Shown one piece after another: positions 1 to 64,000 of a stretch of DNA of 64,000 nt. The position numbers and the translations under genes are program-made. The notes under the pieces were generated by a model. It was not told the DNA's origin and searched no databases. It was given only the letters and a program-made list of their open reading frames with translations. How positions within the stretch are numbered: position 1 is the stretch's first letter; every line of letters starts with the position of its first letter. The stretch comes from Amoebophrya sp. A120 (Eukaryota > Protista > Dinoflagellata). The stretch spans positions 1,666,538 through 1,730,537 of the forward strand of contig CAJINV010000015.1 of NCBI GenBank assembly GCA_905178155.1, given 5' to 3'.

Positions 1-150
1 TGGCTTTACAAAAGTATTCTTGGCAGATTTTTTTTTCTTGTTTCCATCAAGTTCTATCTAAATCTAACTTCTTGGTTCTATTTCCTTTTCGTTTTCAGCA
101 TGAGAAATTCACTTTGTTTTGCAAGAATGGCATGACAAATCAAACCACAG

Positions 151-962
151 ACATCCACAAGATCCACCACGAGTTCACCGCCCCGAACGCTTTCGCCGCG
201 ATCTACTGCCACCCGATAGAACTTACGCAGTGCAAAAGTATCGTACTCGTACTGAAACTGATTGCGTTTGTGCATTACAGATCTTTTTCTCAATGCAAAT
301 CCGCATTACAAATTCAATCTGTAATGCTAAGTCAATTTGTAATGCAATTTATACTTATTAGTACGATGCTTTTGCAATGCATAGAACTCATCGTCTCCGA
401 CTTCATCCCCCTTGGGGTGGGCCCGCTGCTTCTCAACTCTCACGTCTACGTCTTCCTCTGTTGGGCGTTGTTCGCCGTGCTCGGAACGCAGACCCACCAC
501 AGCGGGTTCAAGTGGCCGTGGGCGAAAGGGTGGGACCATCAGCCCGAGTTTCATGATCTACACCATGCGAAATTTAACGGAAACTACGGGAACATCGGGT
601 TTTTGGACTGGCTGCACGGAACTACACTGCACTTGCCAGTAATACCGAAGACGGTGAAGGAGCCGGTAGACAATGCAGCTACGGGTTCTACATCTACTCC
701 GGATGCAAGTACAATAGAAGGTGCTGCAGCTTCTATATCATCATCACCAACAGCGACAACAGGTCCTTCAACAACAGCCGCAAACACCGCGGAAGCTGCT
801 GCAACATCAGCGAGAAGTAGAATAAAGCTCACAGAAATGACGATGAAGGATAGGAGTGGGGCAATGACCACGACGTCAGGCGCCGGGAGTAGAAGTTCGA
901 GCATCAGCACAACCACGCCGGAAGATGGGATTAAAAGTTCAGCGACGGCTGCGGTGAAGTAG
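151..962 (+). CDS. Sterol desaturase / fatty-acid hydroxylase family protein, 3' part (5' exons upstream of window)
   Basis: His boxes HKIHHEF, QTHHSG, FHDLHHAKFNGNYG; removing introner 224-383 gives YCHPIELIVSDFIP; probable acceptor ACAG at 147-150; Ser/Thr-rich tail. Confidence 0.85.
224..383. mobile_element. Introner family A
   Basis: TACGCAGTGCAAAAG...CTTTTGCAATGCATA; DR GAACT/GAACT. Confidence 0.92.
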
Positions 963-1599
963 GAATTTCGAAAGTTGGCGGGGAGAAGTTTGCGCCGGAT
1001 TAGTTGTTGGAGATCGATGCGGAACGACCGAAGGAGCATACGGAGCAGAAGAAGGTAGCGAGACCGCTTTGTCGCCGCCTATAATCTGCAGCTTTTTTTA
1101 CTTCGACTACTCGCGGCGCCGCTTTCGAAAGGGATTTTGTGTGCAGGAACCATTGATTCTTATTTGAGGTCTGAAGGCGAAAAAGGTTTGTTGATCTTCT
1201 TGTTACGAAGATGCGACTAGGATTAAAACCTGCCTCTGTTCAGCGACCTTTCAAGAAAAAACCGGAAAAGCATGTGCTTTTGAATTTGAACGCGAAGCGC
1301 ATTTTACTGAGTACGCCCGTAAGGAGTGCGTACTTGTTTATCTCGTAAAGATTTTCGTCTGTCCTAACGGCGACAAAAGAACAACTGAACATGATCGAGA
1401 AGTGTCTTCAATTGTTGTTGTGGAGCTGTTTTTACAATGAGCTGCCGCAGTTTTTTGAGTGTATTGCCGTGTTCGCTTGCCATCGTTCCAGATGGACACT
1501 GTTAGTGAGGCGAGATGATAACTGGGAGAGCGACGCTGTTAGTGGCGGCGGAGTTGCTTCGGCCAGCCTCCTGCTTGCAGGAAGCACCGCGGTGCGCGC

Positions 1600-2530
1600 C
1601 GTCGTGGTCACTGCCGCGCGCTGGCGCCGTGCCCTAGCAGCTGCGCCGCTTTTCGAGGCGTAAGCGGGGCCCCGGCCCGCCTTTTCGGGCCCTCGCGGCC
1701 CATCGATCCGCCGAGGGACAGCGCCGCGGCGCGCGTTGCCCTTTCCTGGCTCGCTTGGGGCCCGCATTGGGTCGATGGCTTGCCTGTGAAAGCGGCGCAG
1801 CCCCTGCTGGGGACAACCTGCGCCAACCCCGCCCCGCTCCTTAAAGTGTTGAAGGAAGCACGCCGCCGCGCGTTGCTTGGTTGTGGGGCCGGGCGGGGCC
1901 TTCGGTCTTTCTGGGCCGACGAAATTGCGCCCCTGCCCATCGGGGGCGGCGGCGGGTTTCTAAATATCCCCCCCAAGCTGGGGGGGGGGTATCGGATGGC
2001 GCGAGGCTGATGCGCTGGCGAGCCGGCGCGCCAGCCGCGCGACCTTAGCCGGCCGCGGAAGAGGGGTGGGCCAGTTCGGCGGGAACAAGAGGGAAGAACT
2101 ACCGACCTAAAAGTGGCGAGCTTCCTGCGCGCCCGCGCCTTCGCCGGCGGCAAGCGGCGCGCCCGCCGGCAGTGACGGAGGGAAATGCCCCAAGGGTGGG
2201 CCCTGACTGTCGCCCCCCCGCTTGCATCGGGTTGCCCGCTATAGGCCCCCGCTTCATTCGGCCGGCCAGGTGGGCCGTTTCTTTGCTTCTTTGTTAGTTT
2301 GCAGATAGAAAGCGCCACCCGGGTGGCGCCGACCCCGATGGGCCTCTCGGCGGGGGGCCCGCCTATCTGTCTCGCGTCAGGTTCATTGGCAGCGCGGGGG
2401 ACCTCCGCGGGTTAGCGGCGCAGGCGTCCGCATTTGCCGCAGCCCGGGCGCTAAGGGGCCTCGTCGGGTGAGATGACGCACGCAGGGCGACGTCTGTCGG
2501 TGGGGAAGGCGCCCGCCCGCGGCGCCTCCC
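1600..2530. other. Very GC-rich intergenic segment, possibly repeat-derived; boundaries approximate
   Basis: Abrupt compositional shift; no credible protein; short matches to other GC-rich inserts at about 35.2 kb and 61.7 kb. Confidence 0.35.
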
Positions 2531-3520
2531 TCTATTTTTCGGAAGTTAGTCTGTCAGCCCCAGCGCCTGCCCGCGGGCGGTCAAGAAAGTAGATGACTAG
2601 AAGCGGATATGAAGACCGGCGATGCGCTCGCATTGATGTGAGGGGGGAGTGTTGTGATCCTGCTGTGGAGCAGTTCTTTGCCAGACAGCATGTGCACCCA
2701 AATGCAAATCCTCGCACTGCAATGCTTCTTGTTCTTCCAAAACGGCGCATGGCGAGGCCGAGTTATCTACATCTTACATGCAGCTTGCATGTCGATATCG
2801 ATCTGCGTTAACCCTAGTGAGTGATATGTGAGTATGAGAGCTCCCCACCTGGAAAAATTGACTTGCAAAAGGCGAGAAAGATATTGTGCAGAGAGATGCG
2901 TTGATCGTTATATTAGCTTTCAGGTGCGAGTGCGACGATATCAGTGTGAAGTTGGCAGAGGGGGCTTCATAATCTCGAACGTAGAAAAAATCAAAAACGA
3001 GAAGGACAAGGCACGTTTTGTTGACATGCCGAGAAAGAGAGAGCATGATGTAAGTATACCATAGATTGATGGTCAATTATTCAATGTAAATGTGTGTGTC
3101 GACACGACGGCCAGGACTAGCGATCAGAGCCGGGCCTTCTAAGGAAGCCAAGTCCTTTCGTCTCCCCCATGATTACTTAGCCTTAGACGCGATCTATCGC
3201 TGCCATTCTTTGTTTTGTGAGTATGGATCCTGGCACAGACACTCCATCCTAAAATTTACTAGGAACAAGCGTCCAACCGCGGTTCCTCCTTGAGCGAACA
3301 ATCTCTAGACGTGGCCGGGTACAGAATTTTTCCCAAATTATGAACGAAAATGACGGGCCCTGGTGGGAAACTAGCCTGGGATCGTGGACGGTGAGGCCGA
3401 TCATAGACCTGACTACCTGAAGCTGAACTGCAAGCAGGTTTCAATCAATAAACCGAACAGGACGAGTCGCTGCCGTTGCGAGAATAGAAACAAGTACCGC
3501 TGCTAGCAGCGTTGTGTGAT

Positions 3521-3562
3521 AGATTGGACAGCGAAAGCAACAGATTGGACAGCGAAAGCAAC
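3521..3562 (+). repeat. 21-bp tandem duplication AGATTGGACAGCGAAAGCAAC x2
   Basis: Direct reading. Confidence 0.85.
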
Positions 3563-3685
3563 GCGCTTATAGGACGACGAGAGCATCTGCATCTACGACA
3601 GGAGAAGGAGCAGCTTCCTTTCAACTTCTCCGCTTCTAGTAGCAGTAACCTGGCACCGTCACCGAGAGGAGCAACTTCGTTCAAA

Positions 3686-6167
3686 ATGCAGCAGATCGTG
3701 AGCAGGTACTTGGACTACTATGATCGCCACAAGTCGATCTACCAGGATATGGGATTCTCAAGCGTTACATTCTCAACTGTTACATGGATCCGTCATGCAA
3801 AACTACCTTAAGCCGCCAGATGCTCAAGCTGCTTCGCATGACAAATCTGCGAGGGGCTAGACAGCGCCTAAATCTGTGCGGAACTTGTAATGCAAAAGGC
3901 GCAAACTTCGCCCTTTCACTTTTGCCGTTCTTGCATTACAAGTTCATGTAACAGCTGAGAATGTAACGTCTGAGAACGCCATACAGGAGTCCTGGGCCTA
4001 TGACTTGGGTCCGCTTAATATCCTGAGTAAAAACGTACCCACACCAGAGTTGTAATGCAAATCTGCATGCTGAAAATGTTTCTCATGCGGAGCTCCATGA
4101 GAAGCATTTTCTGGTCGTGTTTTGCAATTTGTCATGCTCCAATCAGCATGGTATGCTAGATCTGTGATGCTGCTGAGCTAGCTCAAACAGCACTACACTA
4201 CGAATCCAGATTTGTCATGCAAAACAGCCAAAACTTGTGGATTTGTCTAGCCGATTCCCCATCTTGACTCTGGTGTGGGTACGTTTTTACTCAGGATACT
4301 TAACCGCATGGCGCCGACCCATGCGCCGCCAGCGCCCGGTTCGTCGGAACGGGAGCCGTTGGCACCGACGGTGCGCTTCGAAATGTCCAGTTTCGCGAGG
4401 GAGGAGAAAGAGGCAGGGAAGGTATGATAGAAGGATTCAGGATGCAGCTGTCGCGGTTTTTGTCATGCGGAATGGGAATGGGAATCAATGGCAAGTGTGT
4501 TTTCTCATGCATGAGAATCGATGCTAGTTGATGTTGAACTTGAAAATCCAAATACATCTCTCGAAATTTTTTTCTCAAAACAGACCGGCACCATTGTCGG
4601 TTTCCTCCACGGCGGTCGGCCCACCGGTGCGGTCGTCCCCCCGCAGGTCGAGTTTCTCCACCAGCGCATGCTGAAAGGCGACGACCGGCCGGCGTCAAAG
4701 CACGACCAACAGAGAACCGTGAAGCAGCACGAAGTGCTCCACCCGTCCCTGCGGGTGTTATCGCAGCATCTGGACGAGAAACGCATGCTGAACAAGTCCC
4801 ACGAATTGACGTCCAAGTTGAAATCGACGGAGCTATCCTGTGCAAAAGTATCGTACTCGTAGTCATTGCAAATATGCATGACAAATATTTTTCCCAGGGC
4901 AAAACAGCATTACAAATTCCATTTTCCTTCTTGCCAAAATTTGTCATGCAATTTATACTAGGGCGATACTTTTGCAATGCATAGGAGCACAGCATCAGCG
5001 ATCTGGAGAAGAGGAACATGGCGGTGCGGAACTTAACGGAAGCGATGCACAGTCGCTGGGAGGATTACGCCGAGGACGGGATCAACGAGATCTTCGGGAA
5101 GGCTATCAATTGGAAATATGTCTGGGTCTGGGAGATTGCGAAGCTTGTCATGCTAGTCTGGCATGCCTCTGGACTCTGTGTTGCGTGGCCGCAAAGAGCT
5201 CCTGTGGCCTGCCGTGCAAAATAAACGCAGTTTCTCATGCGGAGTAGGCAATTCAGAACCACGAAAAAAGTTGTCATGCTTGGCAGCGCATTACAGCGTG
5301 CTCGCTATTCCCTTCCTTGCATCACAAGTTTCCAGACTACCCAGACATATTTGCAATGCATAAAAGCGCGACTGCGGGCGAAGATCGATTTGCAGGAGGC
5401 GGAAGCGAAGGCGTTGAACCCGGACATGGAAATGCACCGGGACCCGGAGACGGGGGAGAAAATTCCGGTGGTCTTGGACATGTTGGCGGTGCCAGCGGCG
5501 AAAGTCGGGTACAGAATTTGTAAGGTGATTCGCATGACGAACGAATGGATCGATGCAAATGCACAGCACATTACAAGCTACGTAGATTTTTGTAAGTTCC
5601 TCGACGCGAGGCAAAAAGATCAAAAGCTAAGCATTATCAATCTAAAACAGTTTCGGCGTCCACGGGTTAAAATCCATTTGCCAAGAAGACCCGGACGACC
5701 AGGAGCTGCCCATCTACCCCCGCTACAGCCACCTCTTCTTCAAAGAATGTGATTTGGTGTTCGATTTCGAAGAGACCTACCCGGTGGTCCGCGACGTGAT
5801 GATGCGTCAGACCGGCACCCGCCCCGCGATAGAACGCGGTCACCGGTTGATGAAGGTGAATCACATCAAGGTGAACACCCTGGACTACCCGGAGATTGTC
5901 GCGGAACTGACAAAGCGCCCCCTCATGCTGGAGTTCGAAGCCCGGCCGGCGGAACGGGCAGCCTGCGAGATTTCCATCCGAAATCAGGAAAACGCGTACG
6001 TCGGCGGGCCGGAAAAGCTGTTCGCGCAGCGAATGCCACCGCGGATCGGCGGCTTTAAATCCGACTTCATTCGGGACGTGCGGATCCCGCAGCACAAGAA
6101 GTGGAACGAAAGACACGCGTACCAGGTGCTGCGACAAAAAGCGAAGAAAGTGCTCGGGGAAAGCTAG
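3686..6167 (+). CDS. Hypothetical protein with C-terminal PDZ-like segment; 4 introners and 2 GT-AG introns; start uncertain
   Basis: Frame restored across elements (KSIYQESWAYDLGPLNRMAP...KSTEHSISDLEKRNMAV...GKARLRAK); GHRLMKVNHIKVNTLDYPEIVAELTKRPLMLEF resembles the second half of a PDZ domain. Confidence 0.75.
3748..3983. mobile_element. Introner family E
   Basis: TATGGGATTCTCAAGCGTTACATTCTCA...TGAGAATGTAACGTCTGAGAACGCCATA; DR CAGGA. Confidence 0.93.
4019..4298. mobile_element. Introner family C
   Basis: Perfect TIR of about 30 bp TATCCTGAGTAAAAACGTACCCACACCAGAGT; DR CTTAA. Confidence 0.95.
4834..4983. mobile_element. Introner family A
   Basis: TATCCTGTGCAAAAGTATCG...CGATACTTTTGCAATGCATA; DR GGAGC. 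Confidence 0.93.
5104..5362. mobile_element. Introner family B
   Basis: TATCAATTGGAAATATGTCTGGGT...ACCCAGACATATTTGCAATGCATA; DR AAGGC/AAAGC. Confidence 0.92.
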
Positions 6168-6812
6168 ACGGGAGGGAGTTTTGAGAACAATATGCCGATG
6201 TGGCTCGTCTACCGCGGTGTCGCCACGTTGGTCGGAGCAGGATTTTGCTTTCTCGAAAAAGCAAGCGCGACACGACCCTTCTGTACAATCAATCTTTCCA
6301 AATCGACAAATCGGGACTTCTAAATGTACGATGGAGCCCCGAGCCCGTCTTCACCAGCCGCAAATGCACCTTTCACAACCCAGCAATAATACGTGCGACC
6401 ACGCTGCTCGCCGAGTGGTCTTTGTAGAATTTAAAACCTCCTGTGACATGTACGAGCGTTATTTGAGATGCAGCTTTGTAAATTTAAATGAAGCAACGAG
6501 GTAATACATGAGGACTCCCTACAAGTGACGGCTGTAGAAGCAGCCGGTTTTGCCTTTCCGTTCTAGGTCTGTTCTGTGTTTACCGGAATTTTGCTCGGTC
6601 GTGGTTCATTACTCGATTTTACTCCTGTTCTATGTTCATGTTCGGTCTTGCTTGTGCAGAGACAAAGATCGCACGTAAGTTGTTCTTTCAGGTCGGTATG
6701 TTGGCGTCGTCTGGAATTGATCTTGAGACTTGTTAAATCGATCCAAATGCCTTCATTTCCAACCTCTTTTCTAGACGGGAAGTGAAAGTTTTAAATCTAG
6801 TACACCGTCACC

Positions 6813-9777
6813 ATGCGTCGCCTCCGTACGCGAGGCTGTGCGTTGCGCACAACCGGCGCGTTTGCCTTAGCCACAACCGCCCAGTCTTCCCAAGTTTCCC
6901 CCGTCGAGAAGGTGATTGAACTTCTTTCCAAGATGAAGGCCACCGGGATAAAGGAGAAAAACGCGGAACAAATCGAAGCTTCCACCTTCGCGCAGCACTG
7001 CACAGACAGCATTGAAAACTTAACCGAGGAAGTCGCTGAAACGAAGGAGAAGATCGAGGAACAGGAAGCGATTATCGCGAAGTCGCAGGCGACGATGGAC
7101 GAGCTGTCCGATGACATCGCTACATTAGAAGAAGAAATCGCGAACGACAAAGCGGACGCCAGTGCCGCAAGGGAAATCCGGGAATTGGAAAAAGCGGACT
7201 TCCAAAAAGCGAATTTAGACTACTCCGAGTCTTTAGACGCTTTGTCCCGGGCGATCGAACTGTTGAAGTCGAAATCAGTGACCAAAGCCGCCGCAGAAAC
7301 GTTTTTTGTGCAACTGAAGAAAGCGGATAGTAGTTCCTCCAGATCGTTACTCGCGGTGACAGAACAAGTTACTAGCTTCTTGCAGCAACAATCTAAAGCA
7401 GTCGCTCCGCCACAGGGGAAGGATTACGGTTACCAGTCGGCCATGGGCGGTGTGATCGATATGTTGGTGGAGTTGCAAGAGAAGTTCGACAAGGAGAGAC
7501 AGGAGTTGGTCAAAGAGGAGACGGAAGCGGCACACGCGTACGAAATTCTAGCGGAAGAGAAAGCAACGTCAAATAAGAACGACAAGGCCACGATTGACAG
7601 GAAGGCGGCGGCGAAGGGTACAGAAGTAGAGACGTTTTCGATTTTTGTCCGACAGTCAAATTTAGATTTGGAAGCAGTGTCAGATTCAATCTTGGAAGAT
7701 GCTATGGTCCTATGTATCATGCACACTGACATCTAGCCGCATGCTTGTCCGGAAATCTAAATCCTAAAACTGAAACTGATCCCAGGCAAGGCCGGCGCGA
7801 AGAAGGGTGAGGCTGAGGGAGCAAAGGGTGAATTAGTCAACGATCTCGAGGACACTAAGACCACGCTCAAAGACACGAAGGCCGACTGCAAGCTCAACAA
7901 CGCTCTGTACGCCAAGCAGGACGCGCTCCGCGCCGACGAGATCGACGCTTTAAGTCAGGCGATTGACATCATGGCCTCTGCCACGGTCTCTGACGCCGAG
8001 AAGAAGCACGTTGGGCTGAACCAAGTTGCTACCAGCTTCTTGCAGTTCAATGGAGGTAAAAATCTGATATATAACCTTAACATTTTCCTGGTCGTATGAG
8101 TCAGTGTGAGCATGCATTTAGATTCAGATTCAGTTGTTCCGAGGTAGATTAGTCCACTCCGCCATCAATTTTCCAAAGAAGCGGTGTTTGCATGAACGTC
8201 AAAAGCAAATTTAAATCAAAATCCCCTTCCAGCCAACGACTCGACGCAGCAACAGCTCCGTGACCAACTCGTCCAGATCTTGTCCAAGACCACCAACAAC
8301 CACAAGTTGTCCCAGACGCTGAAGCTCCTCACCGTGAAAATTGAGGCGGGATCTCCGTTCAAAAAGGTGTTGAAGATGATTTTCGACATGATCAGCAAGC
8401 TGCAGAAGCAGGCGACGGAAGAGGCAGAGGCGCACGGCTGGTGCCAGGGGAAACTATCCTCCTCGAAGTTAGAAGTGGAAGATAAGACCGACCAGGTTGC
8501 GGATTTGACGAATCAGAAGGAGGCTTTGGACGCAAAAGTCGGGAAACTGACGGAAGAAATCGCGAAATTGACCGAGGAGATCAAGTTCTTAACCCAGGAC
8601 CGCGCGACTGCCACTTCCACTCGTGCGAAGCAGAAAGAGGAAAACGAGTTGAAGATCAAGGAGTCTAGCGAGGGTGAGGCGGCCGTTGCGAACGCGATTT
8701 CGATTTTGAAGGAGTTCTACGAGGGCGGAGCGACGTCCGCGGCGGAAGATGAAGGGAAGGAGACTGCCACGGAGGTTTACGGGGGACAGCAAGGTATAGT
8801 GTTGTACTTGTAATGGGTTTTTCTTTTTTCAGTATGAAAAAATGAGAATGACACGATTTAGGTTTGCAGTTGTTGAGTTTGTCATGCCGGTTTCCGTACT
8901 TACGCAAAGATTTGTGTTTCGGATCTCCATGGGCAAAATCGAAAAACTCTAAATACGACTACAGCCGAAGCCGGCGGTGTGATGGACATCATGTCTGTGA
9001 TCGAGCAGGACTTTATCCCACGAAAAAGACCTCTCCCCATCTACTTTTTCATGCAGAACAAGGAGCGTACGCGTAGAAATAGGGATAGCTGCTGGTGTAG
9101 TTTGTCATGCAAAACATGGATGAGGAGGTGTTGCTTTTTTTCTGTGGATTCATTTCGCCCGCGTCGTCGCGGAGACCACTGAAGCCGAGTCGCAGCAGGC
9201 TGCGGATTACAAAAAGCTCATGAACAGCTCCGAGGTTACGGTCGAGGTGAAAAAAACCGAAAAAGCGCACAACAGCAAACTCCTCGGGCAGGCCAAGAAG
9301 GACAACGAGGCCGTCTCCGGTATCCTGAGCAAGAACGTCCCCACCACATAGTCATCAAGTTGGTAAATCTACAACACAAGTCTCCGAGTTTTGAGAATTA
9401 TGCATGACAAGTGTCCATCTGTAAGAGGGTAGCGCTGCTTAGGAAGGACAGCAGCATCACAAAGACGCCTGCTTATCCTGTTTACAGCATTACAAATCCC
9501 AGAACACGACTTCAAATTCTTCTCTTGCGGATGGGTATTACAGATTTTTCTGCAGATGCAAATGTGCATGACAACTATGGCGGGGGCGTTTTTAAATAGG
9601 ATATCCGGCCAGTTGGGCGAGATGAAGGAGATTCTGACAGCCGCACAGGAACAGTACGACGGGTTCGTGAAGCAGTGCGACACAGGGTTGACGTTTGAAG
9701 AGCGGATGGAAGCGCGGAAGGCGGAGATTCAAAGTTTGAAGGAGGCGTTGACGGTGTTGGAGAACTCCGGGGTGTAG
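6813..9777 (+). CDS. Long coiled-coil protein resembling an expanded uncharacterised dinoflagellate family; 3 GT-AG introns and 2 introners
   Basis: Motifs SPVEKVIELL, YQSAMGGVIDML, PFKKVLKMIFDMISKL..EA..HGWC, C...TFEERMEARKAEIQSLKEAL; internal two-fold repeat structure. Confidence 0.8.
9014..9150. mobile_element. Degenerate short introner (family I-like)
   Basis: TATCCCACGAAAAAGACCTCTCCCCATC...GATGAGGAGGTG...TTTTCTGTGGATT; DR decayed GACTT/CATTT; removal gives EQDFARVVAET. Confidence 0.75.
9321..9603. mobile_element. Introner family C
   Basis: TATCCTGAGCAAGAACGTCCCC...GGGGCGTTTTTAAATAGGATA; DR TCCGG. Confidence 0.92.
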
Positions 9778-10003
9778 GGGATATAATGATTGGAAAATAA
9801 TTAAAAATTGAAGATCAGTTATTTCTGTTTCACTAGCGGACCACATTTGTACTTTATCAGCTGGACGAAAGCACGATCTTCTTCTTTCGAAGTCACCAAC
9901 AACATTGCACCAGAAGTGCACACAACTTGTTTCCTTTTGAGTTTCAATTTTGCGCAGCACACAGTTCGATAGACCATTCCACAACCTTGCTGCAGCGCTT
10001 TTT

Positions 10004-10161
10004 TTTTGATGTTTTTTCAATGACTTTATAGCAATGACTTTACTAAACTTTTGATGTTTTTTCAATGACTTTATAGCAAATACACTCAAATACACAAGAA
10101 AACGGAACGCGTAAAAATCCTCGTTCTGTTCTTTTTGATGTTTTTTCAATGACTTTATAGC
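10004..10161 (+). repeat. Three copies of TTTTGATGTTTTTTCAATGACTTTATAGC
   Basis: Copies near 10004, 10049 and 10133. Confidence 0.8.
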
Positions 10162-11251
10162 TTAATTTTCCGTATGTTTCTGTTTCAACTGTATGAGGTG
10201 TCTGTAGATGGGTCTTCAGTGGTGACGTTGGCTGTTGTTTGCTGCGAAATATTTTTGCGGAGTTGGTGCTTTCCCTTTCTGCATCTGCTCTACGGATGCA
10301 AGATTTAGGGTTTAGGGTGGAGGAGACGAGTTGGTCCAGAGTCCAAACCTGCTGATATTGTACAGTGCATGAACAAGAAAGACAAACAGAGGAACATATC
10401 TGATCTACATAGGAACAAGCTGGGAAGAGAGTAGAGTAGTGACTCTTGACTCTAGCACTCAGTTCCGCGATTTTGTAGACCTCCGCCCGCCTAGCACTCA
10501 GTCTTGCCTGTATTATCGGTCTTGTCTTTTTGCTTTTGGTTTTGATGTACCTACTTTATGAAACAAGAACGTCTACCATTATCCGCTATTCCCATTTGCA
10601 CCTCGGTTGACTCCCGGAAAAATTTCGGTCATTGTTGTGGTCGTGGACATTTTGACATTTCGTCCTGAAATGCAACCTTGTGTTGCTTCGTTCCAATTTC
10701 AAATTGTCGTCGCAGTGCTCCTCGTCGTATGGAGCCCGATCGGTGGTCTGTCAAACCGCAGCGCATGATATCGTACTTGTCGGTCGTGCGAACGGTATTA
10801 CGTTTCTGTACCTCCTCATTTCCTCGTCGAACTGCAAATCTTTATGAAGAAGCACGCATTTCGATTTCCACGCCAAGCAAAGACCGAGACGTGCTTCAAT
10901 CATAAAAATATCTTCACTGTGCACAGGAGAATCTTCCGCTGCCCCCAGTAGCGTGAAGGAGCTACTCAAATTGAACGTATGATCGTAACCCTTGTCGAGC
11001 TCGAACCGGTTGTACCTCCTCAGAGTAAGTTATAGAAGATGACTCTCATTTTCACCTACATCTCCCCGTGTCTGTACACGACTTTCACGGTAATTCTAGC
11101 TCTCCCCCTACTCCTCTTGATCGCTCTCCTTCTCGCCATCCCGTTCACACACGTGAAAAACCGTTTTTCTGCGTTGAAAAAGGTGTCGAAGGACACGCTC
11201 AATGCGGTCCCCGGGAGAACCTATTCGTATCTTTAGAAGTGGACGTCGTGT

Positions 11252-12550
11252 ATGCCTGAACTAGTACCTGAGCAGGAGCAGCTGCCCAGGAGGATGCAGG
11301 AGCAGGCGGCGGGTTCTGGTACTGTTGAGCCAATCGCTGTTGACGAACGAATCTTGCGACCACATGAGTTGGGTGGCGCGGCTGCGGGCACCAGTCTTGG
11401 GAGCAATGTTTCCACAAGACGCACGACTTCTTCGCGACAAAACAGTAGTTCGACAGCAGCGGCATTCGGCGCCTTCAGCAAGCAGATCAAGGACATCGTC
11501 CCGGTCCCGGGTGTGGCGGAAAGTCTGGAAGTGTTCGCTTTTTTAGGCGAATACAGTGTGGTGTGCATCCAAGATGCTATTACGGCGGAAAGAGAACAAC
11601 GACCCGTGGTTGGCAAAAGGGCGCGTCCAGTGAGTCCGAGTGTTCTTGAAGGCTCGCAAGGTCGTGTGACTGATCTTCATGGCAACCCGAACGAGCCAGT
11701 GGCCGACGAACATGACATTGTCATTGCAGCTGTTCAACCATCGGACAAGACCGGTGATGGCGCCTCGGATTTGGCAGACATGAAGCAGGGAGAAAAGATC
11801 GGACTGAAGCAAAAGCCCGTGGCAAGAACTTCTGTGCGCCCTGCTGTTGTCTCCAGTTCACCCAGCACACCACCAGCTGCAGGACTACCGGTTGTAGAAG
11901 ATGCCTCCGCAAGGTTAGAAGTACCCGTGGTCGCAACATCAAAACCATTCGCAGCACCCGAGGCTGTCGTGTCTGTGTCACCCCCAGTCGACGTGCAAGA
12001 AGAGGCTGACGCTGAAGAGGTATCTGTGGATGTCGCGGCGCAGCAAATGACTCCCGGAACAACTACTCCGGTAACTGTATTTGAGGATCCGGAAACGGCC
12101 TCTACTGCAGCAATTGACCTGAAAGATCCGCCGACGGCTTCCCCGCCTCAAGAAAAATCATCTCCAATGAAGATACCCCAGTCAGCGCCCGTTTTGTCGA
12201 AGAACCACGCGAAACAGGAACCCGCGTCCGTGTCCGCGCAAGCACAGGAGCCGCGACTATCCTCGCAGCGGGGGGAGACAGACAAAGACAACAACAACAT
12301 CGACCCGAGCATGCCTTTTCTTCCCGACAACGCGACGGAAGAGGAAAAAGAGGCGTACAATCGCCAGTTGCAAGCGAAATTAAACAAGAAATTGCAGTTA
12401 TCGAAGCTGAAGCCGACGCGGGGGTCGGTTGCGGACCGGTACGTGTCCAGTGTGGCGGCGAAAAACAAGGAACAGGTAGAGAAAACGCCGCACCGGAGGA
12501 CGGACGATGGAGAATTTCTGAAGGTGGAATTGGAGAGGACGCCGCGGTAG
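11252..12550 (+). CDS. Hypothetical low-complexity Pro/Ala/Glu/Ser-rich protein, intronless in this span
   Basis: 432-aa ORF on the same strand as all neighbours; start uncertain (short hydrophobic ORF at 11039-11236 upstream). Confidence 0.65.
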   Translation: MPELVPEQEQLPRRMQEQAAGSGTVEPIAVDERILRPHELGGAAAGTSLGSNVSTRRTTSSRQNSSSTAAAFGAFSKQIKDIVPVPGVAESLEVFAFLGEYSVVCIQDAITAEREQRPVVGKRARPVSPSVLEGSQGRVTDLHGNPNEPVADEHDIVIAAVQPSDKTGDGASDLADMKQGEKIGLKQKPVARTSVRPAVVSSSPSTPPAAGLPVVEDASARLEVPVVATSKPFAAPEAVVSVSPPVDVQEEADAEEVSVDVAAQQMTPGTTTPVTVFEDPETASTAAIDLKDPPTASPPQEKSSPMKIPQSAPVLSKNHAKQEPASVSAQAQEPRLSSQRGETDKDNNNIDPSMPFLPDNATEEEKEAYNRQLQAKLNKKLQLSKLKPTRGSVADRYVSSVAAKNKEQVEKTPHRRTDDGEFLKVELERTPR

Positions 12551-12580
12551 GTGTTAAAAATACGAGGAGGTCGTGAGAAA

Positions 12581-12730
12581 CAGGATTGAAATCGACAAAG
12601 TTGAAATAATCCGTGATGCATAAAATGCAAGGCACGACGTGACTGTCTTGCAGGGAAGATTGCACGCGAGGCCGATTGTCAGCCTGTCTCGGGTTTGGGA
12701 TAGAGCTGCTAAAGTAGCATGACAAAGGAT
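12581..12730 (+). mobile_element. Truncated fragment of a family D introner, near-identical to 16588-16740
   Basis: CAGGATTGAAATCGACAAAGTTGAAATAATC...GTAGCATGACAAAGGAT; no termini; bracketed by a 37-bp direct repeat (12545-12581, 12773-12809). Confidence 0.85.
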
Positions 12731-12766
12731 TTTTTTACCGCCACGGCAGTGCCAAGCCGGTAAAAA

Positions 12767-15121
12767 ACGCCACGGTAGGTGTTAAAAATACGAGGAGGTC
12801 GTGAGAAACTGTCATGTGTATGAACCAAAAGAACCAATACCAATACCAATCTCTGAGTCTTCTATTTTGTGTTTCGAGTATGTGTTTAACTTTAACGTTT
12901 AAATTGTTTCTCGCCAGTGCCAGACCTATGAATCAAGTACACTCCTTTTAATTTTTCCCCATCCCAAAGAGACAAAGACATTTCCAAAAAATAGCGAGGC
13001 GAAACGATGCTCATACTGTAAAGAAATTTTATAGGGCTAATATGCTTTGCCTTTGGCTCTAGCTTTGATTGACAACTCCCGCAGGGTTGAAGCGCGGAAT
13101 GCCGATGGATGTTGTTGATGTTCATTCTTCTACTGCGGGGGGCGGGTTGTATCATCTTCTGCGTAGTGTGGCACAGTCGCAAATAACGAGAGTAGAGTGT
13201 GGCACCTGTTTGGATGCGCCAGAGAGTTGAACTAGTGATGTGAGGAAACACGTCGACGAGGACGAGAAAACCACAATGGAGGAGCGTGAGTACTAGTTCA
13301 TTGCGTCACCTTCAGCTTCTCAGGGTCTTCTAGGGCGGTTCTGGTGGAGAGAACAAACTTTCGTGGTGACAGTTTTTTTAGTGTTTTTCGCAACCAAGGA
13401 AGCTTCCTTTTGACAATGTGTTGCTTCATCGCAGTGAAGAGATAAGTTCGGTGTTCAATTTCAAATCATGTGAAAAATGGCCTCGTCGCGAAATCAAGCC
13501 TACAGTTCTCGGACGGCAGTAAGTGGCACGTTGGAGCGGTTGTAAGTAGCTTCCTTCGAGCGAAGTCATGGAGAAAGGAAGAGAACGAGACCCGCGGAGA
13601 ATGTTGCTTCGCCGAGCACCGCCCTCGCAGGGTCAGATTGATAAGGACGCGCGGGTAGGTGGTCGTGCCTCCAGTTCGAACTCCGATAGATATCCGGGCT
13701 CATCTTCATCGTCTCAGCGTGGTGTCGTACGTCCGCAGGTTTTTCCACAACCATCGGTGCAGCCACTTTTTTCCTCGGCAGCTGCGACTCAACACTGCGA
13801 GAAAAGCTGCAGTACTAGTAGAAGCAGCAAGTCTACTGGCAGGATAAATGTAAATGAAACAAGTGGCACGGTGGAGGAAGTTGTAGACCACTTGTCATCG
13901 ACCGGTAGTAGCAGCAGGGAGAGTGGTTAAAAATACGCCACGGTAGGTGGTTAAAAATACGAGGAGGTTGTGAGAAATTATCATGTGTATGAACCAAAAC
14001 CAATCGAATGTCTGTTGAGTCTTCTATTTTGTGTTTCGAGCAATATGTTTAAATTGTTTATCGGTCTGGCTCTGGCGATAATTGCCAGAGTCAGACCTAC
14101 GAATTAAGTACACTCCTTTTGATTTTTCCCCATCCCAGAAAGACAAAGAGAAAGAGATTTCCAAAAAATAGAGAGGCGAAACGGTGCTCATACTGTAAAG
14201 AAATTTTATACGGTTAATATCCTTTGGCTTTGGGTGTGACAACTCCCGCAGGGTTGACGCGCGGATTCATGCAGACGGATGTTCGTTTTTCTACTGCAGG
14301 GGGCGGGTTGTACTTATTATCTTCTGCGTCGTGGGACGCAATCGCAGATAAAAAACGAGAGCAGGAGAGTGTGACACCCGTTTGGATGCGCCAGAAGGGT
14401 GAGTTTAGTGATGTGGGGAAACACGTCGACAACGAGAAGAACGCAATGGAGGAACGTGAGTACTAGTTGTGCTTGTGTCAGCTTCTCAGGGTCTTGTAGA
14501 GCGGTTCTTCTGGAAAGAACAAATTTTCGTGGTGGCAGGAGTTGTTTTGGTGTTTTTAGTCGCTAAACAACTTTGTGACATTGTGTTTTTGCATATCAGT
14601 GTGATATTAGTTTCGGTGGTCAACATCAAATCATGTGAAAAATGGCGTCGGGTGGAAACAAACCCTGTAGTTCTACTTCGACGGCAATAACCGGCACATC
14701 ATTGGGGCGCTACTAGCCGCTTTGTTCCGTCAAAGGCATGGAGAAAGGAAGAGAGGAACGAGACCCACGGAGGATGATGTTCCAGTTCCTCCGCCACGCA
14801 CCGCCCTCGCAGGGCCAGGTTGACAAGGATGGGTGGGTAGGTGGTCGTGCCCCCAGCTCGAACTCTGCTAGATGTCCGGGCTCATCTTCATCGTCCCAGG
14901 ACGTCGTCGTACGTTGTCCGCGTTGGGAAATTTTTACACAACACACTCCTCCATCAGTGCTATCTTCAGCTAGAGCTACACACGGCGACGAGAACAGAAG
15001 CGGCAGTACCAGTAGAAGCAGCAGGTCAAATTCTACTGGCAGGATAAATGAAAATGGCACGACGGTGGAGCAGGAGGTAGCCCACTTGTCATTGACCGCT
15101 AGTACAAGCAGCGGGAGTGGT
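12767..15121 (+). repeat. Diverged tandem duplication of about 1.17 kb (copy 1 12767-13927, copy 2 13935-15121)
   Basis: Collinear similarity throughout, covering upstream DNA and the first part of the gene at 14738. Confidence 0.9.
13568..13930 (+). pseudogene. Truncated duplicate of the 5' end of the gene at 14738
   Basis: MEKGRERDPRRMLLRRAPPSQGQIDKD vs MEKGREERDPRRMMFQFLRHAPPSQGQVDKD; stops at the duplication junction. Confidence 0.75.
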
Positions 15122-18100
15122 GCCGTATTTGCTTCTCGAGCCTCATCTCGCCGTCGAGGAACAACAAAATCTTCCTCCGGATCGTCAAGCAGCTTAGCCC
15201 TCGCAACTACAAAACTCTTGCGGTTTCTGCTATTCGGCCCCTTGTTGACCACAGTTACAGTAGCTGCGACACGAAACGTGCTTGCATTGGGGAAAGGGAA
15301 ACTAGGCACAAAAACCAAAGTGCCTTCCCCCACACATCAGAAGCACACCCACCTTCACCTGCATCAAAATAGTAGGCACAGAGGACACGACCGCCAAAGT
15401 GGGGGCAGCTCGACGATGACTGTGGCAGCATCTCCTAGTACTACCTCGGAGGCCACGACAGCATCTCTTCTCCAGCGGAGAAAGCATGGGGCAGCAAATA
15501 AGAAAGAATCCGAGCACAAACAGCATCAGCAGAAGATGCAGCACTCTGCAGAAAATCAACAACATCTAACTTCGCAGAAAATCCACCTGCAATTAACCTC
15601 CGAAGCCGAGCTGACCCAAGCAGAAGAGGAACGCGCGGCGATTATGCGCGAGCACCAGGTCAGGCAGCACAAGAAGGAGCATAGAAGTAGTTCTTATGGC
15701 GGCGCAGCCGGTGGGAGTAAAAACCAGAACAGGAAGAAGAGGAAGAGTGAGATGAAAACATCTCCAACATCAAAAGCGCTTCAAGGAACAGAAACGGAGA
15801 GGACAAACGATAAAGTAGCAGAAGCGGAGGCTGGTTCAACCTCTAAGAAGAATTCCCATGAGCAGCTGGAGATGCAGAAGCGGCAGGAGCGCCAAAAGCA
15901 GAGAAGACAAAAGCAGGAGGACGCGAAAAGAGAAATGCTGCAGAAGATGGGGATTACCACTTCTACCACTAGCATGACCGGCGAGCAAGGCAAGAGCGCG
16001 GCCGTTCTCGCGGAAAAGCTTGAAGGGGCAACTGCATCCTCTGAAACACACTTTGCAACTTCTACCTCAGAGACATCGGCGTCGCACCAAGAAAGTGAAG
16101 AATCCAAAAAGGCACTAGTACAAAATAAATCACCCACACAAGTCGTCCTAGCGGAGGCATCGCGAATGAGTCTGGAAACTGCGGTGCAGCAAAATCAGCA
16201 GCTACAGCGAGAGTTCAAGTCCTTCAAACGAGTTAAAGCACAAATCAAAAAACAAAATAGCAGGAAAACCAGCGGTTCGACCGGCGTGGCTCACCCGCAC
16301 ATCAATATGTGCATGACGCTCGTCACCCTCGCCTTCGGTTGTTTCACCTGCGGGAATGACAACGTGCACAATTCGATCGCGAAACTGGACCCGGAGTGCG
16401 TGTTAGAAACCTTGAAACTGGGGTTGATCGGCGAGGTGCCAGAGGCGGGGGGAGTAGTTCCGGACTACTTCGACACCATCCAAACCGCGAAGAAAAAGTA
16501 CCGCTACGCGGTGCAGTTTCGAACGAGGTTACCCTACCAGGACGCGCTGTTGGCGTTTTACCTGAACATCGATCCGTATGGGTGTGTCAGGATTGAAATC
16601 GACAAAGTTGAAATAATCTGTGATGCATAAAATGCAAGGCACGACGTGACTGTCTTGCAGGGATTGCACGTGAGGCCGAAGATTGTGACGAGCCTGTCTC
16701 GGGTTTGGAATAGAGCTGCTAAAGTAGCATGACAAAGGATGCCTCCTTTCGCTCAACAGCATGACAAACTGGATTTCAGTAACGTCGAAATTTGTCGTGC
16801 GCCGCTAGGAAATTGGGCTTCCAACTGGTATCGGTTTTATGCATCACAAATTTTTCACGTTTGTCATTGTCGATTTCAATCCTGACGCTTCCATAGTCCG
16901 TTTTTCCCGAAGGACTCGCAGTTCACCAACTACCCGGTGATTGACAACCGATTTCTGTACAAGCCCGCGATTTTCCCGCACAACCACAGGCAACTGACGT
17001 TTATCCAAGAAAAAAACTGTGTAAGTGTAAATTTGTATTGCAGAAAATGCAAAACTGTTACACTTGTCATGCCGGACATGCATCAGAGGCAATTTTCGTG
17101 CGTGTTTTCACGTTCTAGCTACACATCATGACAGGTTTTCTGTGTCATGCAGGGCAAACTTGTGATGCTATTCCTCCAAGAAGCTTACACTTACAGAGTT
17201 TTTTTCCTGGATAACGTTGTCTGCGATGTCCATGGAAATTTTGTCTCGGGTTTTGACCGAACGCGGCGGGGATTACAAGGACATCCATAACAACAACATC
17301 CGGACGGATTACACCAACCCGGAAAAGACCAGCAACGTGAGCACCGCCGCGTTTCAGCGCGCGGACCGGAGAGATTTGAACGTTACTTACACGTTGGTCA
17401 ACGGGGTCCCAACGCGGAGCTGGCGGTCCCGCGTCGCCACGGTGGACATTTTGTCGCAGAATTCTTTTGAATTCGAAGTTTTGCCGGTGTTGGTGCAAGG
17501 GGATCCAACCGACCCGAACCAGCAGGATGGCGCCAAGCCTCTGTTAGTCGAGCACCCGCACCGGGCGAAGGTGGCCGGCACGGCGGTCACGGCCGCGCCG
17601 ATCGATGAGAAATTAGCGTACGAGACCACGATATCAAATGCAAAAACGTCTGGGTCTGGAATATTGCCGGGTTTGCATGGCCGAGAATGTCTGTAATGCA
17701 CGACCTAGCATCACAGATTTTTTTTTTAGAGGGTTTCCTGATGCCTATTCCGCATGACAAATGCCCTCCCCGCGTAGCTTCAACTAGACTCCTCTCGCTG
17801 ATCAAGCAATACAGATTTTTTTAGAGTCCAAAGTTAGCATCACAAGCTTCAACCTTCCAGACCGAGACACTTTTGCATTTGATGCACGAAGATAGTCCCG
17901 ATTGACACGGTGACAAACTGGAATGCGGCGATTTTAGACTACCTTGAACTGGCAACCCCGATCAACAAGCAGCAAGAATACAGTTACAACACGCTTAGGA
18001 AGCAGTTTTCCTTCTACCCCGCTGCGCAGCACAGCAAAATGATGCACGCGCTGCACGAGAACTACCACCGCAGGCTGGAGATCCAGCGGGAGCGGCTGTA

Positions 18101-19305
18101 CAATTTCCACCAGTACAACGTCTCAATTAACGCAAGTACCGTCCGCTCCTACTTTGACGTGACCAACGCCACGACGTTGAACGACACTTCCCTCGCGGCG
18201 AAGCAAAATCGCGGGATGCAGTACCTGTACAAGTTCCACGAGGGGTATGGAACTGTCAGGATCGAAATCGACAAAGTTGAAATGATTTGCCATGCATAAA
18301 ATACAAGGCACGAAGTGCCTGTCTTGCCGGGATGGCAAGTGAGGCAGATTCATTGTGACCCTATTCAGGGTTTGGGATAGAGCTGCTAAAGGAACATGAC
18401 AAAAGCAGTCTTCTGTGCCCAAACAGCATGACAAATTGGATTCCGATGCTCCAAAAATTTCTCATGCGCCGCTTGAAAATTGGGCTTCCAACTGGTATTC
18501 ATTTTATGCATGGCAAATCATTTCAACTTTGTCGATTTCAATCCTGACGCTTCCATAAGGGGTCCGGGTGGGCCGCGGATCCGGTGTTTCAAAATCCGGA
18601 CAACCCCTTTGCGGGGTGGGACAGCGAAATCGAGAAGAAAAAAGAACGTTTGGAAACCTGCTGGGGGAAATGGTGGGCGGACAGCAGTTATGCATTGCAA
18701 AAGCATCGTACTAGTATGAATTGCATTACAAATTGACTTAGCATTGCAAATTGAACTTGTAATGCATGAATGCAATCACAATCACTCAAAACGAGTACGA
18801 TGCTTTTGCTGTGGACAGCAGCTACAAGTACGACGGCACAAACTTCACGAAGCACGACATCATGATGATCCAGCCGTCGACCCAGAAATTGATCCCGACG
18901 AAGATCACTTTGGGGAATCAATTCGGAACCGAGTTGTTAAAAACGACCGATGAACACCCCGAGCTAATGACGAGCAACGTTTCCTACAAAATCTGCGACC
19001 TCTCCACGAACCCGGGCTGCGGCCGGGCGGGGGCGTTTTATCTCGATCCGAGCGGTGCGCCGTTTGACTACACAGATGGGAACACTTTTGCCTATTACGT
19101 GGACAAGATTTTACGCATCGGATTGCCGGCGTCGGTCACGAGGATTACGGAGGAGGAGGATTCGGCGGAGTCGGGGCATTTTCACGACGATACGGTCATC
19201 GACATGAACAAGTACAAGAACCAAGCTGGCGAGTTCAACGACCTGCGCTACAAAAAACTGAATCACCACGTGTACGACGACTATTTTGACGATACGAAGC
19301 CGTAG
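14738..19305 (+). CDS. Large hypothetical protein (low-complexity N-half with a hydrophobic segment, globular C-half); 5 introners
   Basis: Frame restored at junctions: LNIDPFFPKDSQF; QLTLSAMSME; ADSSYKYDG; ends DDTKP*. Confidence 0.8.
16577..16895. mobile_element. Introner family D
   Basis: TATGGGTGTGTCAGGATTGAAATCGACA...TGTCGATTTCAATCCTGACGCTTCCATA; DR ATCCG/GTCCG. Confidence 0.93.
17002..17213. mobile_element. Introner family F
   Basis: TATCCAAGAAAAAAACTGTGTAAGTGTAA...TTACACTTACAGAG(T)nCCTGGATA; DR ACGTT. Confidence 0.93.
17632..17884. mobile_element. Introner family B
   Basis: TATCAAATGCAAAA...TTTTGCATTTGATG; DR CACGA. Confidence 0.92.
18246..18557. mobile_element. Introner family D
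   Basis: Long TIR; DR AGGGG. Confidence 0.93.
18689..18817. mobile_element. Introner family A (short)
   Basis: TATGCATTGCAAAAGCATCGTACT...AGTACGATGCTTTTGCTGTGGACA; DR GCAGT/GCAGC. Confidence 0.88.
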
Positions 19306-20309
19306 AGACAGGATAGCGTTGGGAAAAGAACATGAGGGTAATTTTGGGCGGTTGATGCAGGAACGGTTTTTCTCCACTTGCTTCATCTACAACCCTGCAA
19401 ATTCTATGGCGTTGTTTGAAAATGAAAGGATGAGAAAGGGGGCGCGGTAAGGTAGTGGATAGAAAAATTTTATGCACATTATGAGTCGGGAATGCACATG
19501 TATAGACGAAAAGGAATTTTATCGATGGACTTTTTTCAATTTACATGATGGTAATGAGATGCGGTTTTTGATGACCTGCAACAAAAAGACAAAGGTTAAG
19601 GTTTAGCATAGCTGAAGAGCATCCGAAGTTCCGAGAACACCTCTAGGGAGCACGTTCTATCGGACCATAATGGGTATTATTAACACAAGAAAACTTAAAC
19701 TGATAGCAACTGAATCAACTTTTAAGAATTTTACCTTGAGAATACAAACAACACTCTTTTACTGTCCGGTAAAGAAAGAGGAAAGTCGCCCCATGATGCG
19801 GCTCGCGGATTGTATAAAATCGAAACATTTCAACATGGGAATCAACCAAACAACATGCTGCAATAATTATCGCGAAAAAGGTAGGTGAGTCCTCGCGGGT
19901 AATGCATTCCCTATTGCCGCGACAGCACCCACATATGGGCGGCGCTATTGGTGACGATGGAAGATGAAAAGATTAGAGTTCACCTAGAACAAACTGCCGG
20001 GGTCCGAATCGGGATCCCTGTCCCCAGGTCGTCCGATGAAGGTTTGGTTGCTTAAATGGTGCTCAATTGTTTATTGCCGCTCGGTCCTCTTCAACATCGG
20101 TGCTCGGTAGAGGAATCTTTCGGCCTGCCTGGCTGCAGTTCATCTTGTTTTTCACGATGTTTGTCGGATCAGACTGCAGTACGACGGGCCATCTGAGTAT
20201 TTGTTTCATCTCAGCTCAAAGATCACAGTATCGGTATCCTTGCCATGATCCTGGAAACTTGAGCACACATCATCTACGTGAGCTTGGATAGCTTTGCGGC
20301 TGTTCGAAG

Positions 20310-21829
20310 ATGATCAACACTGCCCCCTTGTCGTTACCACCGGTTGTCGGGGAGGACGTGCCCGTGGCTGCGCCTGCACCATCTCAGGAACATGCGAAAT
20401 CAAATGCAAACAAGAACGGTGAGACCTCCGACGACCAGGAAGCTGCTGCAGACAAGCTTCACGAGGAAGCACTGCAGAGGCTGTCTGCGAACGATCCAGC
20501 TGGGGCAGCTCTGTTGTTGGAAAAACACCTGGAGCTCCAGTTGGCGACTTGTCAAGATACGGTGAAGAATGGTGAGAATAAAGGAAGCACCGATGATGTC
20601 GGGAATAAAAATGACCGGAGAAAAAACACCGCGCAGTCCGCTTTCATCCTCGGCATGCTGCATTTACAGCACGTGAAAAACTACTCCTCCGCGGTGAAGC
20701 ATTTGAGAATCGCACTACAGATTCGAGAAAAACCCGAGGTCTGCGGAGAATACCATCCCTCGACGCTGGTCACGGTGGGGGCGCTGGCGGAGGTAAAATT
20801 TGCTTCGTTGATGTTGATTCAAAAGTGACCAAATTTTGTCATGCAATAGTACGGCAAACGCAAAAAAGTGGCAAATGAAAAATCATGCCTGTAGATCGTT
20901 CGATCCAATAGGCTAGTCCTTTGCTTTTCGATTTTTCCAAGTGGAGATCCAAAAAATTCACGCATGAACTACAGGCCCTCGAAGCCAACAACGCCCTGGA
21001 GGAAGCCGAATCCTGCTACAAAAGGGCGGTCAGCGGGGCGTTGAAGGTGCTCGGTGAAGCGCATGAGAACACGGGGTTTGCCTACATGAAATTGGGCTGG
21101 GTGCAATACAAGCAAGCACTCGCGAGCCACGCTCGCATGAAGGATAGCGAAGATGTTGCTGACCCAGCACAACAACTACGACGCCTTGCCGCGTTAGAAG
21201 ATACCTTTCTCGCTGCTTTGAACAGTTTCGAGAGCTGTTACAGCAAGACAAACTTCAGCAACATCACAAACGTCGAGGAACACGGCGGGGATCATAACGG
21301 CCATAAGCATGACCGTGCTTACGGTTCTTGTGTAGTCAGTGAGGAGAATCAGTTGACTCTGTTGAAGTGCATGAACCAGTGCTGCGCGGTCTCGCTTTCA
21401 TCTCTTGCGCGGCCTGGATTCCGCCCTGGTCTGAACGATCCGGTACCGTTCTCCCGGTTGCAGAAGAAGTTGCAGATGCTGTTCGAAGACGAGAATCTCT
21501 TTCCTCCGGGAGAGCAAACAAACGAAAACGAGCAAGAGGGAATTCAAGATTGCGAGCAGAAGGAGGTGATCGAGGCAGAAGATCCGACCCAGGCAGGAGG
21601 ACCGCTTGTACAGCAAGAACGTAAAAAGCTACAAAGCCAAATCTGCCACAGAATCGAGGAACTCCGGAAGAGCATGCAGAAGAAAGAGGACCAGGCACGG
21701 CTGCAGGCAGCTAGGTTGCAGAATGTTGGACTGATGAAGAAAATGAATCCGGTGACGCAGCAGACGATGGGCAGCGGTGGCGGCGGTGGTGGTGGGGACA
21801 ACAAGATGAATTCGCTTGGGGGGTCCTGA
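20310..21829 (+). CDS. TPR-repeat protein (kinesin light chain-type TPRs); one GT-AG intron 20793-20974
   Basis: AVKHLRIALQIREK..GEYHPSTL..LAE|ALE...EEAESCYKRA..GALKVLGEAHENT. Confidence 0.85.
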
Positions 21830-22431
21830 TTGGCGGTGGAATTCAATTCACCGCTGAGCCTGAAGAACTGCTCTTGTGCCAGGATAATGCGAACAGAAGG
21901 CGGGGGTCGTGTATGAGCGAGACTGAAGACGAGGTTGCTGCGACAACATGGCTTCTTGCGTAGAAGATGTTCAGGCAAGTAAAAAAGTCCGTACATTCAT
22001 CCAGCAGCAGCAGCAAGCATGATGTCCTGACTGTTCTTTTCAGCACCATGTGCATGAAAAAATCATGTTCTCTTGGTTGCGCTTGCGGGACGAGCGGGGA
22101 TCGGGGCAAAAACTCACTGTTCGAGTCACTGATGAAATGAGGGAATTGAGTCTCATCATCCCCTCTCCTTCTGAGGGTACTGTACTACGAAAGTCGTGTC
22201 AAGGAAGCTGCGGCAATAGCGTTAGCTTTTTCGTACGTTGGAGAGTTTATTATTATTTGCTCCTCTGGTTGTTGAGTAGAGAGTTGATTCCCGGCCGCAT
22301 TGCTTGATGTGAGTCACTCACGCTCTTTCTGCGTGGCGATTTCGTCCGCACGCTCTGCAGTTCTCTCATCCAGCACGAAGACGGCCACAGTTCTTGCACA
22401 GATGAACTTGAACATGTAGGAAAAAGTCAAA

Positions 22432-25400
22432 ATGGACGCTGCGCGCCAGCTAATCGCCCGCGAGCTGCAACAGCTCTTGCAGCAAACCGCAGCCTCTTCC
22501 AGCAGCTTTATCAACTGTAAAAATGTCTGGGTCTGGAAGAGTGCCAGACTTGTCATGCAGGTTTTCCATGCCCCATGAGGTCTGGCATGTAGGACATAGC
22601 ATGACAGATTCTGTGCGAGTTCCATCATGCCTATCCTGCATGAGAAATTGCCTCTTGAGTAGGTCAAAAGTGGACAGCTTTTGGTAAGCATGCAACACAG
22701 ATTTTTGCATGCTTCAGATTTAGCATGACAAATTGCATTCTTCCAGACCCAGACATTTTTACATTTCATAAGCTTACAAAACCAACAAAACTACCTACTC
22801 CCAAATTACGAGCAGCAAAACACTCTCCCCGCTTTAGCCGAACTCTCTAGTGACCCGGAGTTTCAGCTGAAGCTGCAAAAATGCTTGCAGATCACAACCA
22901 ACACGGTGGATGAGCTCGTGGACAACCACGGGTTCTTGTCCGATCTGTTGCTGTTAGTGATCAAAAGTTTGAAGACGCTCCACGACGCGGCCGCTGGGAC
23001 GAACTACAGTACTATGCCGTCAACAATGTTGTCGCCGGGTTCCAAAACGACCGCGAAAATGCTGTACCTGTCCCTGTTCAACATCCTCGCAACCACTTTC
23101 CAGTCGTTCATTGGCCCCGCGTTTTCCACGCACGCCACCATTGTGAATCTGCTGTCCGCTGCCGGGGAGAAGTTGAACCATCGCACGGTGGAAATCATGG
23201 CGTTCGACGCGAAATCGGGGCGGTTTTGCGTCAAGGTTGAGAAGGGGGATGTGGATAAAAAACAGTGGAAGCGGATAAAACCGGAGAATTTGGTGATGCT
23301 GAAGTCGGACTCGAAAGATACAGTTACCCGACAGCTTGAAGGTGGCGCAGCAGGAGACCATCTTCAAGACGGCTTTGCAAGTACTTCAAAAAACAGTAGG
23401 TAATGTTTTTCGACGAACGTTTGACTTTGCGTTTTTCATGTACTGTTTTTCTACTTTCTTCTTCAGTTGATAGTGATAGTCGCGGCGTCTGATGACACGG
23501 TGGTCATGGACCTCCATGTTTTTTAGCTGCCCACACGTCGCTTCTGCCACCCAGTACTATGTAGAGCACAATCAAAACTTCACAGGTACTACTTCCCCTC
23601 CCCCGACCCAAGTGCACATGCGCAATCTGATGGCCGTAAATTGTCTGGAGTCCGTGTCTATCCTGTGCAAAAGTATCGTACTCGTACTAGTTGCAGGCAT
23701 GCATTACAAATTTCCAACCCAAGGCAAAACAGCATGACAAATTCCATTTCTCATGCTGGGCTAATTTGTATTGCAATTACTACTAGTACGAATACTTATG
23801 CAATTCATAGTGTCCGAAATTTTCGACTACCTGGTTACCGATTTCCTGTTAGGCCAAGAAGACGGGCTTAGCCAGCAGGTTTGCTTCGCGATGTACCGGG
23901 CAGTTCTGTTCACAACCGCATCCGCGACGGCCGGAGCTGCTGGTGGGTTATGGATTGCAAAAGCATCGTACTCGCATAAATGCATTACAAATTTTCTCAG
24001 CGTGAGAAATAAAATTTGTAATGCGGATTGGACTTAACAAAAAGATTAAGATTTGTGATGCATGATTGCAATACGAATGCGATGCTTTTGCACAGGATAT
24101 AGGTCGACGACCTCCACCGCAGCGAACAAAATGTCATCCACTGACTTATTCGAACTGTGCAACAACAGCGTCCCGGTCTTGATTTCCTTCGCCAGGAACG
24201 TTTTGTCCGCTGGAAACGAATTTGCGCAGAAACAAAGCACCAGTGCAATAAATCACCACTACCATCCCCAACAGATGCTCCACCTCTCCATTCTGCACCC
24301 CATCGCGCACTGCCTCTGGACGGACAACTACGTTCTACTAGCGGCTGCGGGGGTTGCCGGCGGGATAGATTCCGACTACGAGAATGACGCGATTTCGAAT
24401 GCGGCGCAACAGCATCAGTTGAAAAAACTCGACGATCTCCCGATCGACCACGTGGAAAGGTTTCATGCCGAGCTCGCCATGGCCTTCGTCGACGCGGATT
24501 TTTTGCCGTTAGTGATCCAGATCGTCAATTTATGACAGGGCACAACTCCTACTTCTCCTCCTCATTTGCATGGCATAAACAGCAATACAAGCATCGGGAA
24601 GAACGCAGGTTTTGCATGACAGATTTATCCAGGGGTTTTTTCGTAGTTGGGACTGTGTCATAGTAGGATGATTTACCGCTTTTTTACTTTTCTTTTCTCC
24701 CTTGACGCTAGTGTTTAGGTTTGCACACAACGTTATCCCTACCCAGATAGCAACAAATGCTCACGCCGCAGCCGTCCCAGGAGCTTTTATTTTGTTGTTG
24801 TCTCTCGGTAGTGATCACTTTGTCCAAACTTATTCTACCTAGAGTTTGTCGAGTAAGTGGCTACCGTTTTAAGGTTTAGAGAACGACAGGGACGCCCAGC
24901 CCTTTTTAGCTTCCCAACATGACAGATTTACCCAGGACTGTATTGGTGTTTGAGCTGTCAGAATCTGTCATGCAAAAAGTGCCAACAAGAGGCAAAGGGT
25001 GGACTTGGTATTTTGCATGACAAACGAGGAGGAGGTGGAGTTGTGCACTGTCATAAAATTCTACCGCCCAAACCGTGAATTCCACCTTCGGCGGGAAAGG
25101 CGGCGCTTACGAGAGCAGTCAAAAGTCCAAAATCACTGTGCAGGTCTTAATATCCTGTGCAAAAGTATCGCACTCGTAGTAATTGCAGTTATGCAATACA
25201 AATCTTTTTCCTAAGGCTAATCCGCATTACAAATTCCATTCCTAATGCTGCGGAAATTTGTATATGCAATTTATACTAGAACTAGTACGATACTTTTGCA
25301 ATGCATACTTAACCGCAGGCGGATCCATTCTCGGCTTTTTGGCCCGGAGATCCGTCCACGATCTGACGATTCGGCGGCATCTACAGCTCCACGGTAGGCA

Positions 25401-28400
25401 GTTTGTGACGCAAGTGATCACGAACGTGTTGGAGTTCTTGTGGAAAGAGCAAAACCAGAACCACGCATCCGCTCCGTCTATCGCAATCACGGTTCAACAA
25501 TTGATTATCCTCCTGGACGGGTTGTGCTTGCTGAAGAAAATCCTACCACACCTAGTGAATTCCGCGGAATTGGTATCGAAGAAAGAAACATTCGTATAGT
25601 GTAACTTTGTGATGCACAACATGCGCACTGATTGCGGCTGTCATGCTGGGCGTGCATTGTAAGGGAAACTCAAGTACTAGCGCGTTTTCACGTACTCGTA
25701 CCATCTGCGCATGACAGGTTTTCGCTCTGACTCCAGACAGATTTGTAATGCTGTTCTCCCGAAAAAGTTACACCTACAATCTTTTTTTTTGGATAATTGG
25801 CGCATTTGTCCACAAACGACAATTTCTGCAACTTAGCGTGGGGCATCCCCGATTGGGTCCCCTACATGGTGAGCACGCAGGAATTTTACACCCCCGGAGC
25901 GTACAACCAGGGAAGTAGCTCTGTCACGACCGCACCCTTGTCCGGCGAGCTGGTCGCGAAGACCCTTTTCCTGAGTCTATGCAAGAAAAAAACTGTGTAA
26001 GTGTAACTTTCTTTGAGGAACAGCATCACAGATTTGCTCTGCATGACAGAGAAAACCTCTCATGCGTAGCTAGTACGTGAAAACACTCACGAGAAGAACC
26101 TCTAACGCATGTCCAGCATGACAAGTGTAGGCGTTCTTGCGCATCCTCTACCTCTGCAACACAAATTTACACGCTACGCAGTTTTTTTCTTGGATAGAGT
26201 CTCAGCCCCCACCAATACACGACGGAATTAGATAAAGGACATGGTGGGGCGGCTTCCGGGGTACAACATCAATTGCAGCAGACGCAGGACTCTCCTCTGA
26301 TGCAGAAGCTCTTAGAAGTCGAGTCGCAGGCTTTGTTCGGAGTCTCGCCGGAGTACCAGGGGGTGAGTGCTGTGCGGTATTGGACGACGTTGCGGAAGTA
26401 CTTCTCTTCGAATAGTAATTCGACGAACTCTATCAAATGCAAAAATGTCTGGGTCTGGAAGAATGTGAACTTGTCATGCAGATTTTCCATGACCCTAGAG
26501 GTCTGGAATGCCGGGCCTAGCATAACAGAGTCTGTGAGGTCTCTTTCATGCCTATCCGGCATGAGAAACTCCCTCCCAACTTGGTCGAAAGTGGACAGCT
26601 TTTGACACTCATGCAACACAGATTTTTGCATGATTCGGATTTAGCATGACAATTTGCAATCTTCCAGACCCAGACACTTTTGCAATTCGACGAACTCCCT
26701 GTACTTGGCGATCTCGCAGATACTCGAACAGCGGAAGCAAACTGGTGAGATTTCCGGGCTCGGGGCGGATTTTTCTTCCTCCGGGGGGCGGGATCGGGAT
26801 GAAGAACATGAGGGACCGAGGTATACTAGGAAAGCAACACGCTTCTGCAGCTATGCAAAGAAACCAGTGAAGACATATCCTATCATCGCAATACTCACGT
26901 TCCTCTTATTGTGTCAAAAGGATTCGCATCAGTTATTACATTATTCAATCATGAATAAATTATATACCAGGTGGTGGCGCAACGACCCAGCTACGGATCC
27001 GATTCGCACCCTCCCAGCGCCTATCTCCACTGTGGATTACGAACAAGAAGCCTTCCCGTCGGAAGAGCAGCTTTTCGCGGATCTAGGAACGTATTATGAG
27101 GAGCAGCAGGCTATTTTGATGTCCATCATGATGTATCCTGTGCAAAAGTATCGTGCTCGCATTGCAATCATGCATTACGAATTTTTTTATTAAGGTAAAT
27201 CCGCACTAAAAATTTTATTTCTCCTGCTGAGGAAAGTTGTAATGCATTTATACGAGTGCGATACTTTTGCAATGCATATCATGGAGCAGCAGGAACGGGA
27301 TGAGCAGAGCGGGTTCCGCTACGACACAGGGGAATACGACTACGGATTCGGTGATGTTTATGGGAGTATCAGGTTTGAAATCGACAAAGTTGAAATAACT
27401 TGTAATGCATAAAATCGATACCAGCTAGAATCCCAATTTTCATGCGGCGCATGATAAATTTCGGCACCGTCTAAAAAATCCAGTTTGTCATGCTGTTTGG
27501 GGACAGAAGGCGTCTTGTGTCATGTTACTTTAGCAGCTCTATCGTAGACCCCAAACAGGCTGACAGTCGGCCTCACTTGCCGTCCCTGCAAGAGAGGCAC
27601 TCCATGCCTTGCAATTTCTGCGTGAGAAATTATTTCAACTTTGACGATTTTAATCCTGACGCTTCCATAATGTTTCCGCAATCATGGAGGCAACTACTCC
27701 TGGGGGAATGGAAGGGCAGCTGTCAGAAGACGAAGAAGACGGTGATGAAACGCTCTCCAGCATTTTCGCACGCCCCAGTCCGAAGAAGGAGGCATTTCAG
27801 CCGCCGGTGGCGCCACCTCCCGTGCAGCAGCAGGAACAATCAACAACGCGACGACGAGAACAACCTCTCCCCGAGACCCAACTCAGCACAGAAACTGACG
27901 CCAACCCGCAGAAGAAGCAAGACCCCTCAGTTCCGCTCGGCCGGCTGGGCGCGCTGGATTTGCCGAGCTTGAACCCGAACCAGAACAGGGGAAAAATGCT
28001 TGCTGGGGCAGAGGGAAGTGAGAAGAAGTCGAAAAAGGAAAAGGGATTATCGCGGGAGAGGTTGAAGCAGATTGGAATACCGCTGAATTTCCTGAAGCAA
28101 CAATCCGCAATTTCGAACCTGAACGTCGATGACTATTCCCATTTATGCTGCGCGATCGATGGAAAATTGATGGGGGAACCGGTCCGGTGTACTTTACCAG
28201 AGAAGAAGCATTTGGTATTTGAGAAGTCGGTGTTGGAGTTGTGGTTCAATCAGATGGGGAAGGTTTGTCCCATCACAGGGGATTTGATGGCCATGACCGA
28301 CTGCAAGCGGGATAAGCAGCTGGAATTGGAGATCAAGCAGTTCGCTTCGAAATGGAGGGAAGTAGCGGCAGCGGTTGGCGGTGCTGGCGGAAATCAGCAA

Positions 28401-28514
28401 GCAGGAGCGCTTTCGAGTGGCCCCGGGCGTGAGAAGAGGAAAAAGAAGAAGAAACCTGATGCTTCAGAGGAACATCACCAACCGGACTTTCATAGTTCGC
28501 CGGATTTGAGCTGA
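22432..28514 (+). CDS. Large protein with C-terminal U-box-like domain (putative E3 ligase); 10 introners and GT-AG introns 23400-23526, 26821-26970
   Basis: Frame continuous at the junctions checked after element removal; CAIDGKLMGEPV...FEKSVLELWF...CPITG...DKQLELEIKQF fits the U-box pattern. Confidence 0.8.
22509..22770. mobile_element. Introner family B
   Basis: TIR; DR AGCTT. Confidence 0.93.
23659..23809. mobile_element. Introner family A
   Basis: TIR; DR GTGTC. Confidence 0.92.
23949..24099. mobile_element. Introner family A (reverse orientation)
   Basis: Ends GCACAGGATA; DR TGGGT/TAGGT. Confidence 0.9.
24531..25055. mobile_element. Introner family G carrying a nested insert of about 284 bp (24634-24917)
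   Basis: TATGACAGGGCACAACTCC...GGAGTTGTGCACTGTCATA; DR CAATT/AAATT; internal 19-bp repeat CATGACAGATTTA(T/C)CCAGG. Confidence 0.88.
25151..25307. mobile_element. Introner family A
   Basis: TIR; DR CTTAA. Confidence 0.92.
25574..25795. mobile_element. Introner family F
   Basis: Degenerate TIR; DR ATTGG. Confidence 0.88.
25978..26196. mobile_element. Introner family F
   Basis: TIR; DR GAGTC. Confidence 0.92.
26431..26692. mobile_element. Introner family B with altered right end
   Basis: 14-bp duplication AATTCGACGAACTC (26417-26430, 26684-26697) replaces the ATA terminus. Confidence 0.88.
27134..27278. mobile_element. Introner family A
   Basis: TIR; DR TGATG/TCATG. Confidence 0.9.
27359..27669. 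mobile_element. Introner family D (reverse orientation)
   Basis: TIR; DR ATGTT. Confidence 0.93.
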
Positions 28515-29277
28515 ACAAGAAATCCGGATAGAAATGTCTCTTTAGGACTAATACGCAAATACGCAAATAACTCGTCTTATTTGGCTGCTATTATCGCCGA
28601 TGAACATGAACTTCAAAAAAAAAATTAAAACTGGTGGAACCCGAAGAACAGTAGGATTATCGTACTCGCTGCATTATATAAAGCTGTTCCTTATCATCTT
28701 CCGGATCACGTTGGTGTCGTTCATATTGCTGTCGGGGTTCATAATTTCGTTCTGCTACTCTCCTTCTTTTCAATCGTGCGTCAAGATCCCGATCTTCCTT
28801 TGTTTCCTTCATGAAACTTCGTCATCGTTCATTGTTGGGTTTTGTTTTGGGCAAGGGAAAAACAAAAAATATCGTGCAAAGCTGAAGTCACTCACACTAT
28901 CGGTCTTTTCTAGCAGTAAGTACAACTACTTCTACTTCCCATTCAGCTCTTGCAGCTCTACCTCTAGTACCGACCTACACGGCGCGGACGGAGGGGTGCT
29001 GGGAAGCGCAGTATACTATCTAAATACTTATCTATCAATCTGTCTGGTGGTTCTAGTTTCCACAACTCGTCCCAAGGTTTCATGAATCTATTTCAGGTCC
29101 TCCGCAACATTCTACAAGATTTTCGACCCTCTACTCTTTGTCTTCATTCGCAGTCTCCACCGACGAGTAGTTTATTTTACCGCGTGCTGTAGTATAGTAA
29201 CGGTAGAAGAGCCCTTGCAGTTCTGTCACCGAAATAAAAGAGATAGGACGCGTCCTGCTAGGGCGGCAGAAAAAAAG

Positions 29278-29780
29278 ATGTCGCTGCAGTCCGCTTCCAC
29301 CTACATACACCTGCACGACAGGACGGGGGTGAAAACAGGTACAGTTTATCGCATTGTAATCATGCATTACAAATCTTCTTCATTTTCTTGACTGTAAGTG
29401 CGCATTACAAATTGTATTTCCCAAGCTTAGGAAATTTGTAATGCGTTTATATATACGATGAATTCGAATACGATATTTATATTTTTGCAATTCATACTTC
29501 AGGTCAAACCCTCCCCGCGCAACCGGTGAAATACATCGACCGTAATGACCAGCTTCTGGCGTGGCGCGAACAGCTGTACAAAGAGAAGAAGGGGAAAAAG
29601 TCCTGGTATTACAAGCACCAGGGGAACCTGTTGAATGATTTGCAAGCGAAAAAGCAATCCTACGCCGAGTTTCACGCCTACAGAAACACGCCTTTCAGCA
29701 ACGTGGGGACGGTGGAAGATTTGAAGAATAGCAGGAGAGCAAGGAGCGTACCACCCTCCGCCGCTGTGAAGGCCGCGTAA
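29278..29780 (+). CDS. Small basic hypothetical protein; one GT-AG intron 29339-29502
   Basis: MSLQSASTYIHLHDRTGVKTG|QTLPAQPVKYIDRNDQLLAWREQLYKE... in frame after splicing. Confidence 0.7.
29339..29502 (+). other. GT-AG intron containing a decayed family A introner
   Basis: Internal ATCATGCATTACAAATC, GCATTACAAATT, GGAAATTTGTAATGC and right TIR TTTTGCAATTCATA; left TIR absent; CAG|GT at both ends. Confidence 0.75.
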
Positions 29781-30903
29781 GGATGAAAACGGTGCAATTA
29801 TAGTTGAATAGTTTAGAATTAGAATGAAGATAATCAAAACACCAGCAACGCTTTGTTTTCTGAAATTGAAACTGTACTGTGCTTGCTTTGTGGTCTCCGA
29901 ATCCGTTGTACAAAAATTTTTCGTTCCACTTTTGATGCATTGCGTCATTGGGGTAGTAAGTTGTTTCATCTGTTGGCAAGAAAGAGCGGCGACGAAGATG
30001 AACATTTTGAGCTTTTCTTGACAGAACAAATGTAAAAAAATATTTTATGAAGTGGATGTGGAGTAATTCTTGTACTAAAGAAGTGGCGGCTGTGTGGTCC
30101 GCAGTTTTTTTATTTTGCGCGGTTTCTTGACCGTCAGTGAGTTTAATCGCGCTGCGCTCTGGTCGAAGATGAAACTTTTTTTACCCGTCTTTGGCAGCTT
30201 GTGTTCCTCGAACGCAAGGAGCTAGCAGCTTGTGTTCACCAACATGCTGGTCGAAGAGCCTGCAGATCATTTGATTTGTAGAAGGACAACTTTACTGCCA
30301 TAGCCATAGCCATTTGCATTTCGTTTTTGACAACGGTTCTTTAATAAAGCCGTAAGATCAACATCGTGTTTGAGATTGTCCTCGGATTATTTTCATTTGA
30401 AAGTGTTTGTAGATGATCAGCATCAGTATTTATTTTCTGCTGACGCGGTTCCCATCTGATATTGATCCTTATGCTGATCTCGTCAACGCCGTTCTGAACA
30501 TGTTGTTGGCCTTTTTGTTTACCGGCAAGCGTAAGCGATCCTTTATTTGAATCAGGACCTCAAATGTGAACGAAACTGTTCGATGGATTCTTTGGTATTT
30601 TTGGGCGGCTCATCTCGTTTCTACCCCGCCGCTGGGCCAACATGTGACTTAAATCAAAATCTCCACCCGCGGAATTTATTTTATGCGCCAGTCATCGATT
30701 TTAATTGTAATCCTACTTAACGTGATGTAACAGCGACACTAAGTAGAAAGTATTTGATTATGATTACCAGCGACCAAGACAGAACTCAAACTCTACTACG
30801 CAAAAATCGCTTTTCAGTATCATCCTACCTCAACCGTATTTCTTGTAAAAAAAAGTAAGTAAAAATAAAGTAAAAGCCGGAGCCAAGAACTTCTAGACTA
30901 ACT

Positions 30904-33900
30904 ATGGGTGGGAAAAACAAGAACGAGCGGCGCAACGCCAATAAAAAGCAGACGGAGAAGAAAGACGACAAGAAGAAAAAGGATGAAAGCAGCAAGCCAA
31001 ACGACGAGAGGCTCACATCCGAAGAGCTTGGATTTGTCATCCGCACAGGGCCTGATGCGACGCATCGGAACGTGCATACGCTCGAGGTGGACGCTCGGAA
31101 CATTGTGATTCACGCCGGAAAACAGGAACTGCTGTATGACGCGATACTACGATGTAACTACGGCGTCAAGTACGGCCTCGTCGGGAGGAACGGGGTCGGA
31201 AAATCGACCTTACTGAGAGCGATCAGCGATCGAGATGGTATAGAAGTTCATGTTCATCTATCATCTTGAGCTGCAGGGAGCCGACTACAGGACAATTTGG
31301 TCCTGCTGTCACAAGTTTTACTTGGCGCATTTTCTTTTTCACAAAGAAGAAGAACGAGAACTCAACAGCATGATCGTTGGACCAGCAAGAAGAATTTTTT
31401 ATAAACTAAAAATTGCAGGTCGTGTTGCTATCCCCCCGCACATGTCTTTGATGCACGTGGAGCAGGAGATTGTCGGCTCTGAGGAAATATCAAATGCAAA
31501 AATGTCTGGGTCTGGAAGATTGCCAAGTTTGTCATGCATATTTTGAATAAACCCATGATGTCTGTGATGCACCATGCCCTAGCGTCACAGATTTTTAGAG
31601 GACTTTGCGATGGTTCTACCGCATGAGAAATGCCCTCTCCGCGTAAAAAGCACAAACTGGAGTCCTCTACTTGCTGGTCATGCAATACAAATTTTTTGGC
31701 TCAAGACTTCTTGTCTTGTGGCCCTTTTCCCACTTTAGAGACGGGGCCGCACCCCCGTGAGATCAATTCGTCCGGACTCATCGTGGAGATCAACCCCCGT
31801 GAGATCCAAGATCCGTAGAGGCACTCTGTAACAGGCATCAGGTGCGGCTGGTGAACCTTTTGACTCACACGTAGATTGTAGATTGTTTCTCTAAAAGAAA
31901 AATCAAAGCAAAAAAAATGAGTACACACTTGCCCTCCATCCGAAGCGCGCACGTGCGCAATGAAGCTTCGATGGTCCCAGCGGGCATAACGCCCGGTCTT
32001 ACTCGTTACTCCCTTCATCTGCCCTCGCCAGCCGTCCCCAATGGCGTTCGATTGTGGGGCCCTTGATCCCCACGTAGAAGCTCTTCGCGGGTTTCTTCTT
32101 GCCGGGTGGAAGACGGTGTGCGTCGGTTTTTTTTTGGCGGTCTGGGAGTTCCGTGTAGGTCTTTGTTCCTAGGGGCGCTTGTCGACGCCCTGCGGCGGAG
32201 CGGGCGATCGGGAGGACTCGACGCTACTTGTGGACGCCATCTCCGAGCTGTCGATAGTAGAGGAGTTCTGCCGCACATCTCCGCGTCACGAGGATGCCGC
32301 GCCCACTAGCGGATCGCCCTGCTGCGCTGGAGATCAGGGACTTTTTATTTATTGTTTTTCGTTTGTCTCACACTCTCACACACTCGAATACTTATGAAAA
32401 GATCATAGTACCAGACCCATATTTCCTTTTTTTCTTCGTTTGAGTTTGTCGCCCCTCCTAATCCTTTGGTCTGTGTTGTGGCAGCGGATTGTCCTCTGAC
32501 CCTTACGTAGCCTTATGGCAACCCCTTTCCATATGATTGATCTCAGGTTTTGTGTGGTAGCTGCGCTGGCAGCGCGTTTGTGCGGCTCTCTACTCCTGCG
32601 AGGTGCGACGTTTTCGATGCGGCTGGGCTTTGCGGATCCAAACTGCGCGGAGGTGGTGGTGGCGATGGCGGGTTGATTACGGTGCGGGAATTCGGGTCGC
32701 CAGCCCCGGGTCTCACAGAGTACTGAACGGTGCTTACCAGCTGGATAGACGAGTGAGGGGTGATTACTCGTAGGGGAGTTGTTTATGGCTCGCGGTCGTC
32801 TTTCTGTCGTCCTGGCGTCGTTCGTGGGGGTGTGGCGCGGGGGTGGAGCGATCCTCGACGAGCGGTGCGGTTGCGGCTTTGTCGCGTCGAGCGGAGCGGA
32901 GCGTCGCTGTGTCTCCTCGGCATCGTCTCTTCGTGGCCTGTCGTGCGTAGTCCTAGGTGGGGTCCCTATCCCGGCCATTGCAATAGGGCTTTTTGGTGGA
33001 CTGCTGGAGACCCCAGTCCAGTCGCATCGCGACGTTATTTTTCAGCTGCAGGAGACCCCAGCTATCCCTTTGCTCTGCCCAAGTCCCTCGTCTTTGTCTG
33101 TTCGTCGTGTTTTGCCTGGTTTACCGCTGGAAACGATGCCGTGCTTTTGGAATTCCGGTTTCGACCAGGACATGCAGCCACTCTAACGGTTTCACTCGGG
33201 TCCGACCCCCGTTAGAGCTTGACCCCATCCCCCCGAGGTCCTACCTGAGGTAGTGGTCGTAAAGGGGGTATAGTGGTTGAGGGGTAAATAAGGTCATGCA
33301 ATACAAATTTTTTTAGAATCACAGACCCAGACATATTTGCAATCCATAGAAAACCGTGCTCCAACACGTGCTAAAATCCTATTTAGAACGCGAGTATGCA
33401 TTGCAAAAGTATCGTACTACGTATAAATTGCATTACAAAATAAAATTTAGGCAAGAAGAAGAAGAAAAGCGGAACTTGTAATGCTGTTTTACCTTAGGAA
33501 GAAGATTTGTCATGCATATTCGCAATTAGTACCAGTACGAGTGTCGATGCTTTTGCAGTTCATAGCGGGTACCTTCTCGACTTGGAAAAGCAGTTCATCG
33601 AAGATAATGAGAAAGATATGGTTATGCTTTGCAAAAGTATCGTACTAGTATAAATCGCAATACAAATTTATTTCCTCAGCATGAGAAATGACATTTGTAA
33701 TGCGGTTTTAACTTGAGCTTGACACAAAAACTTGTAATGCCTAAATGCGATTAGTAGTACCAGCACGATTCTTTTGCAATGCATAATGGTCCACGGTGTC
33801 ACTATGATGGAGGTCTACGAGCGACTAGACGAGCTCCACTCCGAGGAAGCTGAGGTAAACGCTGCAAGAATTCTCGCCGGCTTGGGTTTCACCCACAAAA

Positions 33901-36900
33901 TGCAGAACCGGCCGACCAAGGAATTTTCCGGGGGATGGCGCATGCGGATCGCGTTAGCCGCGGCCTTGTTTAACGAGCCGGATTTGCTGTTACTGGATGA
34001 GCCGACAAATCATTTGGATGTGCACGCCATTACGTGGCTGGAAGAATTCCTGAACGAGTGGGAAAAGACCGTGATTATCGTCAGCCATGACCGGTCGTTC
34101 CTGAACGCCGTCACGCAGAACACGATTTTTGTGAAGAGGAAAAGATTGTGGTATACGAACTTTTTGTTTTTTATAGCGTCGTCCGAGATGCCCGGCTCTC
34201 AATGCAATCCGGTGCAGACAGTTTACCTCTAGGAAAATCAAGCAGTTCAAGAGCAGTTTCTGGCTCGCCTTGGTAGCTACTACAGTAACAGTACCGAAGA
34301 AGCTTGCGCCATATTGTTTTTTATAGCGGCGGCAAAAGCTTATTTTTGCGAAAATTAAAAAAAATATTGGGTGGCTTTATCGTGGGCCTCGCAGCCCAGC
34401 CGAATCAGCACGCTTCTGGACTCAGGACGGCGCAAGACCCACGCCAGCGCAGCGCTCACCCAGTTTGCTCTGCCGTGCTGCCGCAAAGTCAAACACAACA
34501 CACCACCGCAGCACCCCTTGCGGAAGGCGCGAAAGGTCGCGCCAACTTCAACGCCCGCACACGCCAGGGCGGGCATCGTGGGCAGGGAGCCGGGCCCGTC
34601 GTTGACCCCTTAATGGGCCAGTCCCGCCAGGTCTGCGCCGCTCCAAATTTCGTCGGGGCAGGCGGAGGCCCGGCAGGCGCGGCCGAATCTGGCCAAGCCA
34701 AAGGCACGGCGTGATATGGAATGGGCGAGCGCCTTGCGCCCCACCAGATGTCCCGGGGCCATGCTCCTGTGCCCCGGTCCGGCGGCATCATCGGGCGCAA
34801 TGCCCATCCCTGATTGCCCGGCGAGGTGCCGCAAAACCCCTCGGCCGCCGCCCACGACCCCTGCTCGGCCGACCGCAATTCCCCAATCGCGCGACACTCG
34901 CCCTGTTCAATCAGCCCCATTTCTGCAAAGCGGGCAAAAGCGTGGCTCCATCCCAGCCAAGGTGCCTGCGGTTTGGTTACACCTCCCAAGCCACCCCCTA
35001 GCGTGCCTCCGCCAATTCGCGGGATTCCTTGCAAGAACTGCCCGGCGGCATTTCGGATATCAATTTCGCGGAAAACAACCGCCCGGCGACACTGCCAGCA
35101 CGCTTGGAGGCTAGAGCACAAGCGCCGCAGCCCTGGGCAACACAGCGGGGCAGCCGGGCCCCCCTTTTTGCAGGTGGGGAACTTATCAAGCGGCCCGCGC
35201 AAGGGGGGCCCGACCGCGGCGCGCCGTGCCCTAGTGGCCCCACGCAGGTCGTTCCTCAACGCCGTCACGCAGAACACGATTTTTGTGAAGAGGAAAAGAT
35301 TATCCTGTGCAAAAGTACCGTACTCGTATAAATGCAAGTGTTGCATTACAAATCTTGTTGCGAAGCCAAATCAGCATGATAAATTCCATTTCTCTTGCTG
35401 AGGAAATTTGTAATGCATTTATACAAGTACGATACTTTTGCAATGCATAAAGATTGTGGTATACGAACTTTTTGTTCCATTTGGTATAGAGCTAGGAGAT
35501 GAAATTGAAACAGTCAGAGTTTTTGCAGCTTCTGGTAGGCCGCGTACTACGCTGAATCGCAGATGAGTCCGTACTATTCCATCTTTTCGGTGTACAAATG
35601 GAAATAATTTGTGTGCCTGAACAACAGTTTTTTACTCAAACCGCAGAACAAATAAAAAAATCAAAAAAGGTACTATGGCGGTAACTACGACACTTTCATC
35701 CGCGTGCGCGCCGAGCACCGGGCCAATCAGGAAGCGGTGGCGAAACAGCAGGAGCGGAAAAAGGCCCATTTAAAGCAGTTCATTGCCCGGTTCGGCCGCG
35801 GGCACAAAAAGATGGCCCGACAGGCGCAATCCAGGATGAAACTGCTGACAAAATTGCAGGAGGAAACTGTCGCCTGCGATATGGACGACCCGTATTTGAA
35901 GTTAGACTTCCCCGCCGCCCCGGAACTGCCCCCGCCGTGTATCTCGGTTCAAAACGCCGCTTTCAAATACCCGGGATCGGACCGAACGCTGTACAACAAA
36001 CTGAACTTCGGCGTGGATATGGACTCCCGAGTAGCGATCGTCGGGCCGAACGGAGCGGTATCCTGTGCAACAGTATCGTACTCGTACTAATTGCGCATAC
36101 GCATGACAAAGCTCTTTCCTATAGGTAAAACAGCATTACAAATTTATTTATAATGCTGAGCTAATTTGTCATGCGATTTATACTAGTACGATACTTTTGC
36201 AATACATAAGCGGGTAAGTCGACCTTTTTGAAGTTACTGGACGGGACGCTAGAGCTATCGTGAGAAAAAAGTGTTACAGTTACACACTCTGATGAGAGAC
36301 AAGCAAGACAGACAACCTCTGTCATGCAGGAAATGCTTGCCAACCTCATTTGTTTCGTGTTTTCCCTTGTCGTTTGCGCATCACAGGTTTTCTTTGCCAT
36401 GTAAAGCAGCTTTGTGATGCAGAAAGTCCACCACATCCGTAAGCGTAACTGTAGCACTTTTTTCCTGTGATAAGAGCCAACGGACGGACAGGTGAGTAGA
36501 CATCCGAAATTACAAATCGCGCGGTTCTATGCATTGCAAATATGATGTCTCGGTCTGGAAACTTCTGATGCAAGGAAGGGAAGAATACAGAGCACACTGT
36601 ACTAATGCGCTTCATCCCAGCATGACAAGTTTTTCCGTGCTGGTTCAGAGCTGCGTACTCCGCACGAGAAACTACGCTTTTGCATGTCAGACAAGAGGAG
36701 CTCTTCGCGGGCACGCAATACAGAGCTCAGAGTCAGGCCAGACTAGCATGACAAATCTCGCAATCTCCCAGAGGACCCAGACACACTCGCAGTTCATAGG
36801 TTCACGCAGCACCACTTGGAAATGATGAATGTGGATGAGGACGCGGTGACGCACATGCGAAGATTGGGAAATTTGAAGGAGGATGGGACATATGCATTGC

Positions 36901-38175
36901 AAAAGTACTTATCGTACTAGTACTAGAAATGCAATACAAATTGATGGCTCAGCATTACAAATTGAATTTGTATATCATGCGAATCTGCCTTTAGAAAAAG
37001 ACTTGTAATTCATATAAAGCATTTAGTACGCGTGCGATGCTTTTGCACAGGATAGTACTAGCGACGTAACGATAGAAGAGGCGCGGAAATACCTCGGGCG
37101 GTTTGGGTTAGTCGGGGAATTGCCGTTGAATCCGATTAAAACTTTATCCGGTGGGCAGAAATCGAGACTCGCGTTTGCGGAACTAGCCTGGCTATGAACT
37201 GCAAAAGTATCGTACTCCTACTCGTATAAATGCATTACAAATTTTCTCAGCATGAGAAATAAAATTTGTAGTGCTGATTTACCTTGAGAAAAAGATTTGT
37301 ATTGCATGCCTGCAATATGAATGCGATACTTTTGCACAGGATACTGGCGCCAGCCGCACTTGTTGTTGCTCGATGAGCCGACAAACCACTTGGACTTGGA
37401 AACAATCGAAGGGCTAGCGATTATCAAGTGCAAAAATGTCTGGGTCTGGAAGAATGCATGTTTGTCATGCTGGTCTGGCATGATTCTTAAATCTGTCATG
37501 CACGTTACCCAAGAGCATCGCGCCACTTTTCTCTGATGCAGAAACGCAGTGTGTCATGTAGAACAGGCAACACCAAGAAGAAGCGCAGAATCTTGTCATG
37601 CTGAGCCAACACTTGTGGCCTCATCATGAGACGCCACCCAGCATCACAAGTTTCCAGACCCAGACATATTTGCAGTTGATAGCGATGGCGTTGAACCAGT
37701 TTGAAGGCGGGGTTGTTTTAGTCTCCCACGACGAGCGATTGTTGTCGTTGGTGTCTGATGAACTGTTATGCAAGATGAAAATTTTTTGTGTAAGTGTAGT
37801 AAGTCTGTGATGCAGAGCACGCAACACAGTTTAAGTACACTTCTCATGCTGGACAAGTACGCTTTCCTTTCTACACGTGCCGTGTTTTCACGTACTAGCT
37901 GTGTAGTTTTTGACAGGCTTTGTTCTCTGTCATGCAGAGCTAATCTGTCATGCTGATGTCCCTCGAAGCAGATAGACATCTACACTCACACGACAATTTT
38001 TTTTGTTGGATGCCTTTGGGTAGTCATGCCGGGGGAGCGAGAAGACGAGATCGGGTCGGTTTGCGTTTTTGACGGGAATTTCGACGAGTATCGAGACATG
38101 CTTCGCAACGAAATGACCGGGAAATCGTTACTGAAGGCCAGCGCGGGTGGACGGATTAAGAAGGGCGGGGACTAG
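30904..38175 (+). CDS. ABCF: ABC-F family ATPase (GCN20/ABCF-like translation factor)
   Basis: GRNGVGKST, FSGGWRMRIALA, LLLLDEPTNHLD, SHDR, linker KKMARQAQSRMK, second NBD GPNGAGKST, LSGGQKSRLAFA, LLLDEPTNHLD; no TM domain. Confidence 0.95.
31488..33348. mobile_element. Introner family B hosting a 1.6-kb nested insertion
   Basis: TATCAAATGCAAAAATGTCTGGGTCTG...CAGACCCAGACATATTTGCAATCCATA; DR GGAAA/GAAAA. Confidence 0.9.
31698..33291 (+). mobile_element. Non-coding retroposed insertion starting with a truncated spliced leader
   Basis: 22-bp TSD GGTCATGCAATACAAATTTTTT (31676-31697, 33292-33313); 5' junction reads TTTTGGCTCAAG, the 3' 12 nt of DinoSL; no credible ORF. Confidence 0.85.
33395..33564. 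mobile_element. Introner family A
   Basis: TIR; DR GCGAG/GCGGG. Confidence 0.9.
33623..33785. mobile_element. Introner family A
   Basis: TIR; DR ATGGT. Confidence 0.92.
34093..35476 (+). repeat. 76-bp exon/intron-junction duplication (34093-34168 and 35247-35476) bracketing a largely GC-rich insert of about 1.08 kb
   Basis: GGTCGTTCCT(G/C)AACGCC...AAAGATTGTGGTATACGAACTTTTTGTT twice; second copy interrupted by an introner. Confidence 0.9.
35301..35449. mobile_element. Introner family A
   Basis: TIR; DR AAGAT; empty-site paralog at 34142-34146. Confidence 0.95.
36059..36208. mobile_element. Introner family A, splits Walker A GPNGA|GKST
   Basis: TIR; DR AGCGG. Confidence 0.94.
36256..36472. 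mobile_element. Introner family F
   Basis: TIR; DR AGAGC. Confidence 0.9.
36528..36798. mobile_element. Introner family B
   Basis: Degenerate TIR; DR GGTTC; restores ARFTQHH. Confidence 0.9.
36891..37054. mobile_element. Introner family A
   Basis: TIR; DR GGACA/GTACT (decayed). Confidence 0.88.
37193..37343. mobile_element. Introner family A
   Basis: TIR; DR CTGGC. Confidence 0.93.
37422..37681. mobile_element. Introner family B
   Basis: TIR; DR GCGAT. Confidence 0.93.
37767..38012. mobile_element. Introner family F (degenerate)
   Basis: Decayed TIR and DR ACTGT/CCTTT; restores DELWVV. Confidence 0.82.
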
Positions 38176-38640
38176 AACTATCTATCACCCGGGCGGTGGG
38201 GATGAGAAAAAATGAAAATTTTGCTTCCTCCCCCCGCATGACTCTTTTGACTGTCATGGTAGAAAAATGAACGCGCGGCGATTTTTTTCGTGTGGTGAGA
38301 CGAGGAGATTATATCAAACTAGGCGACAAATTGAAATTCTATATTATCCGACATCACTACTTCCTTCGAACTCGCAGCATGAGTATCGAAATGAGGAAAA
38401 ATAGTGATGAAGAACCACTTGTTCTCGAGATAGAGATGTTGTACACTAGTATCGAGTTTATGTTGTACCAAAGCAGTACAAAGAAACCAAGCGAACCCAT
38501 TTATCATTTCTATAACTTGGCAAGAGCTTTCACTTTCACAGCACCACGAGCAGCTGGCGGAAAGTGTAGAAATTTTTCAACAGCCATTGAAGAAGACTGC
38601 ACGGCCCTGCTCGAGCTGTGCGTTGTTCCGGTTTCTCTTC

Positions 38641-38900
38641 TATCAAATGTAAAAGTGTCTGGGTCTGGAAGAATGCAACTTGTGATGCTGCGTTTGGATT
38701 CCAAAAACATCTGTATTGCATGAGTACCAAAGGGAATGCAATTTTTGCTAAAGCTGAGGCGGCATTTGTCATGCGGAATAGGCATCAAGAAGCTCTCAAA
38801 AAATCTGTATTGCTAGGGTATGCATCACAGACATCATGGCTCATGCAAAACGTGCGTGACAAGTTTCAGAATCTTCCAGACCCAGACACTTTTACAGTTA
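38641..38900. mobile_element. Introner family B outside recognisable CDS, with 51-bp flanking duplication
   Basis: 38590-38640 repeated at 38901-38951 (2 mismatches); right TIR clipped. Confidence 0.88.
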
Positions 38901-39482
38901 AAGAAGACTACACGGCCCTGTTCGAGCTGTGCGTTGTTCCGGTTTCTCTTCTGTCTCTTTGACGTGGGTGTGCCGCGCTTTTGTTAGCTTTCTGTGATCC
39001 ATGATCAGACGGAGCTGAACTGTATTTGTGAACCCCAGCGAAAGCGATCTGTTACTTGCAGCAGCAGGAGGAGGATCAGGTTTGTTCGTTGTTTCGTTCC
39101 TGACAGATCTCTTCTTTCGGTTCTCGAAGTCGCACTCCTTCTTTTGGTGGCGCGTGCTTTTGCCACTAAAAAAACGATCACGATGATGAGGATGAGGATG
39201 ATGATGTTTATGTGTTGGAGGTCAGGTGTGAGTCTTCTATGGATAGGGCCCGTGATACAGGTAAGTATAGCATCACACCAAAGTAAAACTCATAACTTTC
39301 ATTTCTCCAACATCCTTCACGAGGCCGTATTAGAAAAATGCCAAGAGCCACTACTTCTGCTTTGGTTAGTACCCCGGACGACGACCCAACCGCCTCCGCT
39401 GCGTATAATTCCCGAACCGGTGCGCAACACGGTTTCACGAGGACCTTGCGCTGTATAAGTCGTGTCATCCTCCAAGATCAAA

Positions 39483-41204
39483 ATGACATCCACCAGTACT
39501 AGCACGACCTCCCGGGCAACTAGTTCCAGCACAACGAGTAACCAACCGCCCGCGGAAGTCTACATTCTGTTTATTGTCGCACCCACTTTCGGTCTCCCCG
39601 GCACTGGGGATTTGCTTTACGAATTGGACTTATCCAGTAACGGGAAGCGGGAAGACAGCCCACATTTGTATCCTGTGTAAAAACGTCCCCACCCCAGAGT
39701 CGAAATGGGGATTTTTCAGCACAAACCTTGAAGTTTTGGGAGTCACGCATGACAAGTTGTAGGCCGTAGTGTAGTGCAGTTTAGAACAAAGGGAAGCCGC
39801 ATATATAATAAAACCGCCCTCTTGTCCTGTTTACAGCATTACAAGTTCCAAAGCGCGCTGGGAAAAAATGCTCTCATGGGGATCATGCGCATTACAAATG
39901 CTCTTGCGTTTGCAGATCTGCATGACAAGAACTCTGAAACGGGGTTGTTTTTACACAGGATGATTTGGCGCAGTTTATCGCCAGCAGCAGTTTAGACGAG
40001 CTGGACGCGCAGTTGCTTTTACAGCAGCATTATCCTCTGCAAAAGTACCGTATTCGTGTTGCAATCATGCATTACAAATCTTTTTGTTAAGTCAAATCCG
40101 CATTACAAATTCTATTTCTCATGCTGAGGAAATTTGTAATGCATTTATACGATTACGAGTGCGATACTTTTGCAGTTCATGAGCAAGCGGTGAATACGCC
40201 GGGGCAACTGTTTTTCAAGGTATAGTATAGAAGGAGTTGTTTGTCTTGCATTTTATTTCCAAGGAATAAGATGAAAGAACACATTATCTTATGCTCCGCA
40301 CCATTAATGAAACAGCATGACAAATTTTTATAAAAATCACGCTCGCCCCCCGGCAGTCCGTCGACAGTTTCAACGATTTTCTCGTTTCCGCCTTCGTCAC
40401 CCCGGGGCATTTGCGACTACTATGCATTGCAATAGTACTTCTATCGTGGAGGTCGTAGTAAATTGTATGGCAGTTGTCATGCATTGCAAGTCTCTTACTC
40501 TTTCTTGATGTATTAAAAGTAAATCCGCAGTACAACAGTACTACATACAGTCAGTTGTACTTTTGCAGAGCATAATTCCTCCTCCTGCACAAATCCCGAG
40601 CGACCACAGCCGCGTCCGCGAATTTGTATGAATTGCAAAAGTGTCCTCGTACTCGTAGTTTTGCAATACAAATTAGCTCAGCATTACAAATGGACTTTGT
40701 CATGCGGTTTCAGCTTGAGAAAGGGATTTGTAATGCATAAATGCAATCACTACTAGAACTAGTACGATACTTTTGCACAGGATAATTTGGAACCGAACGT
40801 GATAAAGCCCCTTTTGGAGCTATGGCGTTCTCAACTGTTACATTGTCAACTGTTACATGAATTTGCCATGCAAAACTGCCATCAAGATCCACACGATCAA
40901 GCTTCTTTGCATGACAAATTTGCAAAGGGCTAAACTGCGCCCAAATCTGTGCGGAATTTGTAATGCTAAAGGCGCAACCTCCCCCCTTTGACTTTTCCTA
41001 TTCTTGCATTACAAATTCATGTAACACTTGAGAATGTAACATTTGAGAACGCCATAAGAGCAGGTCAGCGAGGTGTTTACGAAGACGGTGCTGACGAACC
41101 CGTTTTACGTCCCGTTTCGGAAAATCACGTCCAATTCCCTGAAGTTACTACTGGACACCAGGGTGAAAAACTGCGCGAGACGGTACTTGACGCACTTGAC
41201 TTAA
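39483..41204 (+). CDS. TRAPPC2: Trafficking protein particle complex subunit 2 (sedlin/Trs20); 5 introners and GT-AG intron 40220-40356
   Basis: Spliced product contains [45 protein letters not shown] and TNPFYVP..ITS...DTRVKNCARRYL, matching sedlin motifs. Confidence 0.9.
39669..39962. mobile_element. Introner family C
   Basis: TIR; DR ATTTG. Confidence 0.92.
40031..40181. mobile_element. Introner family A
   Basis: TIR; DR AGCAT/AGCAA. Confidence 0.9.
40421..40574. mobile_element. Introner family A (degenerate)
   Basis: TATGCATTGCAATAGTAC...GTACTTTTGCAGAGCATA; DR ACTAC/ATTCC. Confidence 0.82.
40627..40784. mobile_element. Introner family A
   Basis: TIR; DR ATTTG. Confidence 0.92.
40821..41056. 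mobile_element. Introner family E
   Basis: TATGGCGTTCTCAA...TTGAGAACGCCATA; DR GGAGC/AGAGC. Confidence 0.93.
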
Positions 41205-41381
41205 GAAGTTCTCTATCACTGACAGAGCACGAGGAGTCCTTACTACCTGGGGCGGAGGAAGGGTTTGTCATTTTCTACCTGTTGCACAGGAGAGGACAAG
41301 AAGTACGGTGGGCGCGGCGGGGGCAGTGAGAAGTCGTCGATTTGTGTTGCAAATTTCCTTCGGACCACCGCACAAGAAATA

Positions 41382-42793
41382 ATGTTGTTCCACCTCACTC
41401 GCATTCTCCACGGGTGTCCGAAGCACCGGAAATCGGTGTTTCAGGCGAAGAGGAGACGGTTGCTGTTTTTCCTAGACAAGTGGAAATACCTCTTCCCAGT
41501 CCGGAGGGAGAAGATGCGGAGAAGGCTCGAAACGGAGAACCGCTGGCTAAGAGATATTGCAACGAAAAATCCCCCCTCCCCATATCGAAAACGTATCTTC
41601 TGAAAATTTGTGATGCAGATTTGTGACCACAAATCCTGTCTGTCTTGCTAGAAGGCAAATCCAGGCTCTCTGCCACACTATGCAGGCGATTTGTGACGCT
41701 GTAAGGACTACAGGGCAGCCGTCTCCAATGCTAGGCGCCTACACCAAAAGGCCCCGAGCTAGGCTTGCGATCATCTGCGTGCAGTCCTCTACTGCAAAAC
41801 AAATCTGATTTGTGTACGCAAATCCAGCATCACAGATCTCCTTTTCGATATGGCTATGGGGAGGAGGGATTTTTCCTCACAATAAAAGAGCCGGCCATTC
41901 ACCCGTTCCGGTTTGCCGGGTTTTGGTATGAGACTGCTCAACTCCTCATCCCCCCTATTTGTCATGCAAAATACCAAGTCCACACTTCGCCTCTTGGCAC
42001 TGTTAGCATGGCAAGTTCTGGAAGCGGCCCGAATAGCACTACACTCCTGCGCAAATTTGTCGTGCAAAATCTGCATTATTGCGGACGCCTGTATTGCTGT
42101 TCATGCAATAGCAATACAAATGAGGGGGAGGGGCGGGAGTTGTGCGCTCTCATATTTTGGGTCAGGAATTCGGTTTCGAAAAGTCGATCGCGGAGGATAT
42201 GGATTGTAAAAGTGTCTGGGTCTGGAAGAGTGTAAGACTTGTCATGCACATTTTGCATGACCCATGATGTCTGTGATGCCTGCCCTAGCATCACAAATTT
42301 TTTGACGGCTTTCTGATGCGTATCCTGTATGACAAATGCCCTCTCCGTGTAGCACAAAATCGAATCCTCTTGCTGGTCATGCAACACAGATTTTTTTAGA
42401 ATCCGAAGACAGCATCAGAAGTTGCATCCTTCCAGACCCAGACATTTTTGCGTTTGATAGAGGACGGGGGTGGACAACTTCAGGCCGCGGATTATGACGT
42501 TCTCAAACGTTACATTCTCAACTGTTACATGGATTTGTAATGCAAGACTGGCAAAAGTGAAAGGAGGAAGATTGCGCCTTTTGCATTACAAGTTTGGCGC
42601 AGATTTAGGTGCGGCTTAGCCCTTCGCAAATTTCTCATGGGGAGCAGCTTGATCGTGAGGATGATGATGGTGTTTTTGCATGACAAATGCATGCGACAGT
42701 TGAGAATGTAACGCTTGAGAACCCCATACGGGTCCGGGGTACTTTCGAGGCGGAAGTGCGGGAAGTGGTAGTGGTGGCTACAACGCGAGGTAG
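41382..42793 (+). CDS. Small basic protein, possibly mitochondrial ribosomal bL32-like; 4 introners; C-terminal frame depends on 5- vs 6-bp DR at 42155
   Basis: MLFHLTRILHGCPKHRKSVFQAKRRRLL...ENRWLREPAIHPFRFAGFW; PKxRKS..xRRR resembles the bL32 N-terminal motif after a short presequence. Confidence 0.6.
41555..41884. mobile_element. Introner family I
   Basis: TATTGCAACGAAAAATCCCCCCTCCCCATA...TATGGGGAGGAGGGATTTTTCCTCACAATA; DR AGAGA/AAAGA. Confidence 0.9.
41927..42154. mobile_element. Introner family G
   Basis: TATGAGACTGCTCAACTCC...GGAGTTGTGCGCTCTCATA; flanks TTTTGG/TTTTGG. Confidence 0.9.
42198..42459. mobile_element. Introner family B
   Basis: TIR; DR GAGGA. Confidence 0.92.
42493..42728. 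mobile_element. Introner family E (reverse orientation)
   Basis: Reverse complement of the 3748-3983 type; DR CGGAT/CGGGT. Confidence 0.92.
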
Positions 42794-44612
42794 TAGTCTT
42801 TTTTCTACTGCAACTGCTGGTCCTCCCTGGTGACCCAGCATTGGTACTGACTACAGCTGAGTCTTGAAACAATTGAGAAGCAGGAGGCTGAGTAAAGAGA
42901 AAGACTTTGCTGCTGGTTTTGCCAGGGCTCGTCTTCTTCTCTTCTTCCATAAAGCAGGCCTTTGCAAACGGAAAAGGAATTATATAAAAAACGGGAAAAT
43001 TTGGGTTTACGTTTACCCGCAGCTGAAGATGCCGTCTTCGTTCCACAGGATCGTTTTTTTCGATTTTTTTTCAAAAGCAACGTCGATCTAAATGTTGGAA
43101 TGCAGAAGTTCTTCTCTTGATTCTTTTGGCGATCAGAATCATGACAATCATTTGTTTTTTTTGATGTGGTTCTTTTGAAGGGCTCGGGCTGCCACGTGAG
43201 AAAGGAGCAGCACCAAGAGCAGCTTCGCCAGCACTTCTGACTGCCACTCGTCGCGCATTTTTTTCTTGTTGTGTCGGCGAGATTGTTGTGGCGCAAATGA
43301 AGGTGGTGCGCCGGCGTGGGGACTGTAAGCAGAGATCTTCTGGTCGTGCTGATGAAATCAATGACGCAGCAATGTTACTCTTACTTACCGTTTGATGTCT
43401 GATGAAGTTTTAGGAAGAAAAGCGATGCGTCATGACTGAAAGTCAAAATAATGTCGGTCGTGCGAATTATTTTTTTTCAAAATGCTTTCGGTGAGCGCTG
43501 GCGGTAGTAAGTACGCGCGTAAGTAGCATAGATTGCTTTTTTGCGAAAAGACCCGAACTAGTCGGTGAGTCGCATAAGTAGCCAGATTGTTTTTTTCCCA
43601 AATACCCGAACTAACAGGCCGATTGTGGTACAAAGGTAACTCAAGGTCGATGAAATTCGAACTTGCATTCTACTCATTACATTGTATGATTTATTTGAAT
43701 TGAGTGGTTTGCGTTTGGGTCTATATATTTTGTCTCCGAGTTTTGGAATAACACAAGTTCAAGTTTACAAAAGAGACAATAGCTCAAGTTCTTTTCGGCC
43801 TCTTGATCTACGAATGAAAATTGATGATTACTCTATTTATCCTCGTTTTAGCAATCTAAGTACTACTTCCCCAGCAGACGCGTCTGTTTATGACCTTTTG
43901 AAAAAATAAACAGACGGCACCGAATTTTCCTAACTCTAATTTTATCATACGAGAAAAAAAAAATACGAATGCAGATAGAATAAAGTAAAACACAACTACC
44001 CGAGGCCGAGCAGTATTATTACCCGATGTTTTGTGGAAGAACCACATCAACTTCTACTTCTTTTGGTACTTCTACGCTACCTCCAGGCAGTATTCCAAGC
44101 CGCAAAATAAACGAGCAGACGGCCACCAGGGTGTTTCCTTTCCTCTGGCTCGCTCCAGCAGGAGTCCACTTTTGAAGCACGCAGTCCGGAGGTGGGAAGA
44201 ACACCGATTATAATCCCAGAACGGTGGAAATAAAGTCCGAACCAAATAATTACCCGACGACCAGTTTTTTCCACGCAACAAGTTCCTGGCGGCCTTATAA
44301 AGCAAGAGCTGGACCACGAACTGGAACTTGCCGTTGCCCATCTTCAAGAATGAATCATTAACTCACGGGGGCACGACCAGAACGAGGAACAATATCATAT
44401 ATAAACGAAACACGAGCAGACGAGCAGGAGAGCGAAGCCCATCTTCGGGTGATGAAGAACCAGGTTCATTTCCTTCAGCATATTTTGATATAGGTACAAG
44501 GCGGCTGTTGAAGCCTGAATAGTAAGAATCCCGGAGCAGCAGGTGCATCTCGTGCTCAACATTTTTCCAGTAGTACGGCTCGTCGCATCACCGCCGGGCC
44601 TCGAAAAAAACC

Positions 44613-44876
44613 TATCAAATACAAAAATGTCTGGATCTTCTGAAACATGGCAACTTGTCATGCCAGATCTGGATCATGCAAAAATCTGTGTTGCAGGATT
44701 ACCAAAAGCTGGCGACTTTTGACCAAGCTGACAGGGGGTGTCTCATGCGGAATAGGTATGACAGAGGTCTCATAGGATCTGTCATGCTAGGTTCTGCCTT
44801 CCAGACCTCACGCGTCATCTACCACCTGCATCACAAGTTTGCATCTTTCCAGACCCAGACATATTTGTAACGCATA
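44613..44876. mobile_element. Introner family B, host reading frame not resolved
   Basis: TIR; DR AAACC. Confidence 0.88.
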
Positions 44877-45390
44877 AAACCTTTGTGGCAACAAAAAATC
44901 GCCGACCTCCAAACGAGCAGGACGGCGATCTCGATCTTTTGCTACGTCTAGATTATACAACAGCTTCTGCCAGATACGCCTGTTGTCGCTGTGGTTTATT
45001 GCAGCGACGTGAAGAAATAGATTACAACACCGAGGACCTGCTTCGTAGAGGAGGAGTGGATATCCGGAAGAATAAATATGGAACAACTCGTCCAGGCGAA
45101 ATCTACAGAAAGACCAGCAAGTAAGTAACCACACAGACACGACGGACTGCACAAGATTAATTTTTCGGCGGTTGAGAACTTGCACTTGGCGCCGTCAGCA
45201 GATCCAGATGAACTAACTACCGAGGATCCTAAGTAGAACTAGAAATAGAGCACGAAGTACTAGCAGATAGTAAAACAAAAACGCGCCACGCGACCGCCAC
45301 GCCAGCTGTCTTTTCATTCCCCTTCAACTTCGAAGGTGGAAACTACGGCAACGAAGAACTTCGGCAAAAAACCACCAGAATATCTTCAAG

Positions 45391-48300
45391 ATGCCGCACG
45401 CCGTTTCCTGGTATTTGTTTGGCGAGCGCGCCCTGGATTTTATCCAGCCGCGTCATATTATGACCGTGCACAACTCCCCTCACTCTCATTTCTCATGCAA
45501 AATACCCAATCCACCTTTTGCCTCTTAGCGCTGTTTGCATGACAAGTGCTGGTAGCTGCCCAAATAAGTAGCGCTACACCCCAGCGCAAAATTGTCATAC
45601 AAAGCCGGCATTCTTGCCGATGCGTGTATTGCCGTTCATGCAATACAAATGAGGGGGGAGGGGAGTTGTAGTGCATTGTCATACACAAATCCCTCGACGA
45701 CCGCATCGCGGATGAGCTAGCCTCTAACCGAACCTGCACCCCCTCCTGCAAGCAGATCACGCGTTTAACCTTGAAAGCGATCTTCGCGGGTCTCACCGTT
45801 TCGCTCGCACTTATCCCGGAATGCCTCGCGTTATGGGAGTGCACAAGAACTCGCCCCCCTTCCCCCCATTTGTCATGCAAAACCGCAAGTCCATTTGTTC
45901 CTCTGTGGCACTGTTTGCATGACAAATTTCGGAAGGCCAAACAAACAGTACTACCTTTGGCCGGTGATCTGGGCATGCACAGGCCTCAGGAGTGCTGGTG
46001 TTTGTATTGCGGGTCATGCCATACAAATGAGGGGGAGGGGGACGAGTTGTGCACTCGCATACGCGTTCTCCTTTGTGGCGAATGTTCCGCCACTGGTTTC
46101 CCTCCAAGCCGTATGCTGTGGAAAAGTATCGTACTCGTATTGCAATCATGCATCACAAATCTTTTTCTTAAGTTGCATCAGCATTACAAATTTCTTTCCT
46201 CATGCTGAGGAAATTTGTAATGCATTTATACGAGTACGATACTTTTGCAGTTCATAAGCCGCCTGGATTATGTGCTTCGTCACCGCGCTCTTCAACGGCT
46301 ATCCAATGCAAATATGTCTGGGTCTGGAAGAGGACAAGCTCCTCATGCACATTTTCCATGATTCGTGATGTCGGCGATGTATGACTTAGCATGACAGATT
46401 TTTTGAGCGCTTTTCGATACGCATCTCGCATGACAAATGCCCTCTCCGCATAGCCAAATTTGACTCCCCTTGCTGCTCATGCTATACAGATTTTTTCAGC
46501 ATCCACATGTAGCATCACAAGTTCCACTTTTCCAGACCCAGACATTTTTGCAATGCATAACGGCTGTCCCGGGGTCATTTCCGGCGCAGCGGGGTCCATC
46601 GCGGTGTTATTGCCAACTTTCATGTCCGTACAAGAAGAGCAGAAATACCAGCCTTTTCTCGAGTTTGTCCCGGAAACCAGGCTGGGCCCGCACGGCACGG
46701 TCGGTGCGCCCTACTCGGACACGGAAAAAATTCTCCAGGCTAGGCAACTGGCTATGAATTGCAAAAGTACCGTACACCTAGTAGTGCAAATCGCATCACA
46801 AATTTGGTCAGCAGGACAAGTAGAACTTGTAATGCGGATTTGCCTTGAGAGAGAAATTTGTAATGCATGGCTGCAATCACTACGGTACGAGCGCGACACT
46901 TTTGCAGTTGATACTGGCGAAGCAGGCGCAATTGATCAAACTTTTCATCGCGGTCATGTGCAGCGGTGTGATGACCATGATCTACTCCCTCTGTCAAGCG
47001 CACTTTATCATTTGTAAAAACGTCTTCACCCCAGAGTTGTAATGCAAATCTGCATGCTGGGGGAAATGTTTTTGATGCGGAGACCCATTAGAAGCAGTTT
47101 CTTCCTGTGTTTTGCGATTTGTGATGCTCACATCCGCATGGTATGCTAGAGCAGTGATGCTGCTTCACTAGCTAAACCCGGCGACATTGCGAGCCCGAAT
47201 TTGTCATGCGCAACAGCCAAAGCTGGTTGATTTGTGTAGCAGATTCGCCATCTTGACTCTGGGGCGGGGACGTTTTTGCTTTCCATACACTTGCTGCTGA
47301 AATTAGTAACCGTTCCGGTCCGGCTCGGCTTCTTGATCGGCCTGGGGTTTTTGATGGGCTACACCCAACTCGAGTCCTTTGAAACCCCGGAATATGAATT
47401 GCAAAAGCATTGTACTCATATAAATGCATTACAAATTTCCTCAGGATTACAAATTGAATTTGTAATGCTGATTTACCTTCAGAAAAAGATTCGTAATGCA
47501 TGACTGCAATTGCTACGAGTGCGCTACTTTTGCAATGCATACGGAATTCCGCAACGGGATTCCGGACACGGACCAGTACGTTTCTGGGGGCAGATTGTAC
47601 GGGATGATAGTGTATCAATTCAAATATTCCTGGATGTCTGGAAGAGTACAAACTTGCCATGCAGAATTTCCATGCCCCCTAAGGTCTGGAATGCAGGACC
47701 TAGCATGGCAGATTCTAGTGCGATAGGTCTCTATGATCATGCCTTTCCTGCATGAGAAACTAACCCCCTCTCATGGTGTTCAGATGAAAAGGGCAACTTT
47801 TGATCCTGATCGCGAAAGACAGATTTTTGTGTGAAGATCCACAGGATGCATCACAAGTTCCATACTTCCAGACATCCAGGGATATTTGCAATCCATATAG
47901 TGCTGACCTGCATTTCCGTTTTGATCCAGACAATCCCGTGCAAATCGTGGCAGAAACTCCCTTATGAAATGGTGCAAAAGTGTCGTACTAGTAGTAACTG
48001 CATTACAAATTCGCTTGGCATCACAAATGAAATTTGTAATGCTTACAAGCGCTTAAGTAGCAAAGCTAAGTTGTAAGTTTTTAGCCTTTCAATACTTTAT
48101 GTTGCGTAGTAGCTTAGTGATTTAGTGGCTTTAGTAGGCCTAGAAAAGGCAAAGGGACGGACTGCCCTTAGATCTCCGATGTAATGCTGTTTCACCTTAC
48201 GAAGGACATTTGTCATGCATAAATGCGATTAGTACGACGAGTACGATGCTTTTGCACAGGATATCCCTTTGGCGATCATCTCCATTTTCGTCTGCACCGT

Positions 48301-51300
48301 CCTCGTATCAAATGCAAAAATGTCTGGGTCTGGAAGAATTCATGTTTGTCATGCTTGTCTGGCATGACTCTTAAATCTGTCATGCACGTTACCCAAGAGC
48401 TCCGTTTTTCTGTGATGCAGAGAGAAGCGCAGTTTGTCTTTGTCATGCAGACTAGGCTGCAACACCTAGGAGCTCAGAAACTTGTCATGCTGAGCCAGCA
48501 TGTGTAGCCTCATCATGAGACGCCACCCAGCATCACAAGTTTCCAGACCCAGACACTTTTATTTTTGATACCTCGAGTGGGGCGTGTTCCGGCCGCTGTC
48601 CCAGCGCTACCTGGCCGAGGATTACCAGTACGATGTTCTCAACCCAGTAACCAACGAGTCCAAGCAGATTTTCAATCGCAGCGCCTGGGCCACGACCCTG
48701 ATCGGCGATTTGGGGGACCTACCGATAGGGCATTTCTATCCTGAGTAAAAACGTCCCCACACGACCAGATTCAATATGGGAAATCTGCTAGACAAATTAG
48801 CCAGCTTTGGTGGTTTCGCATGACAAGTTTATTTTCCTCGTAGTGTACACCTATGCAGAAGTGCTACAGTGTGTGCGTGTTTGGTCCCCCCTGAGCGACG
48901 TGTGTGTGTGTGTTGGTCCACACCCAAGTCCGAAAAAACCTAGCCTCATAACAGCCGCGCCCTTATGGTATAGATCAACTGTTCGTCATAGAAGATCGGC
49001 GCTCAGATTGCTCTCGGGCTGGAGGAGGGAGTAGCGCGCAGCAGTCCGCTAAAGGGCACACTGCCAACATCATCATCATAAATCCTTTCCAACTACTTCA
49101 GAAGCATCACAGATCTAGCATATCATGCCGATTATAGCGCCACAAATTCCAAATTGAAATTACGACTAGAGAATGCTTCTCATGGGGCTCCGCATGAGAA
49201 ATGTTTTTCGCATGGAGATTTGCACGACAAATCTGGGGTGGGGACGTTTTTACACAGGATGACTTCCCCCAGTTCTTCTTTCTGGATTGGTTTGACGAGA
49301 AACTCACGTACGGAATTATGCACGAAAAAAACTGTGTAAGTGTAAATCTGTGATGCAGAAAATGCAAAACAGTTATACTTGTCATGCTCGACATGCGTGA
49401 TCGGCTCGCTTCCTATGTGTTTTCCCTTCCTATGTGCGCATCACAAGTTTTTCCTGTCATGGCAGAAAAACTTGTGATGCTGTTTTCCCAAAAGACTTAC
49501 ACTAACACAGTTTTTTTCGTGCATAGGAGTCCCGATTTTGAACGAGGACGGAAACACAGGAGCAGCTCATGGGCAGAGCGATACTAACGGGAACTCCAAT
49601 TCCTACGAGATCTTGTGGCCGTCCGTAGCGGATATCGGGCCGATCCTGTATTGTGTGCAAAAACGCTCCCACCCCATAGTCAAGTTGGTAAATCTGCAAC
49701 ACAAAGCTCCAAGTTTTGGGAGTTTTGCATGACAAGTTTCCATCTGTAGCGTAGTGCTGTTTAGCGCGAGAGCAGCCGGATGAGAAAGCGAGCTTCTCAT
49801 CCTGTTTACAACATTACAAAGTCCAAAACACGATGGGAAATCATGCCTCTCATGGAGATGCGCATTACAAATCTTCCTGTCATTGCACATTTGCATGACA
49901 ACTATGGGGTGGGGACGTTTTTACATAGGATATCCTGTTTCTCGCATTCATGGCCTCGATCGTCGGGTTAACTGAGACGCTGTTGACGTTTCAGAAAATT
50001 GCGTCCGAACTGAAGCTGATCGATAAAACAAGCTTGGTGCGTATGAGAGTGTCAGGATCGAGATCGTCAGAGTTGAAATAATTTGCGATGCTTAAAACCG
50101 ATACCAGTCCGAAGCCCACTTATCAAGCGGCGCATGATAAATTTTCCGAGCACCGGAATCCAATTTGTCATGCTGTTTGGGCACAGAAGACTGCTTTTGT
50201 CGTGCTAGTTTAGTAGCTCTATTTCAAACCCTAAACAGGCGCACAATCGGCGTCACTTGCCATCCCGGCAAGGCAGGCACTTCATGCCTTGCATTTTATG
50301 CATGACAAATCGTTTCATATACCAACCCCTGCCGTAGCCATTTTGGCTCAAGATCCTTAATATACCAACCCCTGCCGCATTGGCGGGGGGGATCCGCTGG
50401 GCCCAGTCACAATCTTCAACAGCGACCTAAATGTGAAAACATAAGAGGGGGAGCAATGCCGTAGATAGATTAGATCCTTCGTGATTCCTTTTATTTTGTC
50501 CTCAGATGCCACGCCGGCACCTCCCCCGAGTCTCTGCGTCTAAGAAGTAACTCCCGATCGTGGCGGGTCAGAGTCATTTTCTTCTCTTATTGTAGTCTCT
50601 AGCTCAAGCCTCGGCACCCCGTGTGCCTGGAGGCACGTGTACAAAAATGAATCAAAATGACCTGGCGGCGGCGCCTCGGGAAGAGCCCGACTTATCGCCT
50701 CGCACCCTCTCCAGAAGGCGGTAAGTATGTAAGTGGCTCGCGGGCTGCTCGCGACAGAGGAGAACTCGAGCCCCCGCGTTTTGAGAAGTCGCGACCCGAC
50801 CTACAGTGGCGCTTTCGCTGTTTTGCCCCTGCGTTGGTTGCTCCAGACAGGCCAGACGACGGAACCATATCGGGTCTGGAGTTCTGGAAAGGGTTACGGC
50901 CACCATGCTGCCGGTGGTTTAAGCAGCACGGGCCGGCAAAGACGAACGGGCGCCAGGTTTCGCGCGGATGCCCCCCAGCTCGCCCAAGCCAGTAGCAACA
51001 AGCTCAGTCGAGTCTTGTTCCCCAAGCACAATAGATGCGAGAAAGGGGCGCACAATAGATGCGAGCTCAGGGCTTGGCAGCGCTGGGGGAGATGGTCTTG
51101 GCCACGACGCGGGAGCCTTCCCTCCGTGGAATCGACAATGGGCCTGGCGTTGACGTTTTGCGCGTCTATCTTAGCTGCGCAGCGGCTCCATCGTCCGTCA
51201 CGTCCGCGCCTCGTTTGGGTCATGAGGTCATGATGTGCAGCTCCGTCGATTCATTCTCAGCTGCAACCTTTGCACTAGCCTCTGCCTGGCTCTCAGGTGC

Positions 51301-54300
51301 TTGGCTGTCAAAAGACAAAGGCGCTTTCATATTCTTACCGGAATTTCCTAAACCGCATCGCAGGCTGGTTTCGTGCCTGCGGTGTCCGTAAGATTCCGAA
51401 TAATATCTACTTTGTACGCATGGGACCAGCTGCAGGCTGCTGCTTCCTCATAGCAGTTAGCCTGGTCGGTCCCTGCACAGTTTGTGAGCACTATAAGTTG
51501 GATCGTTGGCGAACGTTAAACGTGCTCTGGTGGCGACAAGTGTGGACCGTTGGCGAACGTTAAACGGCCCAGCCGCATACTGCCGTGTGCGTAATTACAC
51601 TGGGGGGATTCAGGGTAGTACGGAGACGATGTTTTGCGGCATCACCCTGCAGCAAAAGGTGAATGAGCTGACCAGGAGTTTCCTGCTGGCGTGCTATTGC
51701 CCGCGCTCCCGTCGCCTTGAAACGCACCGCATCGCCCGCGCGGCGGATGCTCTTCTTCTCGATCTGCAAGACATGCATTACTCTGCCCGCACCTGGACGC
51801 CGTACTCCTGTGCGGACGTGGATTCCCATTTCCATGACCCCGATGACCCGGCGCGTTGCAATCTGGGGCACTTTGACACTCTGCAGGCTACTCGGGCTAG
51901 GTCGTTTCTGCAGGGCATTGTGGTACAGGAAGGCCTCAGCGAAGAGGCTGCTGCGGATCTACTTGCGGTGGTGGACGATAAAGCGTTGTGCATCCTGGCG
52001 CACAAAGACGATCTGGACAGCGGAAATCTGGCACGAATTTTCGCCACGCTCAAGCAGGTCACCGAGATAAACTCCAGGCATTGCCTGCAGTTCTTCTCAA
52101 AGTCCAAATTTGAAGTAATTGCGGGCTCACCCTACTGGGGCCCGGACGTGAGTTCCAGCAATCTGGCCAAAGTGTGGGAGCTGGCCGCCAAGCACTTGAA
52201 CCCGTTCTGTGTCACGCCGGTAGTCAGCCTGAAATGTAAGCTGGTCGGGTTTTTGTTCAACACGCACAGCTCCCAGGCCGACGTTCTCTACGGACAAATT
52301 TTGGCTAGGCTGAAGTGGAGCCGCATTGCTGCGGAACTTGTCTGCAAGTACTTGCGGTATGTGAATGGGGTGCAGCTGCGTACCATCCTGGTCTGGGCCT
52401 ACATCAGTTCCATTCTGCACTTACTCGTGGTCGGCGTGCGCATCTTCCCTGAATCGTACTGGCAGGAACTGCTGTTCCAGATGTCGTGGAGCATTGCGGA
52501 CATGGTTGGGCTTTCGGTGGAAACGACGAAGCACTACCTGGAGGCAAACTGCATCCCGCGGCACGACATACACAAGTTAATTTTTTCGAAGCAAATGCTG
52601 AACCTTACCGACCCCCGCTTGTTGGCCACGAAAATTTTGCGATGCGGCGCAGCAAAGTGGACGGCTATCAGTGGCACTGCCTCCGTCGCGGCCTACGCCA
52701 CTGCCCCCGTGCTGATGGGCGCGGACGACAAGGAGAAAGCACTGGGATTCAGTGCCGAGGGTCTAGTGACATTGCGGGAGATCCAAAAAGCAGACTTGTA
52801 CACACAGGATGTGTTGCGCGACGTTGTCGGGGATTCCGCGTTGTGCAAAAGCCTGGCGACTACTACCACCGATTCGGTGGACGCCGCAGGCAGCAATGCG
52901 TCTGCCCTGCCCAGCCTTTTCGTCAACAAGAGCTCCTCTCCTTCCGCAGCTGTCAGAGCCACTGTGCTGGTGCCCCTGCCCTCGGCGTCGGGCCGTCTCT
53001 CGTCCGCACTCAATCGCAACTACGACGCTCCTGTTACCCACGCTGCCCCGCCTGCGATTTGTAATGCCTCCGGCTGCTGCTTCTTTTTCCGCGAGAACGA
53101 CTGCGACCTCGCTGTTCTGTATAGAGGCAAGGCGGCCAAGACATACCACACTTCTGACCATGGCGAGTTCTCCTGCCCCAGCCTCCGCTCGGACGTGCGG
53201 TTTTTGTCTTGTGTGGTGCGTGCAATGGAGGATTGGCTGGGGGATTGTGCTGCCGGGCTATTGTCGACGCATCTGATTGTGGCCGGTGTATCGCTGTCGC
53301 CATCTCTGCGTAGCACTGCGATCCATCGTCTTTTCCGGAGCATGATTTGGCGATGGGCTCCGGGTCGGGTCAGCATTATTTATCATAAACGCGGCGGCGC
53401 ACTGTCTCCCATGATGTACTCGGAGGCCCAAGCTGTTTCTCATCGTTCCGACATTTTGGATCTACCAAACCGCGGTGCTGGTGTCGTCTGGCCGATCCGG
53501 ACACTCAGTCTGCCGTTTGACTTCAAGACCAACGATGAAAAACTCTCCTTGCAGCATTTCCGAAATCGGGTGAACGCGAGGTGCAAACCGAAAACCACGG
53601 CGGCAACCACGGGCGGTGGCACGCTGGGGGCTTCTAGCACCAATACTACGACGGGCGGCGAGACATTGGTGTCGGGGGCTGATCCCTCTACGGGGACGCA
53701 AAATACCGCGTGCGGTTTACCTATCCCGACGGTGGCGGACCCTATGCCGGTGGAAAACGTTACCTGCACCCAGCAGGCGCCTACTGGATCGGCTATGACT
53801 TTCCCGACCGCGCCACGGCCTGCCATGCCAGCTATTGCTGCGCCGCCGACCATGGACTCCCAACTTTCGAACACTGGTGAGCAGGTGCCACTTGTGACGT
53901 GCAAGCCCGCCACATCACTCCCTACCCAGTCCAGCCGCCGTGGTAAACAGGACACCGCCGCCGCCAATTCTACCAAGCGCGCGGTGACTACCAACGTTAC
54001 AGTCAGCCCGGAGGCCAAGTCGAGGAGAAAAGGCAAAAAAAATACCACAGGAACCGGCCGCAGCACTGTGGTGCCCCACGTCACTGCTACCCAGTGACTT
54101 TTCTCGGTATCGCCGTCTGCTTCCTCGGACCAGCGGATTTATCTGTTAGCTTCAGTGTGAAAACCAGAACAGAAAATTAATGCAACTCATGTCTGTGTAG
54201 CGATATAATGACTGCGTTTTGGTGTAATAGTTTCGCAGGTGCGCTTGTGTCTATTCCTGACTATGCATCGCGTAGTCTGTGCCTGTGGTTGGCGGGCCTA

Positions 54301-57300
54301 TATATTTACGCACCACGCGCTGACCTTGGCTGTGTAGTGACTGCGCCGCCACTCCGTTACAGCGCAAGGTTGTGGCTTCAGGAAAAGATCTGTTTTTTTG
54401 TCTATGACTGAGTCGCGCTCTGAGTAATCCTGGAGTGTGGACTGCCCTGATGTGTGAAGGCCTGCCTACGAAGACAGCTGAGATACAGAGGACATGACTC
54501 CTGCTTTCGTTGTTTGTCGTTTGTGTAGTTTCGTCAATTGCAGCACTTTCATCCGCAGACCTGCCCGCGAGCCTGCCTCTGGCGCTGTCTGCCTGCGCGC
54601 TACCATCGACCCGGTGTGGGCGTCTAGTTCTGCCTGCCCCCATCGACGGCGTCGGGTTTTGCTTACATCGCGCGATGCTATGCTGGTCGGAGCCGGTTCA
54701 TCCTGCCTCCCGCCGTTTATCACCGGAGCATCCTGGGTCGAGCGGAACTCGGCGACCATCTGGATGGGCAATTTATCCTCCCCGTGCATGCTTGTCGACC
54801 TGCTGCTGGTGTGGACCCCGGTATCATATTTGTGCTGCGCAAACAATGGGTGCCGCATGCGCCTTTCCGAGCGAAGCACGGCGTTCCCCCGGGTGCGTAT
54901 CACCAACTACTCGCGCACGCCATTCGACTTGCTGTTAGTCGCGATCCCTGTATCTAGATCTTGCTGCACAGTTAAGAGCGGACACTACTGCCTATTCGTA
55001 GTCTGTCATGCGCGGAGCACTTGCTGGACCTGACTTTTTACTTGGCCTGTTTTGCCGTTCCTGGTACTACACTGACACTTCGCGCTCGACATTTACTTCT
55101 ATTTATTTCTATAGGCCTTGGTCTTCTGTATTCCATTTGTGGCCGGGATCTCCGGAGCTTTGCATGCGCGCGCTCTTTGTATATTCTCGGACTGTTTGCA
55201 TTGGACCTGGTTCCTGTTTCGGGATTTGTATTTGTCGCCCTCTGTGGCCCCCCGATGTGCACTTACTACGCTGGTGGTTGCTGTTGCTTAGTGTCTTAGT
55301 CTGTTGTCTTGTCCTCCTTATCATTTTATTTTCGCTCCGACAAGCATGGCAATCTACTCCGCTTTGCATGTGTCCGCTCAATTTTTTAGTTTCCATACAG
55401 ACCCCGGGTAGTGCCGTCATTGCGACCTTCCCCCTACTGGACTCCACCTGTGGCTGCTGAACAAATCTTCTCCGCGTGGTGCCGCTGTTTAGTGATGGAT
55501 ACGCTATCGATGACGTCATGTTGGGCCCGAACATTGATTCCCGAGCACCCGACCGCCGATCTCCAGTACCCCGCCGGCGGCGAACAGATTCCCAGGCAGT
55601 GGGTCTCCGCCGTCTCGTCCGAGCCTGGGGCTCAACTCCCTCGCCATGTAGCCGGTTTGGGGCATTTCATGGCGTGTGCGACCGTTTTCCGGCGCAACAG
55701 CCTGTTTCGGATCCATGTTGTACATCACGCACGGGTAGATCGTTCCAACAGCGCACGATGACGACAAGGAAGACGACGAGCCGCATCAGCGAGCCACCGG
55801 CTTGATGAGGGTTCCTGCAGGCCCTACCAGCTGTCGCGTCCTTGGTTCGGTACCTCCTCCCCGCCGGTCCAAATTAAACCTGCTGGCACCGACTTCCGTG
55901 ATTAAGATCCTCCACGACCTACATCTTCCTGCTGCTACATACGCTGGCCGTGTCTCTAGATGGTTTTGCTCGTCCTCTTCGACTAGTAGCCAGGTTGGAG
56001 CTTTTCGTGGGGTGTGCGACCTTATTCCGGCGCAGTAGCCCGTTTGCGGATCCATGTTTTACATCATGAACGGGAGGTCGTTGCAGCAGTGCATGGAGAT
56101 GACGGGCAGCAACAGTCGTGAGCCACCGGCTTGTGGATTACTGCCGCCTACGGATCTCTCCTACTTGGCAAAAGTAAGGAGTGAAAGTTTAAAAGTTAAG
56201 AAGGTTCATTTTATTAATAAAGAATGTCAGTAAAGCGCTCTTGGTCTCTTGTGAAGTCCTCTGCGTTATCCTTTTATCTATATCGCGGCTTTATGGTGCT
56301 TAGCACCTGGGTCCTTGGCCGACCCGCTCGATGACTATCTACCCGCGCTGCAGGCTCGCTCCCCTGCATGCGTCCTTTGTGTGGACTACCTTGCTATTTG
56401 TGTATCGTAGCTCAAGCGTTCACTGTCTCGCAAAAATTACTCACAGCTTATCACTTACATGATAAAAGACGCTGCTTAATTCTAACTGCGTGTGTGCTCT
56501 TGCTTGTTTATTTTTTTTTTAGTTCTCTATGTCGGCTCGCGCCCCGGCTCCGATTCTGTCTTGATCTGTTTATTCCCGGCCCGCCTCCCGGATATAGTTT
56601 TTGTGCTTTGTCTCCTCGTGGCTCCACACCCACTGCATTTATGGCCCCTGCGACTGCCGACTTATTATTATTTTGGGTTCGCGTCCCCACTTTTGTCCTC
56701 CCCTCAGCCGTATCCATGCGTTTGGCGCGTGGTTACACAGGCCGGGATTGAGGCCTACTCTTATTGTATTGCTTGTATGTGGCGACTTGCATGACTCGGC
56801 GTCGCTTAGTCTTTTCTATCTGTCCGCCGCGTGTTACCTACTTCATGATGAGCTTATGTGGTGACTTTTCTTGCTGCTAGTGCATGACTCGCTGGTGATT
56901 CGTTGCCATGTGGATCTTGGCGTGCGCATTAATTCTAATTTTACTTCCTCACCGTCGCCTGAAAAAATGCAACTACGTATTTATTTGTTTCGGAGGCCCG
57001 CTTCCCTCCTATCTCTAGTTTCTTCAGCCGATCCGAAGGTAGTTTGTATGTGTGCCCTGGCTTTCCGATATGGAGCTCTGATTTGCATGCTAAGTCGGAA
57101 AGTCGCCTCATGCGCGGAGTTGCTTGAGGACACGTTGTATGATTTTGGGACCACGTACCTACTAGCCCGAGGGGGTGCGGGAGCCTGAAAAAACGAACGT
57201 TAAACGTATGTTGGCGATAAGTTGGACTGGTGGCGAAAGTAAGGTAAAGGCAGCGTAAGTAGTTGGATGTGCCCGGGGATGATGGTGATGGCTTCGGTCC

Positions 57301-60300
57301 GCCTGACTCCGCGACCTGGTGGCCGAACCACGTGCGGTTCGGTGCCCTTACAGGTTGTGTAGTGGTTTCGGTCGGTTTAGCATGACAAATCGTTTCAACT
57401 TTGGCGATTTCAAACCTGACGCTTCCATAGTGCAACCAGGAGCGGCGGGGCAGCACCCGCACCAGAACGGCGGCGGGGCCTCTTATGACACCCTCAGAAT
57501 GGAAATCCTCAAAGTGGAAATAATTTGTGATGCATGAAATGCGACACCAAAAAGACTGCATTGCAGATTGCAGAGAACGCAATGGAAGCCGACTATTGTG
57601 CATCTACGGGCTCAGACTTGGGCTCCTGATTAGCATGAGAGGAGGGCACCCCTTTGCCTAACTAGCATGACAGACACGTTTTGAGTGCCCGGGAAATTTG
57701 TCATGCGCCGACTACAAATGGTGCTCCAACTGGAGTCGTTTTTTTGCATTACAAATTATTTCCACTTTGAGGATTTCCAACCTGAGGCTTTCATACCTCT
57801 TTGGCTTCTAACGCAGGGCGAAGCGGAAAACATGGTGCTGGAACTACAGACTCTAACAGCAACGCATCTTCGCCAAGAGATCGCAAAATAACGACAGAGA
57901 AAGTTTTTCACTCGGAGGAGGCGGATCCGTTGCTGCGAGACGACCGGCTTTCGAGTTCAATAGGTACAAGCGGAGATTTTAATATCAACTACGATCATCA
58001 TTCTAACAACTACCAGGATATTGACATCAACGTGTCGAAAAGGAAAAGCGGCCAAGAAAATAAACAAGATTTGCCCGCCTCTCCCCCCTCCACCGAAGGA
58101 GATGTAGGTATCCGAACCCCGAAACTGCGCCTGAAATTTTCCTCCAAAATCCGGGTTGTATCCAGCTACCAGGAGCTCTTTGTGCAGGGCGTCGCGAACT
58201 TGGTTTGTGGGCTGTTTGGCAGCATGGGTGGGTGTGCGATGATTGGCCAATCACTGATTTGCGTCCGAAACGCAAGTGATGTGGAGATCCGGGAGTCTGT
58301 GATCGGGGCCGGGAACATTGGCAGACTGGCCCCGATCTTGGCGGCTTTGTTCACGTTTACCTTAACAATGTACCCGGTGGTGCTGTCTATCATCCCGGTT
58401 TCCGCTTTAGTCGGCGTCATGCTGGTATCCTCTGCAAAAGTATAGTACTCGTATATTAAATGCATTACAAATTTCCTGAGCATGAGAGATAAAATTTGTA
58501 ATGCTGATTTTTTAGCTTTGGAACAAGATTTGTAATGCTTGTTTGCAATCGAATCACTACGAGTACGATTCTTTTGCAGTGGATAGCTGGTCGTTTCCTA
58601 CCACACCATCGACTTTCGGTTTCTCCTATCAAATGCAAAAGTGTCTGGGTCTGGGAGATTGCGAGATTTGTCATGTTTGTCTGGTATGACCAAAGAGGTT
58701 GTGATGCGTGTCCAAGAAGAGACCCTTTTGCCTGTCATGCAAAAACGCAGTTTGTCATGCGAAAAACGCAACACAAAGAAGCGCACACATTTCTCATGCT
58801 TGGCTGCGCATTACAGAGCATTCACTATTCCCAACGCAGCATTACAAGTTTCCAGCCCCAGACATTTTTGCACTTGATATCTCCCCGCGGCTTGGAAAGC
58901 GGTTTTTTGGTCGGAGGAACAGAAGAAGAAACGGTTCGCTTTGGTGTATAACAAGGGAGGCCTTTTGGTGGAGGTAGAGGAAGCGGAGATGGAGCTCGCT
59001 CTGGCCGCGAGATCCTTCGTGACCGAGCGGATCCACGGGAAGGGAATCAACGAGGAAGAGCTTTTATTCGGAGAAGAGAAAGAAGACGAAGAGGCTCTTC
59101 ACAACTATATCGCAGCACAAGCGAAGAACAGTTCTTCTAAAAGCGCGAAGAAGAAAAAAAGAGGCAAAAAAGATTCCAAGTTCATCACGGTGCCCCGGGA
59201 AACCAACATGAAAAAAGACGACCCGGTTTTCTTTCCCAATTTTGACCCGGAGAACCCGAAGCTGCTCATCGATCCGGAGCATTTGACCGAAGAAGAGGAG
59301 TCACAGTTGCGAGAGGAGGACGCGATGCTTCACGCCAGCCTCCAACAGATGAAAAAAAAATCAGGCAGTTTCTTTCATCATGCCGACTTCGACCATGCTG
59401 GTGATGGGCATAAAACCCCCGGGATAAATAAAAGCCGAACGCCCTCGAAGATGTTGATAATGACCCCAATTAAGAAATCAGGCAGCAAGGAGCAGTATCC
59501 TGTGCAAAAGTATCGTACCTACGTAGAAATTGCCTTTATGCATTACATACAAATCTCTACTACTTTGTCATATGTAAAGCAGCATTACAAATTATGCTGG
59601 GCTAATTTCTTGTAATGCAACTTATTATACTAGTACGATGCTTTTGCATTGCATAAGCAGATGCAGAGCCCCTTTGCAGGTCATATTCATACACCAGCTT
59701 CCGTCGATCCCTTATCAATTGCAAAAGTGTCTGGGTCTGGAAATTTGTGATGCTAATTCATGAATTGTGGGGACACTGCTATAGGCAGCCACGCATGGCA
59801 AGTTTCTGGGCTCCTTTGTGTTTCGCTTTCCGCATGATAAACTACATTTTTGCATGACAGGCAGGAGGCTCTTTTCCTGCTCACGCATTACAGGTTTAAG
59901 AGTCATGCGAGACACGCATGACAAACTTGCGCCCTTCCAGACCCAGACATTTTTGCAGTTGATATCCCTTAATGGGGAGCAAAATCAGTTCTATATCGGG
60001 GAACCACACCGGCAGCAGCAAAGGCATATCCTGTGTAAAAACGTACCCACACCATAGTTGTAATGCAGATTTGCAAAGACAGGAAGACTTGTAATGCGCA
60101 TCCGCATGAGAGCCATTTCCAATCGTGTTTTGGAATTTGTGATGCTGTGAACAGGATGAGCAGATGCATCTGTGATGCGGCTGCACTTGCTAACCTGAAC
60201 TACGCTGCGGAGTGCAACTTGTCATGCGTGACTCACAAAACTCCTCGACTTGTGTTGCAAAATCCCCATCCTGACTCTGGTGTGGGTAGGTTTTTACTCA

Positions 60301-63300
60301 GGATAAGGCAGCAGCAATCATGATCATCACGATCAGTTTGAGTGCATCCAGAGACGGCGCGGCAGCCTCGAGCGCGTCGTGGTAGCGGCCTCGTCGCCTA
60401 GCGACCTTCAGTACGTGGGCGAGGACAATACCACTACACATCTGCATGCCCAGCATCATGGATTTACTCTTGGTAGTAGTCAGCATCTACTGTTGGGAGG
60501 CACGAGCAAGCGCACCAGTCAAGGAGAGGCTTCCCTGGTCGTGTCCAATCATTCGGTAGGGTCGAGGTCTAGTGTGCGGTCCGGGACGGGGCCGGGGACG
60601 AATGGCACACTATCAAATGCAAAAATGTCTGGGTGTGGAAACAACTTGTGATGCTGGGTGGCGTATCATGAGGAGGCCACAAGTGCTGGCTCAGCATGAC
60701 AAGTTTCTGAGCTTCTTGGTGTTGCCTATTCTGCATGACAAACTGCGTTTCTGTATGACAGAAAAATGCGGGTCTTGCGACGTAATGTGCATGACAAATT
60801 TAAGAGTCATGTGAGACAAGCATGACAAACTTGCATTCTTCCAGACCCAGACATTTTTGCACTTGATACACGCACTGCGACGACAAAACGACAACCATTC
60901 TCCCGATTCAGCTGGGGCTGGTTGCTATGAAAGCCTCAGGTTGGAAATCCTCAAAGTGGAAATTACTATCTATTATATTCATGCGAAAGTAGAGGTCTAC
61001 AGAGGGTCGAAGAGAGGTGGCCGAGAGGTAAAAAAGAGGTCGACAGAGGTCAAAAAGAGGTCGACAGAGGTGGAGAGGTGGCGCGGGAGGTCATTCGAGA
61101 GGGTGGCCGAGAGGGTGCGCGAGTATAGCCCGCCGAAGGGCTCGCCCTAAGGCCGCGCCTATAGGGACCAGAGGGGGCCGAGAGGGTCCAGAGAGGGCAA
61201 GCGAGAGGTGGACAGAGGTGCCGGGAGGTTGCGCGAATAAGGGCGAACCTCTCGCGCACCCTCTGGGCCACCTCTCGGCCACCTCTGTAGACCTCTACCG
61301 GCGACGAGTATAGCCGGATTATTAGCAACACCTCTCGGGAGAGGTCAAAAAGAGGGTCTGCGAGAGGGTCAGAAAACCCCGAATCCGCCCGGCACGCGGC
61401 CGGTTTTGTTTGGGCCTTTTCATCGCGCAGGCCCGCACCCTCTCGCGCTACCCTCTCGCGCACCCTCTCGCGCACCCTCTCGCGCCACCCTCTCGCGCCA
61501 CCCTCTCGCGCTACCCTCTCGCGCTACCCTCTCGCGCTCCCCTCTCGTGCCAACCATTTCCGTCGGGAAGCAAATAGGGCGGGGGCGGGATGGTGATCAA
61601 AATAGGGCAGCGCGGCCCCCGTTCTGCTTCCTTCGGCACCTATGTCGAGGTGGCTTCTCTTCGCCCCCAAGCTTCGTTGCAGTTGCTCCCTGCGCATAGC
61701 GCCAGCAGGCGCGGGAAGCGCGCAGGAGGCCGCGCGGGCTGACATGGCGCAAACCGGCGCCAGTAGTTCCCTCGGTCTGTCACGCTGTGCCCAAAGACCC
61801 GGCGCTGCGGTCCGACCCGCGCATTGTCCTGCCCCGCCACAACAGCCTTGCGCCCCGGCGGCAGCCGGGGCATGGCTGGTATTTTGTAATGCAAAAAAAC
61901 GACTCCAGTTGAAGCGGCGTTTGTAGTCGGCGCATGACAAATTTCCCGGGTACTACTTAAAGCACGTCTGTCATGCAGGTTAAGGCAAAGAGGTGCCCTT
62001 CTGTCATGCTCAGTTGTAGCACGACAATGAATTCTTCACCCCTAGCAGGACAGTAGTCGGCCTCCATTGCGTCCTCTGCAATACAGTGCTTTTTGTCGTC
62101 GCACTTCATGCATCACAAACCAGTTCCACTTTGAGGATTTCCATTCTGAGGCTTTCATAGTTGCGTCCGACCGAAATTCGGTGTCGACCGGCCCGCGGTC
62201 TCGAAATATCCTACGTAAAAACGTACCCACCCCATAGTCAAGATGGGGAATCGGCTAGACAAATCCACAAGCTTTGGCTGTTTCGCATGACAAATGTGGA
62301 CGCGTAGTGTAGTGCTGTTTGAGCTAGTTCAGCAGCATTACAGATCTAGTCTTTCATGCTGATTAGAGGATAACAAATTTCCGAACACCATTAGAAAATG
62401 CTTCTCATGGGGCTCCGCATGAGAAACATTTTAAGCATGCAGATTTGCATGACAACTATGGTGTGAGGACGTTTTTACACAGGATACGAAAAATCTCCTC
62501 CTTATCCCAGGACGTGGTAAAGTCGCACGACTCGCAGCTGCACCAGACGGGTTCAGCGGCTGTGGACAGTAGACACCGGAACAGTACAAGAACCATGATC
62601 AAGCGGGGAAACAAGAATAAACAAGTCGGTAGTGGTCCAGGTCCATCATACACCTCGACTCCCGAACAAGAGCAATTTTCACCTGCTGGCGGAGGTACTG
62701 ATGAGCAACTGGAGATGTTGAACAGCGACGATGAAGACGAAGTAGACACTCCCTCCGGAACGACAAGTACTAAGAATCGCAGTTATATCTTCAAGAATCC
62801 TCTGTACCACCGAGAAAGGCTGGGCACGATCGATTCGCAGCTAGGGTTGCCCGGATACTTCCCCCCCACCGCTGGTCGCGAGACAGCTACCTCCAGTACT
62901 ATGGGCGACGAACAAGAAGATGTTGAAGATTCTTTTTCTGAAGAGCAAAGAAACCACTTCTATGATTTGGAAATTTTGAATAACCGGGCGAATGAACACC
63001 TACACGATGGCGAGGCCGACACCTATGGGAGTGACAGGACCGAAATCGACAAAATCGAAAAGTTTCATTTTGTAATGCATAAAATGTAGGGCACGCATGC
63101 CCTGTGTTGGGGACGACCACGCAAATGAGACCGAGCGCAACAAGCCTGTTTAGGTGAAGTAGACGATGCGCTGCCAGAGTAGCATGACAGGAGCAGTCTG
63201 CTTTGCCCAAACAGCATGACAGATCGGATTTTGGTGCTCTCGAAATTTGTCTTGCGCCGCGTGGAGACTGAGGCTCGAACTGGTATCAATTTTATGCATC

Positions 63301-64000
63301 ACAAATTATTTTGATTTTGTTGATTTGTTTGGTCCTGACAGTTCCATAACACTGATCCTTTGATTCCGCGACGGAATTCCTCGAGTGTGATGCGGAGCAG
63401 CAAGATATCAGAAAACCAAAGGAACTACAGCACTAGATCTTCAAATAAACGTGATAAAGGCGTCGATGCTGCTGGTAGTGCTGTCCTCGAGGGTCCTACA
63501 AAGAACAAAGAGGACCCCATGATATGCATCAACATGATCGACGAGCAAGATGAACAGAAAATTATCGCGGAAAATATCAAATGCAAAAATGTCTGGGTCT
63601 GGAAGCATGGAACTTGTAATGCTATTCCTACACTCCTGTAAAATCTGTATTGCATGACTAACAAAAACGCCCTCTTTGGTCATACAAAAGCGCAGTTTCT
63701 CATGCGGACTCAGTATGAGAGAGCGTTCTGGAATAAACTTGCCATGCTTGGTTGCATTGGCAAATATTTTACTCATCCACAGTTCTGCATCACAAGTTTC
63801 CAGACCCAGACTTTTTTGCATTTGATAGAAAAGCTGCACGAGCAAGACGAGGCAGCCGCGGACGATGTTTTTATCCTGTGCAAAAGTATCGTACTCGTAT
63901 TGCAGTCATGCATTACAAATCTTTGTTTTATGGTAAATCCGCATTACAAATTTTATCTCTCATGCTGAGGAAATTTGTAATGCATTTATACGAGTGCGAT
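45391..64000 (+). CDS. SulP/SLC26-family anion transporter, 3' end beyond window; 26 introners in the visible span
   Basis: [108 protein letters not shown]; long low-complexity inserts; continuity after 59 kb less certain. Confidence 0.88.
45459..45683. mobile_element. Introner family G
   Basis: TIR; DR CATAT/CACAA (decayed). Confidence 0.88.
45832..46061. mobile_element. Introner family G
   Basis: TIR; DR CGCGT. Confidence 0.92.
46112..46256. mobile_element. Introner family A
   Basis: TIR; DR AGCCG. Confidence 0.92.
46300..46559. mobile_element. Introner family B
   Basis: TIR; DR ACGGC. Confidence 0.93.
46753..46913. mobile_element. Introner family A
   Basis: TIR; DR CTGGC. Confidence 0.92.
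47006..47287. mobile_element. Introner family C
   Basis: TIR; DR CACTT. Confidence 0.9.
47393..47541. mobile_element. Introner family A
   Basis: TIR; DR CGGAA. Confidence 0.92.
47613..47897. mobile_element. Introner family B variant
   Basis: CAAATATTCCTGGATGTCTGGAAG / CTTCCAGACATCCAGGGATATTTG; DR TAGTG. Confidence 0.9.
47963..48263. mobile_element. Introner family A with nested 136-bp insert (48044-48179)
   Basis: DR TCCCT; internal 9-bp repeat TGTAATGCT at 48035 and 48180. Confidence 0.88.
48306..48570. mobile_element. Introner family B
   Basis: TIR; DR CCTCG. Confidence 0.92.
48737..49261. mobile_element. Introner family C with about 245 bp of foreign internal sequence
   Basis: TIR; DR ATTTC/ACTTC; about 48848-49090 unrelated to the family, includes a (GT)n tract. 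Confidence 0.85.
49317..49525. mobile_element. Introner family F
   Basis: TATGCACGAAAAAAACTGTGT / ACACAGTTTTTTTCGTGCATA; DR GGAAT/GGAGT. Confidence 0.93.
49649..49932. mobile_element. Introner family C
   Basis: TIR; DR TCCTG. Confidence 0.92.
50331..50352 (+). other. Complete dinoflagellate spliced leader (DinoSL) relic
   Basis: GCCGTAGCCATTTTGGCTCAAG = consensus DCCGTAGCCATTTTGGCTCAAG, 22/22; followed by AT, not the GT donor of an SL RNA gene. Confidence 0.95.
51629..54097 (+). CDS. Highly diverged reverse transcriptase-like protein (non-LTR type) with Thr/Ala/Pro-rich tail; ORF open from 51506
   Basis: RT-like motifs in the expected order: ADVDSHF/GHFDTL (3), GIVVQEGLS (4), LAHKDDL (5), CLQFFSKSKFEVI (6), KLVGFLFN (7), LRTILVWAYISSIL (thumb); assigned by eye only. 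Confidence 0.6.
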   Translation: MFCGITLQQKVNELTRSFLLACYCPRSRRLETHRIARAADALLLDLQDMHYSARTWTPYSCADVDSHFHDPDDPARCNLGHFDTLQATRARSFLQGIVVQEGLSEEAAADLLAVVDDKALCILAHKDDLDSGNLARIFATLKQVTEINSRHCLQFFSKSKFEVIAGSPYWGPDVSSSNLAKVWELAAKHLNPFCVTPVVSLKCKLVGFLFNTHSSQADVLYGQILARLKWSRIAAELVCKYLRYVNGVQLRTILVWAYISSILHLLVVGVRIFPESYWQELLFQMSWSIADMVGLSVETTKHYLEANCIPRHDIHKLIFSKQMLNLTDPRLLATKILRCGAAKWTAISGTASVAAYATAPVLMGADDKEKALGFSAEGLVTLREIQKADLYTQDVLRDVVGDSALCKSLATTTTDSVDAAGSNASALPSLFVNKSSSPSAAVRATVLVPLPSASGRLSSALNRNYDAPVTHAAPPAICNASGCCFFFRENDCDLAVLYRGKAAKTYHTSDHGEFSCPSLRSDVRFLSCVVRAMEDWLGDCAAGLLSTHLIVAGVSLSPSLRSTAIHRLFRSMIWRWAPGRVSIIYHKRGGALSPMMYSEAQAVSHRSDILDLPNRGAGVVWPIRTLSLPFDFKTNDEKLSLQHFRNRVNARCKPKTTAATTGGGTLGASSTNTTTGGETLVSGADPSTGTQNTACGLPIPTVADPMPVENVTCTQQAPTGSAMTFPTAPRPAMPAIAAPPTMDSQLSNTGEQVPLVTCKPATSLPTQSSRRGKQDTAAANSTKRAVTTNVTVSPEAKSRRKGKKNTTGTGRSTVVPHVTATQ
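55666..56133 (+). repeat. Degenerate direct repeat of about 135 bp inside the retroelement 3' region (55666-55804, 56003-56133)
   Basis: GTGTGCGACC..TTCCGGCGCA..CGGATCCATGTT.TACATCA...GAGCCACCGGCTTG in both. Confidence 0.8.
57484..57795. mobile_element. Introner family H
   Basis: TATGACACCCTCAGAATGGAAATCCTCAAAGTGGAAATAA / TTATTTCCACTTTGAGGATTTCCAACCTGAGGCTTTCATA; DR CCTCT. Confidence 0.93.
58426..58585. mobile_element. Introner family A
   Basis: TIR; DR GCTGG. Confidence 0.93.
58627..58879. mobile_element. Introner family B
   Basis: TIR; DR TCTCC. Confidence 0.93.
59496..59655. mobile_element. Introner family A
   Basis: TIR; DR AGCAG. Confidence 0.92.
59713..59964. mobile_element. Introner family B
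   Basis: TIR; DR TCCCT. Confidence 0.93.
60027..60305. mobile_element. Introner family C
   Basis: TIR; DR AGGCA. Confidence 0.93.
60611..60868. mobile_element. Introner family B
   Basis: TIR; DR CACAC/CACGC. Confidence 0.92.
60926..62159. mobile_element. Introner family H (reverse orientation) with a nested GC-rich insert of about 0.92 kb (about 60964-61880)
   Basis: TATGAAAGCCTCAG...CTGAGGCTTTCATA; DR GTTGC; family sequence breaks after GTGGAAAT and resumes at TTTGTAATGCAAAA. Confidence 0.88.
60988..61546. repeat. AGAGG(G/T) arrays facing complementary CCCTCTCGCG tandem arrays
   Basis: AGAGGTC/GAGAGGG units 60988-61220; about 8 CCCTCTCGCG(C) units 61438-61546. Confidence 0.8.
62207..62486. 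mobile_element. Introner family C (reverse complement of the 4019-4298 type)
   Basis: TIR; DR CGAAA. Confidence 0.93.
63024..63348. mobile_element. Introner family D
   Basis: Degenerate TIR; DR ACACC/ACACT. Confidence 0.88.
63575..63827. mobile_element. Introner family B
   Basis: TIR; DR GAAAA. Confidence 0.93.
63872..64000. mobile_element. Introner family A, cut by window end
   Basis: TATCCTGTGCAAAAGTATCGTACTCGTA plus family A body. Confidence 0.9.

Follow-up and report, generated by a model that had tools for sequence, protein, structure and literature searches.

Retroposed inserts with target-site duplications at the edge of an internal introner motif in Amoebophrya sp. A120

Introduction

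Several introners in a 64,000-nt stretch of the genome of Amoebophrya sp. A120 (the window, within which all coordinates are given) carry other inserts, which raises the question of whether these were directed to a motif that recurs inside the introners. A120 introners have been described as having inverted ends of the form TAT + 7 nt + AAA, and non-LTR elements have been reported from the same genome (PMC7789003; PMC12130899). The hosts in the window share these inverted ends. The internal motif and insertions into introners are absent from the accessible portions of both papers, where the word 'nested' occurs 0 times.

Results

Host introners and their internal motif

Introners account for 0.30 of the insert-free window and hold 105 of its 113 exact copies of the 10-mer motif, corresponding to 6.5 copies per kb inside and 0.13 per kb outside. 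The sequence-only reading had cautioned that this density by itself would produce some overlap. The motif is found in both orientations and across unrelated introner families, and it contains an 8-bp core, GCATNACN, the inner pattern of which (S-W-N-N-W-S) is symmetric. None of the spliced joints listed from RNA data spans an insert-loaded host introner, and the reads of two raw RNA runs match only partially (752 of 753 and 10 of 10), so that they are uninformative on expression or splicing.

Table 1. Host introners, nested inserts and their parts in the window
Feature	Position	Strand	Description
H1, host introner carrying I1	24531..25056	.	TIR element, begins TAT; empty site alignable over its full length with three siblings
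Left TSD of I1	24615..24633	+	13 bp exact, 19 bp with one mismatch; right copy 24918-24936; begins +1 in core GCATGACA
I1	24634..24917	+	284-nt non-coding retroposed fragment, no poly(A)
H2, host introner carrying I2	31488..33347	.	Within ABC-F gene; flanking exons contiguous in the ABC-F ortholog
Left TSD of I2	31676..31697	+	22 bp; right copy 33292-33313; begins at left edge of inverted core
Spliced-leader relic of I2	31694..31705	+	3' 12 nt of dinoflagellate spliced leader, at 5' junction
I2	31698..33291	+	1.6-kb SINE-like multicopy element, no poly(A)
H3, host introner carrying I3	47963..48263	.	
Left TSD of I3	48035..48043	+	9 bp; right copy 48180-48188; covers core
I3	48044..48179	+	136-nt fragment, I1 family
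I6	48848..49092	.	Sixth nested insert, no TSD; replaces ~12 bp of host introner 48738-49260
H4, host introner carrying I4	50042..57429	.	I4 is 7.06 kb
Left TSD of I4	50300..50317	+	18 bp; right copy 57380-57397; begins exactly at GCATGACAAA
Spliced leader of I4	50331..50352	+	Full 22 nt; a copy of element bases 50360-50377 lies ahead of it
5' non-coding module of I4	50353..51562	+	Partly repeated in genome; end resembles I4 3' region 57190-57250
866-codon ORF of I4	51497..54097	+	RT motifs 4-7, thumb and C-terminus of APE-RT LINE protein; homology from ~51563
I5	60963..61879	+	High-copy, Helitron-like; sits between A and T, no TSD; 3' hairpin followed by CTGG; in host introner 60926-62159

Junctions and target-site duplications

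Six nested inserts were found in the window. An association with the motif is confined to the four that have target-site duplications (TSDs), I1-I4 (Table 1). The five junction strings that had been proposed to lie at the motif are all present where they were placed. Four of them belong to TSDs, which turned out to be longer than quoted, and at the fifth, that of I5, no duplication reaches 6 bp. The TSDs of I1-I4 are 9-22 bp long and their left and right copies agree at 67 of 68 bases.

The overlap of the TSDs with the motif holds for two of the four with the exact 10-mer and for all four once one mismatch is allowed. With 2.05 overlaps expected, the probability that all four overlap is 0.063, which is a weak signal; for the summed overlap P = 0.0011. 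Measured from the left edge of the core, all four TSDs begin at a distance of 0-1 bp, whichever way the core is oriented. The offsets of +1, 0, 0 and 0 have a raw P of 5e-6, or of 0.0008-0.006 when the offsets are left free (two allowed), values that belong to a core definition chosen post hoc and to n = 4 TSD-bearing inserts in the window. Under the 10-mer definition with one mismatch, no one- or two-offset rule covers all four, I2 lying at -6. The fixed cut offset for which a search had been suggested is thus nearly realized from the core edge and is lost with the 10-mer. The nick shows no evident single-strand consensus.

None of the 3' ends of I1-I4 carries poly(A); they are structured and terminate in one or two A. 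Both spliced-leader relics in the window lie at the 5' junctions of TSD-bearing inserts (I2 and I4). These data support near-fixed-offset, sequence-directed integration for the TSD-bearing retroposed class. As the general rule that had been put forward it fails, since I5 and I6 are no closer to the motif than expected by chance.

Two nested inserts that do not follow the rule

Helitrons insert between A and T, generate no TSD and end in a 3' hairpin followed by CTRR. I5 has all three hallmarks, although its 5' end is TT and not the TC of Helitrons. Its true junction, between A60962 and T61880, lies 3 bp ahead of a motif (chance P = 0.17-0.29). An assignment to Tc1/mariner with a TA duplication was rejected because inverted ends are absent and the reading with an A/T target restores the length of the sibling exactly. 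In the best explanation I5 is a separate rolling-circle-type insertion that is near the motif by chance; Helitrons without a TSD are described in the accessible text of PMC12130899. I6, which the sequence-only reading had missed, is 11 bp from the nearest motif (P = 0.51).

I1, I3 and the I2 family

The 3' ~85 nt of I1 are related to I3, and this shared 3' end would fix the orientation of both inserts. The T run of the leader of I2 overlaps its TSD (microhomology), and contig depth climbs toward the structured 3' end. Two ORFs of I2 that were tested have no match in Pfam. Rfam returns no match for I2 at the gathering score and no tRNA, 7SL or 5S Pol III head; the head is the spliced leader. 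I2 is SINE-like in that it is non-coding and multicopy and has a 3' tail in common with longer, putative LINE elements: a diverged copy of its segment 32950-33190 terminates at least three long contigs, which we infer to be LINEs. The likeness of the 3' ends of I2 and I4 passed an end-anchored test and failed a local one.

At least two further copies of the I2 family occupy the same target word in public contigs. One is an independent, truncated copy of 23 nt with its own 18-bp TSD, which begins on the same base and has different outer flanks; it is supported by X1 (depth 44.9), by a 412-nt contig in X7 and by a variant in X3. Another X1 joint follows the same target word. In addition, the target is entered by two diverged 3' ends of the family (X7 record 22 and X8 record 29). 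Two such on-target copies among the matches listed have a P of 1e-6 or less under random insertion, as estimated from rough site counts, in a comparison biased to copies with flanks resembling the window. A second leader-bearing copy of I2, which joins at 31694, has a 5' flank unlike this target.

A metagenome scan for the motif together with the leader gave 39 loci, one of which, contig L008, carries introners of this kind; the low counts of motifs and introner ends in the remaining 38 led to their dismissal as coincidental. L008 carries a full leader and a 186-nt insert, and its TSD begins 0 or +2 into GCATTACAAA, an offset that alone has P = 0.21 in a contig picked by a pattern requiring the motif. 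Viral contigs gave 0 matches for the motif-leader pattern and 0 for the introner end, and prokaryote genomes gave 0 matches.

I4 and its LINE protein

The copy of element bases that precedes the leader of I4 may be the signature of a template switch, and the resemblance between the end of the 5' module and the 3' region suggests a template jump between two RNAs. The body of I4 is single-copy and no RNA records are found among the matches listed. An origin from a host RNA or retrogene, considered for this single-copy body, was dropped because the ORF is a fragment of an Amoebophrya LINE.

A word-indexed search with this ORF found no match. An exhaustive protein search returned 12 proteins, the named relatives being from Amoebophrya A120, A25 and AT5, and over the C-terminal half of a 1738-aa protein the identity with the ORF is 50%. 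In the alignment, the full-length relatives contain APE motifs (WN, GDFN, DH) and RT motifs (QG, VDD, LGF). Pfam RVT and PDB sequence searches with the RT gave no match. The best PDB matches of an RT model (pLDDT 62.5) are LINE-1 ORF2p (E = 4e-8) and R2; the structural match to L1 has ~10% identity.

The APE-like endonuclease is N-terminal in the same ORF of relatives P0001, P0002 and P0010 and is missing from the truncated I4. The N-terminus of P0010 matches the endonuclease/exonuclease/phosphatase family (Pfam E = 4e-4), and in the Atlas ten of the ten best family-bearing matches for the N-terminus of the relatives fall in that family; the AlphaFold model of this domain is poor (pLDDT 37.8). 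No RLE family match is found in the relatives, which carry the APE-like domain and so differ from RLE-type elements (R2/CRE/NeSL), where a C-terminal restriction-like endonuclease occurs and APE is absent.

A non-LTR-type RT, an APE-like N-terminus, TSDs of variable length and 5' truncation with intact 3' ends are all features of LINEs that are present here; a 3' poly(A) or simple-repeat tail is absent. Some LINEs lack such a tail. A target preference that includes DNA transposons, as in the Tx1 clade, is seen among the I2-family copies listed and in the window. A Penelope or retrozyme origin was discarded, Rfam detecting no ribozyme or small-RNA head in the inserts and a hammerhead pattern scan giving one unconvincing match. 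Relatives of P0001 number 0 in viral contigs. Related LINEs are present in strain AT5, the introns of which are 99.98% canonical, so this lineage does not need these introners. The LINE protein is too divergent for Pfam RVT, its named relatives are annotated solely as unnamed products, and it could contain a new sequence-selective APE endonuclease.

Discussion

Proposed mechanism

I1-I4 are likely (probability of about 60%) to have arisen through target-primed reverse transcription, carried out by an APE-type LINE of Amoebophrya with a protein that reads the motif. The TSDs, the spliced leaders, the lack of poly(A), the LINE ORF2 fragment in I4 and the reuse of a target word by the I2 family are direct observations, and are best read as the work of a LINE/SINE-like system with sequence-based targeting of introners, which may operate as Xenopus Tx1L does in Tx1D. 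The leader would be trans-spliced onto the element RNAs, and the LINE endonuclease would nick at the left edge of the 8-bp core, on the bottom strand. Given the symmetry of the core, minor-groove readout could accept both orientations. The 3' OH would then prime cDNA synthesis on the non-polyadenylated, structured RNA end, with template jumps giving rise to 5' truncations and chimeras such as I4, and a second nick 9-22 bp downstream would generate the TSD. Finally, the insert would leave the mRNA together with its host introner, which would make the target a safe harbour inside genes.

A more tentative extension is that a family of LINEs and SINE-like passengers, capped with the spliced leader, has evolved in Amoebophrya to seek out introners in general, cutting in either orientation at the edge of a pseudo-symmetric motif common to many unrelated families, possibly guided by the protein that mobilizes or splices these non-canonical introns. 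If so, the elements ride within genes and are spliced out for free, and the nick positions are a footprint of an introner-binding factor.

Alternative explanations

Site preference could also arise without a specific endonuclease if an RNA end that retains a few bases of the old flank anneals to a nicked strand in another introner, giving family-specific sites. The poly(A)-free 3' ends and the single word reused by I2 copies agree with such read-through, and there are precedents in the target annealing described for SART1Bm and the downstream target sequence required by R1Bm (PMC7265360, as accessible). It is nevertheless rather unlikely, as it does not predict opposite orientations at the same core edge in related elements (I1/I3 and perhaps I2/I4). 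Recurrence of the motif both ways across unrelated introner families is what would be expected of a protein-binding site, and a bound host or transposase protein might recruit the LINE complex or expose nickable edges, as TFIIIB/C does for TRE5-A; nicks at the core edge whichever its orientation fit this too. We consider such tethering unlikely: no binding protein has been identified, I5 and I6 ignore the motif, and the nick is on the motif itself, whereas TRE5-A is described as integrating about 50 bp away.

Chance combined with selection would require that inserts survive only in non-coding DNA, that motif-rich introners, being 30% of the insert-free window, collect them and that the offsets are a post hoc coincidence. 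The P of 0.063 for joint overlap and the two off-motif inserts among six are compatible with this. Independent I2-family copies at one target word, one of them on the same base, and an offset P that stays at 0.006 or less after the offsets are freed make it quite unlikely. Least probable is that another nuclease broke the DNA at the motif, for example through an abortive transposase cut, that the breaks were patched with cDNA and that the LINE endonuclease had no part. Such patching would agree with the mixed RNA donors, the microhomology on the 5' side and the junctions that contain snap-back or duplicated bases, yet clean TSDs and intact 3' ends fit target-primed reverse transcription, and one family reuses the same base.

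Relation to known systems

The proposed target-primed reverse transcription into introners has its closest counterpart in the Xenopus LINE Tx1L, which targets the non-autonomous DNA transposon Tx1D; there, as proposed here, an APE-type non-LTR retrotransposon inserts at a defined position within a DNA transposon that has TIRs and is non-autonomous (PMC4494074; PMC1950540). Tx1 is described in the accessible text of these papers as an animal clade. The Amoebophrya target differs in being an intron-forming element inside dinoflagellate genes, with a motif that is common to several unrelated introner families and is used both ways, and the RNAs carry a spliced leader. The crocodilian SINEU-3, found inserted in Mariner-N4_AMi (PMC4494074), resembles I2: it too is a SINE-like passenger with TSDs, and it returns to a single target word of an abundant DNA transposon that is non-autonomous. 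I2 differs from it in its trans-spliced leader head in place of an snRNA piece, its length of 1.6 kb and its introner target. Dinoflagellate retrogenes carry relic spliced leaders and likewise derive from leader-capped RNA copied back into the genome (PMC12014239; PMC7789003); the leader used for comparison was taken from the accessible part of the former. The inserts in the window differ from these copies of cellular genes in stemming from RNAs of mobile elements, in having TSDs and in showing a preference for a target.

No prior report of introner-targeting retrotransposons was found in the open-access literature, which lacks most subscription journals; non-LTR introner families of A120 are listed in Dataset S2 of PMC12130899, which may affect how new the finding is. 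Retrotransposons that target transposons are known from a few animals (Tx1L, SINEU-3). If introners are targeted, the elements gain tens of thousands of harmless intragenic sites in a compact genome. The internal GCATNAC motif is thereby singled out as a functional site of Amoebophrya introners, the transposition and splicing of which lack an explanation.

A short GCAT-type preference is also found in the non-LTR endonuclease of Entamoeba EhLINE1, which prefers 5'-GCATT-3' (PMC1635306, as accessible). That enzyme is restriction-like and nicks inside the word (A-T, T-T), unlike the APE-like Amoebophrya protein with its nick at the edge, and the likeness is probably coincidental.

Nested inserts in the introners

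The window is eukaryotic and gene-dense, with a GC content of 0.495. Its short TIR elements occupy 78 intervals, or 0.30 of the window after removal of the inserts, and their ends (TAT, seven bases, AAA) agree with the description of A120 introners excerpted from PMC7789003. The 10-mer motif is real and introner-specific: introners contain 105 of its 113 exact copies in the window and 224 of the 252 GCATNAC cores.

The five strings that the sequence-only reading had quoted as duplicated or junction sequences are all found at their positions. For I1–I4 they are true TSDs, whereas I5 has none. Excision of an insert together with one TSD copy leaves host elements that can be aligned end to end with their siblings. 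Placing I5 between A60962 and T61880 likewise restores the sibling length. I5 starts with TTACTATCTATT, its 3' end is a hairpin followed by CTGG, and its contig has a depth of 5344 versus ∼45 for unique DNA. The A/T junction, missing TSD and hairpin with CTGG are hallmarks of Helitrons. I6 is an extra nested insert that is repeated in DNA contigs, with a related contig at depth 226 in the RNA-like run X7. Among 64 further intervals compared with their best sibling, only three had gaps (15–19 bp), and a scan of the window for exact direct repeats of at least 12 bp gave no other evident TSD-flanked insert outside introners.

Positions of the nested inserts and other features in the window
Feature	Position	TSD	Distance to motif
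I1	24634-24917	13 bp exact, or 19 bp with one mismatch	
I2	31698-33291	22 bp	
I3	48044-48179	9 bp	
I4 (7.06 kb)	between 50317 and 57380	18 bp	
I5, Helitron-like	60963-61879	none	3 bp
I6	48848-49092	none	11 bp
Direct repeat within I4	55630-55845 / 55968-56168		
Leader-like stretch in siblings of the I2 host	31690-31706		
ABC-F exon duplication	34093-35476		
Single motif copies in introns	4459, 8878, 20835, 40315		
Introner with duplicated flank (region 38587-38955)	38641-38900		
Truncated introner fragment (region 12545-15121)	12570-12730		
GC-rich intergenic block	1500-2620		

Position of the breakpoints relative to the motif

The exact motif overlaps two of the four TSDs. With one mismatch allowed it overlaps all four, against 2.05 expected (P = 0.063), and the summed overlap gives P = 0.0011. 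Overlap by itself is a weak signal and the offset is sharper. When TSD starts are counted from the left edge of the 8 bp core (GCATNACN, in either orientation), they fall at +1, 0, 0 and 0, which supports a fixed cut offset for the retroposed class; the raw P of 5e-6 refers to a core defined post hoc and becomes 0.0008–0.006 when any offset is allowed per relative orientation and the orientation of I1 and I3 is freed. With the 10-mer definition I2 lies at −6, so that a rule of this kind fails to cover all four TSDs. The pooling of all nested inserts in the sequence-only reading does not hold, the motif distances of I5 and I6 giving P = 0.17–0.29 and 0.51.

A metagenome scan yielded one locus out of 39 with the same introners. 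It carries a full leader and a 186 nt insert, with a TSD that spans 9 bp from +2 or, if one extra base is admitted, 11 bp from 0. As motif adjacency was a selection criterion for this locus, the offset is its sole informative feature (P = 0.21).

Origin of I1–I4

Only two spliced-leader relics are present in the window: the last 12 nt of the leader lie at the 5' junction of I2 and all 22 nt at that of I4. Both inserts have therefore gone through an RNA stage, which settles their orientation; the dinoflagellate leader sequence is that excerpted from PMC12014239. Upstream of the I4 leader lies a copy of element bases 50360–50377, which we interpret as a template switch. Poly(A) is absent from all four 3' ends. 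The right ends of I1 and I3 have ∼85 nt in common (score 41 versus a null maximum of 32). A likeness between I2 and I4 is matched by none of 1000 shuffles in an end-anchored test, as one of 40 pairs, and is not found in a local test.

The I4 ORF has no Pfam match and a word-index search gave no relatives, but an exhaustive search retrieved 12 proteins. The top relative, of 1738 aa, shares 50% identity with the ORF over its C-terminal half; five of the six relatives looked up are named proteins of Amoebophrya A120, A25 or AT5. Full-length relatives contain APE endonuclease and RT motifs. Their N-terminus belongs to the endonuclease/exonuclease/phosphatase family, and the best structural matches of the RT model are LINE-1 ORF2p and R2. 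The end of the 5' non-coding module of I4 resembles its 3' region (score 59 versus a null maximum of 32). On the ORF relatives and the APE and RT evidence, I4 is a LINE truncated at its 5' end and fused to a non-coding module that a leader caps. Its body is single-copy in run X1, and its long 3' non-coding part holds a ∼200 bp direct repeat (70% identical) with no Rfam match.

Four of the relatives (P0001, P0002, P0003 and P0010) represent an Amoebophrya lineage of LINE ORF2 proteins that escapes Pfam RVT and has been left without a name. The annotation of P0003 adds a fused SNARE domain, which is probably an artefact of the gene model.

Independent insertions of the I2 family

I2 and its TSDs were matched against contigs of public sequencing runs. 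Summed depth, which is not copy number, is ∼160 across much of the body and 1170–1380 over the last 110 bp, and one variant at 33271 is common to seven separate contigs; the profile fits 5'-truncated copies. In one contig (depth 44.9 in X1, 412 nt in X7, a variant in X3), 23 nt of the I2 3' end stand between two copies of the target. The 18 bp TSD of this copy starts from the same G as that of I2 and its outer flanks differ on both sides, so that it arose independently. Another X1 joint (depth 45.7) connects this target word with a 3' fragment that is longer. Two diverged 3' ends extend into the target, by 7 bases in X7 and by 29 in X8, and may stem from the locus of this second joint.

At least two and at most four further I2-family loci thus occupy this target word, a count that favours on-target copies, since a copy in other surroundings is more difficult to match. 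For two on-target matches P is 1e-6 or less even with insertion limited to introners, the inputs being rough (500–1760 sites in an A120-sized genome, 14–30 copies). A further copy with a leader shows a 5' flank that differs from the target. Three long contigs (943–12310 nt) terminate in a diverged copy of the I2 3' region and are inferred to be its partner LINEs. In run X3 some sibling introners natively contain, at 31690–31706, a stretch similar to the leader 3' end, which could provide 5' microhomology for leader-capped cDNA.

A model for target choice

In target-primed reverse transcription the first nick defines the left end of the TSD, and here this end lies at the core edge in both core orientations. 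We favour a model in which the APE domain would read the core directly. Within the inner core, strong and weak bases are arranged symmetrically, which would allow minor-groove readout in either orientation. A base pair and its inverse look the same in the minor groove. L1-type enzymes are described as reading this groove with the hairpin loop of their APE domain (excerpt of PMC1950540). A short strong/weak pattern alone cannot account for the reuse by I2 copies of one word of 14 bp or longer, so that longer contacts or RNA–target pairing probably contribute specificity.

Alternatives have to be set beside the core-edge starts and the reuse of one word. In decreasing order, read-through pairing of the element RNA with the target is improbable as the main cause, and tethering by a protein bound at the motif, which the sequence-only reading had entertained, is about as improbable. 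Chance plus selection, to be held against the on-target P value, is slightly less likely still, and repair of breaks is very improbable.

In the favoured reading, I1–I4 work like Tx1L in Tx1D and SINEU-3 in Mariner-N4, the near precedents in excerpts of PMC4494074 and PMC1950540, a likeness of mode. The non-LTR targets listed in an excerpt of PMC4640811 include transposons. New are introners within genes as target, a single motif that serves in both orientations and in several introner families, the leader-capped tailless RNAs and the very divergent LINE protein of Amoebophrya.

Host gene and other features

The host gene around the I2-loaded introner encodes an ABC-F protein whose top relative belongs to Amoebophrya A25. 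The exons on either side run on without a gap against the ortholog, which fits removal of the whole 1.86 kb unit (introner and I2) from the mRNA; among the spliced joints listed, none spans a loaded introner. Elsewhere in this gene a 76 bp exon stretch is duplicated around a 1.08 kb GC-rich block that ends in CAG just upstream of an introner present in the second copy only; this arrangement may duplicate or disrupt coding sequence.

Four seemingly normal introns, read by eye, hold single motif copies and are possibly decayed introners. One introner is flanked by a ∼50 bp duplication, which far exceeds the 3–5 bp that descriptions of introners give for their direct repeats. The truncated introner fragment, cut on both sides, lies between 37 bp direct repeats, and its right-hand break follows a GCATGACAAA motif by 4–5 bp. 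A tandem duplication of ∼1.17 kb, now diverged, adjoins it. The GC-rich intergenic block contains several short palindromes and is possibly another mobile element.

Follow-up and report, generated by a model that had tools for sequence, protein, structure and literature searches.

A spliced-leader-tagged insertion inside an introner of Amoebophrya sp. A120, probably copied from a trans-spliced RNA by a LINE-type enzyme

Introduction

How does a piece of non-coding DNA that begins with the end of a spliced leader come to lie inside a mobile intron, and which enzyme put it there? Dinoflagellate retrocopies with a relict of the spliced leader (DinoSL) were reportedly described by Slamovits and Keeling in 2008. 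The machinery behind such leader-tagged retrocopies is called unknown in the available text of Song et al. (2017, PMC5585692), where Copia is cited as a candidate. In Amoebophrya ceratii AT5.2, 53 full-length and 713 truncated leader motifs lie away from gene models (John et al. 2019, PMC6482013, available sections); section 6 of that paper gives these orphan leaders without flanks or mechanism and judges reintegration, and with it retroposition, rare despite hundreds of unexplained leaders. The introners of Amoebophrya end in inverted repeats and are flanked by a short direct repeat, and non-LTR elements are known in these genomes, some introners of A120 being attributed to them (Farhat et al. 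2021, PMC7789003; PMC12130899; available text of both).

Results

The insert and its host introner

The locus was analysed in a window of 64,000 nucleotides, the whole stretch of DNA studied here, which contains no N in the assembly and has a high density of short repeats that end in inverted arms; the introner library built here covers about 25% of it. The host locus has the following features.

31420..31487, plus strand: ABC-ATPase host-gene exon upstream of the introner, from sequence, start approximate
31483-31487 and 33349-33353: putative 5-bp repeat flanking the host introner, one mismatch
31488..33348, no strand assigned: family-B introner that hosts the insert, about 245 bp long once the insert is taken out
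31488-31514 and 33322-33348: terminal inverted arms of the host introner, 27 nt, 85%
31676..31697, plus strand: left copy of the target-site duplication, 18-22 bp, its last T's shared with the leader; introner-internal motif at 31682-31692
33292..33313, plus strand: right copy of the target-site duplication; introner-internal motif at 33298-33308
33320..33321, no strand assigned: private deletion of about 28 nt in the host introner, 7 nt past the right duplication copy, removing the last internal motif
33354..33394, plus strand: next host-gene exon, open in the frame expected once the whole introner is removed

An exact 22-bp direct repeat (31676..31697 and 33292..33313) surrounds 1594 bp. Removal of the insert and one copy of the repeat left a 245-bp element, which, apart from the private deletion at 33320/33321, was collinear with all seven family-B copies chosen from the window (7/7) and likewise with the six best members of the introner library. 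The 1.6-kb insert with its flanking duplication in a family-B introner is a real feature, and was correctly delimited in the earlier note, where the private deletion does not appear. In the host gene, Pfam matches to ABC_tran were obtained on both sides of the introner. The 5-bp flanking repeat was deduced from the reading frame and from the empty sites of other introners in a related genome (see below), and the host introner is like published Amoebophrya introners both in its inverted terminal repeats and in the short direct repeat on either side (PMC7789003, PMC12130899, available text).

The distance from the motif to the introner end is 40 nt in the host introner against 67-74 nt in 29 of 34 members. 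A spacing of about 35 nt between the introner end and both leader-tagged inserts of the window was considered as a shared feature and rejected, as it is a product of the private deletion.

A leader end at the 5' junction

The 5' junction carries one further feature.

31694..31705, plus strand: 3' end of the spliced leader, unambiguous over 31698-31705 and common to leader and target T-run over 31694-31697

The sequence TTTTGGCTCAAG at 31694-31705 is identical to the 3'-terminal 12 nt of the published 22-nt DinoSL (leader sequence from the available text of PMC5585692), and GGCTCAAG, 8 nt long, is the sole part of the leader outside the duplication. The right duplication copy runs on into a seventh T, and the sister introners have a T-run at the same place. 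Because the T-run is common to leader and target, only 8 nt are surely leader-derived and the duplication measures 18-22 bp. The junction thus shows both a leader remnant at a 5' end in genomic DNA, as in DinoSL-tagged retrocopies (12-nt match, 8 nt unambiguous), and the 5' microhomology expected of TPRT insertion.

The chance of finding the junction 8-mer GGCTCAAG was about 5e-4 (15 inserts x 2 ends), to be read with the caution that family-A introners natively have a near-match to the leader end behind this motif (3 of the 308 elements in the library). The 11-nt leader end had only two matches in the window, one at the junction of the 1.6-kb insert and the other in a full leader at 50331-50352. 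When a leader was required within 30 nt after the motif, the two leader junctions were again the only window matches, with none in 100 shuffles.

The insert body is non-coding, single and tail-less

Two features were recorded within the insert.

31706..33291, plus strand: insert body, non-coding, GC 0.56, AT skew -0.25
31742..31762, plus strand: 21-nt imperfect repeat with a second copy at 33197-33216, a score reached by 1 of 500 shuffles, post hoc

The plus strand is T-rich, with an AT skew of -0.25 compared to +0.04 +/- 0.08 in 254 windows of the same size, and in this it is like the 3' half of the 7-kb element described below. The longest frames (152 aa on the plus strand and 212 aa on the minus strand) did not exceed those of block-wise shuffles (p 0.32 and 0.08), and a fewest-stops test was equally negative (p 0.26). 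A codon model was trained on 48 long ORFs from the relative; it picked the true frame in the ABC exon and in the 7-kb ORF but detected no frame-specific signal in five insert frames. Pfam searches with the insert frames returned nothing at cut-off, and a 140-aa frame had no homologue at E <= 0.1 among the near lengths searched. The insert therefore has no recognisable ORF of the kind that a coding retrogene has, and a minus-strand gene was rejected on the same shuffles and codon model.

Searches for structural RNA in the insert gave 0 Rfam matches at E <= 1, 0 tRNA genes by ARAGORN and 0 hammerhead cores in its 1.6 kb. Trans-splicing implies a Pol II transcript. Because the insert has no Pol III-derived head (tRNA, 7SL or 5S) and a trans-spliced RNA is a Pol II product, the term SINE-like used in the earlier note is not supported in its strict sense. 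The rest of that description stands: the leader 3' end with its T-run merged into that of the target, the lack of a credible ORF and the lack of poly(A) were all found again. No poly(A) or simple-repeat tail of the kind left by TPRT was present, the end having only a 6-nt A-rich stretch.

Retrocopies mediated by LTR/Copia elements carry LTRs and a 4-6-bp duplication, whereas the insert has no long terminal repeat and a duplication of 18-22 bp. Neither a second copy nor a parent of the insert was found in the 64-kb window or among the listed loci of the relative (533 kb).

A defective leader-tagged element points to a family of non-LTR enzymes

The second leader in the window belongs to a larger insert.

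50300..57397, plus strand: 7-kb leader-tagged insert with an 18-bp duplication, in a family-C introner that the relative lacks
50331-50352, plus strand: full 22-nt leader of the 7-kb element, preceded by a 13-nt copy of the element's own downstream sequence
51563..54097, plus strand: APE-type non-LTR ORF2, represented by its 3' half, which starts at the 'QG' motif of the RT; the endonuclease and the N-half of the RT are missing

The 7-kb ORF had no match in Pfam or in the word index, and 12 homologues were recovered by a full HMMER scan; eight of the nine looked up are named Amoebophrya (A120, A25, AT5.2). The long ORF2 homologues measure 1430-1740 aa. Their N-terminal matches are endonuclease-like and below the cut-off (PF03372, E 4e-4; PF14529, E 0.017), and their alignment has conserved motifs that we take to be those of APE and RT. 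In a model of the RT region of homologue P0002 (pLDDT 68), all 13 fold matches at E <= 0.001 were R2 or LINE-1 proteins. These alignments and the predicted fold show that the Amoebophrya lineage has a non-LTR ORF2 family, which is a candidate enzyme family for leader-tagged retrocopies. PDB sequence searches on the same question gave 0 matches, an Atlas search gave a weak RT lead (0.76-0.77), and a single-sequence fold (pLDDT 36) was unusable. A search of viral_contigs with the 7-kb ORF gave 0 confirmed loci. An assignment of this ORF by eye to Penelope-like elements with an HKDD catalytic motif was rejected, as the alignment puts a conserved VDD elsewhere.

The 7-kb ORF aligns only from residue 892 of homologue P0001, and the 1.2 kb upstream had no match. 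With no endonuclease and only half an RT, the 7-kb element is defective and must itself be a passenger, not the driver. No intact LINE was seen in the window or in the listed DNA of the relative. For a TPRT origin, the cognate element with RT and endonuclease is thus represented by half an ORF2 in the window and by full-length relatives in other Amoebophrya records, and its tie to the 1.6-kb insert is a proposal. The insert had no credible match to the ORF2 proteins (best E 0.3), and apart from the leader it was similar to the 7-kb element neither in DNA nor in translation.

Nested inserts with long duplications and a motif-targeting family

A scan with the family-B introner end returned at least 178 stretches (about 720 estimated) at 163 loci, all on contigs prefixed JACKZZ01, here called the relative; after removal of redundancy, 156 of the 163 listed loci were kept, about 533 kb. 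The same introner end gave 0 matches in viral_contigs. Among the matches listed, 15 introners are interrupted (5 in the window, 10 in the relative), and eight of these inserts (3 and 5, respectively) are flanked by exact duplications of 11-22 bp. Variable duplications, variable 5' ends and short 5' tandem duplications are expected of non-LTR copying. All three were encountered here: the duplications ranged over 11-22 bp in 8/8 inserts (18-22 bp in the 1.6-kb insert), as with TPRT, the 5' ends varied, and short 5' tandem duplications were present in two inserts, the 7-kb element and that of locus L009. No LTR or terminal inverted repeat was seen in any of the eight. Outside introners, 18 repeats of 15-30 nt were noted; they come without an empty-site control, several belong to longer duplications, and no leader was seen in the first 25 nt of any.

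Three leaderless inserts, those of loci L009 and L065 of the relative and the following one in the window, form family X.

24615..24930, plus strand: 290-bp leaderless insert, family X, 13-bp duplication

They share a core of about 240 bp and a 3' end of about 30 nt, which none of 300 shuffles matched, have different 5' ends, and have no poly(A) or simple-repeat tail. All three duplications (3/3) start between the G and the C of the motif GCAHDACARAT (GCG in L009). This motif was first defined on the two leader-tagged inserts, and for the leaderless inserts the T-rich strand was assumed to be sense. It has 109 matches in the window, 104 of them in merged repeat blocks, and 601 among the listed loci of the relative. 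Three of the six other inserts start exactly at the motif position, compared to 0.006 sites per strand-base of introner DNA (binomial 3e-5); the inserts of L002, L097 and L125 lie outside the strict motif register. As all three are family X, the enrichment shows the specificity of one family. Translated (tblastx) matches between L002 and L055 were rejected, as they contain stops.

The 7-kb duplication starts one base before the family-X position, which a one-base chance match would explain. That of the 1.6-kb insert contains the motif in the same orientation (null expectation 3% for a 22-nt window, 6% for either strand) and starts 7 nt upstream, so that the insert is 7 nt off the family-X register and does not have the fixed 3' junction of a sequence-specific non-LTR element. 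Motif targeting by family X is the better-supported surprise of this neighbourhood. These observations suggest that inserts of kilobase size are tolerated in introners, which one retro-family or more targets by sequence.

Discussion

Relation to known systems

LINE-1-type processed pseudogenes and trans-mobilised passengers have variable duplications, 5' microhomology and no enzyme of their own. The insert is like them in these respects and in the availability of an APE-plus-RT family; it differs in that poly(A) is missing, that a leader takes the place of the plain cap and that the target lies within a mobile intron. Elements that target spliced-leader genes (CRE/SLACS/CZAR, NeSL) are flanked by sequence of the leader gene, into which they insert, and have part of the leader in their duplication, whereas the flanks and the duplication of our insert are introner sequence. 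Target-specific non-LTR elements comprise the Tx1 and R1 clades with APE, and R2, CRE, NeSL and Utopia with RLE, and use multicopy targets, including transposons, as a low-harm niche (PMC4640811, available text). Family X is similar in this and in its fixed 3' junction (3/3), whereas the 1.6-kb insert is off that register and its leader is a trans-spliced 5' end, not the target.

Like dinoflagellate retrocopies with relict DinoSL (available text of PMC5585692 and PMC12014239), the insert has a truncated genomic leader at the 5' end of what seems to be an RNA-derived copy. Those copies are old, coding and upstream of ORFs, whereas the insert is non-coding and young, with both junctions intact and a readable pre-insertion site; the phrase 'target site' has 0 occurrences in the main texts of the two papers. 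As a young copy with sister introners, the insert gives the junction anatomy directly: the duplication is long, LTRs are absent and the join is by microhomology, features that favour a LINE over Copia. The question of the machinery thereby comes down to one genome scan. The orphan leaders of AT5.2 (PMC6482013, available text) likewise lie away from gene models, and inserts of the present kind are a candidate explanation for them.

On the side of introners, the word 'nested' has 0 occurrences in the main texts of PMC7789003 and PMC12130899, 'spliced leader' has 0 in that of PMC12130899, and no mention of retro-insertions inside introners was found in the available text of either. Leader-tagged retrocopies, Amoebophrya orphan leaders, introners and transposon-targeting non-LTR elements are each already in print, and a literature search, which reached papers outside subscription, found none joining these four themes. 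What is new here is a probable leader-tagged retrocopy that lies within a mobile intron and whose non-LTR junctions are still fresh.

Probable origin of the insert

We favour, with a probability of about 0.6, the explanation that the insert is a full-length retrocopy of a trans-spliced RNA, made by a LINE whose ORF2 acted in trans and tolerated because the introner is spliced out. A Pol II RNA would have received the 22-nt leader, after which an APE-type LINE ORF2 would have nicked the introner next to the internal motif and started reverse transcription from an RNA 3' end without poly(A). To judge from the junction, copying would have run up to the leader, where the end of the cDNA paired with the T-run of the target, so that only the last 8-12 leader bases were left. 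Completion of the process would have produced the 18-22-bp duplication seen around the 1594 bp. The insert would then have been tolerated because the enlarged introner, between open flanking exons, is still removed from the host mRNA. The leader would thus mark complete reverse transcription rather than a separate mobile system.

The exact duplication, the restored empty site, the leader end placed exactly at the 5' junction, the open flanking exons and the non-LTR family of the lineage all argue for this explanation; the restored site and that family also favour the claim of the earlier note that a leader-capped, non-autonomous RNA had retro-inserted and been joined at its 5' end through the T-run. 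On the other side, no parent, second copy or intact LINE was found in the window or at the listed loci of the relative (533 kb), there is no tail, only 8 leader bases are unambiguous, family A has its near-match, and the start is 7 nt off register.

A different reading bears on the 3' ends, where the two leader-tagged inserts have a short sequence in common.

33271..33278, plus strand: 8-mer TAGTGGTT common to the 3' ends of the insert and the 7-kb element, weak candidate signal

In the window, TAGTGGTT occurs only at 33271-33278 and 57360-57367, 12-13 nt from both 3' ends. The uncorrected, post hoc probability of a shared 8-mer was 0.0045-0.006 when the last 25-30 nt were compared and rose to 0.02 with 40 nt and 0.047 with 60 nt, and an alignment of the 70-nt ends of the two inserts gave p = 0.047 among 28 pairs tested. 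The 8-mer is missing from the printed ends of the other six nested inserts, and the folds of the insert 3' ends were not exceptional (z -0.6 to -1.5). The earlier note had proposed to align the 3' ends for a common motif or fold: an 8-mer did emerge at both leader-tagged ends, with weak p values and absent from the other six, but no significant fold. This common 8-mer is weak evidence, a putative lead.

It could be the 3' recognition signal of a dedicated non-autonomous family, shared with the LINE of the 7-kb element, of which the insert would be one copy, for example an internally deleted LINE derivative. We consider this unlikely. The position of the 8-mer (p about 0.005 for the last 25-30 nt) and a composition like that of the T-rich 3' half of the 7-kb element are in its favour, and internally deleted derivatives are known here, namely the 290-bp insert relative to that of L009 and the 7-kb element relative to full-length ORF2. 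Against it, no similarity to the 7-kb element extends beyond the leader; the end alignment reached only p = 0.047, the 8-mer only 0.05 over 60 nt, and the folds gave the z values above. No second copy was found in the window or at the listed loci of the relative, and family X shows what a real common 3' end looks like (about 30 nt, 0/300 shuffles).

The join could also have been made without a cut by a LINE endonuclease, if a staggered break that was already there, such as one opened at the motif by the introner's own transposase, took up a leader-capped RNA or its cDNA. The motif is nearly confined to repeats (104/109), as a transposase-binding site would be, and the lack of poly(A), the off-register start and the 28-nt deletion 7 nt beyond the duplication would all suit such a capture. 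Clean long duplications, however, fit endonuclease-primed insertion better than break repair; that of the insert, 18-22 bp, is like those of seven other inserts at 11-21 bp, and the deletion is separate from the junction. We therefore regard break capture as improbable.

It is more improbable still that the leader match is incidental and the element reversed; the T-run would then be a short remnant of poly(A), left at a T-rich cut site of the L1 type. In favour of this, six A's open the duplication when it is read on the minus strand, the body is A-rich on that strand like coding DNA and has there by eye an intron-like donor/acceptor pair, and family-A introners have a near-match to the leader end. 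Against this, the exact junction 8-mer is expected by chance at about 5e-4, the minus-strand frames do not exceed shuffles, and the 7-kb element is a leader-capped retroposition that faces the motif in the same way and has the T-rich strand as its sense strand. An artefact of assembly, for instance a chimera of cDNA and genomic DNA, would agree with the listed loci of the relative having no such leader-tagged insert, but can hardly explain a perfect duplication inside a multi-copy element, in a window without N, and the same anatomy in five inserts of an independent assembly (among the matches listed).

Beyond the retrocopy explanation favoured for this locus, we advance a tentative and somewhat doubtful proposal. 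The LINEs of Amoebophrya may have evolved to home to a protein-binding motif common to many introner families, hiding with their passengers in introns whose removal is obligatory for the host. If trans-spliced RNAs are copied in full length by that route, the copies may be the source of the orphan leaders of Amoebophrya and a present-day model for the leader-tagged retrogenes of dinoflagellates.

Frequency and age of leader-tagged inserts

The earlier note had argued from two leader-bearing inserts to a system, and a system defined by the leader was not borne out. The leader is present on two of the eight inserts with long duplications, 2/3 in the window and 0/5 in the relative (Fisher p 0.11). 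Leader ends of 11 or 12 nt numbered 0 in the 533 kb of listed loci of the relative and 2 in the 64-kb window, a difference with p of about 0.012 under equal rates, where the window was selected for the feature and the contigs of the relative are short. Neither leader-tagged insert has a copy among the listed loci of the relative, and the pattern of a leader after the motif gave 0 stretches in the whole metagenome_contigs collection. For the relative at least, the figures speak against a leader-defined system being common.

The gene hit by the 1.6-kb insert was not among the 163 listed loci, and its pre-insertion site was read from the sister introners. Locus L023 of the relative is orthologous to 42.8-62.8 kb of the window, with 86-98% identity, and lacks many window introners, including the host of the 7-kb element. 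Since the presence of introners differs between the strains, introners are young and polymorphic and the inserts nested in them are recent, as is directly seen at the 7-kb site.

Introner-internal motif

A single 11-nt motif (GCAHDACARAT) was found in both orientations, repeated within several otherwise unrelated introner families of the window and of the loci compared with it from the other strain (contigs JACKZZ01, L-numbers), and reached 109 matches per 64 kb in the window. The motif may serve as the site where a shared transposase or splicing factor binds. In introners of family A, a near-match to the 3' end of the spliced leader follows immediately after the motif (window 36930 and 40662; L018 2776-2925).

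Inserts nested in introners

Several further inserts interrupting introners, besides the leader-tagged 1594-bp insert, were located as follows:

Window 24615-24930; L009 13596-14613; L065 3953-4317: leaderless T-rich inserts (family X)
Window 48847-49081; L032 707-1293; L034 10367-10548; L064 683-900: CAT- or CATT-ending inserts at introner CATG sites
Window 48035-48188; L018 1604-2142; L097 340-586; L125 332-440: additional inserts

The three copies of family X have a common core and 3' end, the window copy carrying an internal deletion compared to that of L009. They are surrounded by duplications of 13-21 bp, all of which start at the identical base of the introner-internal motif, and they probably represent a non-LTR family with sequence-specific insertion.

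In the other strain, an insert of 1612 bp (L002 5870-7503), flanked by an 11-bp duplication, was detected in a family-B introner. Its target was the identical introner segment of about 25 bp that received the 1594-bp insert, but the two inserts are unrelated in sequence and the leader is absent from that of L002.

The four inserts at CATG sites are terminated by short repeats of the CAT or CATT type, with duplications that are short or unclear, and they may form a second retro-family whose priming relied on microhomology. In the additional inserts, the duplication measured 9 bp for a 136-bp piece, 8 bp for an inverted-repeat element, and 16 and 18 bp for two short pieces.

Structure of the 7-kb element

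Window 50300-57397: 7-kb element, made up of the leader, a 1.2-kb part lacking homology to ORF2 and an Amoebophrya LINE ORF2 of which the 3' half is present

Short duplications were present at two places in this element, at its 5' end and immediately upstream of the fragment of ORF2. Positions 51510-51560 and 57194-57240 form a 51-nt repeat (80%). The ORF2 contains a long insertion ahead of the catalytic motif. In protein P0003, an AT5.2 gene model, a v-SNARE domain is fused to LINE ORF2, a fusion that is probably a gene-prediction join.

Introner differences between strains

Window 42799-62839 and L023 are orthologous (86-98% identity) and many introner positions differ between them; therefore, introner movement postdates the split of the two strains. 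In this comparison the empty introner sites were clean, and their sequences suggest 5-bp duplications, some with one mismatch. Elsewhere in the window, 12762-15121 is a tandem duplication of 1.2 kb with 75% identity.

Follow-up and report, generated by a model that had tools for sequence, protein, structure and literature searches.

What is the 7062-bp insert (50318-57379) that lies within an introner of a host gene in Amoebophrya sp. A120, and how did it come to lie there? We analyzed a stretch of 64,000 nt (contig CAJINV010000015.1; hereafter the window, with positions counted from its first letter). A sequence-only reading had described the insert as one spliced-leader-capped retroelement inside an introner of a SulP transporter gene. 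The insert is instead nested: the introner holds a 1.4-kb repeat headed by a spliced leader (SL), element A, and A in turn holds a broken 5.6-kb LINE, element B.

The host introner and the outer insertion are delimited by terminal inverted repeats (TIRs), a direct repeat and a target-site duplication (TSD):

50037..50040, plus strand: left copy of GTGC, the 4-nt direct repeat of the host introner, from sequence and translation (right copy, 57430-57433)
50042..50317, plus strand: left part of the host TIR introner, from alignment of the empty form with paralogues
50300..50317, plus strand: left copy of the outer 18-bp TSD, GCATGACAAATCGTTTCA, starting with GCATGACAA inside the right TIR of the introner
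57380..57397, plus strand: right copy of the outer 18-bp TSD, GCATGACAAATCGTTTCA, an exact repeat of the left copy
57398..57429, plus strand: remainder of the right TIR of the introner

Removing the introner and one GTGC copy gives, in translation, the in-frame sequence LVQPG, and record 16 of X6 ends at 50036. The introner limits proposed earlier are amended here to TIRs spanning 50042-57429, flanked by the 4-nt GTGC copies. When the insert and one 18-bp repeat are removed, the introner is colinear with all three aligned paralogues, and this empty form aligns full-length to 18246-18557 (84.6%), 27359-27672 and 16577-16895. Exact repeats of 14-26 nt beginning at the GCATGACAA motif are common between paralogous introners in the window; it is because of the empty-introner alignment, and not of the repeat alone, that we read the outer repeat as a TSD.

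The exact 18-bp duplication, the 7062-bp insert and the splitting of an introner by it were all borne out by the sequence. The SulP label is at best hinted at by PF00916 (E 0.04-0.22, under the cut-off). Repeat comparison agreed that LTRs and TIRs are absent from the insert, and no introner matches were detected within it (1 introner motif inside versus 168 outside). The proposal that the insert is spliced out together with its host introner is consistent with an X3 record spanning the flanking exons, which has 0 differences to the exons and spans 48733 to 57796 with just 319 letters; the RNA nature of X3 is a guess, and an isolate without the insert could be its source. Exon reconstruction gave 4145 sets of borders matching 319 nt in frame, which is compatible with splicing and does not fix the splice sites. 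Of four runs compared among ten listed, the raw RNA run X8 had no coverage of the insert or of the exons on either side and is thus uninformative on expression.

Within the insert, a second exact repeat, of 13 bp, bounds an inner element:

51554..51566, plus strand: left copy of the inner 13-bp TSD; A copies are joined from 51553 to 57194 and from 51566 to 57233
51567..57193, plus strand: element B, a 5'-truncated APE-RT LINE of 5627 bp
51569..54097, plus strand: open frame of 842 codons with RT domain 4 (GIQGS, 51605), VVDD (51968-51979), thumb and C-terminal part
55648..56093, plus strand: 108-nt internal repeat, 82% identical, in the 3.1-kb 3' UTR of B
57188..57193, plus strand: A6 tail of B
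57194..57206, plus strand: right copy of the inner 13-bp TSD, an exact repeat

Copies of A without B were observed as X3 joints (51553 to 57194 and 51522 to 57267) and as the X1 joint from 51566 to 57233; loose ends of X1 contigs, at 57194 and 51522, continue through the empty site of B, and several diverged A copies in public contigs lack the inner part. No head-to-tail A joint was present among the seven joints seen. The earlier view, in which one autonomous 7-kb SL-capped retroelement gave rise to short copies by internal deletion between the 13-bp repeats, draws on the single open frame from 51497 and on direct repeats able to mediate deletion. It would have to explain why the ORF lacks ~890 N-terminal residues, why its homology begins exactly at the inner repeat, why the right inner repeat follows an A tail whose length varies, and why several diverged copies lack the inner part. 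We consider this view largely refuted and very improbable. The SL belongs to the 1.42-kb A, and the long ORF, which had been assigned to the insert as a whole, belongs to the separate, 5'-truncated B. Likewise, the reported absence of poly(A) holds for the outer end only, as the inner element ends in GAAAAAA; another B end reads A9-GAACGT-truncated B, with a tail 3 A longer than the A6 here.

The open frame of B aligns to residues 892-1738 of P0001, and homology to P0001, P0002 and P0003 begins at query residue 22-26, i.e. 51560-51572 (tblastn start, 51563). Neither B nor any other part of the window contains the endonuclease or RT domains 0-3. B is truncated in mid-RT, and therefore this copy cannot move itself. 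With its 13-bp TSD, its A6 tail and a 5' truncation at P0001 residue ~892, B has the hallmarks of a LINE. No close source copy of B was seen: at ≥80% identity, the depth over its ORF is that of a single copy. Direct searches with the B ORF returned 0 Pfam families, 0 matches among 7992 candidates of a word-based search and 0 matches in the PDB (phmmer and profile), while a word search with the B profile returned solely the profile's own first row. The single-sequence fold of the ORF had a pLDDT of 35 and was unusable. HKDD was considered as the catalytic motif of B and rejected, as the alignment shows VVDD. The Atlas score of the B ORF, 0.77, is taken as a lead only.

Full-length relatives of B are 44-58% identical (58% for P0001) and include P0002, which is GSA120T00003284001, and, as a further one, the contig upstream of JACKZZ010003054.1 position 1. 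Their alignment contains the N-terminal motifs FWNxG, ETK, GDFN, TIDG and DH, which we take to be endonuclease motifs. An APE endonuclease in the relatives is further suggested by PF03372 (Exo_endo_phos) in P0009 (E 4e-4) and PF14529 in P0002 (E 0.017), both under the curated cut-off. VDD is invariant in all eight alignment rows. Pfam RVT_1 gave no match in B or its relatives, and Atlas gave RVT_1 at 0.93. For the model of a P0001 stretch (pLDDT 69.7), Foldseek ranks 1-13 were all L1 ORF2p or R2 (best E 2e-5), and VIA gave Z scores of 15.5, 14.1 and 12.7, with R2 at 15.5 (rmsd 6.7, 426 aligned) and L1 at 12.7. The RT of the relatives is thus of the non-LTR type, with a predicted fold like those of L1 ORF2p and R2. 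The B ORF is the 3' half of a divergent Amoebophrya-type APE-RT LINE, its putative RT being recognized through the sequences of these relatives. A metagenome search (51 of 64 parts) yielded 1 locus from 594 candidates, and none of 82 candidates in viral contigs was confirmed.

Element A, which occupies 50318-51566 plus 57207-57379, comprises the following:

50318..50330, plus strand: 13 additional nt at the 5' junction, copied a second time from 50361-50373
50331..50352, plus strand: 22-nt DinoSL, followed by ATCC and not by a GT donor
50318..51566, plus strand: 5' part of A, with diverged, indel-rich relatives in X1 and X3 contigs
51510..51522, plus strand: unoccupied second copy of the target motif of B, CGAACGTTAAACG, from repeat comparison
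57207..57379, plus strand: 3' part of A, without an A tail and with the highest contig depth of the insert

None of the three ORFs in the 5' part and none of nine short ORFs had a Pfam match, and A did not match the N-terminal half of P0001 or P0002. Summed contig depth, a rough proxy that gives no copy number, was 1124-3001 at 57311-57340 versus 45 for the core of B; relative to that core, A reached ~2x at its 5' end and at least 25x at its 3' end. Multicopy (with rough copy numbers), non-coding, flanked by a TSD and present in 5'-truncated copies, A qualifies as a non-autonomous retroposon. Rfam found 0 matches over 50000-57600 at E ≤ 5, hence no Pol III RNA-derived head and no known ribozyme; as the head of A is an SL and not a Pol III head, we do not class it as a classical SINE. 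No 3' end common to A and B was found. A related locus, L001, has a weak match close to its end, which scored 24 (the highest of 30 shuffles scored 22) and takes in the target motif itself. A plain retrocopy of a host gene, which would have undermined the sequence-only reading, is not what we observed: the ORF is a LINE fragment and A is multicopy, and origin by target-primed reverse transcription (TPRT) is supported over it.

The perfect 22-nt DinoSL, lying 13 nt into the insert as reported, has a 21-nt core that, with ≤4 mismatches allowed, matches nowhere else in the window. An 18-nt repeat flanking it (50317-50334 / 50360-50377) had been missed, and the 13 extra nt at the junction likely arose through a template jump of the RT. 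The SL-A join (SL-ATCCTTAA) is known from one genomic junction, and none of the RNA records compared reach 50331-50400. From this junction sequence, we propose that the RNA of A was trans-spliced, which would define the 5' end of A.

Could the 22-mer be the organism's own SL RNA gene? The available part of Farhat et al. 2021 (PMC7789003) speaks for this reading: in each of two Amoebophrya strains, the genome is reported to have one complete DinoSL-like sequence of 22 nt. SL RNA genes are described with a donor and poly-T ends (PMC3101222); here, AAG is followed by ATCC with no GT donor after the 22-nt exon, no oligo-T terminator lies nearby, the local fold is unremarkable (z -1.0) and the 22-mer sits at a TSD junction, all of which makes this explanation highly unlikely. 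A less improbable alternative, which we nevertheless regard as rather doubtful, is accidental capture, likened to U6-L1 or SINEU chimeras: while copying A RNA, the RT would have jumped to an unrelated SL-capped mRNA, copied its first ~29 nt and returned, A not being normally trans-spliced. The SL plus 7 nt is bracketed by the 18-nt repeat, the SL has been seen in one copy, and the L001 junction shows a similar duplication without an SL (best, 7 mismatches in 21). Capture requires two jumps, however, where trans-splicing of A requires one, and the 18-nt repeat extends to TTCA/TTAA at the target join, as expected from one continuous SL-A RNA. An X1 contig break at 50347 also hints weakly at another sequence with the same SL-A join. 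Capture of the SL would be compatible with real targeting.

Landing inside introners, as proposed earlier, was seen at three junctions. In addition to the present locus, an X3 record without B continues from the 3' end of A to 57400 and then into CTGACGATT, another variant of the TIR. L001 has a full-length relative downstream of an introner from a different family; this introner is cut 18 nt from where GCATGACAA starts, thus lacking its last 22 nt, and the cut lies 1375 nt before the P0001 ORF, at a junction that also has a 17-nt duplication. All three junctions fit the same motif and register, and neither of the other two has both ends; same-strand GCATGACAA motif starts occur at 0.0007-0.0015 per base in the window. 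The second TSD copy of L001 was not found, its contig ending 1.7 kb past the stop with a 3' part that looks inverted. Because L001 lacks an SL and its upstream 1375 nt bear no resemblance to A, A is linked to the P0001 type by shared register only.

At least 30-34% of the window consists of repeats, and insertions into exons would be purged; arrival in an introner is therefore no rarity in itself. A composite structure could be right without targeting, with A and the LINEs inserting loosely, surviving in abundant harmless introners and in some cases being co-duplicated with them. This repeat content, the 168 motifs outside the insert, the small number of known junctions and the possibility that the X3 copy descends from the same ancestral insertion all speak for such an account. 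Yet the same 18-nt register recurs in two different introner families, the depth of A, far greater at its 3' end than at the 5' one, is more in keeping with separate truncated insertions than with co-duplication, and few contigs reach unique flanks; we judge the account without targeting unlikely. Just ~14 of 129 X1 contigs continue into unlike sequence. A loose end at 57379 was absent among the 12 loose-end rows listed, with 38 further rows outside that listing, whereas 159 contigs made up one row at an introner end. We favor, as reasonably probable, a composite insert in which A was placed by TPRT at a motif common to introner ends and the 5'-truncated LINE B inserted in A. Targeting of introners by A predicts that its 3' ends mostly fall at GCAT[GTC]ACAA, in separate introner copies and with TSDs of ~18 bp; targeting of A by B predicts that B ends mostly adjoin GAACGTTA.

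In our model, GCATGACAA is where a LINE of this Amoebophrya family would nick, with an 18-nt stagger, and there it would copy either its own RNA or that of A. The A RNA would have gained its SL by trans-splicing and, at its 5' end, GCCG microhomology would have let the RT jump back and copy 13 nt again before joining to the target. Without an A tail, A may pair with the nicked target via read-through introner sequence on its RNA, by analogy with R2 and rRNA. B, a related LINE, would prefer the CGAACGTTAAACG motif in A and would have been truncated in mid-RT. All layers would leave the host message together with the introner. More tentatively, and with doubts outweighing confidence, we hypothesize a chain of parasites: a lineage-specific Amoebophrya LINE clade would read GCATGACAA, common to many introner families, so that the spliced-out introns serve it as a refuge, and would move a promoterless passenger, A, transcribed with the host gene, given its 5' end by the SL and primed on read-through introner sequence, with a sister LINE specialized on A.

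Introners are usually studied as intron makers; if retroelements aim at their common motif, they are also a niche for retrotransposons in a compact, gene-dense genome, and GCATGACAA would be a functional motif of these introns, which are non-canonical and unexplained. Pfam does not recognize the RT family, whose annotation is unnamed protein, so repeat surveys probably overlook it. In vitro assays could test an APE endonuclease whose target is a defined 9-nt motif cut with an 18-nt stagger.

NeSL, SLACS and CRE are non-LTR elements in SL RNA genes with a C-terminal restriction-like nuclease. They share with our insert an association of non-LTR elements with spliced-leader sequence, but our insert has the SL at its head and an introner as its target, and an N-terminal APE-like domain is present in the relatives. 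The dinoflagellate SL-relic retrocopies, in the available part of PMC12014239, likewise have genomic DinoSL at the 5' end of reverse-transcribed RNA; in contrast to these copies of host genes, A is a multicopy repeat without recognizable protein, and its SL is complete and at a TSD junction. NARTc and RIME (PMC1874656) and SINEU (PMC4494074), as far as the accessible portions describe them, are similarly short non-coding retroposons moved by a LINE. The same portions report that template switching is the origin of SINEU heads, that transcription together with the target may occur (PMC4494074), and that L1Tc yields unspliced transcripts from an internal promoter (PMC1874656). Unlike NARTc and RIME with L1Tc, A has an SL head, and no common end of A and B was found.

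Amoebophrya introners, in the portions available of PMC7789003 and PMC12130899, likewise have inverted repeats and a 4-nt direct repeat. Those portions record non-LTR elements in Amoebophrya genomes, some classed as introners, and do not describe retroelements inserting into introner ends. In the literature searched, we found no account of retroelements targeting introners, of an SL-headed non-autonomous dinoflagellate element or of four-tier nesting. In behavior, the closest likeness we cite is Xenopus Tx1L in Tx1D, which the accessible parts of PMC6719617 and PMC4494074 present as a non-LTR element preferring a non-autonomous TIR DNA transposon as landing site. The present case differs from that pair in its host repeat, an introner, with which the insert would be removed by splicing; in its apparent target, a motif of 9 nt common to several introner families; in an extra tier, a LINE inserted into the passenger; and in a protein family remote from known profiles.

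The insert is enclosed by an exact 18-bp direct repeat (50300-50317 and 57380-57397) around 7062 bp. By itself this identity is little proof of a TSD, because motif-initial exact repeats of 14-26 nt are frequent between the paralogous introners (intron-forming TIR elements) of the window. The real test is the empty-site alignment. When the insert and one repeat copy were deleted, the introner became colinear with all three aligned paralogues, each of which carries a single site copy. The junctions proposed from the sequence alone were correct. The features at this locus are:

50042-57429, host introner, flanked by a GTGC direct repeat
within the right TIR of this introner, outer insertion site
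50331-50352, DinoSL (the 22-nt dinoflagellate spliced leader, SL), at the 5' end of the insert as that reading had it, sole copy in the window

Exact excision of the introner keeps the host reading frame open. The resemblance to a SulP transporter, by which the host gene had been labelled, is present and weak (E 0.04-0.22). A 7064-nt contig from X3, a run guessed to be RNA, agreed with the flanking exons over three stretches (0 differences), had 319 letters in place of 9062 in the genome and did not contain the insert. This is compatible with, though no proof of, the insert being spliced out of the host message with the introner, because X3 may not be RNA or may derive from an isolate that is itself without the insert.

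Other repeats were observed in the window. Several introner families carry GCAT[GTC]ACAA, with 168 occurrences outside the insert and one inside it, and the motif may serve a function common to these introns. A long self-matching block (12539-15121 and 16574-16897), in which 4010 nt separate related introner ends, suggests a local tandem duplication, and short GC-rich tandem repeats (period 13 nt, 8.7 copies) occupy 61247-61547.

Contigs from X1, a DNA run, were flat at depth 45 across 51718-55272, equal to the flanking exon pieces (44.5 and 48.9), and were deeper at both insert ends (81-387 by bin over 50533-51480; 1124-3001 at sites 57311-57340); summed contig depth is not copy number, by the tool's own warning, and is used here for rough comparison. 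In related contigs the middle is absent and the two ends are joined directly (X3, 51553 to 57194 and 51522 to 57267; X1, 51566 to 57233), and a pair of X1 loose ends also crosses this point. The join coincides with a 13-bp repeat, CGAACGTTAAACG, which is exact and has GAAAAAA immediately before its right copy. These joins, together with the repeat after GAAAAAA, therefore indicate that an outer element, A (50318-51566 and 57207-57379; 1422 nt), is interrupted by an inner element, B (51567-57193; 5627 nt), which has its own TSD and A tail. The insert is very probably two nested elements. The feature is real, and the three-tier arrangement of the sequence-only reading gives way to four tiers, in which the SL belongs to A and the ORF to a different element, B.

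Direct profile searches with the ORF of B gave no match, and phmmer, run in full against 1.84 billion representatives, recovered 12 relatives. Nine were looked up; eight of these were named, all as Amoebophrya proteins. Homology to the top two (1738 aa, 58%; 1679 aa, 44%) starts at query residue 22-26, which is the left TSD of B, and tblastn over the whole window recovered none of their first ~890 residues. The missing part includes APE-like motifs and RT domains 0-3, while B retains GIQGS, the thumb and VVDD, a motif that certain relatives have as YVDD or FVDD. We modelled a 619-residue stretch of the full-length relative P0001 (pLDDT 69.7), rather than B itself; its Foldseek ranks 1-13 were L1 ORF2p and R2 (against R2, Z 15.5, rmsd 6.7, 426 aligned). 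B therefore belongs to a divergent LINE family and is truncated at its 5' end, and this copy is incapable of moving itself because the endonuclease motifs and RT domains 0-3 are missing. The insertion is probably recent, given a reading frame that stays intact for 842 codons.

All aligned members that span the region separating RT domain 4 from the catalytic DD motif (P0001 residues ~910-1020; window 51620-51960) carry ~100 extra residues there, a possible reason for the lack of Pfam hits to the family. In P0003, another relative, a V-SNARE domain (E 7e-8) precedes the LINE protein; this gene model was probably joined across an insertion. Depth climbs from 119 to 329 through the final kilobase of B, as truncated copies would give. 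A second B end has three extra A, then GAACGT, then truncated B, suggesting that the motif is used repeatedly. A diverged X1 contig matches the B 3' UTR (55329-55636; 53 differences, 7 gaps), and more distant B-like elements are therefore present in X1.

No recognisable protein was found in A, and an Rfam search of A gave no match. A fits a non-autonomous retroposon, because it has neither a recognisable protein nor an Rfam match, its relatives are indel-rich, contig depth over its 3' end far exceeds that over its 5' end, and it has the 18-bp TSD. The DinoSL is followed by ATCC, not a GT donor, and the 13 nt ahead of it duplicate sequence just downstream (50317-50334 and 50360-50377). In the simplest reading of this junction, one A RNA would have the SL at its start; the RT would have jumped from the first bases of the SL back to an internal GCCG, re-copied 13 nt and then joined the target at TTCA/TTAA. 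The main rival is that a foreign SL-capped end was captured by two RT jumps; no RNA record reached the SL-A junction. We consider an SL-headed A RNA the probable source. L001, the locus encoding P0001, has a 17-nt direct repeat at its 5' junction (3947-3990), like the duplication adjoining the SL, and this RT family may be prone to template jumping.

Three junctions inform targeting: this locus, X3 record 9 and L001. X3 record 9 contains a 3' end of A (10 of 134 letters different) without B, crosses the TSD position and enters another variant of the same TIR. The L001 introner, of a different family, aligns to six intact relatives and breaks off 18 nt from the start of GCATGACAA, 22 nt before the introner end; next comes the 17-nt duplication, and 1375 nt later the LINE ORF begins. 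The same-strand frequency of motif starts in the window is 0.0007-0.0015 per base. As indirect evidence, only a fraction of 0.11 of the 129 X1 contigs continues into unlike sequence, and none of the 12 loose-end rows listed (38 more exist) is at 57379, whereas 159 contigs of this kind came from an introner end. Against targeting, L001 showed no second TSD copy, its 3' part looks rearranged, it has no SL, and the leader before its ORF is unlike A. Repeats occupy a third of the window, so survival bias favours finding any insert in an introner. We nevertheless judge insertion targeted to the motif to be likely. Within L001:11600-12235 the AT skew changes sign near 11600, and GTAGTGGTTT precedes a perfect palindrome of the motif (12165-12182), as at the A 3' end; this is possibly an inverted second element.

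The whole account, combining nested elements, targeting and an SL-headed A, is somewhat favoured, and its most striking step is supported by one junction. A literature search with little coverage of subscription journals found no description of such a nested arrangement. The component parts have precedents, and we regard the case as a variant form of target-seeking non-LTR retrotransposition. Genomic SL relics are well known from dinoflagellate retrogenes (PMC12014239), introners and non-LTR elements are both reported in Amoebophrya (PMC7789003, PMC12130899), and a single complete 22-nt SL is reported in the genome of each of two Amoebophrya strains (PMC7789003). For a LINE preferring a non-autonomous DNA transposon, the precedent is Xenopus Tx1L/Tx1D (PMC6719617, PMC4494074).

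Follow-up and report, generated by a model that had tools for sequence, protein, structure and literature searches.

Background

Truncation at the 5' end, target duplications, A tails and an N-terminal APE endonuclease are described as standard in non-LTR elements (PMC2881922), and the L1 catalytic triad is given as D600/D702/D703 (PMC10830420). In PMC5585692, which also gives the dinoflagellate spliced leader considered here, the enzymes behind the DinoSL retrogenes of dinoflagellates are presumed to come from LINEs. According to PMC6482013, retroposition of genes is a rare event in Amoebophrya. The presence of non-LTR elements in this genus is mentioned in general terms, and some introners of strain A120 are attributed to them (PMC7789003, PMC12130899); most repeats of Amoebophrya genomes are listed as unclassified in PMC7789003, which also describes the type of inverted-repeat intron to which those found here belong.

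The window, i.e. the whole stretch of 64,000 nucleotides analysed, comes from Amoebophrya sp. A120 (contig CAJINV010000015.1, positions 1,666,538 to 1,730,537). Judged from its sequence, one of its open reading frames (ORFs) is a reverse transcriptase (RT), very probably the C-terminal half of a LINE endonuclease-RT protein. The evidence is reported below, along with the nested insertions in which the ORF is found.

The ORF and its relatives

The frame is open from stop to stop at 51497-54097 (866 aa), or for 822 aa when counted from the Met at 51629. A preliminary description of this DNA had placed an ORF at 51629..52620: the open frame is there, but its true end is at 54097, and the described interval corresponds to the first 330 residues of the ORF. 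GC content by codon position is coding-like (0.56/0.42/0.72 at 51629-52720), from about 51600 onwards, and flat upstream. The coding part and the region following it are organized as follows:

51563 to 54097, forward strand: coding remnant, ORF2-like C-terminal half; matches residues 892-1738 of relative P0001 (50% identity, 866 columns, E 0.0)
53057 to 53431, forward strand: C-terminal beta/alpha domain, possible degenerate RNase H-like fold
54098 to 57193, forward strand: 3' region after the stop, 3.1 kb, ending in A6

The remnant extends from RT motif B to the thumb, followed by the further beta/alpha domain and by a low-complexity tail. When the beta/alpha domain is compared by hhalign with 64 RNase HI proteins, the score is 17.6, against a null of 12.0 +/- 2.3 (one of 40 shuffles as high); window residues 470-610 may form an RNase H-like domain, which in LINE clades such as I, Ingi and Tad1 follows the thumb. 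The hmmsearch for RNase H is negative, the best E among the 18 relatives described below is 0.15, and catalytic acidic residues are not evident; neither the ESM Atlas (aa 400-660) nor the PDB features a match for this domain. The 3' region holds a 108-bp internal repeat (82%; 55648-55755 and 55986-56093), and none of the six frames of 54098-57379 matches a family, RT or APE profile.

Analyzed alone, the window protein has no match in Pfam, PADLOC, NCBIfam, PHROGs or PDB sequences: a search for homologues of similar or smaller length is empty, six start variants have no exact match, and no related loci are present in the viral and metagenome contigs searched. Two DNA patterns for LINE motifs have zero matches in viral contigs, and Rfam has none at 50200-57500. 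Among longer proteins, two relatives are found: P0001 (1,738 aa, 56% identical to the window protein) and P0002 (1,679 aa, 43%, from Amoebophrya sp. A120), both identities spanning 99% of window aa 1-657. A profile made from the RT region of these two and of the window retrieves 18 relatives, P0001 and P0002 included, from 1.84 billion proteins. Names were looked up for P0002 and ten others, P0001 and six others standing outside this count: all 11 relatives carrying a name are from Amoebophrya, and by proteome the ten are distributed as seven in AT5.2, two in A120 and one in A25. Paralogues in three strains lend indirect support to a dispersed multi-copy family. Every relative whose entry was looked up forms a singleton cluster, recorded on a single contig at the most. 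P0003 resembles a chimeric gene model, with a V-SNARE at its N-terminus; P0007, P0009 and P0016, which match the C-terminal stretch only, were excluded from the family alignments of RT motifs.

The relatives, up to 1,738 aa long, feature APE motifs together with motif A and the RT domains of the N-terminal side; only motif B onward is found in the window, and no CCHC knuckle pattern is present among eight long relatives. The literature found holds no description of the family; subscription papers were mostly outside the search, and the dataset files of PMC12130899 might list it. The putative LINE family is unnamed in public Amoebophrya proteomes and overlooked by standard annotation.

Affiliation to LINE reverse transcriptases

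Family members were compared with 15 LINE RTs, a narrow set, chosen by one motif pattern from 109 metagenome loci. From domain 0 to the thumb, the family aligns to them with an hhalign probability of 91.8 and a score of 63.5, against a null of 14.1 +/- 1.8 (0 of 20 column shuffles as high). The half present in the window, compared with the LINE segment from motif C to the end, scores 38.9, against 10.8 +/- 1.3 (0 of 20 shuffles), and P0003 matches the LINE profile with an E of 5e-5. The window alone is negative against the 15-LINE profile by hmmsearch --max, hhalign and glocal alignment, and the window half of a three-row family is not significant against LINE RTs. Pfam RVT_1 matches neither the window ORF nor the 13 relatives scanned, and the PDB sequence search returns no RT, even with a 16-row family profile. 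The top ESM Atlas matches of the window protein are RVT_1 clusters, at 0.87, a lead only. The two AlphaFold models have low confidence (pLDDT 35.3 and 41.6), and Foldseek and VIA, run on these low-confidence models, give no meaningful match.

An ordered-block test against the 15 LINE RTs, whose blocks were selected after the sequence had been viewed, gives the window a score of 19.0, reached by 0 of 500 shuffles and by one of 164 real non-RT proteins; two full-length relatives score only z 0.6-1.7. The RT-like blocks seen earlier in the ORF do follow one another in an order and at a spacing that beat chance, but the labels of motifs A, B and C given to them are not retained.

On the profile comparisons, the window family is a highly diverged APE-type LINE, with named relatives in Amoebophrya only. 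The idea of a very diverged RT that keeps its DD pair is supported as regards a diverged, non-LTR-type RT; the pair, however, would be VVDD and not HKDD.

RT motifs and the catalytic pair

The position of the RT motifs, as derived from the family alignment, is the following:

51602 to 51619, forward strand: RT motif B, GGIQGS; paired by hhalign with GVPQGS, Q in 9 of 11 rows; upstream of the Met from which the ORF was first described
51660 to 51950 (approximate), forward strand: family-specific insertion; holds ADVDSHF, GHFDTL and GIVVQEGLS
51968 to 51979, forward strand: RT motif C, VVDD (D116, D117); paired by hhalign with YADD, DD codons at 51974-51979
52001 to 52012, forward strand: HKDD, formerly proposed as motif C; not conserved (H125 in 6 of 15 rows, D127 in 6 of 15, D128 in 12 of 15)
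52082 to 52417, forward strand: RT motif D (FFSKSKFE), motif E (KLVGF) and start of the thumb; K160 in 14 of 15 rows, G207 in 15 of 15

D116 and D117 of AVVDD are each present in 15 of 15 rows, with YVDD, FVDD and CVDD among the relatives: they are likely to be the catalytic Asp pair. The preliminary description, which took HKDD as the equivalent of YADD, had named in advance the conservation of the catalytic pair among homologues as a check; across the 15 family rows, HKDD fails it, its two Asp being kept in 6 and 12 rows. The other peptides quoted there are found in place (GIVVQEGLS at 51914-51940, HKDD at 52001-52012, KLVGFLFN at 52238-52261), with different fates. CLQFFSKSK, KLVGFLFN and the later helices are borne out by the family alignment as motif D, motif E and thumb. 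ADVDSHF/GHFDTL, taken for an RT motif, and GIVVQEGLS, taken for motif B, both fall in the insertion that is specific to the family and separates motif B from motif C; Q100 of GIVVQEGLS is shared by 3 of 14 rows, and GGIQGS is the real motif B. A further candidate for motif A, LLLDL, was rejected, as D45 is found in only 7 of 15 rows. In the relatives the real motif A (e.g. ISEDICNYFN, ISLDLKQMFN) lies upstream, with its D in 9 of 9 rows, and it is absent from the window.

Motifs A to E of a non-LTR RT are present in order in the family, together with the Asp triad (motif A D 9/9, motif C DD 15/15); the window copy features B to E only, and is without motif A by truncation. An endonuclease-less RT with an HKDD active site does not correspond to these data on either count, as the HKDD pair is not kept and full-length members have an endonuclease.

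The spacing between motifs A and B is canonical (58-59 in the family, 57-60 in the references). From the Q of motif B to the first D of motif C, in contrast, 103-124 aa are found in 11 family rows, against 29-32 in the 15 reference LINE RTs: about 70-95 extra residues divide the two motifs in the family. So large an insertion in the RT palm would be a structural oddity. Internal duplication was considered as its source and rejected: the best pair is matched or beaten by 21 of 300 shuffles.

Endonuclease

Pfam Exo_endo_phos is found in P0014 (E 1.9e-6; 28.2 bits, cut-off 24.5) as well as in P0004 (E 4e-4) and P0013 (E 0.12), out of 11 relatives scanned; P0002 matches Exo_endo_phos_2 with an E of 0.017. 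The family scores 31.9 against APE by hhalign (3 references; null 14.1 +/- 2.5), and the top PDB matches of its profile, all weak (E 0.047-0.5), are EEP-fold proteins, namely exodeoxyribonucleases and a sphingomyelinase. The N-terminal motifs of P0001 and P0002 (WN, YxPP, GDFN, IDG, DH) are of the APE type; out of eight long relatives, five have a motif of the GDFN type. Given the Pfam and PDB matches and the APE-type motifs in full-length relatives, the family encodes its own N-terminal APE endonuclease.

The earlier remark that no endonuclease is visible is correct for the window copy, which has lost it together with its 5' half, but not for the family. The suggestion that nicks are borrowed from the introner machinery or from a partner element loses its ground, since full-length relatives encode their own APE. 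As to R2/CRE-type elements, no CCHC pattern is found in the 8 long relatives, and an APE is present instead. A candidate remnant of a restriction-like endonuclease, in frame 54628-54954, was discarded, having no Pfam match.

Nested insertions

The ORF lies within two insertions, one inside the other, in an introner:

51567 to 57193, forward strand: inner element, 5'-truncated LINE copy, 5,627 bp; CGAACGTTAAACG on both sides, A6 at 57188-57193
50318 to 51566, forward strand: outer insertion, left part; non-coding, dinoflagellate spliced leader at its head, flat codon GC
57207 to 57379, forward strand: outer insertion, right part; 57194-57240 is 80% identical to 51510-51560
50300 to 50317, forward strand: outer target-site duplication, 5' copy, GCATGACAAATCGTTTCA; 18-bp exact repeat, with only two copies in the window
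57380 to 57397, forward strand: outer target-site duplication, 3' copy, GCATGACAAATCGTTTCA; second of the two exact copies
50042 to 50317, no strand assigned: host introner-type repeat, left part; the right part is at 57398-57429

For the inner element, homology to P0001/P0002 begins at 51563 (tblastn). The 13-bp CGAACGTTAAACG is found at 51554-51566 and 57194-57206, the second copy right after A6, and the last four bases of the first copy lie within the first homologous codons. By itself the 13-mer does not exceed chance, as 30% of shuffles hold some repeated 13-mer; it carries weight because of its position, exactly on the homology boundary. The outer sides of the repeat are themselves related (57194-57240 and 51510-51560, 80% over 51 bp, E 6.6e-6), and no long terminal repeats appear in a self-comparison. 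The copy combines 5' truncation, a target duplication, an A-rich end and the absence of LTRs, as a LINE would, with the caveats of a short A6 tail and of a long 3' region (3.1 kb).

The inner insertion site is a short degenerate 41-44-nt repeat of the outer element (51493-51566, 57194-57250); the restoration of a tandem array on removal of the inner element was considered, and TRF called none. No family, RT or APE profile matches 50318-51566. RT-like words in the upstream frames 51059-51388 and 51279-51560 were rejected, on the basis of flat codon GC and of the lack of family or RT profile matches.

Because motif A is missing and the catalytic triad is incomplete, the window copy is likely inactive; a protein starting from Met 51629, without motif A and the QG of motif B, is also predicted to be inactive. 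The still-open frame suggests that the insertion is recent.

The outer insertion carries the exact spliced leader CCGTAGCCATTTTGGCTCAAG at 50332-50352 (0 matches in 100 shuffles) and has no A-tail at its 3' end. The leader is flanked by TATACCAACCCCTGCCG, at 50318 and 50361 (50318-50377), which shares CCG with the leader start; the TATACCAACCCCTGCCG repeat could derive from a template slip at the cap end. The segment 50318-57379 interrupts one inverted-repeat intron of the window. In the empty-site paralogues at 18557-18246, 27359-27672 and 16895-16577, left and right flanks are contiguous, with one 18-mer site. The flanking exons resemble an anion transporter (weak Pfam matches, MFS_MOT1 E 0.004, Sulfate_transp E 0.22).

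A second leader-headed insertion is found at 31676-33313: it is about 1.6 kb long, starts with TTTTGGCTCAAG at 31694, features a 22-bp flanking repeat, GGTCATGCAATACAAATTTTTT, and lies within the introner motif, sharing only the leader with the 7-kb insertion. Both sit at the introner motif GCA[TA][GT]ACAAAT. Elsewhere in the window, at 34096-35458, an ABC-transporter gene contains a GC-rich insert of 1.1 kb with a duplication on either side (an exact match over 44 bp, about 75 bp overall), of which only the downstream copy has an introner. A 13-bp tandem array, ACCCTCTCGCGCT (8.7 copies, 61424-61564), lies in another stretch that is GC-rich and devoid of introners.

The exact 21-nt dinoflagellate leader is also present in 119 IMG/VR stretches, for the most part from contigs of giant viruses; it usually follows directly on DNA that is AT-rich and promoter-like, and a contig often holds several copies. 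Among the literature titles searched, none concerns this leader in viral contigs. Three of the 119 (L047, L049, L067) are short GC-rich viral contigs of 3.8-5.3 kb, with the leader near one end and long ORFs: they are possibly dinoflagellate RNA viruses or transcripts.

Origin of the locus and alternative explanations

The ORF is very probably the C-terminal half of a diverged Amoebophrya LINE endonuclease-RT protein, in a 5'-truncated, likely inactive copy. In the mechanism proposed, the APE of an intact element would nick the target; the RT, with the Asp of motif A and VVDD, would prime cDNA on the 3' end of the RNA, at A6; and cDNA synthesis would halt inside the RT gene. The 5' end would then be joined through a 4-nt overlap, AACG, common to the end of the duplication and to the homologous NG codons (microhomology), and gap filling would yield the 13-bp duplication. 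The target would be a 1.4-kb, spliced-leader-headed, non-coding retroposon, itself located in an introner with an 18-bp duplication; this leader-headed outer piece would have been mobilised in trans.

The events may also have occurred in a different order, and the best explanation is departed from in this respect only: the truncated LINE would have landed earlier in the 1.4-kb element, at another place, and the composite 7.06-kb unit (50318-57379) would have been retroposed whole, in trans, from an RNA capped by the spliced leader. In agreement with this order of events, one 18-bp duplication encloses the entire unit, the exact leader is at its 5' end, all parts have a common orientation and the ORF is still open. 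Yet no second composite copy is known, the outer 3' end is without an A-tail, and two successive insertions explain the same sequence. This order of events is held to be unlikely. A definitely smaller probability is given to a domesticated or immobile, LINE-derived host gene family, of which the window would hold a processed retrocopy. The divergence is extreme, the looked-up relatives are each a cluster of one with no more than one contig on record, and the 8 long relatives feature no CCHC knuckle; but each genome has many diverged paralogues (a single strain's proteome accounts for seven of the ten looked up), many relatives are fragments, as fits decaying mobile copies, and the catalytic residues of APE and RT are kept.

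Two other readings concern the active site. If motif C fell on LLACYCP, which has no Asp pair, and VVDD were a primer-grip motif, the family would encode an endonuclease with a dead RT. This register was picked by the first hhalign, and with three sequences it ties with the VVDD register (motif C to thumb, z 1.9-2.3 against 2.0-2.3; motif E to thumb, z 3.3-3.9 against 2.5-3.1). With 16 rows, however, VVDD is invariant, several relatives have YVDD or FVDD, the ACYCP segment varies, and in the hhalign alignment an insertion is opened and AVVDD is paired with YADD: a dead RT is highly improbable. Hardly any credit is left to the reading of the preliminary description, i.e. a complete, endonuclease-less RT with an HKDD pair, receiving its nicks from the introner-mobilising enzyme or from a partner element. 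By eye, the spacing of LLLDL..VQEG..HKDD is near-canonical, the two closest relatives retain the complete HxDD Asp pair, and the copy does lie inside an introner. Against it, these residues decay in the wider family (H 6/15, D127 6/15, D45 7/15, Q100 3/14), and the relatives carry both their own APE and a real motif A, upstream, which the window lacks.

With the truncated LINE copy as the preferred reading, the HKDD active site and the borrowed endonuclease lose their novelty, while a LINE family missed by annotation comes to light, which is a candidate RT for the spliced-leader-tagged retrocopies of Amoebophrya. Because a LINE fragment is nested in a leader-headed retroposon, and this in an introner, retroposition is later than introner spread at this site. 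A wider picture may be drawn, although it is rather doubtful: an undescribed, Amoebophrya-restricted LINE clade, with a 70-95-residue palm subdomain and perhaps a dead RNase H-like domain, missed by RVT_1, which recopies leader-capped RNAs and favours the inverted repeats of introners.

Comparison with known systems

As in APE-type LINEs (L1, I, CR1/L2, RTE), APE, RT domains 0-7 and thumb are found in one protein of the family, with motif A as D-x4-F-[ND], motif B as QG, motif C as xVDD, and motifs D and E; the window copy has the 5' truncation, target-site duplication and A-rich end listed for such elements in PMC2881922. Unlike them, the family has motif B set apart from motif C by 70-95 additional residues, and shows no match to RVT_1; CCHC is lacking in 8 long relatives, the spacer and tail are Pro/Ala/Thr-rich, and the 3' region extends for 3.1 kb.

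The outer 1.4-kb insertion and the second, 1.6-kb one begin with the spliced leader, like the DinoSL-relic retrogenes, but the inserts are non-coding as tested, their target duplications are intact, and they lie inside introners. The interrupted host repeat is, like the Amoebophrya introners already reported (Farhat et al. 2021, PMC7789003; PNAS 2025, PMC12130899), an intron with inverted repeats. The introner is here the target of insertion, and no sign is seen that the LINE mobilises introners.
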